A stretch of DNA of 64,000 bases from an uncultured Spirochaetota bacterium (GCA_963734495.1 CAVTHK010000006.1:32001-96000); one strand, 5' to 3'; positions 1 through 64,000 are shown, counted from the stretch's first letter. The notes: generated by a model from the letters alone, not told the origin. Numbers and translations are program-made.

Positions 1-574
1 GAAAGCTGAAGGACCCCGCGGCGCCCAACGACCCTGCCGCCCGCCCCCGCCACACGGCGCCATGCGCCTGCGCCGCATCCTCGACCAGCGCGATGCCGCG
101 GCGGCGCGCAACCTCGCCGAGCGAGTCCATGTCGGCCGGCCTGCCGGCCATGTGGACCGCGATGATCGCCCGCGTGCGCCCGGTGACCGCCTCCTCGACC
201 TTTGCCGCGTCCAGGCAGAGCGTGTCGAGGTCGATGTCGGCGAACACCGGCGTGGCGCCCGCCAGCAGCGCCGCGGTCGCCGTGGCCACGAACGTGTATG
301 GGGGCACGATCACCTCGTCGCCCGGCCCGATGTCCAGCGCCCGCAGCACGATCTCCAGCGAGGCCGTGCCGTTGGTGACCGCCAGGGCCCGCCTGACGCC
401 CACCATCGCCGCGAAGCGCCGCTCGAGCTCCTCGGCCTTCGGGCCGAGGGTCCCCCATTTGCGGCTCTCGAGGACCTCGATGAGGGCCGCGCGCTCGCGC
501 TCGTCGTACTGCGGCCACGGCGGAAAGGGCCGCGCGCGCGTTCTATCGCCTCCGAGGATCGCCAGGCCAGCCAT
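1..574 (-). CDS. DegT/DnrJ/EryC1/StrS family PLP-dependent sugar aminotransferase (3' end runs off window; absent from ORF track)
   Basis: Manual minus-strand translation from ATG 574: MAGLAILGGDRTRARPFPPWPQYDERE...AVTNGTASLEIVLRALDIGPGDEVIVPPYTFVATA...VHMAGRPADMD...LVEDAAQAHGA...GSFSF; GGAGG RBS upstream. Confidence 0.93.
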   Translation of the reverse strand, partial: MAGLAILGGDRTRARPFPPWPQYDERERAALIEVLESRKWGTLGPKAEELERRFAAMVGVRRALAVTNGTASLEIVLRALDIGPGDEVIVPPYTFVATATAALLAGATPVFADIDLDTLCLDAAKVEEAVTGRTRAIIAVHMAGRPADMDSLGEVARRRGIALVEDAAQAHGAVWRGRAAGSLGAAGSFSF

Positions 575-693
575 GTCGGGCCTCCCGACTCCGACTATAG
601 CCGAAGCGGGCCGGCCGCGACAGGCGTGCCTCGAGTTGACGCGGCCCGCTCTGCCGCGTTCAATGCCGGCAGCCTGCAAGGGGGAAGCGAAAG

Positions 694-1716
694 ATGAAGG
701 ACATCAAGGCGGCGGTGGTCGGGCTCGGGCTCGGCCGCTATTTCGTCAACGCCTGCGCGGCCAGCAAGGTCGTGGGGCGGCTCGTGATCTGCGACACGGA
801 CCAGGCTCGTTGCGACCAGGTGCGCGCCGAAGTCCCCCGCATCGCCGCGGCTTACGCGGGGCTCGAGGAGATGCTGCGGGCGGAAAAGCCGGACGTCGTC
901 TGCATCGTCACTCCCGACCACATGCACAGGCCGCAGGCGGAGCTCTGCCTCGCCTCCGGCGCGAACGTGCTCATGACCAAGCCGCTGTCCACCACGCTCG
1001 AGGACGGCAAGGCGATCGTCCGCGCGGCGGAGCGGTCGGGCAGGAAGCTCATGGTCGCCCACGAGCGGCGCTTCCGCACGCGCGTCAAGGCGCTCAAGGC
1101 GCTGCTCGCCTCCGGCGAGCTCGGCGACCTCATCATGGTGCAGGCCAACCAGATCTCGGACAAGCGCGCCCAGTTCGCGAAGTCGCCCTGGTATGCTTCG
1201 CCCGCGGCGGGCAGGAGCGCCGTGGTCGGCACGGGGATCCACGAGATCGACCTGCTGCGCTTTCTCGTGAGCCGGCCGCTGCTCGGCGTGAGCGCGGTCG
1301 GCAACCGGATCGGCACCATGACGTTCCCGGCGGACAAGACCACGGCCACCGTGCTGCGGTTCGAGGGAGGCGTGATCGGCCAGACCGCGGTGAGCTACGA
1401 GTGCCACTGGCCGAAGGACGGCCCGCCGACCACTTCCTCCTCGTGGCCTCGCGCGGCGTGGTGTCCGGCGGCAGGGTCGCGCGCGACGGCCGCGACGGCT
1501 GGGAGGAGCTCCCCGTCGACGCGGTCGAGATCGCGGCCGGCTGCGCCGGCAGCGTGCACGCGTTCCTCGCGGCCGTCGTCGACGGCACGGACGTCGCCGT
1601 GCAGCCGCGCGACGCCTACGCGACGCTGGCGGCGTGCGTGGCCGCCGACGTGTCGGCGGCGACCGGAAGGACGGTCGTCCCCGACGCGGCGGACTTCACC
1701 TGGAGAATTCCTATAG
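694..1716 (+). CDS. Gfo/Idh/MocA family NAD(P)-dependent oxidoreductase (apparent frameshift near 1430; exact stop uncertain)
   Basis: AVVGLGLG Rossmann motif, VTPDHMH, LMTKPL, GIHEIDLL; C-terminal half (HFLLVASRGVV...YATLAACVAADVSAATG) continues in another frame. Confidence 0.85.
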   Translation: MKDIKAAVVGLGLGRYFVNACAASKVVGRLVICDTDQARCDQVRAEVPRIAAAYAGLEEMLRAEKPDVVCIVTPDHMHRPQAELCLASGANVLMTKPLSTTLEDGKAIVRAAERSGRKLMVAHERRFRTRVKALKALLASGELGDLIMVQANQISDKRAQFAKSPWYASPAAGRSAVVGTGIHEIDLLRFLVSRPLLGVSAVGNRIGTMTFPADKTTATVLRFEGGVIGQTAVSYECHWPKDGPPTTSSSWPRAAWCPAAGSRATAATAGRSSPSTRSRSRPAAPAACTRSSRPSSTARTSPCSRATPTRRWRRAWPPTCRRRPEGRSSPTRRTSPGEFL

Positions 1717-2721
1717 AGGCTCGGGCGCGAGCTCCCTGCCCGCCGCTCCCGAGCGGTCCGCGGCCACCGCGGCCGCGAGCGAGAGGAAGCCTTCGCGCAC
1801 CGACACGGCGACCTCGCGGTCGTTGACCACGCAGTCGATAAAGAGGTGCGTGAGGGTCGCGGACGAGGCCGGGATCGGGTTGTCGTCCTTGGGGATCGTC
1901 GTCCAGTCGTCCTTGCCGTCCATGCAGACCTTGTTGCCGACGATGACGCCCTTGCTCGCGACGAGGCGGAAGATGTCCTCGATCGCGCCGGCCTTGGGCC
2001 AGTGCGCCTCGTAGGTCACCGTGACCTGGGCGATGGCGCCGCCTTCGAAGCGGAAGAGCGCCGACGTGGTCTTGTCCGCGGGAAACGTCATCTCGCCGAG
2101 CTTGTTGCCGTAGCCGAACGCGCCGATGAGCGGCCGGCCGACGAGGAAACGCAGGACGTCGACCTGGTGGATGCCGCTTCCGACGAGGGCCGAGCGGCCG
2201 GCGGCGGGCGAGGCGTACCAGGGCGCGCGCTCGAACTGCTTCCGCTTGTCCTGGATGGAATCGCTCCTGATGTGGATGATCTCCCCGAGCTGTCCTGAGT
2301 CCAGCAGCTTCTTGACCTCGATAAAGAAGGGCCGGAAGCGGCGCTCGTGAGCCATCATGAGCTTGCGCCCGCGCGTGGCCGCTGCGTCGGCCGCCGCCAC
2401 GATGGCGCGCCCGTCCTCGAGGTTGGTGGCGAGCGGCTTGGTGAGCAGCACGTGGCACCCGGCCGCAAGGCACGTCGTCGCGTGCGGCCTGTGCAGGTGG
2501 TCCGGCGTGGTGACGCTCATGACGTCGGGACGCTCGCGCTTGAGCATCTCATCGAGGTCCGTGTAGATCGCGCTGACTTTCGCGTGTTTCGCCTTGAACG
2601 GCTCGAGGCGCGAGCGGTCGAGGTCGCAGAGAACGATGCGGTCGACGTGCGGCGAGTCCACGTACGCGGCCAGATGATGACGGCCGAGCCCCATCCCCAC
2701 GATGCCTGCCTTCAAACCCAT
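1711..2721 (-). CDS. Gfo/Idh/MocA family oxidoreductase
   Basis: Start MGLKAGIVGMGLG at ATG 2721 with AAGGA RBS; TTPDHLH, LLTKPLA, GIHQVDVL. Confidence 0.92.
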   Translation of the reverse strand: MGLKAGIVGMGLGRHHLAAYVDSPHVDRIVLCDLDRSRLEPFKAKHAKVSAIYTDLDEMLKRERPDVMSVTTPDHLHRPHATTCLAAGCHVLLTKPLATNLEDGRAIVAAADAAATRGRKLMMAHERRFRPFFIEVKKLLDSGQLGEIIHIRSDSIQDKRKQFERAPWYASPAAGRSALVGSGIHQVDVLRFLVGRPLIGAFGYGNKLGEMTFPADKTTSALFRFEGGAIAQVTVTYEAHWPKAGAIEDIFRLVASKGVIVGNKVCMDGKDDWTTIPKDDNPIPASSATLTHLFIDCVVNDREVAVSVREGFLSLAAAVAADRSGAAGRELAPEPL

Positions 2722-2783
2722 GGTTGTCCTTCCTTTTCCCCGGTTGCGTCGGGCGGCGCGCCGCGGAGCGGCCGTCCCCGCGC

Positions 2784-3815
2784 TCACTCGATCTTTATGC
2801 GCCGCCCCTCGGAGAGGAGGCCGGCTTCGTAGACCTTCATCAATTCCAGGGCGAACTCCAGGCCCCCGCGCTCCGCGCGCCTGCCCTCGATCACGCAGTC
2901 GCAGAAATACTTTGTCTCCGCGTAGATGCCCTGCGTGAACAGGTTCGCGTTCTCGATCGTCGCCAGGCAGTTCTGGGCCTCCCAGACGATCGCGCCCGTG
3001 TCGAAGCCCGCGGGCATGAACGTGTGCGTGTTGGTGGGGCCGTAGGCCCGGTAGAGCGCCAGACGCGTGTTGTTGGTGATGTCGCAGTGCCACCCCTCGC
3101 CGTACAGCGAGTAAGCTTCCATCGGGTGCGGGCCCGAGCCCATGTGGAAGTTGCCGATGACGCCCGACGCGAAGTTCATGATGAACGCGCCGTGGCCCGA
3201 AGCGTTGGTGTGCGCCACGATGCTCTCGACCTTGCCGCCGATGGCCATGAGAAACGCGACGGGGTGGACGCCGTTGGCGAGCCAGTTGATGAACTCCCCG
3301 CCGTCGAGGACCTTCTGCCCGTTCGCCGGGATCGTCATGGGGTAGACGCCCAGGATCGTGTGCAGCTTCCCGAACTGCGGCGAGGCCACGATCTCCAGCG
3401 CCTTGTCGACGACGGGCATAAAGGCTTTCTTGAATCCGACGACCACGACCCGGTCGCGGCGATGGGCGATCATCTTCTCGATGCCGGAGACGCGCATCGC
3501 CGGCGGTTTTTCCAGCCAGACGTGCAGGCCGGCGTCGAGAGCCTCGCAGACGAGGTCCGGGTGCTCCTCGGGGCCGACGCAGACAAAGACGACGTCGAGC
3601 TTTTCCTTGGCGTACATCTCGGCCGCGCTCATGTAACAGCGGCAGCCGAACTCGGCGGCGGTGAGGCGGGCGCGCTCGACGTCGCTGTGCGCGGCGATCG
3701 CCTCGAGCTGCACCGGGAGGTGGTGGAGGGTCGCGAACAGCGTGCGGTAGGAGTGCTTGCCGATTCCCACCATGCCGGCCTTGAGCCGCTTCGGGTATTC
3801 CCTCTGGAAGTACAT
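2784..3815 (-). CDS. Gfo/Idh/MocA family oxidoreductase
   Basis: GMVGIGKH Rossmann motif, HVWLEKPP motif; GGGGAG RBS. Confidence 0.9.
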   Translation of the reverse strand: MYFQREYPKRLKAGMVGIGKHSYRTLFATLHHLPVQLEAIAAHSDVERARLTAAEFGCRCYMSAAEMYAKEKLDVVFVCVGPEEHPDLVCEALDAGLHVWLEKPPAMRVSGIEKMIAHRRDRVVVVGFKKAFMPVVDKALEIVASPQFGKLHTILGVYPMTIPANGQKVLDGGEFINWLANGVHPVAFLMAIGGKVESIVAHTNASGHGAFIMNFASGVIGNFHMGSGPHPMEAYSLYGEGWHCDITNNTRLALYRAYGPTNTHTFMPAGFDTGAIVWEAQNCLATIENANLFTQGIYAETKYFCDCVIEGRRAERGGLEFALELMKVYEAGLLSEGRRIKIE

Positions 3816-4055
3816 CGGTCTTCTCCCCCTTTTATTCGACCTGCTTGAGCTCCCTGAAACGCGAGGCGGCGATCACGATCGGGATCGCCAGCACCAGCAC
3901 GTAGGACAATCCCCGGAGCTTGCGGCTCTTGGGCGCGCAGATTCTACATCAGACGGGCGCGCAGCATAAAGAGGCGGGCCGGTCCCGGCCGGCTCCGCCT
4001 CTCAGGTAGAGATCCTGCGGCTCACCTGGCGTTGCAGCGATCGATGATCGCCTGC

Positions 4056-4299
4056 GGGACCTTTCGGGGACCAGGGCGCATCCTCCGGACCCTCGGGACG
4101 TTCCCGACCTTCGGTCGGGACCAGGGCGCCTGTCCCTTGGGTGGCGCCGTCGCCATCCCTGGCGGCGCACCTCCTCGCTCCGCTCGGAGCCTCCGGACCC
4201 CCGGGGACGTTCCCGACCTTCGGTCGGGACCAGGGCGCCTGTGCCTTGGGTGGCGCCGTCGCCATCCCTGGCGGCGCCACCCCCGGGACGTCCTGTCCC
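4056..4299. repeat. Intergenic tandem direct repeat: two ~87-bp near-identical palindromic units (4082-4168, 4190-4277) plus partial flanking copies; REP/BIME-like
   Basis: Unit cctccggaccc..gacgttcccgaccttcggtcgggaccagggcgcctgtSccttgggtggcgccgtcgccatccctggcggcgc, period ~108-109 bp, internal hairpins. Confidence 0.85.
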
Positions 4300-4361
4300 T
4301 TGACTCTGCCGGGAGGCGCCGTCTACGCTGTCGGCGATTCCTCGCGCGTCTGGGGGTGCCA

Positions 4362-4856
4362 GTGGACAAGAGCAGGCCGATCTGGATCGGCAACGATCAC
4401 GGCGGTTACGACATGAAGAAGGACCTGGTCAAGCGTCTTCTGGAGAAGGGCTACAAGATCCACGACGTGGGCACCGATTCGACGGACATCGTGCGATACC
4501 CCTATTTCGCAGCCGAGGTCGCGGGCGCGGTCTCCCGCGGCGAAGCCGAGGCGGGCATCCTCATCTGCTCGACGGGCATCGGGATGAGCATCATTGCGAA
4601 CAAGTTCAAGGGCGTGCGCGCTTCGCACTGCACCAGCACGTACCAGGCGAAGATGACCCGCGCCCACAACAACTCGAACATCCTCTGCCTCGGAGGGCGG
4701 ATCACGGGGATATTCGAGGCGCTCGACATGCTGGAGGTCTGGCTGGACACCCCCTACGAGGGCGGCCGCCACGACATATCCCTCGGCCTCATCGAGGAGG
4801 CCGAGCGCGAGATCGCGAATCCGAAGGGGTGGGTGCCCAAAGGGCCGCGAAAGTAG
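4362..4856 (+). CDS. rpiB: Ribose-5-phosphate isomerase B
   Basis: IGNDHGG, ILICSTGIGMSIIANKFKGVRA, TRAHNNSNILCLGGR, YEGGRH; GTG start. Confidence 0.95.
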   Translation: MDKSRPIWIGNDHGGYDMKKDLVKRLLEKGYKIHDVGTDSTDIVRYPYFAAEVAGAVSRGEAEAGILICSTGIGMSIIANKFKGVRASHCTSTYQAKMTRAHNNSNILCLGGRITGIFEALDMLEVWLDTPYEGGRHDISLGLIEEAEREIANPKGWVPKGPRK

Positions 4857-4904
4857 CCCGCACGGCGCGGCCCCGCGGGGAGCGAGGCCCGGCGCGGGTC
4901 GGGA

Positions 4905-5264
4905 TCAGGCCGGGTGGAAGTCCCGCCTCCCCGTGTCGTAGCAGACGACCATGTCTGCGTCCACCTTCGAGATGTTTCGCGCACTGTGCGGCACGCCGCG
5001 CGGGATCACGATGGTGTCGCCCGGGTCGAGGGTCACTGTCTCGTCGCCGATGGCGTGCTCGAGGCGTCCCGAGAGCAGAGTGAGGATCTCCTCGCACGAG
5101 GCGTGATAGTGGCGGGGGTTCGAAGCTCCCGGCTTGATGACGACGCGGCCCACCGTGAGACAGTCCGTGTTTCCCACGACGCTGCTCGCCAGCCAGGTGA
5201 GGCTGCCCCAGGCTTCGTCGATCCGTTGTTTCCGCGCATCGCCCGCCCGCCTCACGCCGTCCAT
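4905..5264 (-). CDS. Cupin domain protein
   Basis: PGASNPRHYHASCEEILTLLSG and GDTIVIPRGVPHSARN cupin motifs; AGGAGGAGG RBS. Confidence 0.88.
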   Translation of the reverse strand: MDGVRRAGDARKQRIDEAWGSLTWLASSVVGNTDCLTVGRVVIKPGASNPRHYHASCEEILTLLSGRLEHAIGDETVTLDPGDTIVIPRGVPHSARNISKVDADMVVCYDTGRRDFHPA

Positions 5265-5278
5265 CCATCCTCCTCCTG

Positions 5279-5327
5279 TGACCTGGCGCCTGCGCCAGAT
5301 CCCAAGCCCCTGTCCTCGGCGGGGCCC
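5279..5327 (-). promoter_or_regulatory. Conserved two-hairpin 5'-leader element, copy A (cupin gene)
   Basis: GGGCCCC-N10-GGGGCTT-GG-GATCTGGCG-CAGG-CGCCAGGTC-AC-AGGAGG; same architecture at 10057-10105 and 29282-29321. Confidence 0.65.
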
Positions 5328-5440
5328 ACTCGGCGGGGCCCGCGGTTGTCATCCTGTCCGCGCCACTGTATTCTGCGCGGTAGGCGTCCTGCAAGCCCGC
5401 CCGCGCTCGGGTCTCGTGCGTCTTCCGGAAGGAGGGTGCT

Positions 5441-6340
5441 ATGGTCACGTTCCCGATCGACACGAAGAATCGCAAGGTGCCTGTGATTCCTGCCAGAGGC
5501 GAGCGGCTGCGTCTGCTGATCGACACGGATGCGAAGAACGAGATCGACGACCAGTACGCCCTCGCCCTGGCGATCCACTCGCCGGACCGCTTCGACATCG
5601 AGGGGTTCGTAGCCGCCAATTTCGACAACGCCCGCGGCGGCCCCGACGGCGTCGACAAATCGGCGCGCGAGATCGAGCTGGTTCTCAAGAAGGCCGGCAT
5701 GGCGGGCCGGTGGCCCGTCAAGCGGGGCTCCGATCCGCTCCAGTACCAGTTCAAGCCGGTGATGAGCGAAGGGGTCGACTTCATCATTGAGCGTGCGATG
5801 GCGGGCACTCCGGACCGCCCCCTGTGGATCGTCGGCCTCGGGGCCGCGACCAACATGGCGTCCGCGATGCTCAAGGAGCCGCGGATCATCGAGCGCGTCG
5901 TGGTGTTCTGGCACTTCCGCACCCGCTGGCCGGAAAAGTGCTGGAACTTCAACGTCTTCGGCGACGTGCGGGCCGCGCGCCTGCTGTTCCACTCGCCGTG
6001 CTCCTTCGCGCTCTTCGACACGGGAACGCACCTGACGCTCCCCATGGAGGAGTCGGCGCAGAAGCTCGCGCCGCACGGCGAGCTCGGGCGCTACCTCCAC
6101 GAGTACCGGCTCACCGATCCCGGTTTTCAAAAGCCGACCAAGGGCTTCTACGACCTCGGCGACATCGCCGCGCTCCTCGACCCGGACCTCGCGTGCTGGG
6201 AGGAGACCGATTGCCCCGAAGTCCGCTGGGATCTGGTCTACGAGTTCACCGGGAGAATGGGGCGCATCCTGCGCTGCTACCACGTGGACCGGGACCGGAC
6301 GTTCCAGCTGCTCTTCGACAGGATCGCTGCCCGCGCGTGA
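5441..6340 (+). CDS. Inosine/uridine-preferring nucleoside hydrolase family protein
   Basis: LLIDTDAKNEIDDQYAL Asp-rich N-terminal motif, LGAATNMA, NFNVFGD, YDLGD. Confidence 0.88.
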   Translation: MVTFPIDTKNRKVPVIPARGERLRLLIDTDAKNEIDDQYALALAIHSPDRFDIEGFVAANFDNARGGPDGVDKSAREIELVLKKAGMAGRWPVKRGSDPLQYQFKPVMSEGVDFIIERAMAGTPDRPLWIVGLGAATNMASAMLKEPRIIERVVVFWHFRTRWPEKCWNFNVFGDVRAARLLFHSPCSFALFDTGTHLTLPMEESAQKLAPHGELGRYLHEYRLTDPGFQKPTKGFYDLGDIAALLDPDLACWEETDCPEVRWDLVYEFTGRMGRILRCYHVDRDRTFQLLFDRIAARA

Positions 6341-6401
6341 CCGCGGGCAGGCGAATTGAGGCGAATTGCTCCCCGCGCGGCCTTTCGGTAACTTGAGAAG
6401 C

Positions 6402-7997
6402 ATGGATCCACTGCTGCTCGTCAACGGCGATTTCATCACCATGGACCCCACCCGGCCGCGCGTCCAGGCGCTGCTCGCCGAGGGCGAGCGGATCCGGGCG
6501 ATCGGAACCGATGCCGAGGTCTCCGCCCTCGCGGCTCCCGGCGCCCTGCGCATCGACCTCGGCGGCAAGACAGCGGTGCCCGGCTTCAACGACAACCACA
6601 TCCACGCGGTGAGCGGCGGACACCACTCCCAACGGGCCCTGCTCTACGGCATGGACGCCGACGCGATCATCGCGCACCTGCGCGAGCGCCACAACGGCAT
6701 CTCGAAGGGCGGGCTGATCAGCGGTTTCGGATGGGACTACGAGACCTGCCCGAATCCGCATCGGCGCATCCTCGACGAGGCCTTCCCCGGCCATCCCGTG
6801 GTGCTGCACCAGTTCTCGGGCCACGCGGTCTGGGCGAGCTCAGAAGCGTTGCGCAGGATGCGCATCGATCGCCGGACGCCCGACCCGCCGCATGGCAGGA
6901 TCATCCGCGACGAAGCCGGCGAGCCGACCGGGGTGCTGCGCGAGATGGGGAACAACCCCTGGCTTCGCAAGCAGTTCGCGCAGCGTCATTCGCACCCGCC
7001 GTCCATCAGGAAGTACCTCCTGAAGGCGATGGAGGACTACCGCAGGCTGGGGATCACGTCGGTGCAGGACAACACGTGGTTCCCTCCCGTGCTCGGCGTG
7101 CTGGCAGCGCTGCGGCGCGAAGGCCGGCTCACGACCCGCTTCGCGTACTGGTTCCACGGCGAGAGGCGGTGGGAGGCGCTGCTGATGCGGATGCGGCGTC
7201 TGAACGACTCCTGGCTGCGTCCGGGTCCGTGGAAATACTTCCTCGACGGCACGTTCTCGGCGAGGAGCGCCTGGCTCACGGAACCTTACGCCGACGAGAG
7301 CGAGCACAGCGGCCTCGGCAAGAGCCGCGCGCAGATCCTGCCGCTGCTCGAGCCCCACGTGCGCTCGCGCGACCCCCGCGGCCGTGAGCAGGTCGCCTGC
7401 CACGCCATCGGCGACCGGGCGATCCAGGAGTACCTCGACGCGGTAGAGGAGCTCTCGGCGCGCTACCCGTGGATCACCTCGATGCGCCTGCGCATCGAGC
7501 ACGGCCAGCTCATCCGCGGCGAGGACATCCCCCGGCTTCGACGGCTCGGAGTGGTGATCTCGGCGCAGCCCCACGCCCTCGGGACGCCTGAAAAGGACGC
7601 GCGGCTTCTCGGCGCCGGACGCGCGGAGCGCGCTTACCCCTATCGGTCGCTGCTCGACGAGGGGGTGGCCCTCTGCTTCGGCTCCGACTTTCCCGGCGAG
7701 CCGACGCTCGATCCCATGCTCGGGATCCACTACGTCGTCAACCGCAGCGGTCCGGAGCGGATCACCGTCGAGGAGGCGCTGCGCTGCTACACCGTCGGGA
7801 GCGCGTACGCGGAGTTCGAGGAGGACGCCAAGGGGAGCCTCGCGCCGGGCAAGATGGCCGACATCGCGGTGCTTTCCGCGGACCCGACCGCGGTCGCGAG
7901 CGAGCGGCTCCGCGAGATCCGAGTCGAGATGACGATCTCGGGCGGTCGCGTTGTGCACCAGCTCGTGCGTGACAAAAGCGCGGCGGCGGTGACGTAG
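6402..7997 (+). CDS. Amidohydrolase (Amidohydro_3 / YtcJ-like)
   Basis: DLGGKTAVPGFNDNHIH, GEPTGVLRE, KYFLDG, CHAIGDRA, RIEHGQ, FGSDFP, KGSLAPGKMADIAVL. Confidence 0.92.
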   Translation: MDPLLLVNGDFITMDPTRPRVQALLAEGERIRAIGTDAEVSALAAPGALRIDLGGKTAVPGFNDNHIHAVSGGHHSQRALLYGMDADAIIAHLRERHNGISKGGLISGFGWDYETCPNPHRRILDEAFPGHPVVLHQFSGHAVWASSEALRRMRIDRRTPDPPHGRIIRDEAGEPTGVLREMGNNPWLRKQFAQRHSHPPSIRKYLLKAMEDYRRLGITSVQDNTWFPPVLGVLAALRREGRLTTRFAYWFHGERRWEALLMRMRRLNDSWLRPGPWKYFLDGTFSARSAWLTEPYADESEHSGLGKSRAQILPLLEPHVRSRDPRGREQVACHAIGDRAIQEYLDAVEELSARYPWITSMRLRIEHGQLIRGEDIPRLRRLGVVISAQPHALGTPEKDARLLGAGRAERAYPYRSLLDEGVALCFGSDFPGEPTLDPMLGIHYVVNRSGPERITVEEALRCYTVGSAYAEFEEDAKGSLAPGKMADIAVLSADPTAVASERLREIRVEMTISGGRVVHQLVRDKSAAAVT

Positions 7998-8034
7998 CCC
8001 CGGGGACGCGGCCCGGCCCTCGCGGGGCCCCCGC

Positions 8035-9027
8035 TCAGGCCATGCGGTCCAGCATGTCGAGCGTGACCTCGTGCTCCAGCGGCTGCCCGGCGGCCCAGCG
8101 GCGGTATTCGTCGATCATGCTGTCCGCCATGCGCCGCACTTCGTCCCCCTTGGATCCTGCTATGTGCGACGAGAGCTGGACGTTCGCAAGCGAGTACAGA
8201 GGCGAGCCCGGAGCGGGAGGCTCGGGCCACGTGACGTCGAGGAGGGCGTTCAGGTCCGGCCGCTCGCGCAGGACGGAGATCAGGTCGGCCTCCACGACCG
8301 TGGCCCCGCGTCCCGTGTTGATAAAGGTCGCGTCCTTCCTCATCATGCGGAACAGCCGTCCGTTCAGCAGGCCGGCCGTCTCGGGCAGATTTGGCGTGTG
8401 GTTGGAGACGACATAGCCGCGCTGGAACGCCTCTTCGAGCGAAACCTTTTCAGCGCCGAGGCGGGCCGCTTCGGCCGCGTCGACGAACGGGTCGTAGATC
8501 AGGACGCGCAGGTCGACGCCCGCCAGCAGCTCGATGAGCCTGCGGGCGACCTTGCCGGCCCCCAGCAGCGAGACGCTCTCCCCGTAGCATCCGGGCCCCG
8601 AAAAGAAGGGCCCGCCGCCGCGGCCTGCCCGCTCCCTGACCTCGCGCGTGTTCCGGAACCAGCCCTTGCACGACAGGATGATCTGGGACAGCGCGAGCTC
8701 GGCCACGGGGACCGCGTTGGCGGCCCAGGCGCTCGACACCTTGATGCCGCGCTCGAGGAAAGGCCGCGCGAACCCCCGCACCGAGCCGGCCGCATAGAAG
8801 ACGGCCTCGAGCGACGGCAGCCGCGCTATCCGGGCCGCGTTCAGAGGCGGCATGCCCCACGTCGAGAACACGGCCTGGATGCCCGCGAGGGACTCGGCCT
8901 CCGAACCCGCGACCACGCGCGGATGCAGGTCCGCGATCTCCGCGATCCGCTGTCGCCGCTCGCGGTCGAAGACCGCCTCGAGCCGCTCCGCGTCGTCGCC
9001 GAAGAGCGCGACCCTGCGCCGTTCCAC
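8035..9027 (-). CDS. D-isomer-specific 2-hydroxyacid dehydrogenase
   Basis: YAAGSVR, ANAVPVAE, LLGAGKVAR, FINTGRG, LDVTWPEP, SHIAGS; fused to the upstream gene in the ORF track only because of frameshifts. Confidence 0.88.
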   Translation of the reverse strand: MERRRVALFGDDAERLEAVFDRERRQRIAEIADLHPRVVAGSEAESLAGIQAVFSTWGMPPLNAARIARLPSLEAVFYAAGSVRGFARPFLERGIKVSSAWAANAVPVAELALSQIILSCKGWFRNTREVRERAGRGGGPFFSGPGCYGESVSLLGAGKVARRLIELLAGVDLRVLIYDPFVDAAEAARLGAEKVSLEEAFQRGYVVSNHTPNLPETAGLLNGRLFRMMRKDATFINTGRGATVVEADLISVLRERPDLNALLDVTWPEPPAPGSPLYSLANVQLSSHIAGSKGDEVRRMADSMIDEYRRWAAGQPLEHEVTLDMLDRMA

Positions 9028-9034
9028 CGGCGGC

Positions 9035-10044
9035 CTACCGGTACTGGTGCGGCCCGAAATCCGCCTCGTAGAAGGGCGACACGCTGTCTCCGGGAGGCAC
9101 GATCGCGTCGATCTTTGCGAGCTCGTCCCCGCTGAAGCGCACGACGGGCGCGCCCGAGGTTGTCCTCGAGCTGCTCCATGGTCCGCGGGCCGATGATCGG
9201 GCTCGTGACGCCGGGCCTCTGCGCGACCCACGCGAGAGCGAGCTGCGCCATCGTGCAGTCCTTCGATCGGGCCATCGCAGCCAGCGCCTCGACGACGTTC
9301 CAGATCGCGGCGGTCTTGCGCTCGGCCAGGCGCGGGTTGTCCGCGGTGTCGGAGTAGCGGCTCGTCCGGCGGGTTGGGGTTGCTCCGCGTGTACTTGCCC
9401 GTGAGCAGGCCTCCGGCGATCGGGCTCCAGGGGATGACCGCGTACCCGTAGGTGCGCGCCATCGGGATGAGCTCGCGCTCGACGCGGCGGTCGAGGATGT
9501 TGTACGGCGGCTGCTCCGAGACGAAGCGGTTCAGCCCCAGCTCCTTGGCGACCCAGAGCGCCTCGACCGCCTGCCACGCCGCGAACGTGCTGGTGCCGAT
9601 GTAGCGCACCTTGCCGGCGCGCACGAGGTCGTCGAGCGCCCGCAGCGTCTCGTCGATCGGGACGTCGCTCTGCGGCCTGTGGATCTGGTACAGGTCGATG
9701 TAGTCGGTCTGCAGGCGGCGCAGGCTCGCCTCGCACTGCTCGATGATGTGGCGGCGCGTGTTTCCCGATGCGTTCGGGTCCTCGTCGTCCATCTTGCCGT
9801 GGACCTTGGTGGCCAGCACGACCTTGGCGCGCTGCCTGTTGCGCTTGAGCGCCTCGCCGGTGATCTCCTCGCTGCGGCCGCGGCTGTAGACGTTCGCGGT
9901 GTCGAGGAAATTGATCCCCGCGTCGAGCGCGCGGTCGATGATCGCGTACGAGTCCTGCGGCTCCGTCCGCCTGCCGAACATCATGCACCCGAGACAGAGC
10001 TCGCTGACCTTGACGCCGGTGCGTCCCAGAGATCTGTATTCCAT
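9035..10044 (-). CDS. Aldo/keto reductase (two apparent frameshifts near 9360 and 9150)
   Basis: MEYRSLGRTGVKVSELCLG, GINFLDTANVY, SLRRLQTDYIDLYQIH, WSPIAGGLLTGKY; the tail continues as AQLALAWV...PIIGPRTMEQL and ...FYEADFGPHQYR in other frames. Confidence 0.9.
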
Positions 10045-10056
10045 CGGTCTCTCCTC

Positions 10057-10149
10057 TGACGTGGCGTCTTCGCCAGGTCCCAAGCCCCGAGTACTCGAGG
10101 GGCCCGCCGTGGCGTCTGTCGCCAGCGTCCCAAGTCCCTGCGCTCAGGG
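10057..10149 (-). promoter_or_regulatory. Conserved two-hairpin 5'-leader element, copy B (10057-10105) plus degenerate tandem copy B' (10108-10149)
   Basis: GGGCCCC-N10-GGGGCTT-GG-GACCTGGCG-AAGA-CGCCACGTC-AG-AGGAG; upstream CCCTG-AGCG-CAGGGACTT-GG-GACGCTGGCG-ACAGA-CGCCA. Confidence 0.65.
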
Positions 10150-10173
10150 GGGCGTCGTTGCGGGTCCGCTGTG

Positions 10174-10202
10174 AGTATACGAACGCGGCCGAGCCGGGTC
10201 AA
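10174..10202 (-). promoter_or_regulatory. Sigma70-type promoter of the aldo/keto reductase gene
   Basis: TTGACC-N17-TATACT. Confidence 0.7.
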
Positions 10203-10257
10203 AAAAACTGAAGGTCGACGGGCGGCCGGCCGCGCCGCGAGCGGCCGCCGCGCTCCG

Positions 10258-11076
10258 TCAGCGGGAGCGCATGGCCTCCCAGGCGCGGGCCGCGATCAGG
10301 CTGCGGACGCTGATGGCGGCGAACACGACCACTCCGCCGGCGATCGCCCACGGCCCGGGCCGCTCGCCCAGGAACACGAGCACGAGGATCGGGTTGAGCA
10401 CCGGCTCGATCATCAGGATGATCGCCGACTCGACCGCCCTCACGTGCCGGATCGCCCGCGAATAGAGCATGTTGGAGAGGCCGAGCTGCACCGTCCCGAG
10501 AAAGATCAGGGCGCCCCAGCTCGCCGCGTCCGGGGCGCGGCCGACCGCCCAGGGGGCGCAGACGACGGCCGTGATGACGTTCCCGAGGATCAGGGATCCG
10601 ACCGGAGAGCCCGCCTTCTGGTACCGAAGGAGCAGGTGCACCCAGGCGAACGCGACGCCGCTCACGATCGCGAGCACGTTGCCCCACGACCCGGCGATGG
10701 TCAGGCGGTCGAAGAAGAACAGCACGAGGCCGCCGAGCACGACCGCCAGCGAGACCCAGTCGAACCTCGAGATGCGCTCGCCGAGCAGCCAGAAGCTGAA
10801 CAGGGCCACGAAGACCGGAGCGGAGTACTGAAGGAGGATGGCGTTCGCCGCCGTGGTGAGCTTCGTGGCCGCGACGAACGTGATCATCGCGATCGCGTGC
10901 GCCGCGCCGCACAGCAGCTGCGCCGCGCTCCACTGGAAGCGCGGACCCTTCGCGGTGGCAAAGAGGAACACCGCCGCGATCACGCTGCGGATCCCCGCCG
11001 TGGCGAGGGGGCCGAGGTTCACCAGCTTGATGAACAGCCCCCCGGACGCCCACAGCGTCGCCGTCAGCGCTATCAT
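10258..11076 (-). CDS. DMT/EamA family transporter (start may lie slightly upstream)
   Basis: [47 protein letters not shown]; ~10 hydrophobic segments. Confidence 0.88.
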
Positions 11077-11185
11077 GAGGTCCGCGGCAGCGGGCTTTGT
11101 CGCAGTCGGTGTCAGAGGGTTCAGCGGCGGCTCCAGGTGCGCCGCAGTGTAGCCGGAGCGCGCCCGCGCTGTCGAGGGCCGCGCA

Positions 11186-11219
11186 GCTCCCCTGCGCTCC
11201 CCTGCGCTCCCCTGCGCTC
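11186..11219. repeat. Short tandem repeat (GCTCCCCTGC) x3.4, intergenic
   Basis: gctcccctgc gctcccctgc gctcccctgc gctc. Confidence 0.9.
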
Positions 11220-11231
11220 GCGCCTGCCGGC

Positions 11232-12612
11232 TCAGCCCTGGCCCGCACTGCCCGCCGGGCTGGACAGCGCGTAGCGCGCGGCCTCGCCCATGAGGCGCAG
11301 CGCCTCCGCGATGCGCTCGCTCTCCTCGAAGCCGTAGGAGATGCGCAGCTGGCGGCGGCCCGCCTCGACGAGCGAGCCCTTCCGGTGGACGCAGATCTCG
11401 CCGGGGATGTAGATCACGCGCGGCAGCGGCGCGCCCGGAGGGCCGTCGACCGCGGAGTCGCCCGTGCGCCGGGTGAGGAAACGGAAGAAGGGGCTGCGCT
11501 CGTGCGTCTCGACTCCGGCGAGAGTCAGGTAGAAGTAGAAGCCCGCGCGCCCCCCGCGGCACTCCTCGACCAGGCCGCCCAGGTGCCGCCTGATGTCCGC
11601 GGAGGCCGCCAGCGCCTTCTCGCGGTAGCCGGCGCGCACTCTCGCGATCTGAGCGTCGATGGCGTTGTCCAGCAGCCAGCTCGCGATCTCCTGGTTGACC
11701 AGCGGCGCGCTGAAGCCGAGGTCGCTCGTGCTCTGAACCACGGCGTCGAGCAGGGGCCCGTCGCGGCCCACGAGGTAGCCGATGCGCAGACCGGGGGCGA
11801 GGATCTTCGACAGCGTGCCGAGCTCGTACACCAGCCCCGCCTCGTCCCACGCGAAGCCCGACGCGGGCGCCGCGACGGCCGGATCGTGCACCAGGTCCTC
11901 GTACGCGCGGTCGAAGACCACCGGCACGCGGCGGCCCAGCGCGCGCGAGAGGCGCGTGGCGAGGCGCACAATGCCTTCGCGCTCCCGGTCGGCGAGGATC
12001 GTGGAAGTCGGGTTGCTCACGGTCACGAAATAGAAGAAGGACACCTCGGACTGCACCGGCCCGAGCGCGGCCACCGCGGCTTCGACGTCCGCGGCGTGAA
12101 CGCCGTCTGCGGCTTTCGGGCACGGCGAGGACGCGGAAGCCCTTGCGCTCCAGGGTGTTGCAGTAGATGTAGTACATCGGGTCGGTGGTCACGACGATGC
12201 CCGGCGGCAGGGAGTCCGCGAGCGAGGCGAGGAGGCTGGTGACCCCATTGGCGCCGACGACGATGCGCCGGTCTGCGAGCAGCCGCTCGTCGAGGCCGCC
12301 GGCCTGGTGGCGGAGAAGGTAGCTTCGGATGGAGGCGATCAGGTTGGGCGAGCCGGCGGGGCCGCCGTAGTTGAGCGCGTTCCTGTACCGGACCGGGTCT
12401 GCCAGCACCTGCTCGAGCGCCTCGAGCACCAGGCCGCGCGGGATGGTGTGCTCGTTCACGTAGCCGACGCCGAGGTTGATGTCGACGTCCTCGCGGAAGT
12501 CGGCGGCGAACTCCGCCATCATGCGAGCTACGGGCGCGGGGGCCCGCGACGCCCACCCGTAGGCCGAAAGCGATTCCCCGAGCTGCAGAGTGCCGCTCCC
12601 TGTCAACGCCAT
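11232..12612 (-). CDS. PLP-dependent aminotransferase class I/II (2-aminoadipate transaminase-like); apparent frameshift(s) near 12070-12120
   Basis: [44 protein letters not shown] (PLP lysine), LRISYG. Confidence 0.85.
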
Positions 12613-12683
12613 GCGGCGATCCTACCACGCAGCCGGCGGGCGGGCCAACGGCCCGGATCCCGCGCGCGGACGCATCCGCGGAG

Positions 12684-14341
12684 CTACAACAGACTCTCGC
12701 GCCCGAGCCCGAAGAAGCGGTTGACGAAGAACAGGCTCAGTCCCGTGACCGCGAGAAGGATCGTCGACATCGCGGAAGCGGGCCCGAAGTAGCCGTCGAG
12801 CACCGAGAGGTAGATGCGGATGGGCATCGTCATCGTGTGCCCCACGTAGAGAAGGATCGAGGCCGAGATCTCGTTGATGGCCGTGACCCAGCTCAGGATC
12901 GCGCCCGAGATGACCCCCGGAAGCATGAGAGGCAGCGTCACCTTGCGGAACGTGCGCGCGGGCGGCGCTCCGAGGTTGATGCCGGCCTCCTCGAGCGCCG
13001 GGTCGATCTGCTTGAGAATCGAGGCGCCCGAGCGCACCGCGTACGGAAGGCGCCTGATGAAGTACGCGAGGATCACGATCGTCGCTGTGCCCAGCAGGAA
13101 CAGCGGCTTGCGGTTGAACGCGATGATGAACCCGATGCCGATCACTGTTCCGGGCACGATGTACGGAATCATGAGCAGGGGATCCAGAACCTGGGCCGGG
13201 GCGGTCTTGCGGCGGCTGATGACAAAACCGAGCAGGGTGCCGATGACGACGATGAGCGACCACGGATGCGGTCGAGAAGAGAAGGCTGTTCGTGATGGTC
13301 TTGGGGACCTCGTGGAAGACCCTCGCGTAGCTCTCCGAGACTGAGCCCCGGCTGGAAAACCGGCCCCCTGGTTCTGCGGAACGAGAAGTACACGACGATC
13401 GCGAGGGGGATCGCGCTCAGGCCCACGATCAGGTAGCTCACAAAGTGCGCCCAGAAAGCCGGGAGGCCGTGAAGACGCTTGACGACCGGGCGATTGATCA
13501 GCGTGCTGGAGTACTTGCGCCGTCCCGCGGCGTACCGCTGCAGGAAGATCACGGCGGAGGCGCACAGGATGAGGAAGATGCTGACGGTCGAGGCGAGGCC
13601 CGGGCGCTCTCCGACCTCGCTGGTGAACAGGTTGTAGGCAAGCGTCGGCAGGACCCGGTAGTTCGCCGCCGATGATCATCGGCGTGTCGAAGTTGGACAG
13701 ACACATCATGAAGACGAGCAGCGCGCCCGCGGTGACGGACGGGAGGACCAGGGGCAGGGTGACGCGGAAGAACTTGCGGAGCCCCCTGGCCCCCAGGTTC
13801 TCCGCCGCCTCCTCGAGCGAGCGGTCGACCGTGGACAGCGCCCGACGACGCGAGGAGGAACACGTACGGGTAGTGATGCAGCGCGTAGACCAGGATGATC
13901 CCGACCGGACCGTAGATCGGCGGGAGCTGCAGCCCGATGTCGAGGAGCGCCGTGCGAAGAACCCCCGAGCGGCCCAGGAGGATGATCCAGGAGTAGGCGC
14001 CGATGAACGGCGGCGACAGCAGCGCGAGAACGGCAAACGTCGCGAGGATCGAGCGGCCGGCGATGCGGAAGCGCGTCGTCAGGAACGCGAGCGGCACGCC
14101 GAGGAGAGTGGCGCCGATCGTGCCGCCCACGGCGACCACGATCGTGTTGAGAAACGCGACCCGGTAGTAGCTCTTCCCGAAGAACTCGCGCGTAGTTGGC
14201 GAGGGAGAGCGCGCCGGTCTCCTTGTCCAGGAAGCTGAACTTGAAGATGTTGACGAGCGGGTAGACCAGGAAGAAGGCGACAATCGCGTAGCCGAGGACC
14301 GTGACAAACGTCCAGAAGCCCGGCCGTTCCCCGCGTCTCAC
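12684..14341 (-). CDS. Iron(III)/thiamine-type ABC transporter permease with duplicated domains (several apparent frameshifts)
   Basis: Two EAA loops (LEEAAENLGA, LEEAGINLGA), SPPFIGAYSWI, PYIVPGTVIGIG spread over different frames. Confidence 0.85.
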
Positions 14342-15414
14342 AGGCGCATCCCCGTCGGGGCGTCAAAGGCGTAGACCACGGCCTCGGGGACCTCGACCCG
14401 CACGGACGCCCCGGCCGCGATGATGTCGCTCGAGACCGGACGGTGGCGCTCGACGGTGAGCGTGAGCCCTTCTCCGCAGTCGACCACATAGCTGACCAGC
14501 GAGCCCGTAAAAGTGCTCGACCGCAGAACTCCCGGTATGGTGGAGACGCCGGCCCCCTCGGGGGCTCCTCCCGCCGTGATCGAGAGATCTTCGGGCCGGA
14601 AAGCGATCCGGACCCTGCCGGCTCCGGTCCGCAGGCCCCGGCAGCGGATCACGTGCGAGCCTGCCCGCACTCCGCCGTCCGCAGGCTCGCCGTCGACGAA
14701 GTTCATGCTCCCGACAAAGGAGGCCACAAAGGTGTTCCTCGGGTTCTTGTAGATCTCCCAGGGCGGCCCCACCTGCTGCACCACCCCGCCCTTCATCACG
14801 GCGATCCGGTCGGAGATGACGAGCGCCTCCTCCTGGTCGTGAGTGACATAGACGGTGGTGATCCCGAGCGCGCGCTGGATGTCGCGTATCTCGGTGCGCA
14901 TCTCGATCCGGAGCTTGGCGTCCAGGTTCGACAGCGGCTCGTCCATGAGCAGCACGCGCGGCTCGATCACCATGGCCCGCGCGAGCCCGACCCTCTGCTG
15001 CTGACCGCCCGAGAGCTGATCCGGCGTGCGGCGCTCGTAGCCCGCGAGGCGCGCCATGGACAGGGCGCGTTCGACTCTCCCGGCGAGCTCGCTGCCGGAG
15101 ACCTTGCGGTTGCGCAGCCCGAAGGCCACGTTCTCGAACACGGTCATGTGAGGAAAGACGGCGTAGTTCTGGAAGACCATGCCCGTGTCCCGCCGATAGG
15201 GCGGCACGGAGTCGATGCACTCCTCGCCGACGTACACGTGGCCCGCATCCTGCACGTAGAAGCCGGCGATCGTGCGCAGCAGCGTCGTCTTCCCGCAGCC
15301 GCTCGGCCCGAGGAGCGTGAAGAGCTCGCCGCTTTCGATGGCGAGCGATACTTCCTGCAGCGCCTTGACCCCCGGAAAGGTCTTCGAAATCCCTTCAAGC
15401 CTGATCGACGCCAT
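14338..15414 (-). CDS. ABC transporter ATP-binding protein (FbpC/PotA type with TOBE domain)
   Basis: GPSGCGKTT, LSGGQQQRV, LLMDEPLSNLD, VTHDQEEA. Confidence 0.94.
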   Translation of the reverse strand: MASIRLEGISKTFPGVKALQEVSLAIESGELFTLLGPSGCGKTTLLRTIAGFYVQDAGHVYVGEECIDSVPPYRRDTGMVFQNYAVFPHMTVFENVAFGLRNRKVSGSELAGRVERALSMARLAGYERRTPDQLSGGQQQRVGLARAMVIEPRVLLMDEPLSNLDAKLRIEMRTEIRDIQRALGITTVYVTHDQEEALVISDRIAVMKGGVVQQVGPPWEIYKNPRNTFVASFVGSMNFVDGEPADGGVRAGSHVIRCRGLRTGAGRVRIAFRPEDLSITAGGAPEGAGVSTIPGVLRSSTFTGSLVSYVVDCGEGLTLTVERHRPVSSDIIAAGASVRVEVPEAVVYAFDAPTGMRL

Positions 15415-15640
15415 CTCCCCGCCCCAACGAGTGCCATTGAGCTGAAATGAGCGCGTGCCGCCGCCGGGGCCCCGCGGAGACCCTCCGCGGGGCGGACCCG
15501 GGGCAGGCGGCACCGAGCCTGTCGGACTTACGGCAGGCGGTCGCTCGCGCCCCTGCCGGTTGTCCCGGCGCCCGGCGAGTACGCCGGGTCAAAGCCTGGC
15601 GGGTACGCCAGGTCAGGGCACACGGCGGACCGCGGCCGGG

Positions 15641-16623
15641 CTAGAACCCGAGCTCCATCTTCAGATCGTTGAACCTTTTCAGGTACACGTCTTTGTTCCG
15701 GGCGGCCGCGCCAAAGTCATACGGAAGGGTCTTGACCTGGCTGAGCGCGGGAAGCCCCGGAGGGCTCTTGCCGTCGATGCGCACGGGCCGGCGCAGCATC
15801 TTGTCCACGAGAAAGTCCTGCGTGCGCCTTCGACAGGCACCAGTCGATAAAGATCTTTGCGGCGTCCGGGTGCGGAGCGCCCTTGACGAGCGCGATCCCG
15901 TCGGGCGCCGCGATCACGCCCTCCTCGGGGTAGACGATCTTGACCGGGCCGCCGCCCTGCACAAAGCGGAACGCGTTGTCCTCGAGGGTGATGCCGATGG
16001 CCGCCTCGCCGTCGTTCACGTACCTCGGCACCGCGCCGGAGCTCGACGGAAATGAAGAAGTTGGCCGCGATCCCCCTGTAGGTGTCCCATCCCCTGTCCT
16101 TGAACGCGAGGAGGACGTTGTTGAGCTGCATGTACGAAGAGCCGGACTTGTCGGGCGTCGCCGAGCTGATCTTGCCCTTCCACTTCTTGTCGAGCAGGTC
16201 CGCCCACTTCTTCGGCATCTGGCTCTCCGGGACGAGCTTTGTGTTGACGATCAGCACGTTCATGATGCCGGTGTAGGGCAGCCAGTTCGTCCCGACCTTG
16301 AACACGGGGTCGATCTTGTCCCAGTCCTTGGGCACGTAGCCCTCGAGCACGTTGTTGCTCGCCTCGAGCTGCTCCCCGCCGATGCTCCAGATCACGTCGC
16401 ACTGCGGGTTGTTCGCCTCGGCGACGACCCGCTTGATGACGTCGCCCGAAGCGAGCTTGACGAACTCCAGCGTGATGCCCGTGTCGGCCTTGAACCGCGG
16501 CACCATGCCGGCGATGATGTCGTCCTCGTGCGCCGTGTAGGCCACGACCTTCCTCGCCTGCGCGCCCAGCCCGACCAGCGACACGACGAGCAGAACCCCC
16601 AGAACCCACGCACGCTTTCTCAT
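15641..16623 (-). CDS. Fe3+-type ABC transporter substrate-binding protein (apparent frameshifts near 16050 and 15830)
   Basis: Signal peptide MRKRAWVLGVLLVVSLVGLGAQA; EANNPQCDVIW, PKKWADLL, PDKSGSSY, YPEEG..APDGIALVKGA; tail ends ...KMELGF*. Confidence 0.85.
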
Positions 16624-16657
16624 CAAGGACTCCTTTCCCACGTTGTGAGCTTCCCCA

Positions 16658-17269
16658 TTATAAGGCGCGCCGGAGCTCCTGTAAAAGGCCCGTGCGGCCT
16701 TTCACGTAGTTGATCGTCGCGAATCCGAGCCGCCCGGCGGCCGAGCAGAACTCCGGCACGTCGTCGACGTACAGGCAGCTTGCGGCGGCGAGGCCGGTGT
16801 TGGCGAGCAGGTGCCGCCAGATCGCCGCGTCGGGCTTCATTGCGCCGACCTTGAAGGAGAAGACGAAGGCCTCGACGAGACTGACGATGTCCTCGCGCCC
16901 GAGCAGCCAGCGGGCGTGCGCGTAGGAAGTGTTGGAGAGAACGAAGATTCTCTTGCCGCGGCCCCGGGCCAGGCGCATCGCCTCGATCCCTTCGGCGTTC
17001 GCCTCGATCCCTTCGAGGAACTCGGCCAGAAACTCCTCGTAGGTCCAGGATCTCTCGCCTTCGATCCGCGCACGAATCCTCTGGAACTGCTCGCGCGAGT
17101 CCCAGACGCCGGTCTCGGCGCTCCGCTCGATCTCCGTTCCCCAGATGCCCCCGAGGATCTCCGCCGCGGAGAGCGGGGAGTGGCGAGCGAGGGCGGCGCA
17201 CATCGCCTGGCGGTCGATGGTCGCGAGGACGTTGCCGAAATCGAAGACGACGGCCTCAAGAGACGCCAT
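16658..17269 (-). CDS. HAD-superfamily phosphatase (YihX-like)
   Basis: VVFDFGNVL, LSNTS, MKPD, YVDD motifs I-IV. Confidence 0.9.
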   Translation of the reverse strand: MASLEAVVFDFGNVLATIDRQAMCAALARHSPLSAAEILGGIWGTEIERSAETGVWDSREQFQRIRARIEGERSWTYEEFLAEFLEGIEANAEGIEAMRLARGRGKRIFVLSNTSYAHARWLLGREDIVSLVEAFVFSFKVGAMKPDAAIWRHLLANTGLAAASCLYVDDVPEFCSAAGRLGFATINYVKGRTGLLQELRRAL

Positions 17270-17323
17270 GAGCGGCATCTTGTCCGGGGATGGAGACCCG
17301 GTCAAGCCGAGCCGGACGCGGCG

Positions 17324-18253
17324 CTACTTGAGCGCTTCGCCCGCGTCGAAGACCAGCGACCAGGCGGTGCGGCCCTCGAACTCCTGTTTTGTCCGGAAGA
17401 CCTTCTTGAGCCGCGGGGTGAGGCCCGCGTACACCGTGTCGGAGATCGACATCCCGCACGGCGTGGTTCCCTTCTTCTCGAGGTGGGCCGCGTAGTTGAC
17501 CACGTCGGAGACGATCCGCCCGGTGTCGCATGCGAACTTGACGTCACCCGCGTCCATCCCGATCCGCAGCGCGATGTCCTCCTTGATCGGTTTCTCGCGC
17601 AGGTTGAACGCGTACAGCGAGACAAGGATGTCGAGGCAGCACAGGACCGCGGTCGACGTGTCCTTGCGGTAGCGGAAGGCGGCGAGGCCGCCGTCCCCCG
17701 CCCACGACCAGATGCGGCCGTCGCACTCAGCCAGCTTCTGCCGCAGGTAGTCCCACAGCTCGTAGTAGACCTTCTCCATGACGCCGGGCGAATACTTCTT
17801 GACCAGGAGCGAGTTGCCGCAGATGTCGACAGAGACCGCGACGATCGGGTATTCCTTGCCGTCGCGCAGCGCGCCCCAGTTGGGCAGCAGGCTCTTGTCG
17901 GCCGACACCTTGACGAGCTTGCGCTTGCCGAAATCGAAGTACACGCCGGTCTGGGAGAGCTTGTAGAGAAAGCTCTCCAGGTTCGCGACCTCGACGATCC
18001 GGCCGTTCAGCAGGTTCCCGTCGAGCTGCGCCACGAGCGAGACGAGCTCGGTGACCTTGTTGTGCGCCTCGCACTCCGAGAGCAGCCTGCGCGCGGCGTT
18101 CAGCGGCGACACGGACATGCTGGCTGCCACGTTCTCCAGCCGGTGCGTGTCGTAGTCCGGGAACAGGCGGCGGCCGATGGCTTCGATGTCGTTGAATGTG
18201 AGGCTCTTACCCAGGATTTCGGCGAGGTCCGTGACGAGAGCACTATCTATCAT
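17324..18253 (-). CDS. Class III adenylate/guanylate cyclase-domain protein with an uncharacterised N-terminal helical domain
   Basis: VSVDICGNS and WAGDG metal-binding aspartates, LRIGMDAG, SDVVNYAAHLEK, ISDTVY. Confidence 0.82.
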   Translation of the reverse strand: MIDSALVTDLAEILGKSLTFNDIEAIGRRLFPDYDTHRLENVAASMSVSPLNAARRLLSECEAHNKVTELVSLVAQLDGNLLNGRIVEVANLESFLYKLSQTGVYFDFGKRKLVKVSADKSLLPNWGALRDGKEYPIVAVSVDICGNSLLVKKYSPGVMEKVYYELWDYLRQKLAECDGRIWSWAGDGGLAAFRYRKDTSTAVLCCLDILVSLYAFNLREKPIKEDIALRIGMDAGDVKFACDTGRIVSDVVNYAAHLEKKGTTPCGMSISDTVYAGLTPRLKKVFRTKQEFEGRTAWSLVFDAGEALK

Positions 18254-18326
18254 AGCGCGACTATAGCACTCGAGGGCTTGCCGCGCGAGAGAGACGCCGC
18301 GAAATTGTTCCGGCGGGGCGCCCGGC

Positions 18327-19331
18327 CTAGGCCTCCTTGGCGCCGCGCGCGAGCCGGCGCTGGGCTGACGCGTGCGCGGAGCGCCGGTTGCCCGCCTGCG
18401 ACAGGCGCTCGAGCTGCGCCTCGGAGAGCTCGACGTCGAGGCTCGCCAGGTTCTCGGTCATCTGCTCGGGCCGGCTCGCGGTCATCAGGGGGATCACCGG
18501 CGGCGGGCTCTGCACCATCCACGCATAGACGACCTGGTTCGGCGTCGCTCCCGCTTCGGAGGCGACCTCGCGCAGCACCTTGATCCTCAGGTCGGAGTCG
18601 GGCCCCTGGTACTGCTCGGGAAGCGCCTTGTCGCTCCTGGTGTAGGCGCCGCCGAGCAGCGGCGAGTAAGCCAGGATCGTGAGGCCGCGCGTGCGGCAGT
18701 AGTCGAGGAACTCGTCGTTGACGGCGGCGTGGGGGTCGTAGATGGCGCCCGCCTGCGGCCGCACGTAGGAGTAGCGCTGCTGGACGCAGCAGTACTGCGC
18801 CCACCCGCGCGAAGCGGCGAGCCAGCGCGCCTCCTCGAGGCGCCAGTCCGCCATGTTGCTGGCGCCCGCGTAGCGCACCTTGCCCGCCCGGATCAGCCTG
18901 TCGAACGCCTCCAGGCGCTCCTCGAGCGGGGCGACGCGGTCGTCCGCGTGCGTGTAGTAGAGGTCGATGACGTCGGTGCCGAGACGCTTGAGGCTCGCGT
19001 CGCACGCCCTCGCGATGTCGGCGCCGCGGAGGCCGAACTCGAGCCCGTCGACCGGGGTCGGAAACCCGACCTTGGAGGCGAGGAACAGGCTCCTGCGGTT
19101 GCGGCGATCCTTGATCCAGCGCCCGAGGACCGCCTCGCTCTCTCCGCCGCGAAACCCGGGCACCCAGCGGGCGTAGGCGTTGGCGGTGTCGAGAAACGTC
19201 CCGCCCGCCTCCACGTACATGTCGAGCAGCCTGTCGCTCATCTCCTCGCTCACGCTGCTTCCGAAGTACATGGTACCGAAGCACAGGGCGCTGACCTCTA
19301 CACCCGTGGCCCCCAGGGCAAGCTTCTTCAT
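18327..19331 (-). CDS. Aldo/keto reductase
   Basis: LCFGTMYFG, FLDTANAY, SLKRLGTDVIDLYYTH, AYSPLLGG. Confidence 0.92.
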   Translation of the reverse strand: MKKLALGATGVEVSALCFGTMYFGSSVSEEMSDRLLDMYVEAGGTFLDTANAYARWVPGFRGGESEAVLGRWIKDRRNRRSLFLASKVGFPTPVDGLEFGLRGADIARACDASLKRLGTDVIDLYYTHADDRVAPLEERLEAFDRLIRAGKVRYAGASNMADWRLEEARWLAASRGWAQYCCVQQRYSYVRPQAGAIYDPHAAVNDEFLDYCRTRGLTILAYSPLLGGAYTRSDKALPEQYQGPDSDLRIKVLREVASEAGATPNQVVYAWMVQSPPPVIPLMTASRPEQMTENLASLDVELSEAQLERLSQAGNRRSAHASAQRRLARGAKEA

Positions 19332-19498
19332 CTGCCGCTCCTTCCGCCCCGGACCCTCGTCCCGGCGCAAGGCAACTCATACCACTTCGAGGCAGGTCGA
19401 CTCAACTCGCCCATGGCGCCGACGCGGCCGCCGTGGTCCGGCATCTGTTCCCGGCGGGTCGGGCATGCTATCCTCGACCCGACGCCGCCCGGGAGGAA

Positions 19499-20734
19499 AT
19501 GCCGATGTCGAACGAGAGCGTGCCTCTGGGCAAAAGGATCGCCGGGTTCTTCGGCCTGAATGCGAGCATGGTCGCCATGATCACGCTCGTCGTGTTCATC
19601 GGGCTCGGGGAAAAGATGGCCGAGCGCTTCCTTCCCCTGTACCTCCTCGCCCTCGGCGGCTCCGTCTACGCCGTCGGGTTCCTCAACGCGATGGACAACC
19701 TGCTGTCCGCCCTGTACTCGTTTCCCGGCGGTTGGGTGTCCGACCGCATCGGGTACAAGCGCGCGCTGATCCTCTTCACGCTCGTCGCGATGGCCGGCTA
19801 CCTGCTGGTGATCTTCGTCCCGACCTGGTGGGCCGTGCTCGTCGGCGCCGTCTTCTTCATCTCGTGGACCGCGATCTCGCTGCCGGCGGTCATGAGCCTG
19901 GTCGCGCAGGTCATGCCGACCGACCGGCGCATCATGGGCGTGACCGTGCACTCGTTCGTGCGCCGCATCCCCATGGCGCTCGGCCCGATCCTCGGCGGCG
20001 TGCTCATCGGCATCTACGGCAAGGTCGCCGGCGTGCGCCTCGCGTTCGTCGCGGCGCTCGCCCTGGGCGTCGTCGGCATCCTGTGCGTCCAGCTCCTGAT
20101 GAAGGACGAGACGAAAAAGAAGAAGGCGGCCTCCGGCAGCCTCCTCGCGAGCCTTCGGGGCATCAGCCCCGCCCTTCGCAACCTCCTCGTGTCGGACATC
20201 CTCATCCGGTTCGCCGAGCAGATCCCGTACGCGTTCGTCGTCGTGTGGGTCGTCGAGAACAACGGCCTGAGCGCGCTCGAGTTCGGCGTGCTCACGACGG
20301 TCGAGATGGTCACCGCGATGCTGGTCTACATCCCGGTGGCGTACCTGGCGGACCGGTCGACCAAGAAGCCCTTCGTGCTGATCACCTTTGGCTTCTTCAC
20401 GCTGTTCCCGCTGGTGCTGCTCGGGTCGCGCACGTTCCCGATGCTCGTCCTCGCGTTCGTGATCCGCGGCCTCAAGGAGTTCGGGGAGCCGACGCGCAAG
20501 GCGCTCATCATGGACCTCGCCCCCGAGGACGCGAAGGCCCTGACGTTCGGCGCGTACTACCTCGTGCGCGACGTGATCGTGTCGATCGCCGCGCTCTCGA
20601 GCGCGTTCCTGTGGAGCATCTCGCCCGCGACGAACTTTCTCGTCGCGGCGGCGTGCGGCGCGGTGGGCACGCTCGTGTTCGCCATCTTCGGCCGCAACGC
20701 GACCCGCGCGGAGGACGCACCACAAGCCGCCTGA
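19499..20734 (+). CDS. MFS transporter
   Basis: GGWVSDRIGYKR and AYLADRSTKK motif-A copies, ~12 TM segments; GGAGG RBS. Confidence 0.9.
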   Translation: MPMSNESVPLGKRIAGFFGLNASMVAMITLVVFIGLGEKMAERFLPLYLLALGGSVYAVGFLNAMDNLLSALYSFPGGWVSDRIGYKRALILFTLVAMAGYLLVIFVPTWWAVLVGAVFFISWTAISLPAVMSLVAQVMPTDRRIMGVTVHSFVRRIPMALGPILGGVLIGIYGKVAGVRLAFVAALALGVVGILCVQLLMKDETKKKKAASGSLLASLRGISPALRNLLVSDILIRFAEQIPYAFVVVWVVENNGLSALEFGVLTTVEMVTAMLVYIPVAYLADRSTKKPFVLITFGFFTLFPLVLLGSRTFPMLVLAFVIRGLKEFGEPTRKALIMDLAPEDAKALTFGAYYLVRDVIVSIAALSSAFLWSISPATNFLVAAACGAVGTLVFAIFGRNATRAEDAPQAA

Positions 20735-21190
20735 GCGCGGGCGGCACGCGGCACCCGCAGCCTCTTGATCAGCGGCGATCTGTGCGCGTTACACGGACGC
20801 CAACTTTCTTGGGTCAAAGTGCGCGCATCAAAACTCACCGAGGCGCCATCGCGGCACGCTCCGGTGGTCCAGCCGGCCTGAAGCGCCGCACGGCGGCCGG
20901 CCTCTACCCGGAAGGGCTTTCGCCACTTCGCGTGGCGGAGCCGCGCGCGCGAAGCCTTGTGGGGCGCATCCGACCCGGCTTTCGACGCCGGGTTGTTCTC
21001 GCAGGAACTCCGCCGGCGAGCCGTGTCAGGTCCCGCCGGCCTTGCGGGGAAGTCGCGGCTTACGGAGCGGGCGGGCTGGGGCGGATAAGACCGCGCTCAG
21101 CGATGACGCAGGGAGCTCTCGCCGCGCGATGCGTCGCGACTCGAGAGAAGCCTGTCCTCGCCGATCAAGACACGCTATACTGGAGTCGGG

Positions 21191-21415
21191 ATGAGCTACA
21201 TCGACAGAATCACAATTGACCCGAATCGCCGCTCAGGGAAGCCGTGCATCCGTGGGACGCGCATCACCGTCTACGACGTGCTGGAGTACCTGGCTGGGGG
21301 CATGTCGATAGAAGAGATCCTGGCCGATTTCGTCGAGTTGCACCGAGAGGACATACAGGCGGTGCTTGAGTTCGCGGCCGATCGCGAGCGCCGACTCATG
21401 ACCGTCTCAGCATGA
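21191..21415 (+). CDS. DUF433 domain antitoxin
   Basis: RITIDP...GKPCIRGTRITVYDVLEYLAGGMSIEEILADF..L.REDIQA signature. Confidence 0.92.
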   Translation: MSYIDRITIDPNRRSGKPCIRGTRITVYDVLEYLAGGMSIEEILADFVELHREDIQAVLEFAADRERRLMTVSA

Positions 21416-21756
21416 AGCTTCTGCTCGACGCGAACCTGTCTTGGAAGCTCGTCGCTGCCGCTCGCAGGTGGTTCCCGGGTTCGGAACACGTCGTCGCGGC
21501 CGGCCTTGGCGGGGCGACGGACCGAGACATCTGGGAGTACGCAAAGTCCAACGGGTTCGCCATTCTGTCGAAGGACACTGACTTTCGTCAGCTCAGCTTT
21601 CTATACGGCGCGCCGCCTAAGGTCATCTGGCTGAACATCGGCAATCGACCGACTTCTGAGATTGCAGCCATGCTCGAGCAGCAGCATGGGGCGGTGCAGC
21701 GCTTTGACGACTCGGCCGAGGCACTCCTCGTCATCGCTGCGGCAGAAAGGCTTTAG
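21412..21756 (+). CDS. DUF5615 family PIN-like toxin (VapC45-like)
   Basis: MKLLLDANLS, ATDRDIWEYA, ILSKDTDF, GAPPKVIWL; ATGA overlap with the antitoxin gene. Confidence 0.9.
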   Translation: MKLLLDANLSWKLVAAARRWFPGSEHVVAAGLGGATDRDIWEYAKSNGFAILSKDTDFRQLSFLYGAPPKVIWLNIGNRPTSEIAAMLEQQHGAVQRFDDSAEALLVIAAAERL

Positions 21757-21802
21757 AGAGCGCGACGCGGCGATTTGCCGGACGACAGCGTACGCCCAGG
21801 GC

Positions 21803-25016
<3,214 letters not shown>

Positions 25017-25095
25017 GATGCCCTCGCTTCCATGGATGGAAGCGCCCGCGCGCACATGGACGTAGCAGCGCGCGGGCAGCCTCGAAGCGTGGTCA

Positions 25096-25124
25096 ATGAT
25101 ACCATACATTTGTTTGGTATTCAA
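25096..25124 (-). promoter_or_regulatory. dnaE2 promoter with candidate LexA operator in the spacer (25103-25116)
   Basis: TTGAAT-ACCAAACAAATGTATGG(17)-TATCAT; box matches the lexA box at 12/14. Confidence 0.75.
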
Positions 25125-25208
25125 GAGCAGCGACGGCACGCTCGCGGGCGGACAGCGTGCAGTGTACAATCGGCACGAAAAGTCTTGGATCCAAAAGGAA
25201 GGGAATTC

Positions 25209-25805
25209 ATGAAACAACGGCAGAGCCTCGTGATCGGTGTCCTCCTGGCCGTCGCATTCTCGGCAGGCGCGCAGGACTTCTCGCAGGGCCTCGGAGTCCG
25301 GGGCGGCATCGGCACGGACATCACATTCGGAGGCGTCGCTTGCGGGGTCGGAGTCAACAAGCTCCTGGGCGAAGAGCTCGAGATCGGCCTGCAATTCTAC
25401 TATGGAAGCTTCGAGGAGACGGACAAGGAAGCAGTCAACACCTACGTCGACACGACGAAAGTGACCGCTTTCACCGCTCTCGCGAACCTTCTCTACGGGT
25501 ACCACCGCGGCGAAAGCGGATTCTTCTTTCTCACCGGCGTAGGTCTCGGCTATCTCGGGGTCAACTGGGAAGAGAGGAGCGACACCGACATGACCCTCGG
25601 CACGCTTCTCCCGGGCGGCGGAAGCAAGCAGACGTTCGACGGCAGCGCCGGAGGGCTCATTCTGAACCTGGGCGCCGGATACGCGATTCCCGGCGGCATG
25701 GACGTGCGGTTCGAGGTCCCCATCGTGATCGCGATCGGGGACACCGGCGGAGCGTCGCACATAATACCGCTGTTCACGCTCACCGCCGGATACCGTTTCC
25801 GCTAG
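25209..25805 (+). CDS. Outer-membrane beta-barrel domain protein
   Basis: Signal peptide ending AFSAGA-Q, Gly/aromatic alternating strands, C-terminal TLTAGYRF(R). Confidence 0.75.
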
Positions 25806-25991
25806 ATCGGGCACGGTCCGCCGTGCCCAGACCCGCGGAAGCGGCGGGAACGGCGGTCAGCCGCAAGTCCGACAGGCTCATGGACGCGGGCCCGCGGACG
25901 CCTGGACGCTGATGGAAAAGGGCCGGCGGGCTGCCGCGAACGGCCCTTCGCCAATCCGGTGAGCCGGAGGAGCGCACTGCTGCTTGCCCAC

Positions 25992-26486
25992 TCAGGAGCG
26001 GGCAAGCAGCAGCTGCATCAGGCGTACGTCGATGTAGCGGCCGAACTTGTAGCCGACTTCGCTCATGGTGCCGACGAGGCGGAAGCCGGCGCGCTCGTGC
26101 AGGCGCACGCTCGGCTCGTTGTCGCCGGCGATGCGCGCGAGGACCGTGTGCAGCCGCGCCTCGCGGCCCGCGGCGAGCAGCTGCTCCATGAGCCGGCCCC
26201 CGATCCCCTGGCCGCGGCGGCCCTGCTCGACGTAGATCGAGATCTCGGCCGTGCCGTCGTACGCGGGCCGGTCCGACCACCGCGAGAGCGACGCCCAGGC
26301 GACGACGGCGGCGCCGTCGACGGCGACGAGGACGGGGTGGCGCGCGTCGTGAAGCGCGAGCCAGTCCACGATCTGCCGCTCCGTCCTCGGCTCCGTGTCG
26401 AAGGTGGCCGTGCTGCTGACGACCGCGTCGTTGTAGATCTCCGCGATCGCCGCGCAATGCTCGCTGGCAGCCGGTGCGATTTGCAT
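25992..26486 (-). CDS. GNAT N-acetyltransferase (phosphinothricin/methionine-sulfoximine acetyltransferase type)
   Basis: IAEIYNDAV..STATFD, SIYV..RGQGIG, NEPSVRLHERAGF, EVGYKFGR. Confidence 0.9.
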   Translation of the reverse strand: MQIAPAASEHCAAIAEIYNDAVVSSTATFDTEPRTERQIVDWLALHDARHPVLVAVDGAAVVAWASLSRWSDRPAYDGTAEISIYVEQGRRGQGIGGRLMEQLLAAGREARLHTVLARIAGDNEPSVRLHERAGFRLVGTMSEVGYKFGRYIDVRLMQLLLARS

Positions 26487-26517
26487 GCGTTCTCCTATGT
26501 CGGCGCCGCCGCGGGCC

Positions 26518-27993
26518 TCAATCCACGTATCCCTGCAGCACCCAGCCGCGCGTGCCCAGGTCGCGGTAGAGCCACTCGATCCGCCCCTCGGGCCCCTCGG
26601 CAAAGTAGTATTCGCGATCCGCCTCGCCGCCGTTCCACCAGGAGCCCGACAGGGCGTAGGGGCCTCCCACAAAGCGACTCGCGGAGCGGCCCGCGAGCGG
26701 CCGCGCGCCCAGAGGCCGCGGCGCCTCCAGGATGCGGCGCACCAGCACGGGAGCCTGCGCAGCCGGCGTCTCGTCGCCGCCCCCGCCCGCGCGCTCCGGC
26801 TCCGGGCGCGCCTCCACCCACGCGTACTGCCGCTCCGGAAGGTGCTCGTCCACCGGCTGCGCCTGCACCACCGCGTCGTTGCCGAGCTCGGCCCGCAACC
26901 GCGCAAAGGCGCGGGCCGCGGCGGCGAGATCGCGCCTGGGGCGCCTGCGGAAGAGCTCCGGCTGCACATCCTGCGCCTTTGTCCGCTCCGCGTCGAGCGC
27001 GATGCGCACGACCGGCGAGCCGAGGGCAAGCGAGGCGAGCCGCAGGTCGAGGAGCTCTAAAAGAAGGCTGCGGCCCCGCGTCGGTTCCGCAGGCTTCAGG
27101 CTCTCCCGCAGCGTCTCCCCGCGCTCCAGGCCGAGCGAAAGGGAGATCTCGACGGCGAGCTCGCCCTTGTGCCGCAGGTCCGCGATCAGCCGGTCGAGGA
27201 GCGCGGCCGCGTGGAGCATCAGCCGGCCGCGGTCGGCCTCGGGCGCGGCGAGCCGGCGCGCGAGCGCGAGCGGCTCAGCCGGCGGATCGGCCTGGATCGG
27301 GAGCGCCAGGCCGCCGGAGGCGAAGCGCCAGGCCGCCTCGGCCTCGGCCCCGTAGCGGCGGAGCAGGCCGCCCGGCGGCAGCCGCAGGAACGCCTCCACC
27401 GTCCGCACGCCCAGCCGCGCGAAGCGCTCCTCGAGCCGCGGCTCGAGGCCCAGCACGGCGAGCGGCGCGTCGAGGGCGAGCCGCCGCTCCTCCTCGGGGC
27501 TGGCGAGCACGCGGGCGCCCCGTCGGCCGCGCGCCGCGGCGTAGCACCCGAAGCGCGTAAAGCCGACCGCCGCCCGCGCGGCCAGCTCCGCGCCCTGCAG
27601 CGCCTCCAGCACCGCGCTCACCCACCCCTCGAGCGAGCCGTAGAGCTCCTCGAGGCCGGAGGCGCCCACCCAGAAGACGCCGGGCTCTTCGCGCTTCGGC
27701 TCCACCTGCGGGCTCGCCCCGCGCAGCAGGCCGCCGATGAGCTCGACGCCCGCCGCGATCTCGTCCGCGGCGACGGGCGCGGCCCGCAGCTCCGGCGCCA
27801 GCGCCAGCGCGGTGGCGTAGCGCATCCCCGCGGCCACGCCCGCCCGCCGCGCCCGGCCGTTGGCTGCCAGCACGGGCGCGAGCGGCCTGTCCTCGGCCAC
27901 GACGGCGGCGGGGTGGCGGCGCCAGGCCTTTTCCCGCCGCAGCAGAAGCTGCAGCGCGAGCTGCGGCACGTCAACGCAGGCCAGCCGGCCCAT
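26518..27993 (-). CDS. imuB: ImuB, Y-family polymerase-like mutasome subunit
   Basis: ARRAGVAAGM.YATALAL.P, LGVRTV, HLPE, SWW..DREYYF..WLYRD..WVLQGYVD; position in the lexA-imuA cassette. Confidence 0.9.
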   Translation of the reverse strand: MGRLACVDVPQLALQLLLRREKAWRRHPAAVVAEDRPLAPVLAANGRARRAGVAAGMRYATALALAPELRAAPVAADEIAAGVELIGGLLRGASPQVEPKREEPGVFWVGASGLEELYGSLEGWVSAVLEALQGAELAARAAVGFTRFGCYAAARGRRGARVLASPEEERRLALDAPLAVLGLEPRLEERFARLGVRTVEAFLRLPPGGLLRRYGAEAEAAWRFASGGLALPIQADPPAEPLALARRLAAPEADRGRLMLHAAALLDRLIADLRHKGELAVEISLSLGLERGETLRESLKPAEPTRGRSLLLELLDLRLASLALGSPVVRIALDAERTKAQDVQPELFRRRPRRDLAAAARAFARLRAELGNDAVVQAQPVDEHLPERQYAWVEARPEPERAGGGGDETPAAQAPVLVRRILEAPRPLGARPLAGRSASRFVGGPYALSGSWWNGGEADREYYFAEGPEGRIEWLYRDLGTRGWVLQGYVD

Positions 27994-28630
27994 GGCAGCT
28001 CTCCCCGCAGCGCCAGCCCGCGCCCCGGCGCTTGTCCTTGAGCGGCCGCAGCTCGCAGCGCCAGCGGAAATCCCCGAGCCTCTCGCTGCGGCACAGCGCG
28101 CGCAGGCTCACGGTAGAGCTGTCGCCGATCGGGCCCGCGCCCGCGAGGCAGAGCAGCGCCGTGTCGTGCCTGCGCGCAAGCTGCGCGAGGCGCGCCTGGG
28201 CCGAGGCGCGGACGCGGGCGGCCGCGAGCCCCGCCAGGTCCACGACGACGAGGCCGAAGGCGCCGGACCGCAGCAGCCGGTCGGCCGCGCGCGCGGCCTG
28301 CGGCGCGTCGGCGACGCGCACCACCGGCAGCCGGTCGAGCGCCACGCCGTTGGCCGCCATGTCGGGGGGAAAGAAGACCGCGGTGCCCGCGGCGATCCAG
28401 CAGGCAGGCTCGCCGCAGGACTGCGCTTCGAGCACGAGACGGCAGGCGAGGGAAAGGCTCCCCTGCCCCGCGAGCTCGGTGAGCCGTCCGGCCAGCGCGG
28501 CCAGGCTCCAGGGCCGTTCGCCGGAGAGCCGCTCCTCCAGCGCCGCCGCGCGGACCAGCCTGAGGAACGGCGTCGCCTCGCGTGCGGAGGGCGTGGACGC
28601 CGATACGGACATTCCGGGCATCGCAGCCAT
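27971..28630 (-). CDS. imuA: ImuA / RecA-like mutasome accessory protein
   Basis: GRLTELAG, FFPPDMAANGVALDRL, AADRLLRSGAFGLVVVDL; lies between lexA and imuB. Confidence 0.85.
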   Translation of the reverse strand: MAAMPGMSVSASTPSAREATPFLRLVRAAALEERLSGERPWSLAALAGRLTELAGQGSLSLACRLVLEAQSCGEPACWIAAGTAVFFPPDMAANGVALDRLPVVRVADAPQAARAADRLLRSGAFGLVVVDLAGLAAARVRASAQARLAQLARRHDTALLCLAGAGPIGDSSTVSLRALCRSERLGDFRWRCELRPLKDKRRGAGWRCGESCHGPAGLR

Positions 28631-28643
28631 CGGCGCGTAACCT

Positions 28644-29270
28644 CTACGTGATCGGCCCCTCGTAGGAGCGCCGCACCTCGAGCACCTTGCCGAGGATGGA
28701 GAAGCGCTCGCCGTCCGACGCATCCGGCACGATCGGCTCGTAGGCGGGATTGGCGGGGTGCAGCTCCACCCTTCCCTTTACGATTCTGAAGGTCTTGACC
28801 GTCGCCTCCTCGCCTGATAGAGCCACGACGATGTCGCCCGGCTCCGCCGTCGGCTGCTGCCGCACGACCACGACGTCGCCCTCGAGGATCCCCGCGTCGC
28901 GCATGCTGTCGCCCTTGACCCGCAGGGCGAAGAGGCGCTCCTGCGGCGTCCGCGACCGGACCGCGAGCATGCCCTGAGCATCCTCGATCGCCGTGGTGAG
29001 CGGACCGGCCGCGACGCGGCCGAGCAGGGGGATCGAGACCACGGGTGCGGCGCCCCCGCCGGCCAGGCGGTAGGCCCGCGCCTTGTGCGGCTCCTTGGCG
29101 AGGCGCCCCTCGGCCACGAGCGCCTCGAGGTGCTCGCGCGCGCTCTGCACCGAACGGAAGCCGAACGCCTCCTGCACCTCGCGCACCGTCGGGGGAGAGC
29201 CCGCCGCAAGACGGTCGCGGACAAACGCGAGCACCCGGCCGCGGGTCTCGCCCGGCTCGCTGTACGCCAT
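28644..29270 (-). CDS. lexA: SOS repressor LexA
   Basis: PPTVREV wHTH, IPLLGRVAAG cleavage site, VKGDSM (Ser), EATVKTF (Lys). Confidence 0.96.
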   Translation of the reverse strand: MAYSEPGETRGRVLAFVRDRLAAGSPPTVREVQEAFGFRSVQSAREHLEALVAEGRLAKEPHKARAYRLAGGGAAPVVSIPLLGRVAAGPLTTAIEDAQGMLAVRSRTPQERLFALRVKGDSMRDAGILEGDVVVVRQQPTAEPGDIVVALSGEEATVKTFRIVKGRVELHPANPAYEPIVPDASDGERFSILGKVLEVRRSYEGPIT

Positions 29271-29281
29271 ACTCGCTCCTA

Positions 29282-29321
29282 TGACCTGGCTTCGCCAGGT
29301 CCCAAGCCCGCTTGCGGGCCC
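29282..29321 (-). promoter_or_regulatory. Conserved two-hairpin 5'-leader element, copy C (lexA)
   Basis: GGGCCC-GCAAGC-GGGCTT-GG-GACCTGGC-GAA-GCCAGGTC-AT-AGGAG-N5-ATG. Confidence 0.65.
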
Positions 29322-29325
29322 GGCA

Positions 29326-29354
29326 AGAATAGCATACATATGTATGGCAGTCAA
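29326..29354 (-). promoter_or_regulatory. lexA promoter with perfect 14-bp palindrome CATACATATGTATG (29333-29346) in the spacer; candidate LexA operator
   Basis: TTGACT-GCCATACATATGTATGC(17)-TATTCT. Confidence 0.8.
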
Positions 29355-29489
29355 GGTGAAGTAAAAATTGAAGGCACCGCGCGGCCGCGTGAGGGCGGCG
29401 ACCGCCGACCCTGCCTTCAACTTTTGTCGATTTCCTGCGTTCCCGACGACTATCAAGTGTTCGACCGGCAACGAAGAACGGGAGGGAAC

Positions 29490-29831
29490 GTGAAATACAT
29501 GCTGTTGATCGTCGCGGCCGAAGGGCCGCGGATGACCCCTGCGGAGAGCGCGGAGATGGCGGCGGCGACCACCGCGTGGGTGAGGGAGATGGACGGCCGC
29601 GGGGTCCGCGAGCAGGGCCACCGCCTGCGCCCGGTACGCGACGCGCGGAGCGTCCGGGTGCGCAGGGGCAAGCTGTCGGTGACGGACGGACCCTTCGTGG
29701 AGACGAAGGAGCAGATCGCGGGCTTCGACCTGATAGAGTGCTCGAGCCTCGAGGAGGCGATCGAGGTGGCGTCGAAGCATCCGGTCGCCTCGATCGGCAC
29801 GGTCGAGGTGCGGCCCTTCTGGGACGAGTAG
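29490..29831 (+). CDS. YciI family protein (DGPF type)
   Basis: MKYMLLI, VTDGPFVETKEQIAGF, SLEEAIEVA..HP, VEVRP; GTG start with GGAGG. Confidence 0.9.
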   Translation: MKYMLLIVAAEGPRMTPAESAEMAAATTAWVREMDGRGVREQGHRLRPVRDARSVRVRRGKLSVTDGPFVETKEQIAGFDLIECSSLEEAIEVASKHPVASIGTVEVRPFWDE

Positions 29832-29869
29832 CCGCCAGGGGCCGCCGAGCTGGACAGCGCGGCAGCCGC

Positions 29870-31108
29870 GTGCTAATCCGTCCGGCAGTGAAAGAGCCGG
29901 CTTCCCGCAGGCTGCGCGCGAGCCTCCGCTCCGCCTTTGCCGACCCTGCCTTTCGCCGGAGCTTCGGCTACTACTCTCTCTACGTCTGCCTGGGGCTGGA
30001 CCTCGGAGTCCTGGGACCGACGCTGCCGGCCCTGGCCGCGCAGACGCACGCCCGCCTGGGAGAGATGGGCCTGCTCTTCCTCTGCGGCTCCGCGGGCGGC
30101 GCCGCGGGAACGGCGATCAGCGGCTGGTTCTTCGACCGCGTGCGCGGTCACCTCGTGCTCGGCGTCGCGGCGCTGTGCGCGGCGGTGCTGATCGCGCTGA
30201 TGCCCCTCGCGCCTTCGTTCTGGCTGCTGGCCTGGATCGTCGTCATCAAGGGCGCGGCCCACGGCTTCATCAACACGGGAGCGAACACTCTCCTCGTCTG
30301 GACGCACGGCGACAAGTCCGGGCCGTACATCAACGCGCTGCACTTCTTCTTCGGGCTGGGCGCTTTCGTCGCCCCTCTCGTCGTGGCGCAGCTCATCGGT
30401 TCCCCGGGCGGATACCGCGTGGCCTACTGGGTGCTCGCCGCCTTCGTGGGGCTGAACGGCCTGCGCATGCTGGCCGCGGCGGGAAGCCCGCGGCCGGCGC
30501 GCGCGAGGGCCGCGGGGGCAACAGCCGCGCCCGCGGCGGCCGGCGGGCCCGCGCCCTACCCCTTTGTCGTCGTCGCGGCGCTGTTCCTCTTCTTCTATGT
30601 GGGCGCGGAGATCTCTTTCGGCGGCTGGGTCTACACCTACGCCGTCAGCCTGCGGCTGGCCACGGAGGCGGGAGCCGCCTATCTCAACTCGGCGTTCTGG
30701 ATGGCATTCACCGCGGGGCGCCTCGCGTCGATTCCGCTCGCCACCCGCTTCAGGCCGCTGCAGGTGATCCCGACCGCGGTCCTCGGCTGCCTCGCGTTCC
30801 TGGCGCTGGTGCTGCTCCTGCCGTCGTCTTCCGCAGCCCTCTGGGCCGCCGCGATCGGGCTGGGCCTCTGCATGGCGCCCGTCTGGCCGACCGGGTTCAC
30901 GCTGGCCGGCCAGTCGATCGCCCTGAGCGGCCGCCTGACCAGCCTCATACTCCTCGGCGACGCATTCGGGGGGATGGTGCTGCCTTCGACCATCGGCAAG
31001 GTCATCGAAAGCGCCGGGCCGCGCTCGATGGTGTACCTGATCGCGGCGAGCCTGGTGCTCAACCTGCTGGCCCTGGCGGGCATGCTCAAGCTGCGGCCGC
31101 AGAAGTAG
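29870..31108 (+). CDS. MFS transporter (FucP/TsgA-like; start uncertain)
   Basis: LGPTLPALA, NALHFFFGLGAFVAP, FFYVGAEISFGGW, FW..FTAGRL. Confidence 0.85.
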   Translation: MLIRPAVKEPASRRLRASLRSAFADPAFRRSFGYYSLYVCLGLDLGVLGPTLPALAAQTHARLGEMGLLFLCGSAGGAAGTAISGWFFDRVRGHLVLGVAALCAAVLIALMPLAPSFWLLAWIVVIKGAAHGFINTGANTLLVWTHGDKSGPYINALHFFFGLGAFVAPLVVAQLIGSPGGYRVAYWVLAAFVGLNGLRMLAAAGSPRPARARAAGATAAPAAAGGPAPYPFVVVAALFLFFYVGAEISFGGWVYTYAVSLRLATEAGAAYLNSAFWMAFTAGRLASIPLATRFRPLQVIPTAVLGCLAFLALVLLLPSSSAALWAAAIGLGLCMAPVWPTGFTLAGQSIALSGRLTSLILLGDAFGGMVLPSTIGKVIESAGPRSMVYLIAASLVLNLLALAGMLKLRPQK

Positions 31109-31150
31109 CCGCGGCGCGGGTCATGCCGAAACGCCCGGCGAGACCCTCCC

Positions 31151-34100
31151 TCACGAGCAGCCGGTCGTGCCCCCGCAGGTCTCGCACTTGAGGCAGGTGC
31201 CGTTGCGCACCAGCGTGAAGTGGCCGCACGTCGGGCACGGGTCGCCCTCGTAGCCCTGCATGCGCGCGAGCAGCATCGGGCTCTCGTCCTCCGCGGGCTG
31301 TGCGGCCCGGCCGACCGGGCCGCCCGAAGCGCCGTTGCCGTTCCTGCCGTTCTCCATCGTCTCGGTGGCGATCAGGTCGTCCGGTTTGACCTGCACCAGG
31401 TCGGTCCGGTGGAGGTAGGTCAGCGCCAGGTCGCGGAAGATCAAGTCCAGGACCGACGTGCACATCTTGATGTTGTCGTGGCCGTGCACCATCCCGTTGG
31501 GCTCGAAGCGCGTAAAGGTAAAGGCGTCCACGTACTCCTCGAGCGGCACCCCGTACTGAAGGCCGAGAGAGACCGCGATGGCGAAGCTGTTGAGCAGCGA
31601 GCGGAACGCGGCGCCCTCCTTGTGCATGTCGAGAAAGATCTCACCGAGCGCCCCGTTCTCGTACTCGCCGGTGCGGATGAACAGGCTGTGCTGCCCGATC
31701 TTGGCCTTCTGCGTGTAGCCGTTGCGCCTGTTGGGCAGGGGGCTGCGCTTCTGGAGCTGGGCTGCAGCCTCCGCCGCCGCAGCCGGGGCGCGCGCGGCCG
31801 GGGCCGCCGACGGGCGGGCGCGCGGCGTGAGGCTCGCGCGCCGCCCTGCCCGCGGCGACGATCTCCTCCGCTACCGAGTCCGCGCTCGCGCCGAGCGCCG
31901 ACAGCGGCTGGCTCAGCTTGGAGCCGTCCCGGTAGAGCGCGATCGCCTTGAGCATCTTGCGCCACGAGTCCAGGTACGCCTCCTTGATCTCTTCGACGGT
32001 GGCCTGGCCGGGCATGTTGATCGTCTTGGAGATCGCGCCGGAGATGTACGGCTGCACGGCGGCCATCATGTCGATGTGGGCCTTCCACGCGATGTAGCGC
32101 GTGCCCCAGCGCCCGCTCCTGCTGGCCGTGTCGAACACGGCGTAATGGGCGGGCGAGAGGTGCGGGGCGCCCTCGATCGTCATCGCGCCGCAGGCGTAGC
32201 GGTCCGCGGCTTCCGCCTCTTCGCTCGTGAAGCCGAGGGCCTGCGCCACGTTGAGCGACAGCGCAACATCAGTCTCCGGCACCCCGAGAACCCCGGCCAG
32301 GACCGCCGTCCCGATGACCGTCGGCGTAAGGGCCATGGACAGGCTGAAGCTCGACGGCAGCAACGCCTCGACCTTGTCGAGGGCGTCCGCGGGGATTCCC
32401 CTGGCAGCCAGCGACTCGCGCGAGATGTCCGGCGCACCCGCGAGCGTGCCCCGGCCGACGCAGTACTCCGTGATCTCGCCGATCTGCTGCTCGCTGTATC
32501 CGAGCCGGCGCAGCGCGGGCGGGACCGACTGGTTGATGATCTTGAAGTAGCCGCCGCCGGCGAGCTTCTTGAACTTGACCAGGGCGTAGTCCGGCTCGAT
32601 CCCCGTGGTGTCGCAGTCCATGACCAGCCCGATCGTGCCGGTCGGCGCGATCGCCGTGACCTGCGCGTTGCGGTAGCCGTGCTTCTCGCCGAGCGCGAGC
32701 GCGCGATCCCAGCTTTCGCGCGCGCCCGCGGCGAGGTCCGGCGGGCACGCCGCGGCATCGAGGCCCACCGGCGTGATCGTGAGCCCTTCGTATTCGTCCG
32801 CCGGAGCGCCGTGCGCGGCGCGGCGGTGATTGCGGATGACCCGCAGCATGGGATCGCGGTTGGCGGCGTAGCGCGCGAACGCGCCGAGCTCGCCGGCCAT
32901 CTCGGCCGAAGCAGCGTAGGCCTCGCCCGACAGGATCGCCCCCAGCGCCGCGCCGATGTTGCGGCCCCCAGCGCTGTCGTACGGGATGCCCATCACCATC
33001 AGCAGCGTGCCGAGGTTCGCGAACCCGAGCCCGAGCGTACGGTAGGCATAGCTGCGCCGCGCCACCTCGCGGCTGGGGAACTGCGCCATGAGGACGCTGA
33101 TCTCCAGGACGACGGTCCAGATCCGGATCGCGTGGCGGTACTCCTCGAGCAGGAAGCGGCCGCTCTCCTGGTCGTAGAACTTGAGCAGGTTGAGCGACGC
33201 GAGGTTGCACGCGGTGTCGTCGAGGAATGAATATTCTGAACAGTTGTGGACCACGATGCCGTTCGCGACGAAGTGATGGCTCCGAGGCTCGCTCAGATCG
33301 AAAACGTCTTCGACGCCGCAAGGCGTGAGTGATGCGACGCGGTCAACGAACCCGTCCGCATAGACTCCGACTGAGGCGTTGAGCTCGGCCAGCTTCGCGG
33401 CTTTGGGGCTTGAAGGCAGGAACCCGATCTCGCGCTCAAAGGTCACGCGCGAAGAGCGGCTGAGCCGCAGGCTGTGCATCTGCTGGACGTAGTAGGCGCG
33501 GGTGCCGCCTTTCCCGTCCGGGAGCATCGCGATGTCGCCTCCTGCGCGCCGGCGGTTCTCGTAGATCTTCGCCTTGATGCCGAATCCAAGCAGCAGGAGC
33601 TGGACTTGCTGCAGAAGCTCGAGGCTCGTCGAATCCAGTGCGACGTACATGTCCTTCGAGCGGGAGTTGGCAACAGTACCATCGGTGGAGAAGAGCCCTT
33701 TCAGGACGCCAGCCAGGCTCTCGCGATCGAGCTCGTAGATGGCGTCGGTGAACCGCTTGTGCGCGGACCCCTCGCCGAGCACGGCGTAGCGCGAAAGCTC
33801 CTCGAGCACGGCCGCGACCGCGGTCCCGACGCGCAGCGTCGTGGGTGTAGCCACCAGTCCCGTCCGGCGCGTACCTCGCCGGTCGCCGTCGAAGACCCAC
33901 GCCTTGGCCGCGTCTACGCAATCTTGCAGCTGCAGCGCGAGGTGCGGTTCCCGCTTGCTGACCGTGATGAACAGAGTCCCCTCGCGATCGCCCCGTGCAA
34001 TGCAGCCGTCGCCGACCGCGGCGCCCAGCAGGATCGCCGCCTCTTCAGGCAGCGAGTCGGTACCGAACGCCGGCTTCTCGAGGATCACGTGGTCGTCGCC

Positions 34101-36248
34101 GGTCAGATCTGCCGCGCGCACATCGCCGCGGTTGGCGGTCTTCACCTTGTGATCCGCGGTGAGGCGCAGCCGGTACCCGCCTGCGGTCTTCAGCTCGAAC
34201 ACCGGCTTCGTGCCCGTCTTGAAGATCCGGTCGACGGCAACCGCCTCGCCATCGCCGTTGATGACGGTGACGCTCTCGCCCGACCAGACTCTCAATCCTC
34301 TGCAGGCCGCGGTCCGTGGCGATCAGCGTATCGCCGGTGACGCACGGGTTGGTCGCCCGGATCTCTCCGTCCACGGGGCAGGTGTGCCATTCGTTGATCG
34401 TGGTGTGAAACTGGAGGCCCGGGTCGGCGCACTGCCACGCGCTCACAGCGATCTTCTCCCACAGGGCGCGCGCCTTGACCTTCTCCCTGTGGCTCGAGTC
34501 CGTGCGCCACACGAGATCCCACTCGGAATCGTCGAGGACCGCCTGCATGAACGCGTTGGTCACGCGCACGCTGTTGTTGGAGGACTGGCCGCTCACGGTG
34601 TTGTAGGCCTCGTCGTCCCACTCCGTGCTGTACTCGGCGAGCGGCAGGTCCGTCACGCCCTGGCGCGCGAGCGAGATGATGCGGTGCACGTAGACCGGCG
34701 GCACCTCGTCGCGCAGCGCATCGGCGATCGCGGCGCGCAGCTCGGGGTCGTGGTCTCCCGCGCCGCCGTTCACGAGCTCGACGAGGCGCTTCGCGTGCCT
34801 GCGGAGGATCCGGCTGCCGGTCACCATCGAGGCGACCTTGTGCTCCTCGGTCACCTTCCAGTCGATGTAGTCGCCGATGTCGGGGTGATCGGCGTCGAGG
34901 ATCACCATCTTCGCCGCGCGGCGCGTCGTGCCGCCGCTCTTGATCGAGCTGGCCGAGCGGTCGTTGACGCGCAGGAACGAAAGCACCCCCGAGGAAATTC
35001 CGCCCCCGGAGAGCGGCTCGCGCCTGCCCCGGAGCTTCGAGAAGTTGCTGCCCGTCCCCGACCCGTACTTGAAGATGCGGGCCTCGCGGGCGATCAGGTC
35101 CATGATCCCGCCCTCGGCGACGAGGTCGTCCTCGATGCTCTGGATGAAGCAGTTGTGGACCACGATGTTGTTGGAGAGGTAACGGGCGCTCTCCGTCTGA
35201 ACATCGTAGACCGGCAGAGGACCGAGCTCTTCGATGCGAACGATGGCCTCTTCGCGGATTCCGGGGGAGCCGCCGGCAAGAGCCTCGCCGATCTCGCTGC
35301 GCCCGCCGGCGACCGCCAGGACGGCCGCTCTCATCCGCGAGGCGACGACGAGGCGCATCCCGGCCGCGAGCTCGTCCACGCGCCGCCACGAGCCTTGCTG
35401 ACGCCGCTCGTCGCGCGCCCACACGAGGTGATCGCCCGTCGCGTCGATATGCGCGCCGTTCTTGAGCACGACGCGAAGCACGGGCTTGACGCCATTGGCC
35501 TTGACCGCAACCACCCTCGTCGTGCCGGCGCCGCCGTCGGTGCCGTCAAAGACCTCGAGGCCGACGAGCCCCTTCTCCACTATTTCTCCAATGGGGAAAG
35601 GGCCGCGAGGGGTCGAGATCGGCGCCCAGTACGGCTGACACGCGTGCGGCTGCGGGCGCTCGTAGGCATTCTCGGAGAGCTTGACCTCGCCGGTCGCGGG
35701 GTCGGCGTAGTAATGGCCCTGCGGCGGGCCCTCGATCCCGTAGACCGCGTGCAGGCCGGTGTTGAACCACTGCGGCGAGTTGGGCGCCGCCATCTGGCGC
35801 GCGAGCATGTGGACGAGCTCGTCGTAGAAGGCCTGCGCATCCTCGGGCGAATCGAAGTACCCGTGGCGCTCTCCCCACAGGCGCCACGTGTACGCGAGGC
35901 GATGGAAGACCTGCTTCGCCGAGGTCTCGCCGCCGGTCTTGCCGGACCGTCCGGCGCGCGCCGGCTTCGCCGACCCGGGCTGGCCAGCCGCCCCGGCGAG
36001 CCAGCCGTGCCGGGGGAGCCCGCCGTCTGCCATGCGTCGCGTTTGTCGAGCGGCACGCCCGCTTTCCGGAAGTATTTCTGGGCGAGGATATCGACCGCGA
36101 TCTGCGACCAGCCCGACGGAACTTCGACCCCCTCCATGCGGAACACGACGGAACCGTCGGGGTTCCGCAGCTCGGAGGTCCGCTTCTCAAAATCGATCCC
36201 AGCGTACGGGTCCTTCCCCGGCTGAGTAAAAAGGCGGGAAACGCGCAT
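31151..36248 (-). CDS. nrdJ: Vitamin B12-dependent (class II) ribonucleotide reductase with two inteins and C-terminal TSCPD/Zn-ribbon; several apparent frameshifts
   Basis: [118 protein letters not shown]. Confidence 0.95.
33243..34344 (-). mobile_element. Intein 2 of nrdJ with LAGLIDADG homing endonuclease (~367 aa; 1-nt frameshift near 34280)
   Basis: Begins [10 protein letters not shown] after TNP, ends [10 protein letters not shown] before CSE; block [19 protein letters not shown] and LKGLFSTDG motifs. Confidence 0.93.
35152..35640 (-). mobile_element. Intein 1 of nrdJ, 163-aa mini-intein without endonuclease
   Basis: Begins [11 protein letters not shown] after QPHA, block B IDATGDH, ends VYDVQT...NNIVVHN before CFIQS. 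Confidence 0.93.
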
Positions 36249-36344
36249 GCCCCCCTCCGTTGGCTCTGCTATATATGACAGGTCATGTCAGATACTCCGT
36301 CATGACCCGTAACGTCTAACCTACCATAGCGAGCGTTCCCTTGT

Positions 36345-36393
36345 CCACAAGATATTGTGTGAACAATGCGATTCGGACCACAATAGGTAGCAT
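36345..36393. promoter_or_regulatory. Tandem NrdR boxes upstream of nrdJ
   Basis: CCACAAGATATTGTGT (36345-36360) and CCACAATAGGTAGCAT (36378-36393) versus consensus acaCwAtATaTwGtgt; 33-bp period. Confidence 0.75.
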
Positions 36394-36695
36394 CTACCCT
36401 TCTCATCGGCCGATACGACCGGGTGTGTTATCCCGCAGTTTCCGCCTCAGTGGCCACAGGGCGGGATCCGGGAAGCGTGCCCGCGCCGGCGTCGGCCCGC
36501 GGTTCAAGGCGGCCCACCCGACCCCAGACCACCCCCGGGCGCCCGGGCCGGGGCGGCAGACTAAACCTTCGGACAGGCGGACGCAAGCGCCGCGAGCGGC
36601 TCGACGGCGTCAGCCGTCGATCCGGGTCGGCCTTGCGACCGCAAAACGCCAAACGCACGGAAAGCGCGCGCTGCCTCTGGTATATTGCGGCTTGT

Positions 36696-37259
36696 ATGTG
36701 GGCACGCCTGGAGCTGCAGCGCGCACCCGATCGCCTATCACTCTCGATCCCGCTGCGGGTCCGGCTGCTCCCGGGCATCATTTCCGGCTGGCTCCTCTAC
36801 GCCCTGATCGGCGCAGGCGGAAGCCCCGTCGCGGGCCCGCGCGCCGCAGCCCTGGCTCTCTTTGCCGTGTGCGCCCTCGCCGCCCTCTACGACGATCGCT
36901 GGGTATTCGACCTCGACAAAAAGAAGGTAGTCCGCCGCGTCGGCCTTCTGTTCGCGGCCCGCGAGACCGCGTTCGACATGGCCGAGCTCAGGCGCATCGT
37001 GCTGAGCGGCAGGATCGTCTCGAGCGGTCTCGGGGCCGTCAGAGGCGGCTTCGGCGGCAGCGGCCCGGCCGAAGGCGGCGCCGCGGCCCGCCGCGCGGGG
37101 GTTGCCAGCTACGCGATCCTCTCGCTCGAAGAGGAGGCGGGCACCTGCCGCCGCCTGGAACAGTACCGCGGCACCCGCGCGGGCGACCTGCGTGCCGTGG
37201 CCGCCGAGATCGCCGCCTTCTGCCGCGTGCCGCTCGAGGACCTGACCGCGCGCGACTGA
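36696..37259 (+). CDS. Hypothetical membrane protein (2 TM segments plus soluble domain)
   Basis: Two N-terminal hydrophobic segments, GC3-rich codons, TATATT just upstream. Confidence 0.6.
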   Translation: MWARLELQRAPDRLSLSIPLRVRLLPGIISGWLLYALIGAGGSPVAGPRAAALALFAVCALAALYDDRWVFDLDKKKVVRRVGLLFAARETAFDMAELRRIVLSGRIVSSGLGAVRGGFGGSGPAEGGAAARRAGVASYAILSLEEEAGTCRRLEQYRGTRAGDLRAVAAEIAAFCRVPLEDLTARD

Positions 37260-37356
37260 CGGCGCGGGGCGACCGACTCGCGAGGCGCCGCGGCGATCGC
37301 GGGATGCGCATCCGCCGCGGGCGGGAGGATCACACCCGCGCCGCCCGGGCGGCCTT

Positions 37357-39516
37357 CTACCGGGTCTCGATGACCACCAGGTCGTAGATGTCGAGGCGAT
37401 CGATCGCGACGCTCACCATGCCGTCGGAGAATCCAAAAGGAAGCGACGCTCCCGAGGAAGCGCGGAGCACGCGCTTCGGCGACGAGCCGGAAGCAAGCCT
37501 GACCTGGAGCTTGAGGTCGTGCACCGGCACGGTCTCCGACTGCGGCCGCTTGCCCGTGAGGTTGATCAGGTGGACGATCACTCTCCCCTGCTCGGGCTGG
37601 GCCTGCAGCATGAGGTCTACGGTGACCGGCGCTTCGAGCCGCACGATGTCCCTGTAATCGAGGGCCCATCTCACCGCGTTCGCGATGAGCCGCCGGTGGT
37701 CCGGGTAGCCGAAGCGTTCGTAGAGGCGATCCACCATGGCCGGGAAGAACACGACCTTCCCCTTGCCGAATCGATGGGCGATCGCGGCAGGGATGTCGGT
37801 GTCCTTGTGGGCCACCCACGCTTCGCCTTCGGGGAAGACCCGCGCGGGAAGCTGCCCGGTCAGGAACACCTCGGCATCGGGCAGGGCCCGTGTGAGCCGC
37901 AGGAACCCGGCGTTGGGCAGGACATCGGTATCGCCGATGCCCTCCAGCACGGGATGCTCGCGGGCGGCGAGCCGCATGTAGCTCATGATGCGTCCGGCGC
38001 CTTCGACGGTCCCGGCGAGAGGCCCCAGGCGATCCCCGGCGAGGCGGCATCCGAAGACGTCGGCCAGCGCGAAGTCCTTGCGCATCGCGCCTTCCTCCGT
38101 GAAGAGAGAGGTCTCGTACGTGGCTACGAGCCCTCCCCCGCCGCGGACGAACTCCCGGAGGGCCGAGGCCGAGCCGTCGCTCATGGCTGCCGCGTTGGGC
38201 ACGACGAGCGTCCCGTACTTCTCCAATCCCTTCGCGGAGGACAGGGCGCTGTCGGGAATGATGTCGAACACGATATGGCTCTCGGCGAGGGCCGAGTAGA
38301 CGCCCCGGTAATGCTGCCCGTATCTCTGCCGCGTGTGGTCCCCGGCGTACATGTCGAGGGTTTCGTTGGAAAGGACCACGGCCACATTCACGTAGGAGCG
38401 GACGCCGTCATAGTACTTCTCGTTGTCCGCGAGAAAGTGGAACATGTCGCGGACGGCCTTCATCCCCCTTCGATCTTCAACCATCTGCGGAAATCCGCTG
38501 ATGTGTACAAAGGGATTGACGTTGTTGGCCGCGGCCTCGGCGATCCACATCTTCTCCATCGCCTCGGGGGCGGCGTTCATCCTCCACGGCCAGGGGAAGT
38601 AGTAGCTCGTGGTCGTGATCACCTTGCGGTCGGTGATCGTGTTGAAGTACCGGCCCTCCTCGCCCGCGAACCACATCGGCGGAAGATGGACCTCCCCGTC
38701 GATGTCGTCGAAATAGACCTTGGTCTGAGCCTCGGTTTTGACAAAGTCCTGCAACTCCGAGAGGGCCTGCATGGGCGCGAACGCCCTCTCGGAGATGTCG
38801 TAGGCCTGGTTGATCCAGGTGGCGATCCCCGGCTTCGCCTTGCGGATGGCGTCGATCATCCTGCGGTACTGCTCGATGATCCTCACCTCCCGCCACTTCA
38901 TGTAGGTCTTCCAGTTCTCGCTCCCGGATTCGTCCCCGGCCGGGATCTCTCTGCCGCTGGCCTCCCGATACTCGCGCACGCAGTTATGGCAGTGGCAGAT
39001 GCCCGATCCGTAAGCGCCGAATCCGAACCCCGTGAGGTTGAAGTGGTCGAAGTCGTAGCGCTCGAGGTGCTCGCGGACCACGGGAAGAATGAAGTTCTCG
39101 AGGTACCCGCCGATCGGGCAGGCGATGTAGAGCTCCACGGGGTGGGCGGTGACGATGTGCGGACCTCCGGACGCCGTCTTCATGAACCATTCCGGGTAGT
39201 GGTCGTAGACGGGCCGCGGCACCGCCGCGACATCCACGCACGCGCCGACCTTGATGCTGCTCTCGTGGGCGAGACGAACGACGTCGCCCAGAGGGTCACC
39301 CTCACCGAGATAGGGATTGACGCGGTTCAGCGCGATCTCCGAACGGTAGATGCAGTGGTAGCCCGCGGTGAGAAGGCTCACGAAGTTGCACTTGAGGTCG
39401 ACGAGCGTGGCGACGAATCGGCGGGGATCGAACCCCTGCATGTCCGGCTCGCGCACCGTGATGTGAATGTTCCGGACCGGCTTGCGGGTCCAGAGCGGCC
39501 TGTCGTCTGCGCTCAT
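37357..39516 (-). CDS. Putative glycoside hydrolase (GHL6/alpha-amylase-like TIM barrel plus beta-galactosidase trimerisation domain)
   Basis: DPLGDVVRLAH, YPEWF, ICHCHNC, LVVPNAAAMSD..ALREFVRGGGGLVATYETSL, GKGKVVFF, VHLINLT. Confidence 0.75.
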   Translation of the reverse strand: MSADDRPLWTRKPVRNIHITVREPDMQGFDPRRFVATLVDLKCNFVSLLTAGYHCIYRSEIALNRVNPYLGEGDPLGDVVRLAHESSIKVGACVDVAAVPRPVYDHYPEWFMKTASGGPHIVTAHPVELYIACPIGGYLENFILPVVREHLERYDFDHFNLTGFGFGAYGSGICHCHNCVREYREASGREIPAGDESGSENWKTYMKWREVRIIEQYRRMIDAIRKAKPGIATWINQAYDISERAFAPMQALSELQDFVKTEAQTKVYFDDIDGEVHLPPMWFAGEEGRYFNTITDRKVITTTSYYFPWPWRMNAAPEAMEKMWIAEAAANNVNPFVHISGFPQMVEDRRGMKAVRDMFHFLADNEKYYDGVRSYVNVAVVLSNETLDMYAGDHTRQRYGQHYRGVYSALAESHIVFDIIPDSALSSAKGLEKYGTLVVPNAAAMSDGSASALREFVRGGGGLVATYETSLFTEEGAMRKDFALADVFGCRLAGDRLGPLAGTVEGAGRIMSYMRLAAREHPVLEGIGDTDVLPNAGFLRLTRALPDAEVFLTGQLPARVFPEGEAWVAHKDTDIPAAIAHRFGKGKVVFFPAMVDRLYERFGYPDHRRLIANAVRWALDYRDIVRLEAPVTVDLMLQAQPEQGRVIVHLINLTGKRPQSETVPVHDLKLQVRLASGSSPKRVLRASSGASLPFGFSDGMVSVAIDRLDIYDLVVIETR

Positions 39517-39544
39517 CTGATCCTCCTGCGTGTTGTTGCGGCAG

Positions 39545-40070
39545 GCCACCGACCGTGACCAGGTAGATGGTCGAGCTCAGCAGCGGGAGAGTGATCCAGA
39601 AGAGAACCTCTGGACCCCGCTCGTTCCATCGATCGTGGCAGCCTCGTAGACCTGTTCCGGGACACCCTGAAGGGCCGCCAGGAAGATCACCATGTATCTC
39701 CCGGCCGCCCGGCGAGCTTCGCGTCCAGCAACGGCGCGAGCGCAAGCGTCGCCGCGACCCGCAACGGGACCGAAATTGCAACGAACACGCTCGTGTTGGC
39801 CAGGGCCTTGATCGCGAGATCGTCGGTGAGGATGCGCTTGAGGTTGCTCAGACCGGTCCACTCGAGCGGCGTGATGATGTCGTACCTGGTGAAGCTCAGA
39901 AACAACGACGTCGCCAGGGGCCCGAGCTGGAAGACCAGGAAGCCGACGACCCAGGGCAGAACGAAGATGCAGCCCCAGAACCAGCGCCTCGCCTCCGACC
40001 TGACACGCCCGCCGGGTCGCAGCGTCCGCCTGCGGTCGGCTGCCTTGAAGTCCGCGACGTGCACGCGCAT
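39545..40070 (-). pseudogene. Carbohydrate ABC permease (MalF/UgpA type) remnant with internal and C-terminal deletions
   Basis: N-terminus FVLPWVVGFLVFQLGP..SLFLSFTRYD..GLSN..ALANT jumps directly to MVIFLAALQGVP..YEAATIDG, then ITLPLLS, then decays; ~175 codons versus ~300 usual. Confidence 0.75.
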
Positions 40071-40236
40071 ACGCCTCCCGGGCCGCGAAGGTCAACGCAG
40101 CGGATCCAAGCCGCACCGGACCCGCGTCCGCACCCCGCCACGGCCAGACCCTGCGCCGCGCGGGGACCAGGGCACACTATAGACGATCGCCCCCGGAACG
40201 AAAAGGCGTCGAAAGCGGCGGAGAGGGCCCGGCGAC

Positions 40237-41241
40237 CTACACCCGGCTCCAGTCGAACAGCGTCGCCAGCCTCTCGAGGCGCATGTACAGCGTGTCCTGG
40301 TAGACCTTCTGGCAGTCTCTCGGCGACGCGAGGGCGCAGAGCCCCTCGACGTCGATGCGGCCCGACGCGATCCACTGCAGGCCCGTGCCCATGTTGCCGA
40401 ACATGCTGTTTTTCCGGAACTCGGCCGGGTGCGCGGCCACTGCCTGCTCCTTGCCGCTGCGGAGGCTCGCGAACGAACGGAACAGCCGGTGCAGCAGGTC
40501 CTGCGCGAAGATCTCCGTCCGCCGCACCATGGGCACGCCTGCTACGACGACCTCGCCGCCCTTTTCCACGAGCGAGACGCCGTCCAGGATCGCCTGCTCG
40601 TGACCCGAGCAGTCGAGCACCAGCGGCACCTTCGCGATGTACGAAGGGTCGTCGAGCGGCATGGCCGGCAGGACCTTGGCGAGCCCCTTGCCTTGCGCGA
40701 TCCCGCGCCTCGCCGCCACGGGCTCGACCGCGGTCACGTCGTAGCCGCTGGTGTCGAAGACCAGCGCGGCCATGAGGCCGACCGGCCCCAGCCCGGCGAC
40801 CACGACCTTCCCGGGCGGCCGCGCCGTAGTGGTCGTGAGCGCGCTCATCCCGATGTTCATGAGGCGCGCAAACGGAGCACGGTCCGGAGCGAGCCCCGCT
40901 GGAAGCGGGATCACCTCTGCCCGCGGCCAGCGCTGCCACGATGCGTGCTTGCCCTGACAGAAGACGACGTCACCGGCCTTGAGGTCCTGGACCTCGGCGC
41001 CGGCCGCTTCGACGCGGAAGACCGCGGCGTAACCCGGCACGAAGGGGAGCTTCCCCCAGGAAAGGCCTTCCTTCTCGTAGTTCCCGAGATAGATGTTGAG
41101 CTCCGTGCCGGCGCTGACCTGAGTGTAGATCGTGTGACCCGCGACCTCGTTCGGGCCGAGCGGCTTCGCGTCACTCGGCTCGCTCACGAGCTCGGCCTGC
41201 TCCGCCGCCTTGAAGAGGACCTTCGATTCCCGAGCGCTCAC
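40237..41241 (-). CDS. Medium-chain (zinc-binding type) alcohol dehydrogenase family protein
   Basis: VSAGTE, PFVPGY, VVAGLGPVG, LDCSG. Confidence 0.85.
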   Translation of the reverse strand: MSARESKVLFKAAEQAELVSEPSDAKPLGPNEVAGHTIYTQVSAGTELNIYLGNYEKEGLSWGKLPFVPGYAAVFRVEAAGAEVQDLKAGDVVFCQGKHASWQRWPRAEVIPLPAGLAPDRAPFARLMNIGMSALTTTTARPPGKVVVAGLGPVGLMAALVFDTSGYDVTAVEPVAARRGIAQGKGLAKVLPAMPLDDPSYIAKVPLVLDCSGHEQAILDGVSLVEKGGEVVVAGVPMVRRTEIFAQDLLHRLFRSFASLRSGKEQAVAAHPAEFRKNSMFGNMGTGLQWIASGRIDVEGLCALASPRDCQKVYQDTLYMRLERLATLFDWSRV

Positions 41242-41299
41242 CCGCGCCTCCTCGATTCTCGGATAGGGCGACGGCCCCGCAAGGCCGCCGCACTGCGTT

Positions 41300-42133
41300 C
41301 TACTTCAGGCTCGCCAGGTAGCCCTTCATTTTTTTCACGTAGTCCGGGAAGGCGACGTGCGCATCCGGCAGGGCCGGGTGCCACGCCTTTTCCCACTCGA
41401 AGGTGAGGTAGCCCTTGTAGCCGGCATCCTTGAGGAGCTGCAATGCCTCGATGTTCGGCACGTTGCCTTCGCCCAGGAGCGTGTAGCGGTGACCGACCCG
41501 TTCGCTCGGGTCCAGTACGGAATCCTTGAAGTGCGTGTCGTGGGTCCATTTGCCCACGTTGCCGAAGGCCTCTTTCATCGTCTGGCCCAGCGTGCGGAAC
41601 GGGTGGTGCACGTCCCAGAGGACGCCGACCCAAGGATGGTTCGCGCGCTCCATGACCTCGCGCACGACATAGGTGTCCGTGAAATCGTCGTGCGTTTCGA
41701 GCAGGACGAGGATCTTCTTCCTGGCGGCGTAGTCGCCCGACGCCTTGAGGCAGTCCACGACCCACCCGTAGGCGTCTTCTTTTTTCGCGTCCTTGGGGAT
41801 GGCGCCGCCGAAGACCCGGATCGTCTTCGCGTTCATGGCCTCGGCGAGGTCGATGTTCGCTTTGGCGTCCGCCACGTTCTTGTCGCGCTCGGCCTTGTCC
41901 TTCTGCACGAACTTGGCCCCGGTCAGCATCATCATGATCTCGAGGCCGGCGTCGCGGAACCGCTTGATCGTGGCCTTGCGGTTCTCAGGGAGAAACTCGG
42001 GGATCTTCGTCAGGTCCATCTGGCCTTTGAGCCCGCGGAACCCGACGCCGTCGTAGCCGTACTGCCTGGCGTACTTGAGGACATCGTCCATCGACCAGTC
42101 CGGCGCCCCGAGCGTGCTGAAGCTCAGTTTCAT
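41300..42133 (-). CDS. Sugar phosphate isomerase/epimerase (xylose isomerase-like TIM barrel)
   Basis: MKLSFSTLGAPDW, IRVFGG, LLETHDDF, LWDVHHP, HFKDS, FEWEKAWHP. Confidence 0.88.
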   Translation of the reverse strand: MKLSFSTLGAPDWSMDDVLKYARQYGYDGVGFRGLKGQMDLTKIPEFLPENRKATIKRFRDAGLEIMMMLTGAKFVQKDKAERDKNVADAKANIDLAEAMNAKTIRVFGGAIPKDAKKEDAYGWVVDCLKASGDYAARKKILVLLETHDDFTDTYVVREVMERANHPWVGVLWDVHHPFRTLGQTMKEAFGNVGKWTHDTHFKDSVLDPSERVGHRYTLLGEGNVPNIEALQLLKDAGYKGYLTFEWEKAWHPALPDAHVAFPDYVKKMKGYLASLK

Positions 42134-42156
42134 CAAAGCGTTCTCCTCTCTCGTCG

Positions 42157-43187
42157 CTATTTCGCGCGGTGTCCCGCACCGCTGCCTTCCGTTTCCTTCT
42201 CGTCCCTGTAGAGCCAGCAGCGCGCCGTCTGCGCCTCGCCGACGGCGAACACCGGCGGCTCGTCCGTCCGGCACACGTCCATGGCCTGCGGGCAGCGCGG
42301 CGCGAAGGTGCAGCCCGCGGGCAGCGCGTGCATGCTCGGCACCGACCCCGTGATCGGCGTGAGCCGCGTCCTGCGCCCGATCTGGGGGATCGACGCGAGC
42401 AGCCCTTGCGTATAGGGGTGGCGCGGCCGGTAGAAGATCTGGTAGGTGCTGCCGCCCTCCACGACCTTGCCAGCATACATCACGATGACGCGATCGGCCA
42501 TCTCCCCGATGACCCCCAGGTCATGCGTGATGATCATGATGGACATGCCGAGCTCGGCCTGCAGGTCCTTCATCAGGTTGAGGATCTGCGCCTCGATCGT
42601 CACGTCGAGGGCCGTGGTCGGTTCGTCGGCGATCAGCAGGTGCGGGTCGCAGGAGAGGCCCATCGCGATCATCGCCCGCTGTCTCATCCCGCCGCTGAAC
42701 TGGTGCGGGTACTCGTCGACGCGCTGCTCCGGCCGCGCGATGCGCACGCGGCGCAGCATCTCGATCGCGCGCTCGCGCGCCGCCTGCCGTTCCAGTCCCT
42801 GGTGCAGCTGGACCGCCTCGGCGATCTGCTCGCCGACCGTAAAGACGGGGTTGAGCGACGACATCGGCTCCTGAAAGATCATGGCGATCTCGTTGCCTCG
42901 GATGGCGCGCATCTCGGGGCTGTGGGGTTCGAGAGCGGCGATGTCGACCTGCGTGCCGTCCTTGCAGTCGTAGAGGAGGCGCCCCTCGACGATCCGGCCG
43001 CGCGGTCGAGCCAGGAGCTGCATGACCGACAGCGCCGTCACGCTCTTTCCGCAGCCGCTCTCCCCCACGACGCCGAGCGTGCCTCCCGGCTGCACGTCGA
43101 AGCTCACACCGTCGACGGCCTTGACGACGCCGTCGTCGGTGTCGAACCAGGTCCGGAGGCCCTCGACTCTCAGCAGCGCCCGGTCGC

Positions 43188-43191
<4 letters not shown>
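42157..43191 (-). CDS. Opp/Dpp-type ABC transporter ATP-binding protein (D subunit)
   Basis: [38 protein letters not shown]. Confidence 0.94.
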
Positions 43192-44270
<1,079 letters not shown>

Positions 44271-44282
44271 GAGCCTTCCTCT

Positions 44283-45437
44283 CTAGTGATAGGGGTCCGC
44301 GGCGTCACGCAGGCCGTCGCCGACGAAGTTAAAGGCGAGCACCGCGATCACGACGACCACGCCCGGGATCAGCAGCCACGGGAACAGCGCCACCGTCTGG
44401 AGGCTCTGCGCCTTTTCGAGCAGGACCCCCAGGCTCACGACCGGCGCCCGCAGCCCGATCCCCAGGAACGAGAGCGAAGTCTCGGCGAGGATCATCTGCG
44501 GGATCGCCAGGGTCAGGTTCACGATGATGTAGCTCACGAAGTTGGGCACCAGGTGCCGCGCCACGATCCGCAGCGTCGAGGCGTTGTAGCCGCGCGCGGC
44601 GTTCACGAAATCCTCCTCGCGGAGGCTGATGAACTTGCTGCGCACGACGCGCGCGAGCCCCGTCCAGCCCATCAGCGAGAGGATGATGGTGATCGCGAAG
44701 TAGACCTGGATGGCGCTCCAGCTCTTGGGCACGGCGGCCGCGAGCGCCATCCACAGCGGAAGCTTGGGGATCGCGAGCAGCGTCTCGATCACTCGCTGGA
44801 TCACGTCGTCGACCGCCCCGCCGATGAGGCCGGAGATGCCCCCGAACAGCAGGCCGAGGACGAGGCTGATGAACACGCCGATGAACCCGATCGTGAGCGA
44901 GACCTGCGAGGCGAGGAGAATGCGGCTGAGCAGGTCGCGCCCGAGGTGGTCGGTGCCGAGCAGGCTCACCTGCCCCCCTCTCTCGACGCCGAAGAGGTGG
45001 ACGTCGCTCGGGATCAGGCCGAGCAGCCGGTAGGCGTCGCCGCGGCAGAAGAGCCGGATCGGATACCTGCGGCTCGTGTCGGGAAAGTACCTCATCTGCC
45101 AGGTCTGCGGGTCCATCTTCTTGACCCACTTGTACACGAACGGCTGCAGGTGGAAGCGCCCCTGCACGTCGCGCAACCGCAGAGGCTGCGGCGGCAGATA
45201 CGTCTCCTTGAACGCCGTGGTGGCCGCGTAGGGTGCGAAGAAATCCGGGAAGGCCACCCCCACTCCGTACAACACGATCAGCGCCCAGAAACCGGCCACG
45301 GCCAGCTTGTGGCGCAGGAAGTGCCGGAGGATGAGCCTCCACTGCGTCTGCGCGACGGCGCGCTCGCCGCCCGGGCCGCTCCCCGGCGCCCCGCTGCCAG
45401 GCCTTTCCGGGCGTTCGACTTCGACTACGGTCGACAT
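44283..45437 (-). CDS. Opp/Dpp-type ABC permease (C subunit)
   Basis: LLGTDHLGRDLLSR, FVNAARGYNAS, ETSLSFLGIG, GDGLRDAADP. Confidence 0.92.
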   Translation of the reverse strand: MSTVVEVERPERPGSGAPGSGPGGERAVAQTQWRLILRHFLRHKLAVAGFWALIVLYGVGVAFPDFFAPYAATTAFKETYLPPQPLRLRDVQGRFHLQPFVYKWVKKMDPQTWQMRYFPDTSRRYPIRLFCRGDAYRLLGLIPSDVHLFGVERGGQVSLLGTDHLGRDLLSRILLASQVSLTIGFIGVFISLVLGLLFGGISGLIGGAVDDVIQRVIETLLAIPKLPLWMALAAAVPKSWSAIQVYFAITIILSLMGWTGLARVVRSKFISLREEDFVNAARGYNASTLRIVARHLVPNFVSYIIVNLTLAIPQMILAETSLSFLGIGLRAPVVSLGVLLEKAQSLQTVALFPWLLIPGVVVVIAVLAFNFVGDGLRDAADPYH

Positions 45438-45447
45438 GCGGGCCTCT

Positions 45448-46434
45448 TCAGTCGTAGCGAATCCGCGGATCGATGACCGCGAGCAGGATGTCCGACAACA
45501 GCGTGCCGATGACGGTGAGGACACTGATGATCAGCACGATGCTGCCCGAAACGTACATGTCCTCGCTGAGGAGGGCGTTGAACATCGAGGTGCCGACCGT
45601 CGGGAGGTTGAGCACGATCGACACGATCATGGTGCCCGAGACGAGCTGCGGCAGCAGCCAGCCGATGGTGCTCACGATGGGGAGAACCGCGATCTTGAAC
45701 ACGTGCTTCCAGATCACCGCGCGCTCCGAGAGCCCCTTGGAGCGCGCGGTGCGCACGTACTGCTTGCCGAGCTCATCGAGCACCATCCCGCGCATCACGC
45801 GCACGAGCCACGCGGTCCCGCCCATGCCCACGACGACCACCGGCAGGATCAGGTGCCTGGCGAAGTCCACGAGCTTGCCGAGGCTCCACGGGGCCCCGTC
45901 GTATTCGGCCGAGAAGAGCCCGCCGAGGCTCCAGCCGAACGCCGTGTAGAAGAAGTACATGAGGACGAGGGCGACCAGGAACTCGGGCACCGACCTGCCC
46001 AGAAACGAGACAAAGGTGAAGGTGTAGTCGAAGCCGCTGTACTGCTTGACGGCGGAGGTGACCCCCAGCGGTATGGCGAAGGCCCAGGTGAACACGAGCG
46101 TGAGCAGAGTCACGAAGACCGTGATCGGCACGCGCTCTCTCAGGATCTCGGAGACCGCCTGGTTGGTGGAAAAGCTCTGCCCGAAGTCGCCCCGCAGGAC
46201 GATGCCCTCGATCCAGAGGAGGAACTGGACATGCATCGGCTGGTCGAGACCGTAACGGACGCGCAGGAGCTGCGCCTGGCTCTCGGCGACGTTTCCGTAC
46301 TGCTGGGCCAGGTTGTCCAGCTGGCTCGTGAGAAAGTCGCCCGGCGGCGCCTGGATGATGACGAACGAGATGAGAGCGATCAGGAACAGCGTCGGGATCA
46401 TGTAGAGGATGCGCCTGATGATGTAAGAGAACAT
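45448..46434 (-). CDS. Opp/Dpp-type ABC permease (B subunit)
   Basis: YIIRRI, YGLDQP, GDFGQSF, YVRTARSKGL, DPRIRY. Confidence 0.93.
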   Translation of the reverse strand: MFSYIIRRILYMIPTLFLIALISFVIIQAPPGDFLTSQLDNLAQQYGNVAESQAQLLRVRYGLDQPMHVQFLLWIEGIVLRGDFGQSFSTNQAVSEILRERVPITVFVTLLTLVFTWAFAIPLGVTSAVKQYSGFDYTFTFVSFLGRSVPEFLVALVLMYFFYTAFGWSLGGLFSAEYDGAPWSLGKLVDFARHLILPVVVVGMGGTAWLVRVMRGMVLDELGKQYVRTARSKGLSERAVIWKHVFKIAVLPIVSTIGWLLPQLVSGTMIVSIVLNLPTVGTSMFNALLSEDMYVSGSIVLIISVLTVIGTLLSDILLAVIDPRIRYD

Positions 46435-46464
46435 GGGCAGCCCTCAGGATTCCGCGGAAAGGAA

Positions 46465-46493
46465 CCGTCGGGCCGGCCGGACCGGCCCGACGG
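46465..46493. other. 12-bp stem-loop between the SBP and permease genes
   Basis: CCGTCGGGCCGG-N5-CCGGCCCGACGG. Confidence 0.7.
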
Positions 46494-46506
46494 CGTTCTG
46501 CTATGA

Positions 46507-48570
46507 CTATGGCTCCAGGTACCACTGCATGGGGTAATAGACGTACATGTACCCGGTGCGCCAGTCCCAGATGCCCTTGGTCGGCACGTTTTTCAGCTTG
46601 TTGGAAACCATGATCGGCTGCGGCGCCATCGAGACGGTCCCGATGTACCACAGGTTCTCGGCCTGCGCCTTGAGCAGCTTGTCCGCGGCCTCGTCGCGCT
46701 TCTTGGGGTCGATGTCGGTCCCGAGGATGTCGCGGTACGCGTTGAGCTGCTTCATCAGCGGGGGAGGTTCCACGCCCTTCTCGCCGTTGCTGATGTAGTA
46801 GTTCCGCCAGCCCGGCCACGGGGTGTCCTTGCCGCTGTCGGCTCCCGCCGGTGCCAGGTCCCGGTCCGCGCCGCCGAATGAGGTGTCCGTCATCTGGTCC
46901 ATGAGCAGCGCGTGGGCGTCGCCCTTGTTGGTGGGCCAGAACGTGTCGTGCAGCGAGCGGGCGACCTGCTTGGTGTCGAACTTGAGCCCCACGGCGTCCA
47001 GCTTGGCTTTGATCAGCTCGACGACCGGCGCAGGGTCGACCGTTCCGACGATGGCAAAGATCATCTGCGGGCTGAACTTCTTGCCGCTCGGCGTCTCACG
47101 CCAGCCGTCGCCGTCCCTGTCCTTCATGCCCATCTCGTCGAGCAGCCTCTTGGACTCCTCCGGCTTGTACTCGACGTACGCCTGGGCGTACTCGGGCTTG
47201 AAGTAGCGGCTCGTCGGCGGGATGGTCGCCTGCATGACGATGGCCTGCCCGAAGTAGACCTTGTCGTTGATCTCGTTGCGATCAATGGCCTGCGAGACCG
47301 CTCGGCGGAAACGCACGTCGTTGAAGACCGCGTACATGTCGGGGTTCTCGTGCGAGAGGTTCAGCAGCACCACGATGTCCGATCCGTACGCCCTGCTGTA
47401 GATCAGGGTCTTGTAGCCGGACTTCTGCTCGTTGGCCTTGTACAGCGGGATGTTGGGGGTCTGGGTAAAGCGCCCCGACAGGTGGGCCTCGCCGGTCACC
47501 ATCTTGGCGGCCGCGATCTCGGGGTTGGCGGCGATGTTGACCCGCACCTTGTCGATGTACGGAAGCTGGTTGCCCTGCGTGTCCACGAAGGGCCAGTAGG
47601 GGTTGCGCTCCCACATCATGTAGGTCTCGGTGCGCTCCGTCACGACGTAGGGCGAGATGACCGGCTTCTGGGCCTCCCACTCGGGGTGGTCGTGCGAGTC
47701 GTTGGAGACGCGCAGGTAGTACTGCCACCATTCCTTCAATCCCACCTTCTTCGCCATCTCGGTGATCTTGTCCACCGGCGTGAAGTCAGGATGGAAAGCC
47801 TTGAGATAATGGGCGGGAGGGATGGGGACGATCGGGAACAGGTTGGCGTAGAAGTTGTAGTCGTGGAAGCGCGGATTGGGCTTGGCGAAGATAAAGGTCA
47901 CCGTGTAGTCGTCGACCTTTTTGAACCCCGTCATCGCGATCGGCGTGATCTTGTCCGGCGGGGTCGGCGTCAGGTTCTTGTTGAAAGCGACGTGCTCCCA
48001 CCAGAACTCGAGGTCCGCGGCCGTGAACGGCGCGCCGTCCGACCACTTGAGCCCCTTGCGCAGCTTGAGGGTGAGCTGCGTAAAGTCGGGCGAGTAGCTC
48101 CAGCCCTCGAGTATGAAGGGCACGGTCCTGCGGCCATCGGGGGTGGGGCGCCCGGGCCCGGGTTGGTGCTCCGGCCACTTGAAGAACATCGTGTCGCCGC
48201 GGTAGTTCGGCTCGGCCCAGACGATCGCGGTGCCGCCGTAGGTTCCGACCTTCTCGTAAGGCTCGACGACCGGCGGATCCGCAGGCAGTCGGTCCTTGAC
48301 CGCCGGAAGCTTGCCCGCCTTGACCCGCTCGGCGAGCATCGGCGACTCCTGGTAGGCCTTGATGCCTGCCTGCGACGCGAGCTTGGGGGCTTCGTACCAG
48401 CTCTTGGGGACCTTCGCGTCGACGTACCGGCTGATGTCGGTTTGCACAGCCTCCTTCGGACCGGCTGCGGCCGAGTCGGCCCCTCCGCTCTTCTCGCCGG
48501 TCGCTCCAGCCCACAAGGGCAGCGCGAAACAGAACGCCATGAGAACGAGGAACACAACGAGCCTGCTCAT
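46507..48570 (-). CDS. Family 5 ABC substrate-binding protein (probably oligosaccharide-binding)
   Basis: Signal peptide; ESPMLAERVKAGKLPAVKDRLP, LRKGLKWSDG.PFTAAD, ERNPYW..DTQGNQLPYID, FRRAVSQAIDR. Confidence 0.92.
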   Translation of the reverse strand: MSRLVVFLVLMAFCFALPLWAGATGEKSGGADSAAAGPKEAVQTDISRYVDAKVPKSWYEAPKLASQAGIKAYQESPMLAERVKAGKLPAVKDRLPADPPVVEPYEKVGTYGGTAIVWAEPNYRGDTMFFKWPEHQPGPGRPTPDGRRTVPFILEGWSYSPDFTQLTLKLRKGLKWSDGAPFTAADLEFWWEHVAFNKNLTPTPPDKITPIAMTGFKKVDDYTVTFIFAKPNPRFHDYNFYANLFPIVPIPPAHYLKAFHPDFTPVDKITEMAKKVGLKEWWQYYLRVSNDSHDHPEWEAQKPVISPYVVTERTETYMMWERNPYWPFVDTQGNQLPYIDKVRVNIAANPEIAAAKMVTGEAHLSGRFTQTPNIPLYKANEQKSGYKTLIYSRAYGSDIVVLLNLSHENPDMYAVFNDVRFRRAVSQAIDRNEINDKVYFGQAIVMQATIPPTSRYFKPEYAQAYVEYKPEESKRLLDEMGMKDRDGDGWRETPSGKKFSPQMIFAIVGTVDPAPVVELIKAKLDAVGLKFDTKQVARSLHDTFWPTNKGDAHALLMDQMTDTSFGGADRDLAPAGADSGKDTPWPGWRNYYISNGEKGVEPPPLMKQLNAYRDILGTDIDPKKRDEAADKLLKAQAENLWYIGTVSMAPQPIMVSNKLKNVPTKGIWDWRTGYMYVYYPMQWYLEP

Positions 48571-48688
48571 GATCGATCGCTCCTTTTGTTGCAAGGTCGG
48601 ACCGGATTCGAACGCGCCGTCAACGCCGCCTGGACTTCGCACCTCCTCGAGCGATGCATTATATACCGGAATCCGCCAGCCGTGTTCA

Positions 48689-48711
48689 TGAAAATCGTTC
48701 ACCGATTTTCA
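48689..48711. promoter_or_regulatory. Palindromic candidate transcription-factor site upstream of the sugar ABC operon
   Basis: TGAAAATCG-N5-CGATTTTCA; minus-strand TATAAT at 48658-48663. Confidence 0.55.
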
Positions 48712-48736
48712 CGGTCAGGCGCATCGGCGCGCGGCT

Positions 48737-49648
48737 TCAGCCGCCGCCGCGGACCGCGACGGAGGTGTGGCGGCCGACTTCGGCGACCCAGGCGGCCAGC
48801 GAGTCGGCGGAGGGAGTGTTCGTTTGCGGCAGCGTGGGCGCGCGGCCGAGACCGGGCAGCTTGGAGGTGCCCAGAGGATGATATGGAAGAAGGTCTACGC
48901 GCGCCACGCCCTCGAGCCTCGCGGCCAGCTCGCCGATCGCGCGCAGGTGGCCGGGCCTGTCGTTCAGGCCCGGGATGAGCGGGCAGCGCAGGATGATGCG
49001 AGCGCCGGACCGCGAGAGGCGCTCGAGATTCGCCAGGATGAGCCGGCCGTCGGCGCCGGTCAGGCGCTCGTGCGCTTCGGGGTCGGTCTCCTTGACGTCG
49101 AAGAGGAAGAGGTCCACGCGGCCGAGCAGCGCCTCGAGGCGTTCCCACGGCGCCTGGCCGCTGGTGTCGAGGCAGGTGTGCAGCCCCTGCGCCTTCGCGG
49201 CAGCAAGCAGAGCGGCCGTGAATTCATGCTGGAACAGGGGCTCACCGCCGGAGATCGTCATGCCGCCGCCCGAGGTCTCGTAGAAGGGCCTGTCCGACAG
49301 CACCTGCTCCATCACCTGCTCGACGGTCATGGAGCGGCCGACCCGCTCGAGGGCGCCGGAGTAGCACTGCTCGGAGCAGAGCCCGCAGCGCACGCACTCC
49401 GTCCGGTCGAAGGCGTGCTTGCCGTCGACGGCGCGGTGGCATCCGTGGGGGCAGACCCCGACGCACGCGAGGCAGCCGATGCAGCGGTCAGGTCTCCATG
49501 CGAGCTCGGGCTGCGGATCCATCGACTCGGGGTTGTGGCACCAGAGGCAGCGCAGCGGGCAGCCTTTGAGAAAGACGGTCGTGCGGATGCCCGGGCCGTC
49601 GTGAATCGCGAACCGCTGGATGTCGAAGACGAGGCCTGCGATGCCCAT
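48737..49648 (-). CDS. Glycyl-radical enzyme activating enzyme (radical SAM with ferredoxin insert)
   Basis: HDGPGIRTTVFLKGCPLRCLWCHNPES, CIGCLAC..CP and CVRCGLC..C, SGGGMTISGGEP, LLPYH. Confidence 0.95.
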   Translation of the reverse strand: MGIAGLVFDIQRFAIHDGPGIRTTVFLKGCPLRCLWCHNPESMDPQPELAWRPDRCIGCLACVGVCPHGCHRAVDGKHAFDRTECVRCGLCSEQCYSGALERVGRSMTVEQVMEQVLSDRPFYETSGGGMTISGGEPLFQHEFTAALLAAAKAQGLHTCLDTSGQAPWERLEALLGRVDLFLFDVKETDPEAHERLTGADGRLILANLERLSRSGARIILRCPLIPGLNDRPGHLRAIGELAARLEGVARVDLLPYHPLGTSKLPGLGRAPTLPQTNTPSADSLAAWVAEVGRHTSVAVRGGG

Positions 49649-49695
49649 CGTTTGAGGGAGTGTAGCCGGGGCCGGCGCGGCGCGGCAACAGCCTC

Positions 49696-50548
49696 TCAGT
49701 GCCCTCTCGAGCGCCCGAGGAGGCTCGCCACGACGGCGGCGAGCGCCGGCCGCTCCGCCGCATCCTTGAAGCCGGCCATGCGGCCGTAGATCTCGGCCGC
49801 GGCCTCGTGGAAGCCGCGCGGAAGCCCGGCGCTCTCCATGGTCGCCGCGATCTCCAGCATTTCGCCGACAAAGCGCCACGCCTTGGCCGTCACGGAGCGC
49901 GTGCGGTCCGAGGCGCCGGAGGCAAGCTCGGGTTGCGAAATGGCCCATTCGCTGCGCAGGCTCGCGTCCACGCCTTCGGCCTCGGCCAGGGCGAGCACGG
50001 CGGCGACGAGCGCCTGGCTGCCCTTGGTCCAGGCCGAGTAGGCCATCTTCAGGGCCGACGCGGCCCCGACCGGCCCGCGCAGGTCGATCGCTTCGAGCGG
50101 GCTTCCCGCGAAGAGCTCCACGGCCTCGGCGGCCCGCGGCCCGCTCACGTAGAGGCGAGTCGTCTTCGGCTTCCACGGAGGACCGCCGATGATGCCGCCG
50201 TCGATGCAGCGGCCGCCTCCGCCTTCGACGAGGGCCGCGATCTCGCGCGCCCGGGCGGGCGAGACCGCATTCGCGTCGAGGTACGTGCCGCTGAACCCGA
50301 AGTTCATGACTGCCGCGGCGACGTCTCGCGCCGAGGCCGGCGGCACGACGCTCACGATCATCGTGCTTCGCTCGACGAGCGACCGGAGCGCGCCCGCGTC
50401 CTCGAGGCCCGCCCTGGCCGCGCGCCGGCTGCTCGCCGCGCTCCGGCCTTCGGAAGCCCAGAGGACCGCGGCCCCGGAGCCGCGAGCCGCGGCGCCGACC
50501 GCCGATCCCATCTCGCCGGGACAAAGGAGTCCCACTGTTGCATGCGCA
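49696..50548 (-). CDS. NAD(P)-dependent oxidoreductase (6-phosphogluconate/3-hydroxyisobutyrate DH-like, DUF1932); 3' exon, with start codon(s) beyond the intron at 52484-52494
   Basis: TVGLLCPGEMGSAVG, YLDANAVSP, DGGIIGGPP, ASALKMAYSAWTKG, KAWRFVGEMLEIA. Confidence 0.88.
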
Positions 50549-52483
50549 ATTGGTCGATTACTGGCGCGGTACCGCTAACGCGGCCCGTTTCCAGTTCCTC
50601 CTTTCAAACTGTGCGTGCGGTTTTCCCGCACACAGCTTACCGATGGTTTTCCTGAGACGGCTTGCGCGGGGTATCGCACGGTCCCGGCGAGCTTGTACAG
50701 GCCCAGGTCCCATAGTCGTTGCGGGGCCACCGGTCATAGCGGAAGCGCGTGCGCTGTCCGCCCCGGCGTCTCTTGCCAGTCGAGTACCCGTTTATACACG
50801 TAGGTGTCCATCTCTTTGAACTTCGCCTGCGAGTTTCCCGTCTGGAAGTAGTTGCCCCACCCGCGCAGCACCGGGTTCAGCAGCTCGATCAAGCTCATCC
50901 AGTCTTCCGGGCCGGACCGCTGCGCACGTCGGTCAGCTCATGGACCCGGGTACGAATGCGCTTCATCGCCTTGGGCGACGGCCACCGCTGCACGAAGTGC
51001 ACCCGCGGATTCCGCAGGATGCTTCGTCGCTTGCGCACTGTCCACCCAAGAAACTGAAAGCTCCTTCGCCTCGGTTGAGCCTGACCACGCGCGTCTTCTC
51101 GGGATGCAGCTCCAGGCCCAGGCGCCCCATGATGATCCGTATGCGCCTGAGGGCTTCCTGCGCCTGCCGACTCGCGGCGACACAGCACCACGAAGTCATC
51201 GGCATACCGCACCAGGACTCCCAGGTGCGAGCACCTGTCCGTCCAGATGCGGTCCAGAACATCCAGGTAGATGTTCGCCAGCAGCGGCGAGATCACGCCC
51301 CCTTGCGGCGTTCCCGCCAGCGTCTCTCTCACCGTCCCGTCTTCCATCACTCCTGCCTGTAACCACTGTCGGATCAGCTTCAGCACGCGCCGATCCGAGA
51401 CCCGCTCCGTCACCAGCCGCAGCAGCTTCCTCTGGTCGATGCTGTCGAAGTAGCCTCGGATGTCCGCGTCGACCACCACGTTGTAGCCCCGGTTGCCAGC
51501 CTCACGGATGGCCTCCATCGCCTGCGTCGCGCTGCGCCTCGGGCGGAACCCGTAGCTGCAATCCTCGAAAGTCCGCCTCGAAGATCGGTTCGATGACGAG
51601 CTTCGTCGCCATCTGCACCACCCGGTCGCGCACCGTCGGTATCCCCAGCGGCCGCTGCTTTCCGTCTCCCTTCGGGATGTACCGCCTTCGCACCGGCGCC
51701 GGTCGGTACTTGCCTGCCTTCAGGGTAGCCTCAATCCCTCGCAGGAACTCAGCCACCCCTCCGTCCTCGATGTCAGCGAGCGTCTCTCTGTCCACACCAG
51801 CCGCACCGCCGTTGGCCCGCACTCGCTCCCACGCTTCCCACAGGACGTCACTCCTGTAGATCCGGTCGTACAGCGCGTGGAACCGCCGCGTCCTACTCCG
51901 CTTGGCACACATCCATAGCCGTCGTTGGAGTTCTCGCACTTTGTCTGTGGGGTTGTTGGGTCCTTCGACCATGCCCTCGCGCTTACCTCCGCCTCCGGCG
52001 TAACCAAAGCAGGGCCCCTTCCCTCCAGCGGTTTCTCGCCGCCTTCCCCGGTACTATGAGCCCCTCGGACTCCCTCCCGGCTCCGCGCGATTTCGGTCTA
52101 CCCCTTATACGCGCGGTCTTCGCCCGACAAGGCGCACCGGGTAGGGTCTCTCGTGTTCCGCACCATCCCTTCAAAACGTGCCGTCGCCAGTACCCCGGGG
52201 ATGTCCAGTGCTCTTCCGGATCACGAGTCACTGTCTGTTGCCTTCGCCGCGACATGAGCGGCTCGGCCATCCCGATCCACCTTTCGGCTGATAATCTGTC
52301 GAGGCTTGCTCGGCGTTCACTGCGCGTTACGGCCCGCTTCCTTGCTCCCTCCTGTCAGAGGCCTTCGACGGTCCGCTCAGCCGCAGGGATCTCTCCCCAC
52401 AACCGGACCCTGCTACCGGGCGCTCCGGCGCTTACCTGGGCGGGACTCTCACCCGCTGGGGCGATGCAGCTTTCACGACGCAC
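50549..52483 (-). mobile_element. Group II intron (full-length D5 with AGC triad, so not class C)
   Basis: 5' end GTGCG at 52483; D5 AAGCTGTGTGCGGGAAAACCGCACGCACAGTTT; D6 CTGGAAACGG...ACCGCGCCAG; 3' end ACCAAT at 50549; internal RT ORF. Confidence 0.92.
50645..51972 (-). CDS. ltrA: Group II intron reverse transcriptase/maturase without endonuclease domain (multiple frameshifts; 3' end uncertain)
   Basis: [77 protein letters not shown]. Confidence 0.9.
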
Positions 52484-52532
52484 CATGGCGCCATCCTATC
52501 ATAGGGCCGCGCCCGGCGTTCGGGTGAAGCCC

Positions 52533-52567
52533 TTGACCGGGCCGGGCCCCGCCTCTACGCTCGCGCT
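52533..52567 (+). promoter_or_regulatory. Sigma70 promoter of the GRE gene, apparently leaderless
   Basis: TTGACC-N17-TACGCT-N6-ATG(52568), no SD. Confidence 0.65.
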
Positions 52568-54728
52568 ATGAGCGTCCCCAGTCGCCGCCGCAGAGCTGAC
52601 CTTCGCAGACCGCATCCGACTGCTGCGCGAGAAGAAGATCCGCCAGACGCAGGAGAAGCTCGCGAAGAACGGCCCGATGGACGAGGACGATTACGGGACC
52701 GTCCTTCCGCCCGAGGGCTTCGTATGGAAGCCGATCCCCAACCATGCGAACGGCAGCTTCTACGGGCTCGACGGCTGGGCGCGCAACTTCCGCTCGCTCA
52801 TGGAGTGCCACCCGACCTACGTCGACCCGCTGGACGCGCTGGCCGGGCGCTGGATGGTCTTCATGTCTCGCCTGCGGCCGGTCAAATGGAAACCGGAGCT
52901 GGACTACTCGCGCCTCAAGCCGTACCACGAGCTCTACGGCATCATCCCCGGGATCGGAGCGGACAGCCACTTCGCGCCCGACTACCGCATCGGTCTCGAG
53001 CTCGGCTGGGGCGGCTTGCTGGATCGGGTGCGCCGATGCCGCGCCGCCCGGGGAGCCGACAAGGCCGCGTTCTACCAGGCCGAGGAGGACACGATCCTCG
53101 GCGTGCAGAGCTGGATCAGGCGCACGGTCGCCGCGATTCGCGAAGCGGAGTCCCGCGAGCCGCGGCCGGAGCTGCGGCGGAACCTCCGCGAGATGGCCGA
53201 CGTCAACGAGCGCCTGGTGAGCGGCGCGCCGCGCACGCTTCGCGAAGCCTGCCAGTGGATCGCCTGGTACAACATGGCCTCGCGCACGTACAACCGCGAC
53301 GGGGCCGGCGGCCAGCTCGACGAGCTGCTTCGCCCCTACTACGAGCGCGACCTCGCGGCGGGGAGAGTCGACGACGAGGAGGCGACCTTTGTCTTCGCCT
53401 GTCTTCTCCTCAACGACGCGCACTACTACCAGATCGGCGGGCCCGGCCCCGACGGCCGCGACGTGACGTCGAAGGTCTCGTTCCTCATCCTCGAGGCCGC
53501 CCACCGCATGGGCGTCTCCGCGAACCTCACGATCCGCGTGCACGAGGGCCTCGACAACGAGCTCTTCCTCAAGAGCGTCCGCCACCTGTTCGAGGACAGG
53601 CTCGGCTGGCCGCGCTACTCCGGCGACAAGGCGCTCGTCGACGGGTTCATGCGCAACGGCTATCCGGCCGAGCTCGCGCGCAGCCGCATCGCGGTCGGGT
53701 GCCACTGGATGGCGATCCCGGGCCGGGAGTACACGCTCAACGACTGCGTCAAGATCAACATGGCGAAGGTGTTCGAAGCCGCGTTCTCGGAGCGGGGCGA
53801 GCGCACGGTCGAGGCGCTCTGGCGCCGCTTCGAAGCCCACCTCGAGCGCGCGGTGGCGGTCGTGGCGGAGGGGATCGACTTTCACCTCGCGCATCAGAAG
53901 GACAACAGCCCCGAGCTCATGCTGAACCTCCTCTGCCGCGGGCCGATCGAAAAGGGCGTCGACGTCACCGACGGCGGCGTCGAGATGTACAACATGTGCG
54001 TCGACGGGACCGCGCTCGCCACGGTCGCGGACTCGTTCGCCGCCGTCGAGCAGCGCGTCGAGCGGGAGCGCCGCCTGAGCTGGGACGAGCTGGCCGCGGC
54101 GCTCCGCCGGGATTTCGCCGGCGTCGAGGGCGAGCGCGTGCGCCTGATGCTCCGCGCGAGCGAGCGCTACGGGCAGCCCGGTTCGCTCGGCGAGAAGTGG
54201 GCGGTGCGCCTCTCGCGCCGGTTCACCGAGCTCGTCAAGGCCGGGCCCACGCCGGGCGGCCGCATCATGATCCCGGGCTGGTTCAGCTGGTCGAACACGA
54301 TCGCCATGGGGAAGGTCGTCGGCGCGACGCCTAACGGAAGGCATGCGGCCGCCCCGATCTCGCACGGCGCGAACCCCGACCCCGGCTTCGCCCGCGACTC
54401 CGCGCCGACGCTGATGGCGCGGGCTATCGCGAAGATCCAGCCGGGCTACGGCAACACCGCGCCGATTCAGCTCGAGCTCGACCCGGGCGCCGCGCGCGGC
54501 GACGACGGGATCGCGAAGGTCGCGGCGCTCATCCGCACGCACTTCGAGCTTGGCGGGACCCTGTTCAACATCAACGTGATCGACGCGAAGCAGATCCGCG
54601 AGGCCCACGCCGACCCCTCGAAGCATCCCGACCTCGTCGTGCGCGTGACGGGCTTTACCGCCTACTTCGCGGCGCTCTCGCCCGAGTTCCGGCAGCTCGT
54701 GGTCGACCGCATCATCGATGAAGGGTGA
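52568..54728 (+). CDS. Glycyl radical enzyme (PFL-like fold) of unassigned function; likely start 52568 with a 1-nt insertion in the C-run at ~52578
   Basis: Gly loop LVVRVTGFTAYF..LSPE, Cys loop IAVGCHW, GATPNGR..APISHGANP, EACQWI, GQLDELL.PYY..DL. Confidence 0.93.
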
Positions 54729-54732
54729 GCCT

Positions 54733-55935
54733 ATGGAAGAGAGCCGCCTGCGCGCGCTGAGCGCGTCTTTCAGGACCGCGTTGCTCCAGGACACGCTCCC
54801 CTTCTGGATCGACCACTGCGTGGATCGCCGTTACGGCGGCTTCGCGACGTTCGTCGACCGCAGGGGAGAGCCGCTCTCGGGCGACAAGGGCGGCTGGGTG
54901 CAGGGCCGCTTCACGTGGCTGCTCGCGCGGCTGTACAACACGCTCGAGAAGCGGCCCGAATGGCTGGCGCTCTCGCGTCACGGCATCGAGTTCATCGAGC
55001 GCTGCGGCATCTCGCCCGAGGGACGCGTGTACTTCACCCTCACGCGCGAGGGGAAGCCGCTGCGCCTGCGCCGCTACATCTACGCCGAGACCTTTGCCGC
55101 CATCGCGTTTGCCGAGTATGGCCGGGCTGCCGGCGATGCGGCGCGCGTAGCTCGCGCTCGGGCCCTCATGGAGATGGTCGAGCGTTTGCTCTCGACGCCG
55201 GGCGCGCTCGCGCCCAAGTTCTTTCCCGACGCGTTCCAGGCGCGCTCCCACGCCGTCGCGATGATCCGGGTCGCCACCTACCAGATCCTGCGCGAGGCCG
55301 ACCCCGCGAACGCGGCGAATTACAGCGCGCTCATCGACCGCTCGATCGCCGAGATCTTCGACCTGTTTCTCAAGCCCGAGCGGCGGGCCCTGCTCGAGAC
55401 CGTCGGCCCGGGCGGCGAGATGCTCGACGGTCCGGCTGGACGCTGCGTGAACCCGGGCCACGCGATCGAGACCTGCTGGTTCCTGATGACGGAGGCGCGG
55501 TTCCGCCGCGACCGGGCGCTGCTCGAGCGCGCGCTGCCGATCCTCGACTGGTCGCTCGAGCGCGGGTGGGACCCGGTGCACGGCGGCCTCTTCTCGTTCG
55601 TCGACGTCGAAGGCCGCCAGCCCGAGCAGGTCGAGTGGGACATGAAGTACTGGTGGCCCCACACCGAGGCGATCTACGCCACGCTGCTGGCGCACGCGCT
55701 CACGGGCCGCGCTTCCTACGCGGAGTGGTTCGAGCGCGTCCTCGACTGGGCGCTGGCCCATTTCCCCGACCGCGAGCACGGCGAGTGGTTCGGCTACCTG
55801 CACCGCGACGGTTCCGTCGCCATGGACCTCAAGGGCAACAACTGGAAGGGGCCGTTTCACCTTCCGCGCGCCCAGCTCTACTGCGCCCTGCTGCTCGAGG
55901 AGATGATCGGCCGCGGCGTGCCGCTGCCGTTGTGA
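54733..55935 (+). CDS. N-acylglucosamine 2-epimerase (AGE family)
   Basis: LPFWIDH, DKGGWVQGR, NPGHAIE, EWDMKYWWPHTE, GEWFGYLHRDG, KGPFHLPR. Confidence 0.92.
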   Translation: MEESRLRALSASFRTALLQDTLPFWIDHCVDRRYGGFATFVDRRGEPLSGDKGGWVQGRFTWLLARLYNTLEKRPEWLALSRHGIEFIERCGISPEGRVYFTLTREGKPLRLRRYIYAETFAAIAFAEYGRAAGDAARVARARALMEMVERLLSTPGALAPKFFPDAFQARSHAVAMIRVATYQILREADPANAANYSALIDRSIAEIFDLFLKPERRALLETVGPGGEMLDGPAGRCVNPGHAIETCWFLMTEARFRRDRALLERALPILDWSLERGWDPVHGGLFSFVDVEGRQPEQVEWDMKYWWPHTEAIYATLLAHALTGRASYAEWFERVLDWALAHFPDREHGEWFGYLHRDGSVAMDLKGNNWKGPFHLPRAQLYCALLLEEMIGRGVPLPL

Positions 55936-55999
55936 GGCGGGCGCGGCGGGCGCGGATCGCCGAGGTGCTGGCGCGGCTCGAGAAGGCGGAGCCGACGCC

Positions 56000-56365
56000 G
56001 TGAGCGATCTCCTGCGGCAGCGTGCGCGGCGCATACGGGAACAGGCCCTGATCCGGGCATGGGAGTACCGTCAGCGGCACACCAGCCATGGCGTGTGGCA
56101 CCGTCTCCGGCGCGTGCTCGTGGATGCGGCCGAGGCCTGGGTCATCAGTGAAGAGGATGCCGACCGGCTCGAGAGTCGCGGTCATGCTCCCCTGCCTGTC
56201 GGCCGCGAGCTGGAACCTCCCAAGCGAATCTTCTTCGTGACGAAAGACGAGCTGAGCACGCTCTCGGACCGCCGCCAGGTACCGGTACGCCTCTCCCGCG
56301 AGCTTCTGCTTGCGCGCAGCGTCGCGCTGGTCGGTCACCCCGAGGAAGTCTCGCGTTCCCGGTGA
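56000..56365 (+). CDS. Hypothetical protein
   Basis: 121-aa ORF with protein-like composition (RAWEYRQR, VGRELEPPKRIFFV); no family recognised. Confidence 0.55.
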   Translation: MSDLLRQRARRIREQALIRAWEYRQRHTSHGVWHRLRRVLVDAAEAWVISEEDADRLESRGHAPLPVGRELEPPKRIFFVTKDELSTLSDRRQVPVRLSRELLLARSVALVGHPEEVSRSR

Positions 56366-56495
56366 CACGGCGCGGCCGTACGGCGCCGTTCCGGGCGATT
56401 GACACCAACTTTCATATCCTGTATCGAATGCGGTTGATGCGGGCCGCTCGGGCGGCGTCCGCGGGACGCGGTGTGCGGCGTCCGGAGGTCTTGCG

Positions 56496-57143
56496 GTGAG
56501 ACAGAAAGTGCTGCGCCAGCAGCAGGTCGAGGCGCGCCTGCGCGAGTACTGCGGCGAGGTGACCGCGAGCGCTCGCGTCTTCCGCGAGGCATTCGCGGCG
56601 GCCTGCGAAGGCTGCTCCCGGGAGCGGCTCGGCGAGATCTTCGGCCGGCTCCACCGGGCGGAGAGCAACGCCGACGACATCCGCCGCTCGACCGAAACTC
56701 AGATGTACACCGAGGCGCTCTTCCCCGAGTCGCGGGGCGACATCCTCGGCCTGCTCGAGGCAGTCGACCGCGTGCCCAACCACGAGGAGTCCTCGGTCCG
56801 CATGGTGCTGCATCAGCACATCACGATTCCCGAGGAGCTGCGCGCGGATCTGCTGGCGCTCGTGGACGCCTGCGCGCGGTGCGTGGACTCGCTGGTCGAG
56901 GGCGTCAGCCTTCTTTTCAAAAACTTCCTGGCGGCCACCGTCTCGGTCGGCCAGGTCGAGGAGCTCGAGAGCCTGGTCGACCGGCTGGAGGGCGCGCTCG
57001 TCGACCGCATCTTCTCGGGAAGCCTCGACGCGCTTTCCAAGATCCTGCTCCGCGACCTGGTGCAGCGCCTCGGGGGCGTGGCGGACCGATGCGAGAGCGC
57101 CGCGGACCGCATACGGATCATCGTGGCCAAGAGGAGCACGTAA
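56496..57143 (+). CDS. DUF47 / PhoU-like phosphate transport regulator
   Basis: ESNADDIRR, LFPESRGDILGLLEAVD, LESLVDRLE, VADRCESAAD; adjacent to PiT gene. Confidence 0.9.
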   Translation: MRQKVLRQQQVEARLREYCGEVTASARVFREAFAAACEGCSRERLGEIFGRLHRAESNADDIRRSTETQMYTEALFPESRGDILGLLEAVDRVPNHEESSVRMVLHQHITIPEELRADLLALVDACARCVDSLVEGVSLLFKNFLAATVSVGQVEELESLVDRLEGALVDRIFSGSLDALSKILLRDLVQRLGGVADRCESAADRIRIIVAKRST

Positions 57144-57144
57144 C

Positions 57145-58089
57145 GTGCTGCTGGCCCCGGTTCCCCTCGTCGGCGGCGTGTTCCTCGGCTGGGCGCTCGG
57201 CGCCAACGACGCCGCCCACGTGTTCGGCACGGCGGTGGGCGCGAGGATCCTGAAATTCCGCACGGCCAGCATCGTCTGCGCGGTCTGCGTGATGGCCGGG
57301 GCCGCCCTCGAGGGTCAGGGGGGCATCGCGACGCTCTCAGGCCTGACCACGCAGACCACGAGCACGCTCCTGGTCGTGACCGTTTCCGCGGGGATCGCCA
57401 TCACCATCATGACGGTGGCGGGGCTCCCGATCAGCACGTCCCAGGCGATCGTCGGTGCGATCGCGGGGGTGGGGTTGGCGACGCGCAACCTGCAGACCGC
57501 CAGCCTGCTCAAGGTCGTGGTCTGCTGGGTCGCGACTCCGATCGGCGCCATGGTTTTTTCGTTCGTGATCTACCAGGCGCTGCGCGCGGTCATGCGGCGG
57601 GTCCCCATGAGCATCCTCACGCGGGACACCCTGCTGTGGACCGGGCTCGTCGCAGTCGGCGCCTACGGCGCATACGCGCTCGGGGCCAACAACGTGGCCA
57701 ATGCCACCGGGGTCTTCTCGGGCCTCATACCCGGCGTCTCGGACTTCCACCTCGCTCTACTCGGCGGCGCGTCGATCGCCCTCGGAGTCCTCACGATGGG
57801 CAAGAGGGTGTTCATGGCGGTGGGCACCGGCCTGCTGAGGCTGAACGCCTACTCGGCGCTCGTCGCGGTTTCGGGAATGGCCGTCACGACGCACGTCTTT
57901 GCCGTGATCGGCGTGCCGGTCAGCACGAGCCAGGCGATCGTCGGCGGGATCCTCGGCGTCGGCCTGCTCCAGGGTTTCCACGCCTTCGAGTTCCGCGTCC
58001 TGCGCAACATGGCGCTCGGCTGGGTGCTCTGCCCGGCGATCTCTTTCGTGCTTTCAGCCGCGGGATTCGCCATCATCATCGGCGGCTGA
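57145..58089 (+). CDS. Inorganic phosphate transporter (PiT family)
   Basis: GANDAA and GANNVAN signature motifs, PISTSQAIVG and PVSTSQAIVG. Confidence 0.92.
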   Translation: MLLAPVPLVGGVFLGWALGANDAAHVFGTAVGARILKFRTASIVCAVCVMAGAALEGQGGIATLSGLTTQTTSTLLVVTVSAGIAITIMTVAGLPISTSQAIVGAIAGVGLATRNLQTASLLKVVVCWVATPIGAMVFSFVIYQALRAVMRRVPMSILTRDTLLWTGLVAVGAYGAYALGANNVANATGVFSGLIPGVSDFHLALLGGASIALGVLTMGKRVFMAVGTGLLRLNAYSALVAVSGMAVTTHVFAVIGVPVSTSQAIVGGILGVGLLQGFHAFEFRVLRNMALGWVLCPAISFVLSAAGFAIIIGG

Positions 58090-58140
58090 GGAGCGGACGG
58101 CTGAGGCGCGGCGCCGGCTCAGGCGCGGCGCAGCCCCTGC

Positions 58141-58887
58141 TCACCTCGCCTGCTTTGACATCGCGGCCCGCGCGCCCTCGCGGATCGCGTCGAGGCCCTG
58201 GTACGGGCGATCGCCTATGAACGCGACAGGCAGCTGCCTGAGCGCCTGCCCCTGCCCTTCCAGCCGCCGCAGGAGCTGCGGGAGCGTCGCCGCGTCCAGG
58301 ATGCTGTGCCGCGCCAGGCGCAGCACCTTGCCTGCGTGCTGCGCCGCCGAAGGAAGCCCACGCTCCAGGTACTCGTCGCAGTCGCCGCAGCCGGGGTCGA
58401 AGTAGAAATCGATGAGCAGCACCTCGAGCGAATACAGGTCGAGCAACCGCTCCTCGTCGAACTGCGCCTCCATCTTGCGGCACTCGTCGCAGCCCGAGGC
58501 GGCGGAATAGGCGGGACGCGCCGATTCCGCGAACGTCGCCTTGACCACCAGCCGCTGGTTGTCGAGCTCGGGCAGGTTCGACCTGACGAGCAGGTTCCGC
58601 TGCGTCCACGTGTCGCTCCGGTACGGCTCAGGGGTGTAGACAAGCGTCACGTCGCGCGTCTCGCCCGGCTCGAGGACGAGCATGTCCGGCCGGACCTCGA
58701 GGCAGCCGCAGCCGCTCAGCAGGTCGACGCGCGCTATCTTGTCGCGCGACGGGTTCTTCAGCGAGTAGACCGCGGTGACCGGGCGCTCATCCCGAACCAG
58801 GCCCAGGTCGACGATCCCGAGGATGTCGGCTCGACCCGGGGCGGACACGACAAGAACGAACAGCAGCGACGAAACAATCCCGCGCAC
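58141..58887 (-). CDS. Secreted DUF1573 (Ig-like) protein with a C-terminal thioredoxin-like CxxC domain
   Basis: Signal peptide, SGCGCL..LEPGET DUF1573 motif, CDEC linker, FYFDPGCGDC...LPVAFIGD. Confidence 0.65.
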   Translation of the reverse strand: MRGIVSSLLFVLVVSAPGRADILGIVDLGLVRDERPVTAVYSLKNPSRDKIARVDLLSGCGCLEVRPDMLVLEPGETRDVTLVYTPEPYRSDTWTQRNLLVRSNLPELDNQRLVVKATFAESARPAYSAASGCDECRKMEAQFDEERLLDLYSLEVLLIDFYFDPGCGDCDEYLERGLPSAAQHAGKVLRLARHSILDAATLPQLLRRLEGQGQALRQLPVAFIGDRPYQGLDAIREGARAAMSKQAR

Positions 58888-58896
58888 GTCTCGACC

Positions 58897-59868
58897 TCAC
58901 TTGTACAGCCAGCAGTATACATCCCGCTCCGCTTCCGCGCGAACCGGCGTCGGACGCTCGCTCTTGCAGCGCTCCATGACGTGGGGGCAGCGATTCGCGA
59001 ACTTGCACCCCGCGAAGCCATACTCCTTGGTCTCGAGGTCGGACATCTTCTCGCGCTTCGTCCACCTGACGCCGACGTGGGGCACCGAGGCGAGCAGGAG
59101 CTGCGTGTAGGGATGGAGCGGCTTGCGGAGCACCTCCGCCGCCCGGCCGAACTCCACGATGCAGCCGCGGTAGAGGATCACGATGTAGTCGCTGATGTAG
59201 TAGGCGGTGGCCAGATCGTGGGTGATGTAGAGGAAGCTGGTGGCGTAGTCCTGCTTGATCCTGCGGAAGAGGTTCACGATGTTCATCCGCAGGCTCGCGT
59301 CGATCATGCTCACGGGCTCGTCGGCCACGATCAGCTTGGGCTTGGGGATGAGCGCCCGCGCGACCGAGACGCGCTGGAGCTCGCCCCCCGAGAACTGGTT
59401 CGGGTACTTCCCGACGACGTCGTTGTAGTGCAGGCCGACGGAGTGCAGCGCGTCCTCGATCTGCCGCTCAGCCTCTGCGCCCCGCTTCGCCTTGTTTATG
59501 TGAAGGGCTGTGTCGCGGAGGTAGTTGTCCACCCTGCGGTACGCGTTGAACGCCTCGAAAGGGTTCTGGAAGATCGGCTGCACGAGGTGCCTCAGCTCCC
59601 GCACCGTCACGGCGTGGTCGCCGCGCGCCACGATGCGCCTGCCTTCGACCTCGAGGCTCCCGCCGTTCGGCTCGACGAGCCGCAGCAGCACCTTGGCCAG
59701 CGTCGTCTTGCCGCTGCCCGATTCTCCGATCAGGCTCACCACGATCGGCGAGTCGCTCCGCACCTCGAAGCTCACGTCGTCGAGGGCGTGGATCCGGATA
59801 CGGTGGAGGAGGCTCCCCAGAGAGTAGTTCTTGCGCAGGTGGTCGGCCTTGATGACGGTGCGTTCCAC
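58897..59868 (-). CDS. Opp/Dpp-type ABC ATP-binding protein
   Basis: GESGSGKTT, FSGGELQR, VADEPVSMID, GCKFANRCP. Confidence 0.93.
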   Translation of the reverse strand: MERTVIKADHLRKNYSLGSLLHRIRIHALDDVSFEVRSDSPIVVSLIGESGSGKTTLAKVLLRLVEPNGGSLEVEGRRIVARGDHAVTVRELRHLVQPIFQNPFEAFNAYRRVDNYLRDTALHINKAKRGAEAERQIEDALHSVGLHYNDVVGKYPNQFSGGELQRVSVARALIPKPKLIVADEPVSMIDASLRMNIVNLFRRIKQDYATSFLYITHDLATAYYISDYIVILYRGCIVEFGRAAEVLRKPLHPYTQLLLASVPHVGVRWTKREKMSDLETKEYGFAGCKFANRCPHVMERCKSERPTPVRAEAERDVYCWLYK

Positions 59869-59870
59869 GC

Positions 59871-60866
59871 CTACTCCTCGGGGAAAAAGCAGGCCGCTTT
59901 ATGGCCCGGTGCGAGATCTTCGAACGGCGGCTCGTATTCGCGGCACTTCGCCTGCGCCTTCTTGCAGCGGTCGGCGAACCGGCACCCCTGCAGGTTGTCC
60001 CACAGGCTCGGCGGCTTGCCCTCGACGCCCTGCCTCTCGCGGTCGTCGCCGACCTTGGGCAGGCTCTCGATCAGCATCTTCGTGTAGGGGTGGCGCGGCC
60101 GCGAGAAGATCTCCTCCGAAGTCCCGTACTCCACGACCTTGGCGGCGTACATGATAAGCATGCGGTGCGTGAGCTGGTAGTGCACGCCCATGTCGTGCGT
60201 GACGAGAAAGATCGTGTTCCGCATCCTTTCCTGCAGCTCGGCGAGCAGCAGGAGGATGCCCTTCTGCACGACGACGTCGAGCGCCGTGGTCGGCTCGTCC
60301 GCGAGGATGATCTCGGGGTGAAAGAAGGTAGCCAGCGCCACCATGACCCGCTGCCTCATGCCGCCGGAGAGCTGATGCGGGTAGGCGTCGAGCGCCTCGA
60401 CGGGGAGGTCGAGCTCGCGGAAGAAAGCGCGCACCTGGTCCAGGGTCGCCTCCTGCTGCTCCCGCGTCTGGAAGCCCTGGAAATCCAGGAACTGCTTTCG
60501 GATGCGCACGACGGGGTTGAGCGAGCTCATGGAGCTCTGCGGGATGTAGGAGATCCGCTTGAACCAGTAGTCCTTGATGTTCTCCGTCGTGATCGGCTCC
60601 ATCCCGCCCAGGTCGTAGCGGATGCGTCCGCGCGTCAAGGCGAGCGGGTACTGGATGTCGCCGTACAGGAGCTTCATCAGTGTGGTCTTGCCGCAGCCCG
60701 ATTCGCCGGCGATCCCGATGATCTTTTGCGTCTCCACCGAGAGGCTCACGCGGTCGACCGCGTTGACGGTGCCGCGCACGGTCGTGTAGGTGCCGACGAC
60801 GTCCTCGAACGTGATGGCGGGCGCGGCGGTGGCCGGCCGGAACCCGAGCGGCGCGACGGTGCTCAT
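59871..60866 (-). CDS. Opp/Dpp-type ABC ATP-binding protein
   Basis: [35 protein letters not shown]; start MSTVAP at 60866. Confidence 0.92.
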   Translation of the reverse strand: MSTVAPLGFRPATAAPAITFEDVVGTYTTVRGTVNAVDRVSLSVETQKIIGIAGESGCGKTTLMKLLYGDIQYPLALTRGRIRYDLGGMEPITTENIKDYWFKRISYIPQSSMSSLNPVVRIRKQFLDFQGFQTREQQEATLDQVRAFFRELDLPVEALDAYPHQLSGGMRQRVMVALATFFHPEIILADEPTTALDVVVQKGILLLLAELQERMRNTIFLVTHDMGVHYQLTHRMLIMYAAKVVEYGTSEEIFSRPRHPYTKMLIESLPKVGDDRERQGVEGKPPSLWDNLQGCRFADRCKKAQAKCREYEPPFEDLAPGHKAACFFPEE

Positions 60867-61688
60867 CAGTGGCCCCGCCTTTCCGCGAAGTACTGGTTGT
60901 AGCCCGTCGACGTCAGGAACAGCCCGAGGAACAGGAGGCTCGTGGCCACGATCGGCGCCCCGATCCACACGTACTTGCCCGGTCATGATCGCGCTGTAGG
61001 TGATGGCCCAGTAGACGGCGGAGCCGAGCGTCGGGGTCTGTATGGACGAGAGCCCGATGACCGCCAGCGCCGCCTCGGCGTTGATCACCGAGAGGATCGA
61101 GTTGATAAAGGCCACGATCCCGTAGGCGTACACGTAGGGAAAGAACTCCTGCGCGATGATCCGCGCCTTGCTGCAGCCCGAGTACCAGGCCATGTTCACG
61201 AACTCGCGCTCGCGCACCGAGAGCGCGATCGAGCGCGTGGTCCGAGCGCCCCACGCCCACCCGAAGGCGATCAGGATCGGCACGATCGTGATCAGCCCGC
61301 CCTTTCCGCGGATGAGCGAGCTCAGGACGATCAGGATCGGGAAGGTCGGGATCACGATGAACGAGTCGTTGATCAGCATCGCGACCCGGTCGTACGAACC
61401 GCCGAGGTAGCCGGAGCTCAGGCCCACCGCCAGCCCGATCAGGCTCGTGCAGATGCTCACCCCCGCGCCGAGCAGGATCGAGTTGCGGATCGCGAACATG
61501 AGGAACCAGAAGATGTCCTGCCCGAGGCCGTTGGTGCCCAGCAGGTGCTCCCAGCTGATCTTGAGGTACGGCGGGTAGGAGCTCTGCATCGACGGGTCCT
61601 TGGGGCAGAAGAGCGTCAGAACGAAAGCGCACAGCAAGAACACCGCGAGAATGACGACCCCGACCTTGAGCCGGCTGTTCCACTTCAT
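60866..61688 (-). CDS. Opp/Dpp-type ABC permease C (frameshift near 60975 fuses it to the ATPase in the ORF track)
   Basis: HLLGTNGLGQD, REREFV; corrected tail YVWIGAPIVATSLLFLGLFL...RRGH* with TGATG overlap. Confidence 0.88.
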
Positions 61689-61696
61689 CTCGGCAC

Positions 61697-62701
61697 CTAC
61701 TTGTGGCGGATCCGCGGATCGAACAGCGGGTAGACGAGATCGATGACGAACGTGGCCGTCGCGACCGCCACGATGGTCACCGTCAGGCAGCCGTAGAGCA
61801 GGTTGTAGTCCCCCTCGCCGATGGCCCGGCGCATGATCATGCCCATCCCCGGGTAGGAGAACAGCATCTCCGTGATCATCGCGCCGCTGAAGATCGAGCC
61901 CAGAGAGAGGGCCAGCGCCGTGACCTGCGGCAGAATCGCGTTGCGGGCCACGTAGTCGGTCATGATGTGGTTGCCCGGCACGCCCTTGAGCCGCGCGTAG
62001 ACGACGTAGCTCTCCTCCTTGGTGGCGAACGACAGCGCCTTCATCCCGAGGATGTTCCAGCCGAAGCCCGCCAGCACGAGGGCGAGGGCCGGCAGCACGG
62101 AGTTGTAGACGACCTCCCAGACCTTTCTGATCGAGAGCGGCCCCGGCATGATGAGGGTCGTGAGCGGGAACAGCGGGATGATGAACGCCAGGAGGATGAT
62201 GAGAGCCAGCGCAAAGATGTAGTACGGGATCGGGTAGATCAGCACGCCGATGGTCTCGGCGACGGATGCGAACCTCCGGTTGTGGTAGAAGCCCGCGATC
62301 AGCCCGATCAGGTTACCGAGGGTCCACGAGATCACCGTCGACACGATCAGCAGGCCGAAGGTCCAGGGAAGCGAGTTCTTGATGAACCACGAGACCGGCG
62401 TCGGGTAGCCGGAAAGCGAAGGGCCGAAATCAAAGGTGATAAAGACGCGCTTGAGGTAGCCGAGGTACTGCTGCCAGAGCGAGCCCTTGAGGCCGTAGAG
62501 CTCGGTCAGCGCCCCGCGGATGGCGTCCACCTGTTCGGCCGACAGGCTCTGGCCCGCCCGCGACTGCATCTGCGACAGGTAGTTGTCTATCGGGTCGGCG
62601 GGCATCAGGCGCGGGAGGATAAAGACGATCGTGATGCCGATGAACAGCACCCCGAGGTAGGTGGCGAACCGCGTCCCCAGGTACGTCAGAAGGTTCTTCA
62701 A
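61697..62701 (-). CDS. Opp/Dpp-type ABC permease B
   Basis: PRLMPADP, DFGPS, YARLKG, FSYPGMG, DPRIR. Confidence 0.92.
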   Translation of the reverse strand: MKNLLTYLGTRFATYLGVLFIGITIVFILPRLMPADPIDNYLSQMQSRAGQSLSAEQVDAIRGALTELYGLKGSLWQQYLGYLKRVFITFDFGPSLSGYPTPVSWFIKNSLPWTFGLLIVSTVISWTLGNLIGLIAGFYHNRRFASVAETIGVLIYPIPYYIFALALIILLAFIIPLFPLTTLIMPGPLSIRKVWEVVYNSVLPALALVLAGFGWNILGMKALSFATKEESYVVYARLKGVPGNHIMTDYVARNAILPQVTALALSLGSIFSGAMITEMLFSYPGMGMIMRRAIGEGDYNLLYGCLTVTIVAVATATFVIDLVYPLFDPRIRHK

Positions 62702-62730
62702 AGTGTGCCGCCGCCTCCCCGCCGAAGAAA

Positions 62731-62758
62731 GCTGCGGCGGTCTCGCGACCGCCGCAGC
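62731..62758. other. 12-bp stem-loop between the SBP and permease genes
   Basis: GCTGCGGCGGTC-TCGC-GACCGCCGCAGC. Confidence 0.7.
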
Positions 62759-62774
62759 GTCGAGGCGAATCCTA

Positions 62775-64000
62775 CTACTTCTTGCCCGTCGGCTCCAGCT
62801 TCATGAGAACGAACTTGAAGGAGCTCCACCAGGTGAGAGGCGTGGCATAGTAGTTGTCGGCAGTCGGCCAGTTCTTCCAGTAGGCCCAGTTCTCCGGGAT
62901 CGTGGTCGGGATCGACGCGAGGTTGATCACCGCCATGTCCTGGATCATCATCTTGAGCACTTCCTTCTGCATCTCGACGATCTGGGGGCTCGGCGCGGTG
63001 CTCACGATCTGTCCGATCAGCTTGTCGGCGTCCTTGTTGTCCCACCGCAGACCGTTGCCGGAAATGAACTCATTGGAGTCGGCAGGCTTGAGGTACTGCT
63101 GGCGGTAGGTTGCGCATGAACTGGACCGGCGTCACGTAGGAGCACTGGGGCCAGAAGAGGCGGATCTCCAGCAGGTTGTTGTAGTTGCCCGTCTTCTCCC
63201 ACTCGGCGTTGTCCATCTGCTTGGCGACCACGTCGATGCCGGCCTTTTTCCAGCTGTCGGCGATCGAGAAGCCCATGCGCTGCAGGATCGGGTGCCAGTC
63301 GCCGGGGATCGCGAAGATCGGCTGCCACGGCTTGCCGTCGGGCAGGCGCCACTTGCCGTCGCCGCCCTTGGTAAAGCCGGCCTTGGTGAGAAGCTTCGCC
63401 GACTCGGCAGGGTCGTACTTCCACCAGCCCTGCCCCATCATCGTGTAGGTCTCTTCGCCGTCGGCGGGCAGGTCGGCGATGCCCTGCTGCTTGAGGGTGG
63501 CCTTCATCTCGTCGGCGTACTTGCGGTTGAAGGGCTTGTACCCGTCGTCGAGCGCGAAGCTCTCCAGCCACGGGACCAGCGGCTCGAAGTAGGTCTTGCG
63601 CATCCACGGCTGGTCGACCATCGGGATCGCGGAGACACGGAAGGCGCCGCCGAGCGCGGTCATGGTCACGGCCTTGAGGTCGGTGGCCAGGGCGAGCGCC
63701 CAGCGGACGTCCTTGTTGTTGTACGGCGCCTTCTGCTCGTTGAAACCGATGCCGAACGCGCAGGCGTCGTCGTTCCAGAAGAGCGGGAACTTGGGCGAGA
63801 ACGTCTTGATGTCCTTGTTGGTCTGCTGGACCGCCTTGATGCTCTCCCAGGTCATGAAGCTGCCGGCGTCGAACTTGTTCTGCTTGAACGCCAGGACCTG
63901 CTTGTCCTCGGGCCCGATGTTCTGGTAGACGACGTATTTCACGGCAGGCGCCTTCTTCGTGTAGGCCCCCCACGCCGAGCGCTGCCAGTCGTCGCGGAGC
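62775..64000 (-). CDS. Family 5 ABC substrate-binding protein (5' part outside window; frameshift near 63090)
   Basis: PYNNKDVRWALALA, WWKYDPAESAKLL..AGF, GKWRLPDGKPW, YWKNWPTADNYY. Confidence 0.88.

Follow-up and report, generated by a model that had tools for sequence, protein, structure and literature searches.

A Shine-Dalgarno-linked two-hairpin repeat in one genus of uncultured spirochaetes

In a stretch of 64,000 nucleotides from an uncultured Spirochaetota bacterium (referred to here, at its full length, as the window), a pair of hairpins recurs on the minus strand and runs directly into the Shine-Dalgarno (SD) sequence of three genes: a cupin, an aldo/keto reductase, and lexA. The initial reading, which was based on the sequence alone, left open whether this element is an undescribed cis-regulatory RNA (e.g., a protein-binding site or a thermometer) or a tiny mobile unit that delivers a ribosome-binding site (RBS). 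We addressed this question through covariance-model searches, structural alignment, and comparison with a congeneric species carrying the element.

An SD-free covariance model, searched with filters disabled, recovered all three copies. The lexA copy (29283 to 29321; matched at 29283 to 29325 with 42.2 bits) consists of hairpin P1 (GGGCCCG-CAAG-CGGGCUU), a GG junction, and hairpin P2 (GACCUGGC-GAA-GCCAGGUC), which folds. Between the hairpins and the gene (29268 to 29282) lie the linker AU, the SD AGGAG (29276 to 29280), a 5-nt spacer (CGAGU), and the ATG (29268 to 29270) of an ORF in which LexA domains were detected. A promoter-like site on the same strand, TTGACT-17-TATTCT (29326 to 29354), carries the palindrome CATACATATGTATG in its spacer and is conserved in the related genome G001. 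The site ends at 29326, placing the −10 box 4 nt upstream of the element, so the transcript should start within the first bases of P1. Upstream of the reductase, a full terminal unit (10058 to 10105; 71.2 bits over 10058 to 10109) comprises P1, a CUUGG junction, and a P2 with one C.C mismatch, followed at 10042 to 10057 by the linker AG, the SD AGGAG (10051 to 10055), a spacer, and the ATG (10042 to 10044). Adjoining it is a degenerate, internal-type tandem unit (10110 to 10158; 21.5 bits and an E value of 0.0034 with the same model), which is devoid of the GUC-NN-AGGAG tail and is joined to the next unit via GCCAC-GGC-GGGCCCC. A promoter-like TTGACC-17-TATACT (10174 to 10202, ending at 10174) stands 5′ of this two-unit array and is also conserved in G001, where it lies 14 nt from the start codon. 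The cupin copy (5280 to 5327; 53.3 bits over 5280 to 5330) has P1 GGGCCCCGCCGAGGACAGGGGCUU and P2 GAUCUGGCG-CAGG-CGCCAGGUC, the latter with a U-G pair; a 14-nt partial duplicate of the 5′ half of its P1, GGGCCCCGCCGAGU, is located directly upstream (5328 to 5341). Its linker AC, SD AGGAGGAGGA, and ATG (5262 to 5264) occupy 5262 to 5279 at the head of an ORF spanning 4905 to 5264, which, read from this second ATG (5264), matches Cupin_2 (E value of 1.7e-18). No promoter-like site was found for the cupin copy on the strand of the gene. The placement of the three copies, the identities of the three genes, and the promoter-like sites at lexA and the reductase all agree with what the sequence-only reading had described, and its consensus (GGGCCC..GGGCUU-GG-GAYCUGGC..GCCASGUC-NN-AGGAG) holds. 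Its failure to recognize a known Rfam family was likewise borne out: at gathering thresholds, the window returned only a group II intron domain (52322 to 52458), and at an E value of ≤1, eight copy-bearing loci returned only one weak, unrelated match, located elsewhere in locus L024.

The covariance-model searches placed the two-hairpin element at ∼40 loci in the 5.4-Mb source genome (G000). Model R1 retrieved 67 matches at an E value of ≤1, and the SD-free model R2 retrieved 72 matches at ≤0.1; at ≤1e-4, R2 defines 58 units at ∼41 loci, so the recurrence reported earlier from three to four copies is real and stronger than was claimed. A unit measures 47 to 52 nt: hairpin P1, which is GC rich, leads through the near-invariant junction CUUGGGAC to hairpin P2, whose loop is 4 nt long. 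In a long form of ∼77 to 85 nt, an additional 25-nt hairpin module is located within the P2 loop. The terminal unit of each locus has a P2 extended by GAC/GUC; next come 2 nt and AGGAG(G), and then, after a short spacer, the start codon. Spacer and start codon differ from locus to locus. Units further upstream in an array are joined head to tail as ...GCCA-N-GAG-GGCCCC. The 2-nt distance from P2 to AGGAG, noted earlier for the window, and a consensus SD are found in nearly all genomic copies.

The position of the element relative to genes is equally constrained. With the reading frame picked by GC3, an in-frame start lies shortly downstream of the GGAG core at 35 of 40 loci (at 5 to 9 nt in 34 and at 1 nt in one), against a background of 1528 of 17457 AGGAG sites followed by a start (8.75%; P = 4e-32). 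Orientation, as reported for the window, is strictly sense throughout the genome, with units arranged head to tail and 5′ of genes. No orphan copies were detected in the genome with the SD-free model at an E value of ≤1e-4. Each match either is itself a terminal unit or sits inside an array that closes with a terminal unit; one locus is truncated by a contig end. The downstream genes show no common theme: 27 of 40 scanned ORFs have Pfam matches, and their functions are unrelated. Upstream, the DNA is coding-like on the same strand at 24 of 44 loci, and several copies adjoin the stop codon of the upstream gene. Many other copies have a promoter upstream and no upstream gene, and promoters, where present, lie outside the element. 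The earlier description of the element as lying downstream of a promoter is therefore correct for some copies but not for the family, whose link is to start codons rather than promoters.

Both hairpins are backed by covariation. When 23 copies were aligned with MAFFT, P2 was 97.6% paired, 3 of its pairs carried compensatory changes, and none of 500 shuffles matched the covariation score. A larger set of 63 copies, drawn from two genomes and one metagenome contig and aligned by fitting to the model, shows two-sided (compensatory) changes at 17 of 19 pairs, with 90.2% of cells paired; again, 0 of 500 shuffles equaled the observed value, and slid controls were 33 to 46% paired. Conserved stems with variable loops, as first proposed, describe the family, and the stem variants are species specific. 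When eight leaders were folded, P2 was predicted in all eight and the SD was mostly unpaired; only a weak, optional CUUG/UAGG extension reaches the first G's of the SD. An RNA thermometer of the ROSE or fourU type was considered and rejected, as the SD lies outside P2 and is not sequestered in these folds. At the base of P1, two G.U pairs are conserved in 44 to 47 of the 63 copies. When these are excluded, C.A mismatches (35) outnumber G.U pairs (10), and as such, the pairing gives no pointer to sense RNA as the selected strand.

The taxonomic range is narrow. Among 92 genomes of the order, two carry the element (G000 and G001), as does one metagenome contig, which confines it to one genus of uncultured spirochaetes; the genomes encode FlaA and, like Borrelia, are spirochaetal. 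Model R1 gave no matches in 39 genomes of 7 other families. A pattern search of the order yielded 23 matches in G000 and 4 in G001, with single, non-hairpin matches in 4 of the 90 other genomes (the reversed-pattern control gave 7 singles). Across ∼185,000 species genomes, only G001 matched, and metagenome contigs contributed one true copy.

Of 7 comparisons between orthologues of the two species, 6 show the element in different positions. In G001, the counterparts of lexA, the reductase, and a glyoxalase gene are without it, and their promoters and native SDs are intact, which argues that the element is dispensable; L039, L041, and L088 gave no model match in the G001 orthologue comparison. 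Conversely, the G000 orthologues of three element-bearing G001 genes (94, 84, and 87% identity) do not have it. The sole gene with a copy in both species is dapA, where the copies have diverged with the hairpins kept, the loop retained, and the stems changed—a pattern that purifying selection on structure would give. At lexA, the reductase, and the glyoxalase, the native leader was replaced rather than merely interrupted. No clean target-site duplication was found in the filled/empty comparisons: one pair, at L024, has AGGAG on either side of the array, and three other pairs show leader replacement. GAGG or GGAG is a frequent sequence at the 5′ edge of units.

Copy number within loci varies as well. 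Eleven loci hold 2 to 5 units when all matches with an E value of ≤0.01 are counted, a figure that includes C10:299438, which belongs to another hairpin family. One locus has a single unit in contig L044 and two in G000, at 87% DNA identity over ∼1.1 kb. The same genome contains 70 hairpins with a GAGTAC loop and several flank types, along with 26-nt modules nested in the loops of other hairpins; the element is part of a larger superfamily of nested hairpin repeats. The other hairpin families in this genome follow no orientation rule.

The best reading of these comparative data is that the element behaves as a lineage-specific, SD-linked interspersed or tandem repeat. We consider it probable that it is a genus-specific, non-autonomous repeat occupying a slot directly 5′ of SD sequences, and it appears likely that the repeat is mainly selfish or neutral with possible side effects on expression, rather than a switch dedicated to a regulon. 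Of the two original proposals, the tiny RBS-delivering mobile unit fits the genus restriction, the non-orthologous positions, the variable arrays, the stem variants, the unrelated downstream genes, and the nested superfamily, while a dedicated cis-regulatory RNA finds no support in the comparative data; the element may nevertheless influence translation or mRNA stability in a general way. New copies would form where the element inserts into, or replaces, sequence at or beside a GGAG-like SD, as suggested by the GAGG or GGAG edges and by the AGGAG flanks of the L024 array, and arrays would expand afterwards by tandem duplication. Transcribed together with the gene, the element would form its 5′ leader or the spacer between cistrons, and it could persist because it leaves the consensus SD and the start codon unpaired, keeping the gene expressed. 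A further effect of the hairpins may be to protect the 5′ terminus of the message and to buffer the RBS against the sequence that precedes it. Several observations count against this reading. No PF01797 (Y1/RAYT) match was returned by G000, which is 83% complete, or by G001, which is 99% complete, and no other mobilizing enzyme was found, while the same search matched 6 of 14 control genomes; multicopy insertion sequence genes are often absent from metagenome-assembled genomes. That no orphans were detected in neutral intergenic DNA calls for either a highly specific target or selection, and it might also be taken to indicate function. The conserved basal G.U pairs of P1, the structure kept at dapA, the absence of a clean target-site duplication, and the leaders that were replaced rather than interrupted likewise count against it.

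A first alternative is a selected, general-purpose 5′ leader (an mRNA stabilizer or RBS insulator) kept for its benefit to expression, whose hairpins would protect the possibly processed 5′ end of the message from 5′-end-dependent decay and keep the SD and start open regardless of the upstream sequence. The fixed 2-nt spacing and near-universal consensus SD, the mostly unpaired SD in folds, a lexA −10 box so close to P1 that the transcript would open with a hairpin, the structure retained at the sole orthologous locus, and the absence of orphans are all consistent with such a role. We nonetheless regard it as a possible but rather unlikely explanation, given that position differs in 6 of 7 comparisons, that orthologues without the element retain promoters and SDs of their own, and that the element is restricted to one genus. 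A function also offers no easy explanation for the nested modules or for arrays that reach 5 units, and the excess of C.A over G.U outside the basal P1 pairs does not indicate sense RNA. Mobilization by a RAYT (a REP/BIME-type repeat) or by an IS200/IS605-type system would instead have a single-stranded-DNA enzyme recognize the hairpins and insert them beside the SD complement, fixing both position and orientation. IS200/IS605 elements insert on one side of a short target, which would account for the strict orientation, and GC-rich hairpin units in mosaics, loops more conserved than stems, and 25- to 26-nt hairpin-plus-tail modules seated precisely inside the loops of other hairpins all fit; the mismatch pattern is equally compatible with DNA-level and RNA-level pairing. 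This origin seems unlikely, however, as neither genome yielded a Y1 transposase, the units run head to tail rather than as the inverted pairs typical of REPINs and BIMEs, internal array junctions are without the GUC-AU tail that serial insertion beside AGGAG would leave, and the other hairpin families obey no orientation rule.

Two further explanations assign the element a role in translation. If the element were a platform for CsrA or another RNA-binding protein, a CsrA dimer would bind GGA motifs of the junction, the SD, and some of the loops and bring the downstream genes under global translational control. Both genomes encode CsrA, 51 of 63 copies have GGGAC at the junction with a second GGA at the SD ∼26 nt away, and arrays would provide several sites. 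High-affinity CsrA sites usually lie in hairpin loops, whereas here GGA is present in only 17 P1 loops and 28 P2 loops among the 63 copies and is not conserved; the junction GGA of terminal units is partly paired in P2, the downstream genes share no theme, and positions are not conserved between species. We judge this platform highly improbable. Translational coupling of the type proposed for MIRUs, in which a short ORF in the repeat hands ribosomes on from the upstream gene to the downstream start, would suit the ∼48-nt units, the head-to-tail sense arrays, and the many copies between codirectional genes at an upstream stop. Yet the unit contains no conserved start codon, and the only recurrent stop, the TAG of AUAGGAG in 25 of 40 terminal copies, lies several nucleotides upstream of the start without overlap. 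Many copies follow promoters with no upstream gene, and the full SD makes coupling unnecessary, leaving this the faintest of prospects.

For the preferred reading of an SD-linked repeat, the closest known kinds, by analogy, appear to be Neisseria REP2, Borrelia IR repeats, MIRUs, and REP/BIME. REP2, in the passages of Delihas (2011; PMC3184786) devoted to it, occurs as a few dozen interspersed copies in sense orientation directly upstream of ORFs, and it is described there as having two internal stem-loops and an RBS, with no terminal inverted repeats and no known mobilizing enzyme; the same passages give a length of 120 to 150 bp that includes a promoter and ATG. The Borrelia plasmid repeats IR-A/IR-B are similar to REP2. 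By description rather than by sequence, our element shares with these repeats the interspersed copies numbering a few dozen, the sense orientation, the location directly upstream of ORFs, the RBS, the two stem-loops, and the lack of terminal inverted repeats and of a known mobilizing enzyme. It differs in being 47 to 52 nt (∼77 to 85 nt in the long form), in its variable start codon and spacer, and in having no internal promoter, since many copies are intercistronic. A further contrast to REP2 is that its units are strung head to tail in arrays and can contain nested hairpin modules. MIRUs, as characterized in sections of PMC3184786 and PMC12548453, are 40- to 100-bp repeats present at 40 to 50 per genome, often in tandem and in variable number, within operon intergenic regions, where they are cotranscribed and oriented with the genes. 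According to these sections, MIRUs are also absent from the homologous site in a related species, insert at start codons, contain an ORF whose two ends run into the neighboring genes (−4 coupling), and have tetranucleotide direct repeats on either side of filled sites. The element resembles MIRUs in its tandem units on the 40- to 100-bp scale, its gene-oriented placement in operon gaps, its variable copy number, and its absence from orthologous sites in a related species, but it has no internal ORF with a conserved start and places a full SD before the gene. No clean direct repeats were seen among the filled/empty pairs, one of which has AGGAG on both sides of the array.

The element shares with the REP/BIME sequences of proteobacteria a short, GC-rich, imperfectly palindromic form in which loops are conserved and stems vary, and an arrangement in extragenic mosaics; REP/BIME sequences are also transcribed and clustered. 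They affect mRNA stability and, near a stop codon, translation of the upstream gene. REPs are usually 3′ of genes, often in inverted pairs, bear no fixed relation to the SD, and have a RAYT companion, none of which applies to the element. Finally, synthetic RBS insulators, the ompA leader, and Bacillus 5′ stabilizers place a stable hairpin directly 5′ of an exposed SD. The likeness to these is a functional analogy only: a hairpin beside an exposed SD and, at lexA, at the probable 5′ end of the transcript.

Three copies of the two-hairpin element lie on the minus strand of the window, where the sequence-only reading had placed them ahead of genes for a cupin, an aldo/keto reductase, and LexA. 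A re-reading of the sequence bore out their positions, and an SD-free covariance model (R2), run over the whole window with filters off, recovered the copies at 10058-10109 (reductase, 71.2 bits), 5280-5330 (cupin, 53.3 bits), and 29283-29325 (lexA, 42.2 bits). R2 also matched the degenerate tandem unit at the reductase gene (10110-10158, minus strand, 21.5 bits, E = 0.0034). In each full copy, GUC is followed by two nucleotides, AGGAG, a short spacer, and the start codon, and the downstream genes are those originally named; the cupin gene (Cupin_2, E = 1.7e-18) starts at the second ATG, at 5264. The promoter-like sequences reported at two of the genes are likewise present: TTGACT-17-TATTCT lies just upstream of the lexA copy, ending 4 nt before it, and TTGACC-17-TATACT precedes the two-unit array of the reductase. 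As anticipated, the element had no Rfam match, either in the window at gathering thresholds or in eight copy-bearing loci at E ≤ 1. A terminator reading was discarded, as no U-tracts and no terminator-like sites accompany the three window copies.

Several smaller features were noted at these loci. Abutting the cupin copy on its upstream side is a 14-nt repeat of the P1 5' half (5328-5341, minus strand), which looks like the remnant of an aborted or partly deleted unit. The DNA contigs of four runs were short and of low depth. In one X2 contig, 5263 is followed by 11 different letters and then by 5340, so that the cupin-locus element is missing; an X3 contig returns to 10062 after 10108. An empty site and an extra unit, respectively, could account for these contigs, which were not counted, as their 85% likeness in metagenomes may reflect other copies or organisms. 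The lexA promoter carries a palindrome, CATACATATGTATG, in its -35/-10 spacer (29332-29345, minus strand); G001, the other genome of the genus, has GAACATTTGTATG in its place. This palindrome could serve as a LexA operator, with a sequence unusual for the lineage. The reductase frame is open for 669 codons (~8035-10044, minus strand), with an Aldo_ket_red match that ends at profile position 211 of 291 (amino acid 228) and a 2-Hacid_dh_C match at amino acids 463 to 629. In G001 the orthologue switches frame after amino acid 228, and the long open reading frame (ORF) probably reflects a frameshift or an assembly error fusing two genes.

The window copies belong to a large family in G000, the genome that holds the window as C6:32001-96000 (5.38 Mb, 68% G+C, 18 contigs, 83% complete), in which a 13-nt core, CTTGGGAYCTGGC, occurs exactly 17 times. 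Twenty-three copies were aligned with MAFFT, and a covariance model that includes the Shine-Dalgarno sequence (SD) was built from this alignment (R1). In the alignment, 97.6% of P2 cells are paired, with compensatory changes at three positions (one pair: CG 11, UA 7, GC 2), and 74.6% of P1 cells are paired, with compensatory changes at four positions. The covariation score was reached by 0 of 500 column shuffles, and sliding the 3' partners by 1 to 3 columns lowered pairing to 27 to 47%. R1 gave at least 67 matches in G000 at E ≤ 1, with 150 of ~6,000 first-look candidates scored. Because R1 contains the SD, R2 was built to end at GUC; it returned the same loci, with 72 matches at E ≤ 0.1 and 58 units at ~41 loci at E ≤ 1e-4. 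When 63 copies from both genomes and one metagenome contig were aligned to the model, 90.2% of cells were paired and 17 of 19 pairs had changed on both sides (0 of 500 shuffles reached the score; slid partners were 33 to 46% paired), values biased toward the model in a way that the MAFFT alignment is not. An initial structure-aware hairpin scan, which gave 2685 mostly spurious matches, was dropped in favor of the covariance models.

Units are 47 to 52 nt long. The P1 stem reaches 10 pairs, two basal G·U pairs among them, and its loop, mostly AGUA or AGGA, is closed by G-C; P1 is joined to P2 by GGGAC in 51 of 63 copies. P2 has 6 pairs, with AAGA or AGGA as the usual loop; in terminal units, which stand next to the SD, three outer pairs (GAC/GUC) lengthen it. 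Internal units of head-to-tail arrays lack GUC-NN and are joined to the next unit through GCCA-N-(G/A)GAG-GGCCCC. Arrays of two to five units occur at 11 loci (all R2 matches, E ≤ 0.01), one of which (C10:299438) is of another hairpin family. Ten R2 matches are long forms of ~77 to 85 nt, in which the P2 loop holds a 25-nt module composed of a P1-like hairpin and UCUACGA; deleting the module gives back canonical P2. A similar module lies within the P1 loop of two copies. Folding of eight leaders predicted P2 in all eight and P1 where its stem is perfect; the SD and start codon stay largely single-stranded. The hairpins may matter as RNA or as DNA: apart from the two conserved basal G·U pairs, there are 35 C·A mismatches and 10 G·U pairs. 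GGA is not conserved in the hairpin loops of the 63 copies; a CsrA gene is present.

The element goes with start codons rather than with promoters. Every R2 unit at E ≤ 1e-4 is either next to a start codon or internal to an array that ends in such a unit, one of the ~41 loci ends at a contig edge, and no orphan copies were found in G000 at this threshold. With the reading frame picked by third-position G+C, 35 of 40 loci have, shortly past the GGAG core, an in-frame ATG, GTG, or TTG that begins an ORF of 110 codons or more; from core to start there are 5 to 9 nt at 34 of these and 1 nt at the other. Of the other five loci, three have a shorter ORF in the frame that G+C supports. For comparison, 8.75% of 17,457 genomic AGGAG sites pass a comparable test (P = 4e-32). 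The sequence-only reading had set the lexA and reductase copies downstream of promoters, an arrangement that only some copies of the family share: the 240 nt upstream of 44 loci are coding on the same strand in 24 cases, coding on the opposite strand in 4, and uncallable in 16. Several copies start at the preceding gene's stop codon or a few nucleotides from it; others start a few to a few tens of nucleotides past -10-like boxes.

The downstream genes are unrelated. Their products include sugar kinases, several dehydrogenases, DapA, 6-phosphogluconate dehydrogenase, an aminotransferase, ABC-transporter components, RidA, CutA1, an Fe-S assembly protein, glyoxalase, and LexA. Pfam matches (E ≤ 1e-5) were obtained for 27 of 40 downstream ORFs; choosing the longest ORF misframed at least one of the 13 without a match and may have misframed others. 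Several ORFs behind elements in G000 are much longer than their Pfam domains: C9:44696-46900 matches FGGY kinase only from amino acid 286 of 734, C15:127548-130415 has an OTCase N-domain within 955 amino acids, and C10:3268-6260 matches DNA ligase from amino acid 528 of 997. In a MAG of such high G+C, neighboring genes may have been joined in these frames, or the start may have been called on a gene other than the one named.

Among the sequences searched, the element is restricted to one genus. In G001, R1 gave 5 matches with strict filters and 9 at E ≤ 1 when that genome was searched alone; these copies share the architecture and differ in stem sequences. R1 found no family member elsewhere in the order (39 genomes, seven other families). 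A relaxed pattern matched 23 times in G000 and 4 times in G001; in 90 other genomes of the order it gave single, non-hairpin matches in 4, and a reversed-pattern control gave 7 singles. A stricter pattern, applied to ~185,000 species genomes, found only a G001 contig and one chance match in coding DNA. Metagenome contigs yielded one true copy (L044). The loci from public collections that were rejected as chance pattern matches were L037 in coding sequence, L043 with no match to the model, and L045 to L047 with E of 0.12 to 0.18. Both G000 and G001 encode the spirochaetal sheath protein FlaA, which gave matches in 0 of 14 control genomes.

Seven orthologous comparisons between the two genomes point to turnover of positions. 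Three element-bearing G000 genes, lexA (83% identity between the species), the reductase gene (75%), and the glyoxalase gene (76%), have G001 orthologues with neither element nor model match; in these orthologues the promoters are conserved and a native SD occupies the usual place, with just 14 nt separating the -10 box from the start codon of the reductase. Conversely, the G000 orthologues (94, 84, and 87% identity) of three element-bearing G001 genes lack the element, with no R1 or R2 match at those sites. Only dapA (82%) carries it in both species, at the same place; the G001 copy is diverged (25 bits, E = 7e-4), with the P2 loop kept and the stem changed. For other genes, CutA1 and the ORF at L051 had no G001 match at E ≤ 1e-20, the ABC ATPase search returned only a 60% paralogue, and the genes behind L022, L028, and L030 had no G000 match or matches of 32 to 45% only. 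L044 is the same locus as C16:199.5k of G000 (87% DNA identity over ~1.1 kb) and has one unit versus two in G000. In one filled/empty pair, AGGAG flanks the array on both sides; in three others (lexA, reductase, and glyoxalase), the native leader is replaced rather than interrupted. As a side observation, the gene behind the two-unit array at C16:199750-199830 is open for only 37 codons and L044 differs by small indels, so that G000 probably has a frameshift or assembly error at C16:199.7k.

Taken on these sequence comparisons, the element is probably a proliferating repeat and not an anciently conserved regulator, given its confinement to one genus, variants peculiar to each species, host genes that differ between sister species, variable arrays, nested modules, and unrelated downstream genes. 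Of the two possibilities first raised for it, a mobile unit that delivers an RBS fits the comparative data, and a dedicated cis-regulatory RNA is not supported by them. From the anatomy, an effect on expression, through 5'-end protection or RBS insulation, is plausible; no RNA run was found to contain the sequence at 4500-10500 of the window. As for the strict position and orientation, either the element would target SD-like sequences or only copies with a working SD would survive. The lack of orphans in neutral intergenic DNA favors targeting, and both the GAGG/GGAG-like 5' edge of many units and the filled/empty pair with AGGAG on either side of the array favor it as well; the three pairs with a replaced leader stand on the other side. 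No Y1/RAYT transposase was found in G000 or G001 (both MAGs).

To our knowledge, only a handful of lineages have small RBS-carrying repeats (REP2 in Neisseria, IR in Borrelia, and, differently, MIRUs), and we know of none whose mechanism of spreading is understood. Our search of full-text literature found no description of the present family. [quoted passage not shown] MIRUs are described there as 40 to 100 bp, present in 40 to 50 copies, co-transcribed, and absent from the homologous site in a relative, with tetranucleotide direct repeats at their flanks and ORFs that overlap neighboring genes. Judged by these descriptions, the present family resembles all three in niche and orientation and differs in its size, in having no promoter, ATG, or internal ORF, and in its own arrays and nested modules.

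A bolder and rather unlikely proposal casts the element as a mobile "RBS cassette" homing to SD sites. Such a cassette would recognize a GGAG-type RBS, or its complement in single-stranded DNA, and would install a standard structured leader and consensus SD before arbitrary genes; arrays could arise by re-targeting of its own GGAG-like 5' edge. If true, this would be a transposable element whose target is a translation-initiation signal and a natural route to re-equip genes with a uniform initiation region, and it might pull genes under common post-transcriptional control, e.g., by CsrA or 5'-end-dependent decay.

As a study system, the family is compact and offers clear covariation, no orphan among ~40 loci, sister-species turnover, variable arrays, and nested modules. 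It poses the questions of how a repeat reaches exact translation starts, by targeting or by selection, and of how a hairpin clamp beside the SD affects expression. It also carries a warning for annotation: a structured 5' leader can recur and covary without being a riboswitch-like regulator.

The element belongs to a larger superfamily. A GAGTAC apex together with at least 5 further perfect pairs is present in 70 hairpins of G000, which fall into several flank families. Other interspersed hairpin families have the same CG-AGUA-CG apex and different flanks (GCCAUC-hairpin-CCAGGGCGC and hairpin-UCAAAGC), with examples at C10:6402-6590 and C13:424900-425091 of G000; two such flank families (22 and 6 copies) follow no orientation rule relative to neighboring genes. 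In repeated cases, a 26-nt hairpin-plus-tail module is nested in another hairpin's loop at the precise position following GAGUA, a pattern suggestive of site-specific self-targeting. Within the window, a double hairpin of another flank family lies at 15564-15614 on the plus strand. Domains D1 to D4 of a group II intron (Rfam RF02003, 92.1 bits), unrelated to the element, lie at 52322-52458 on the minus strand.
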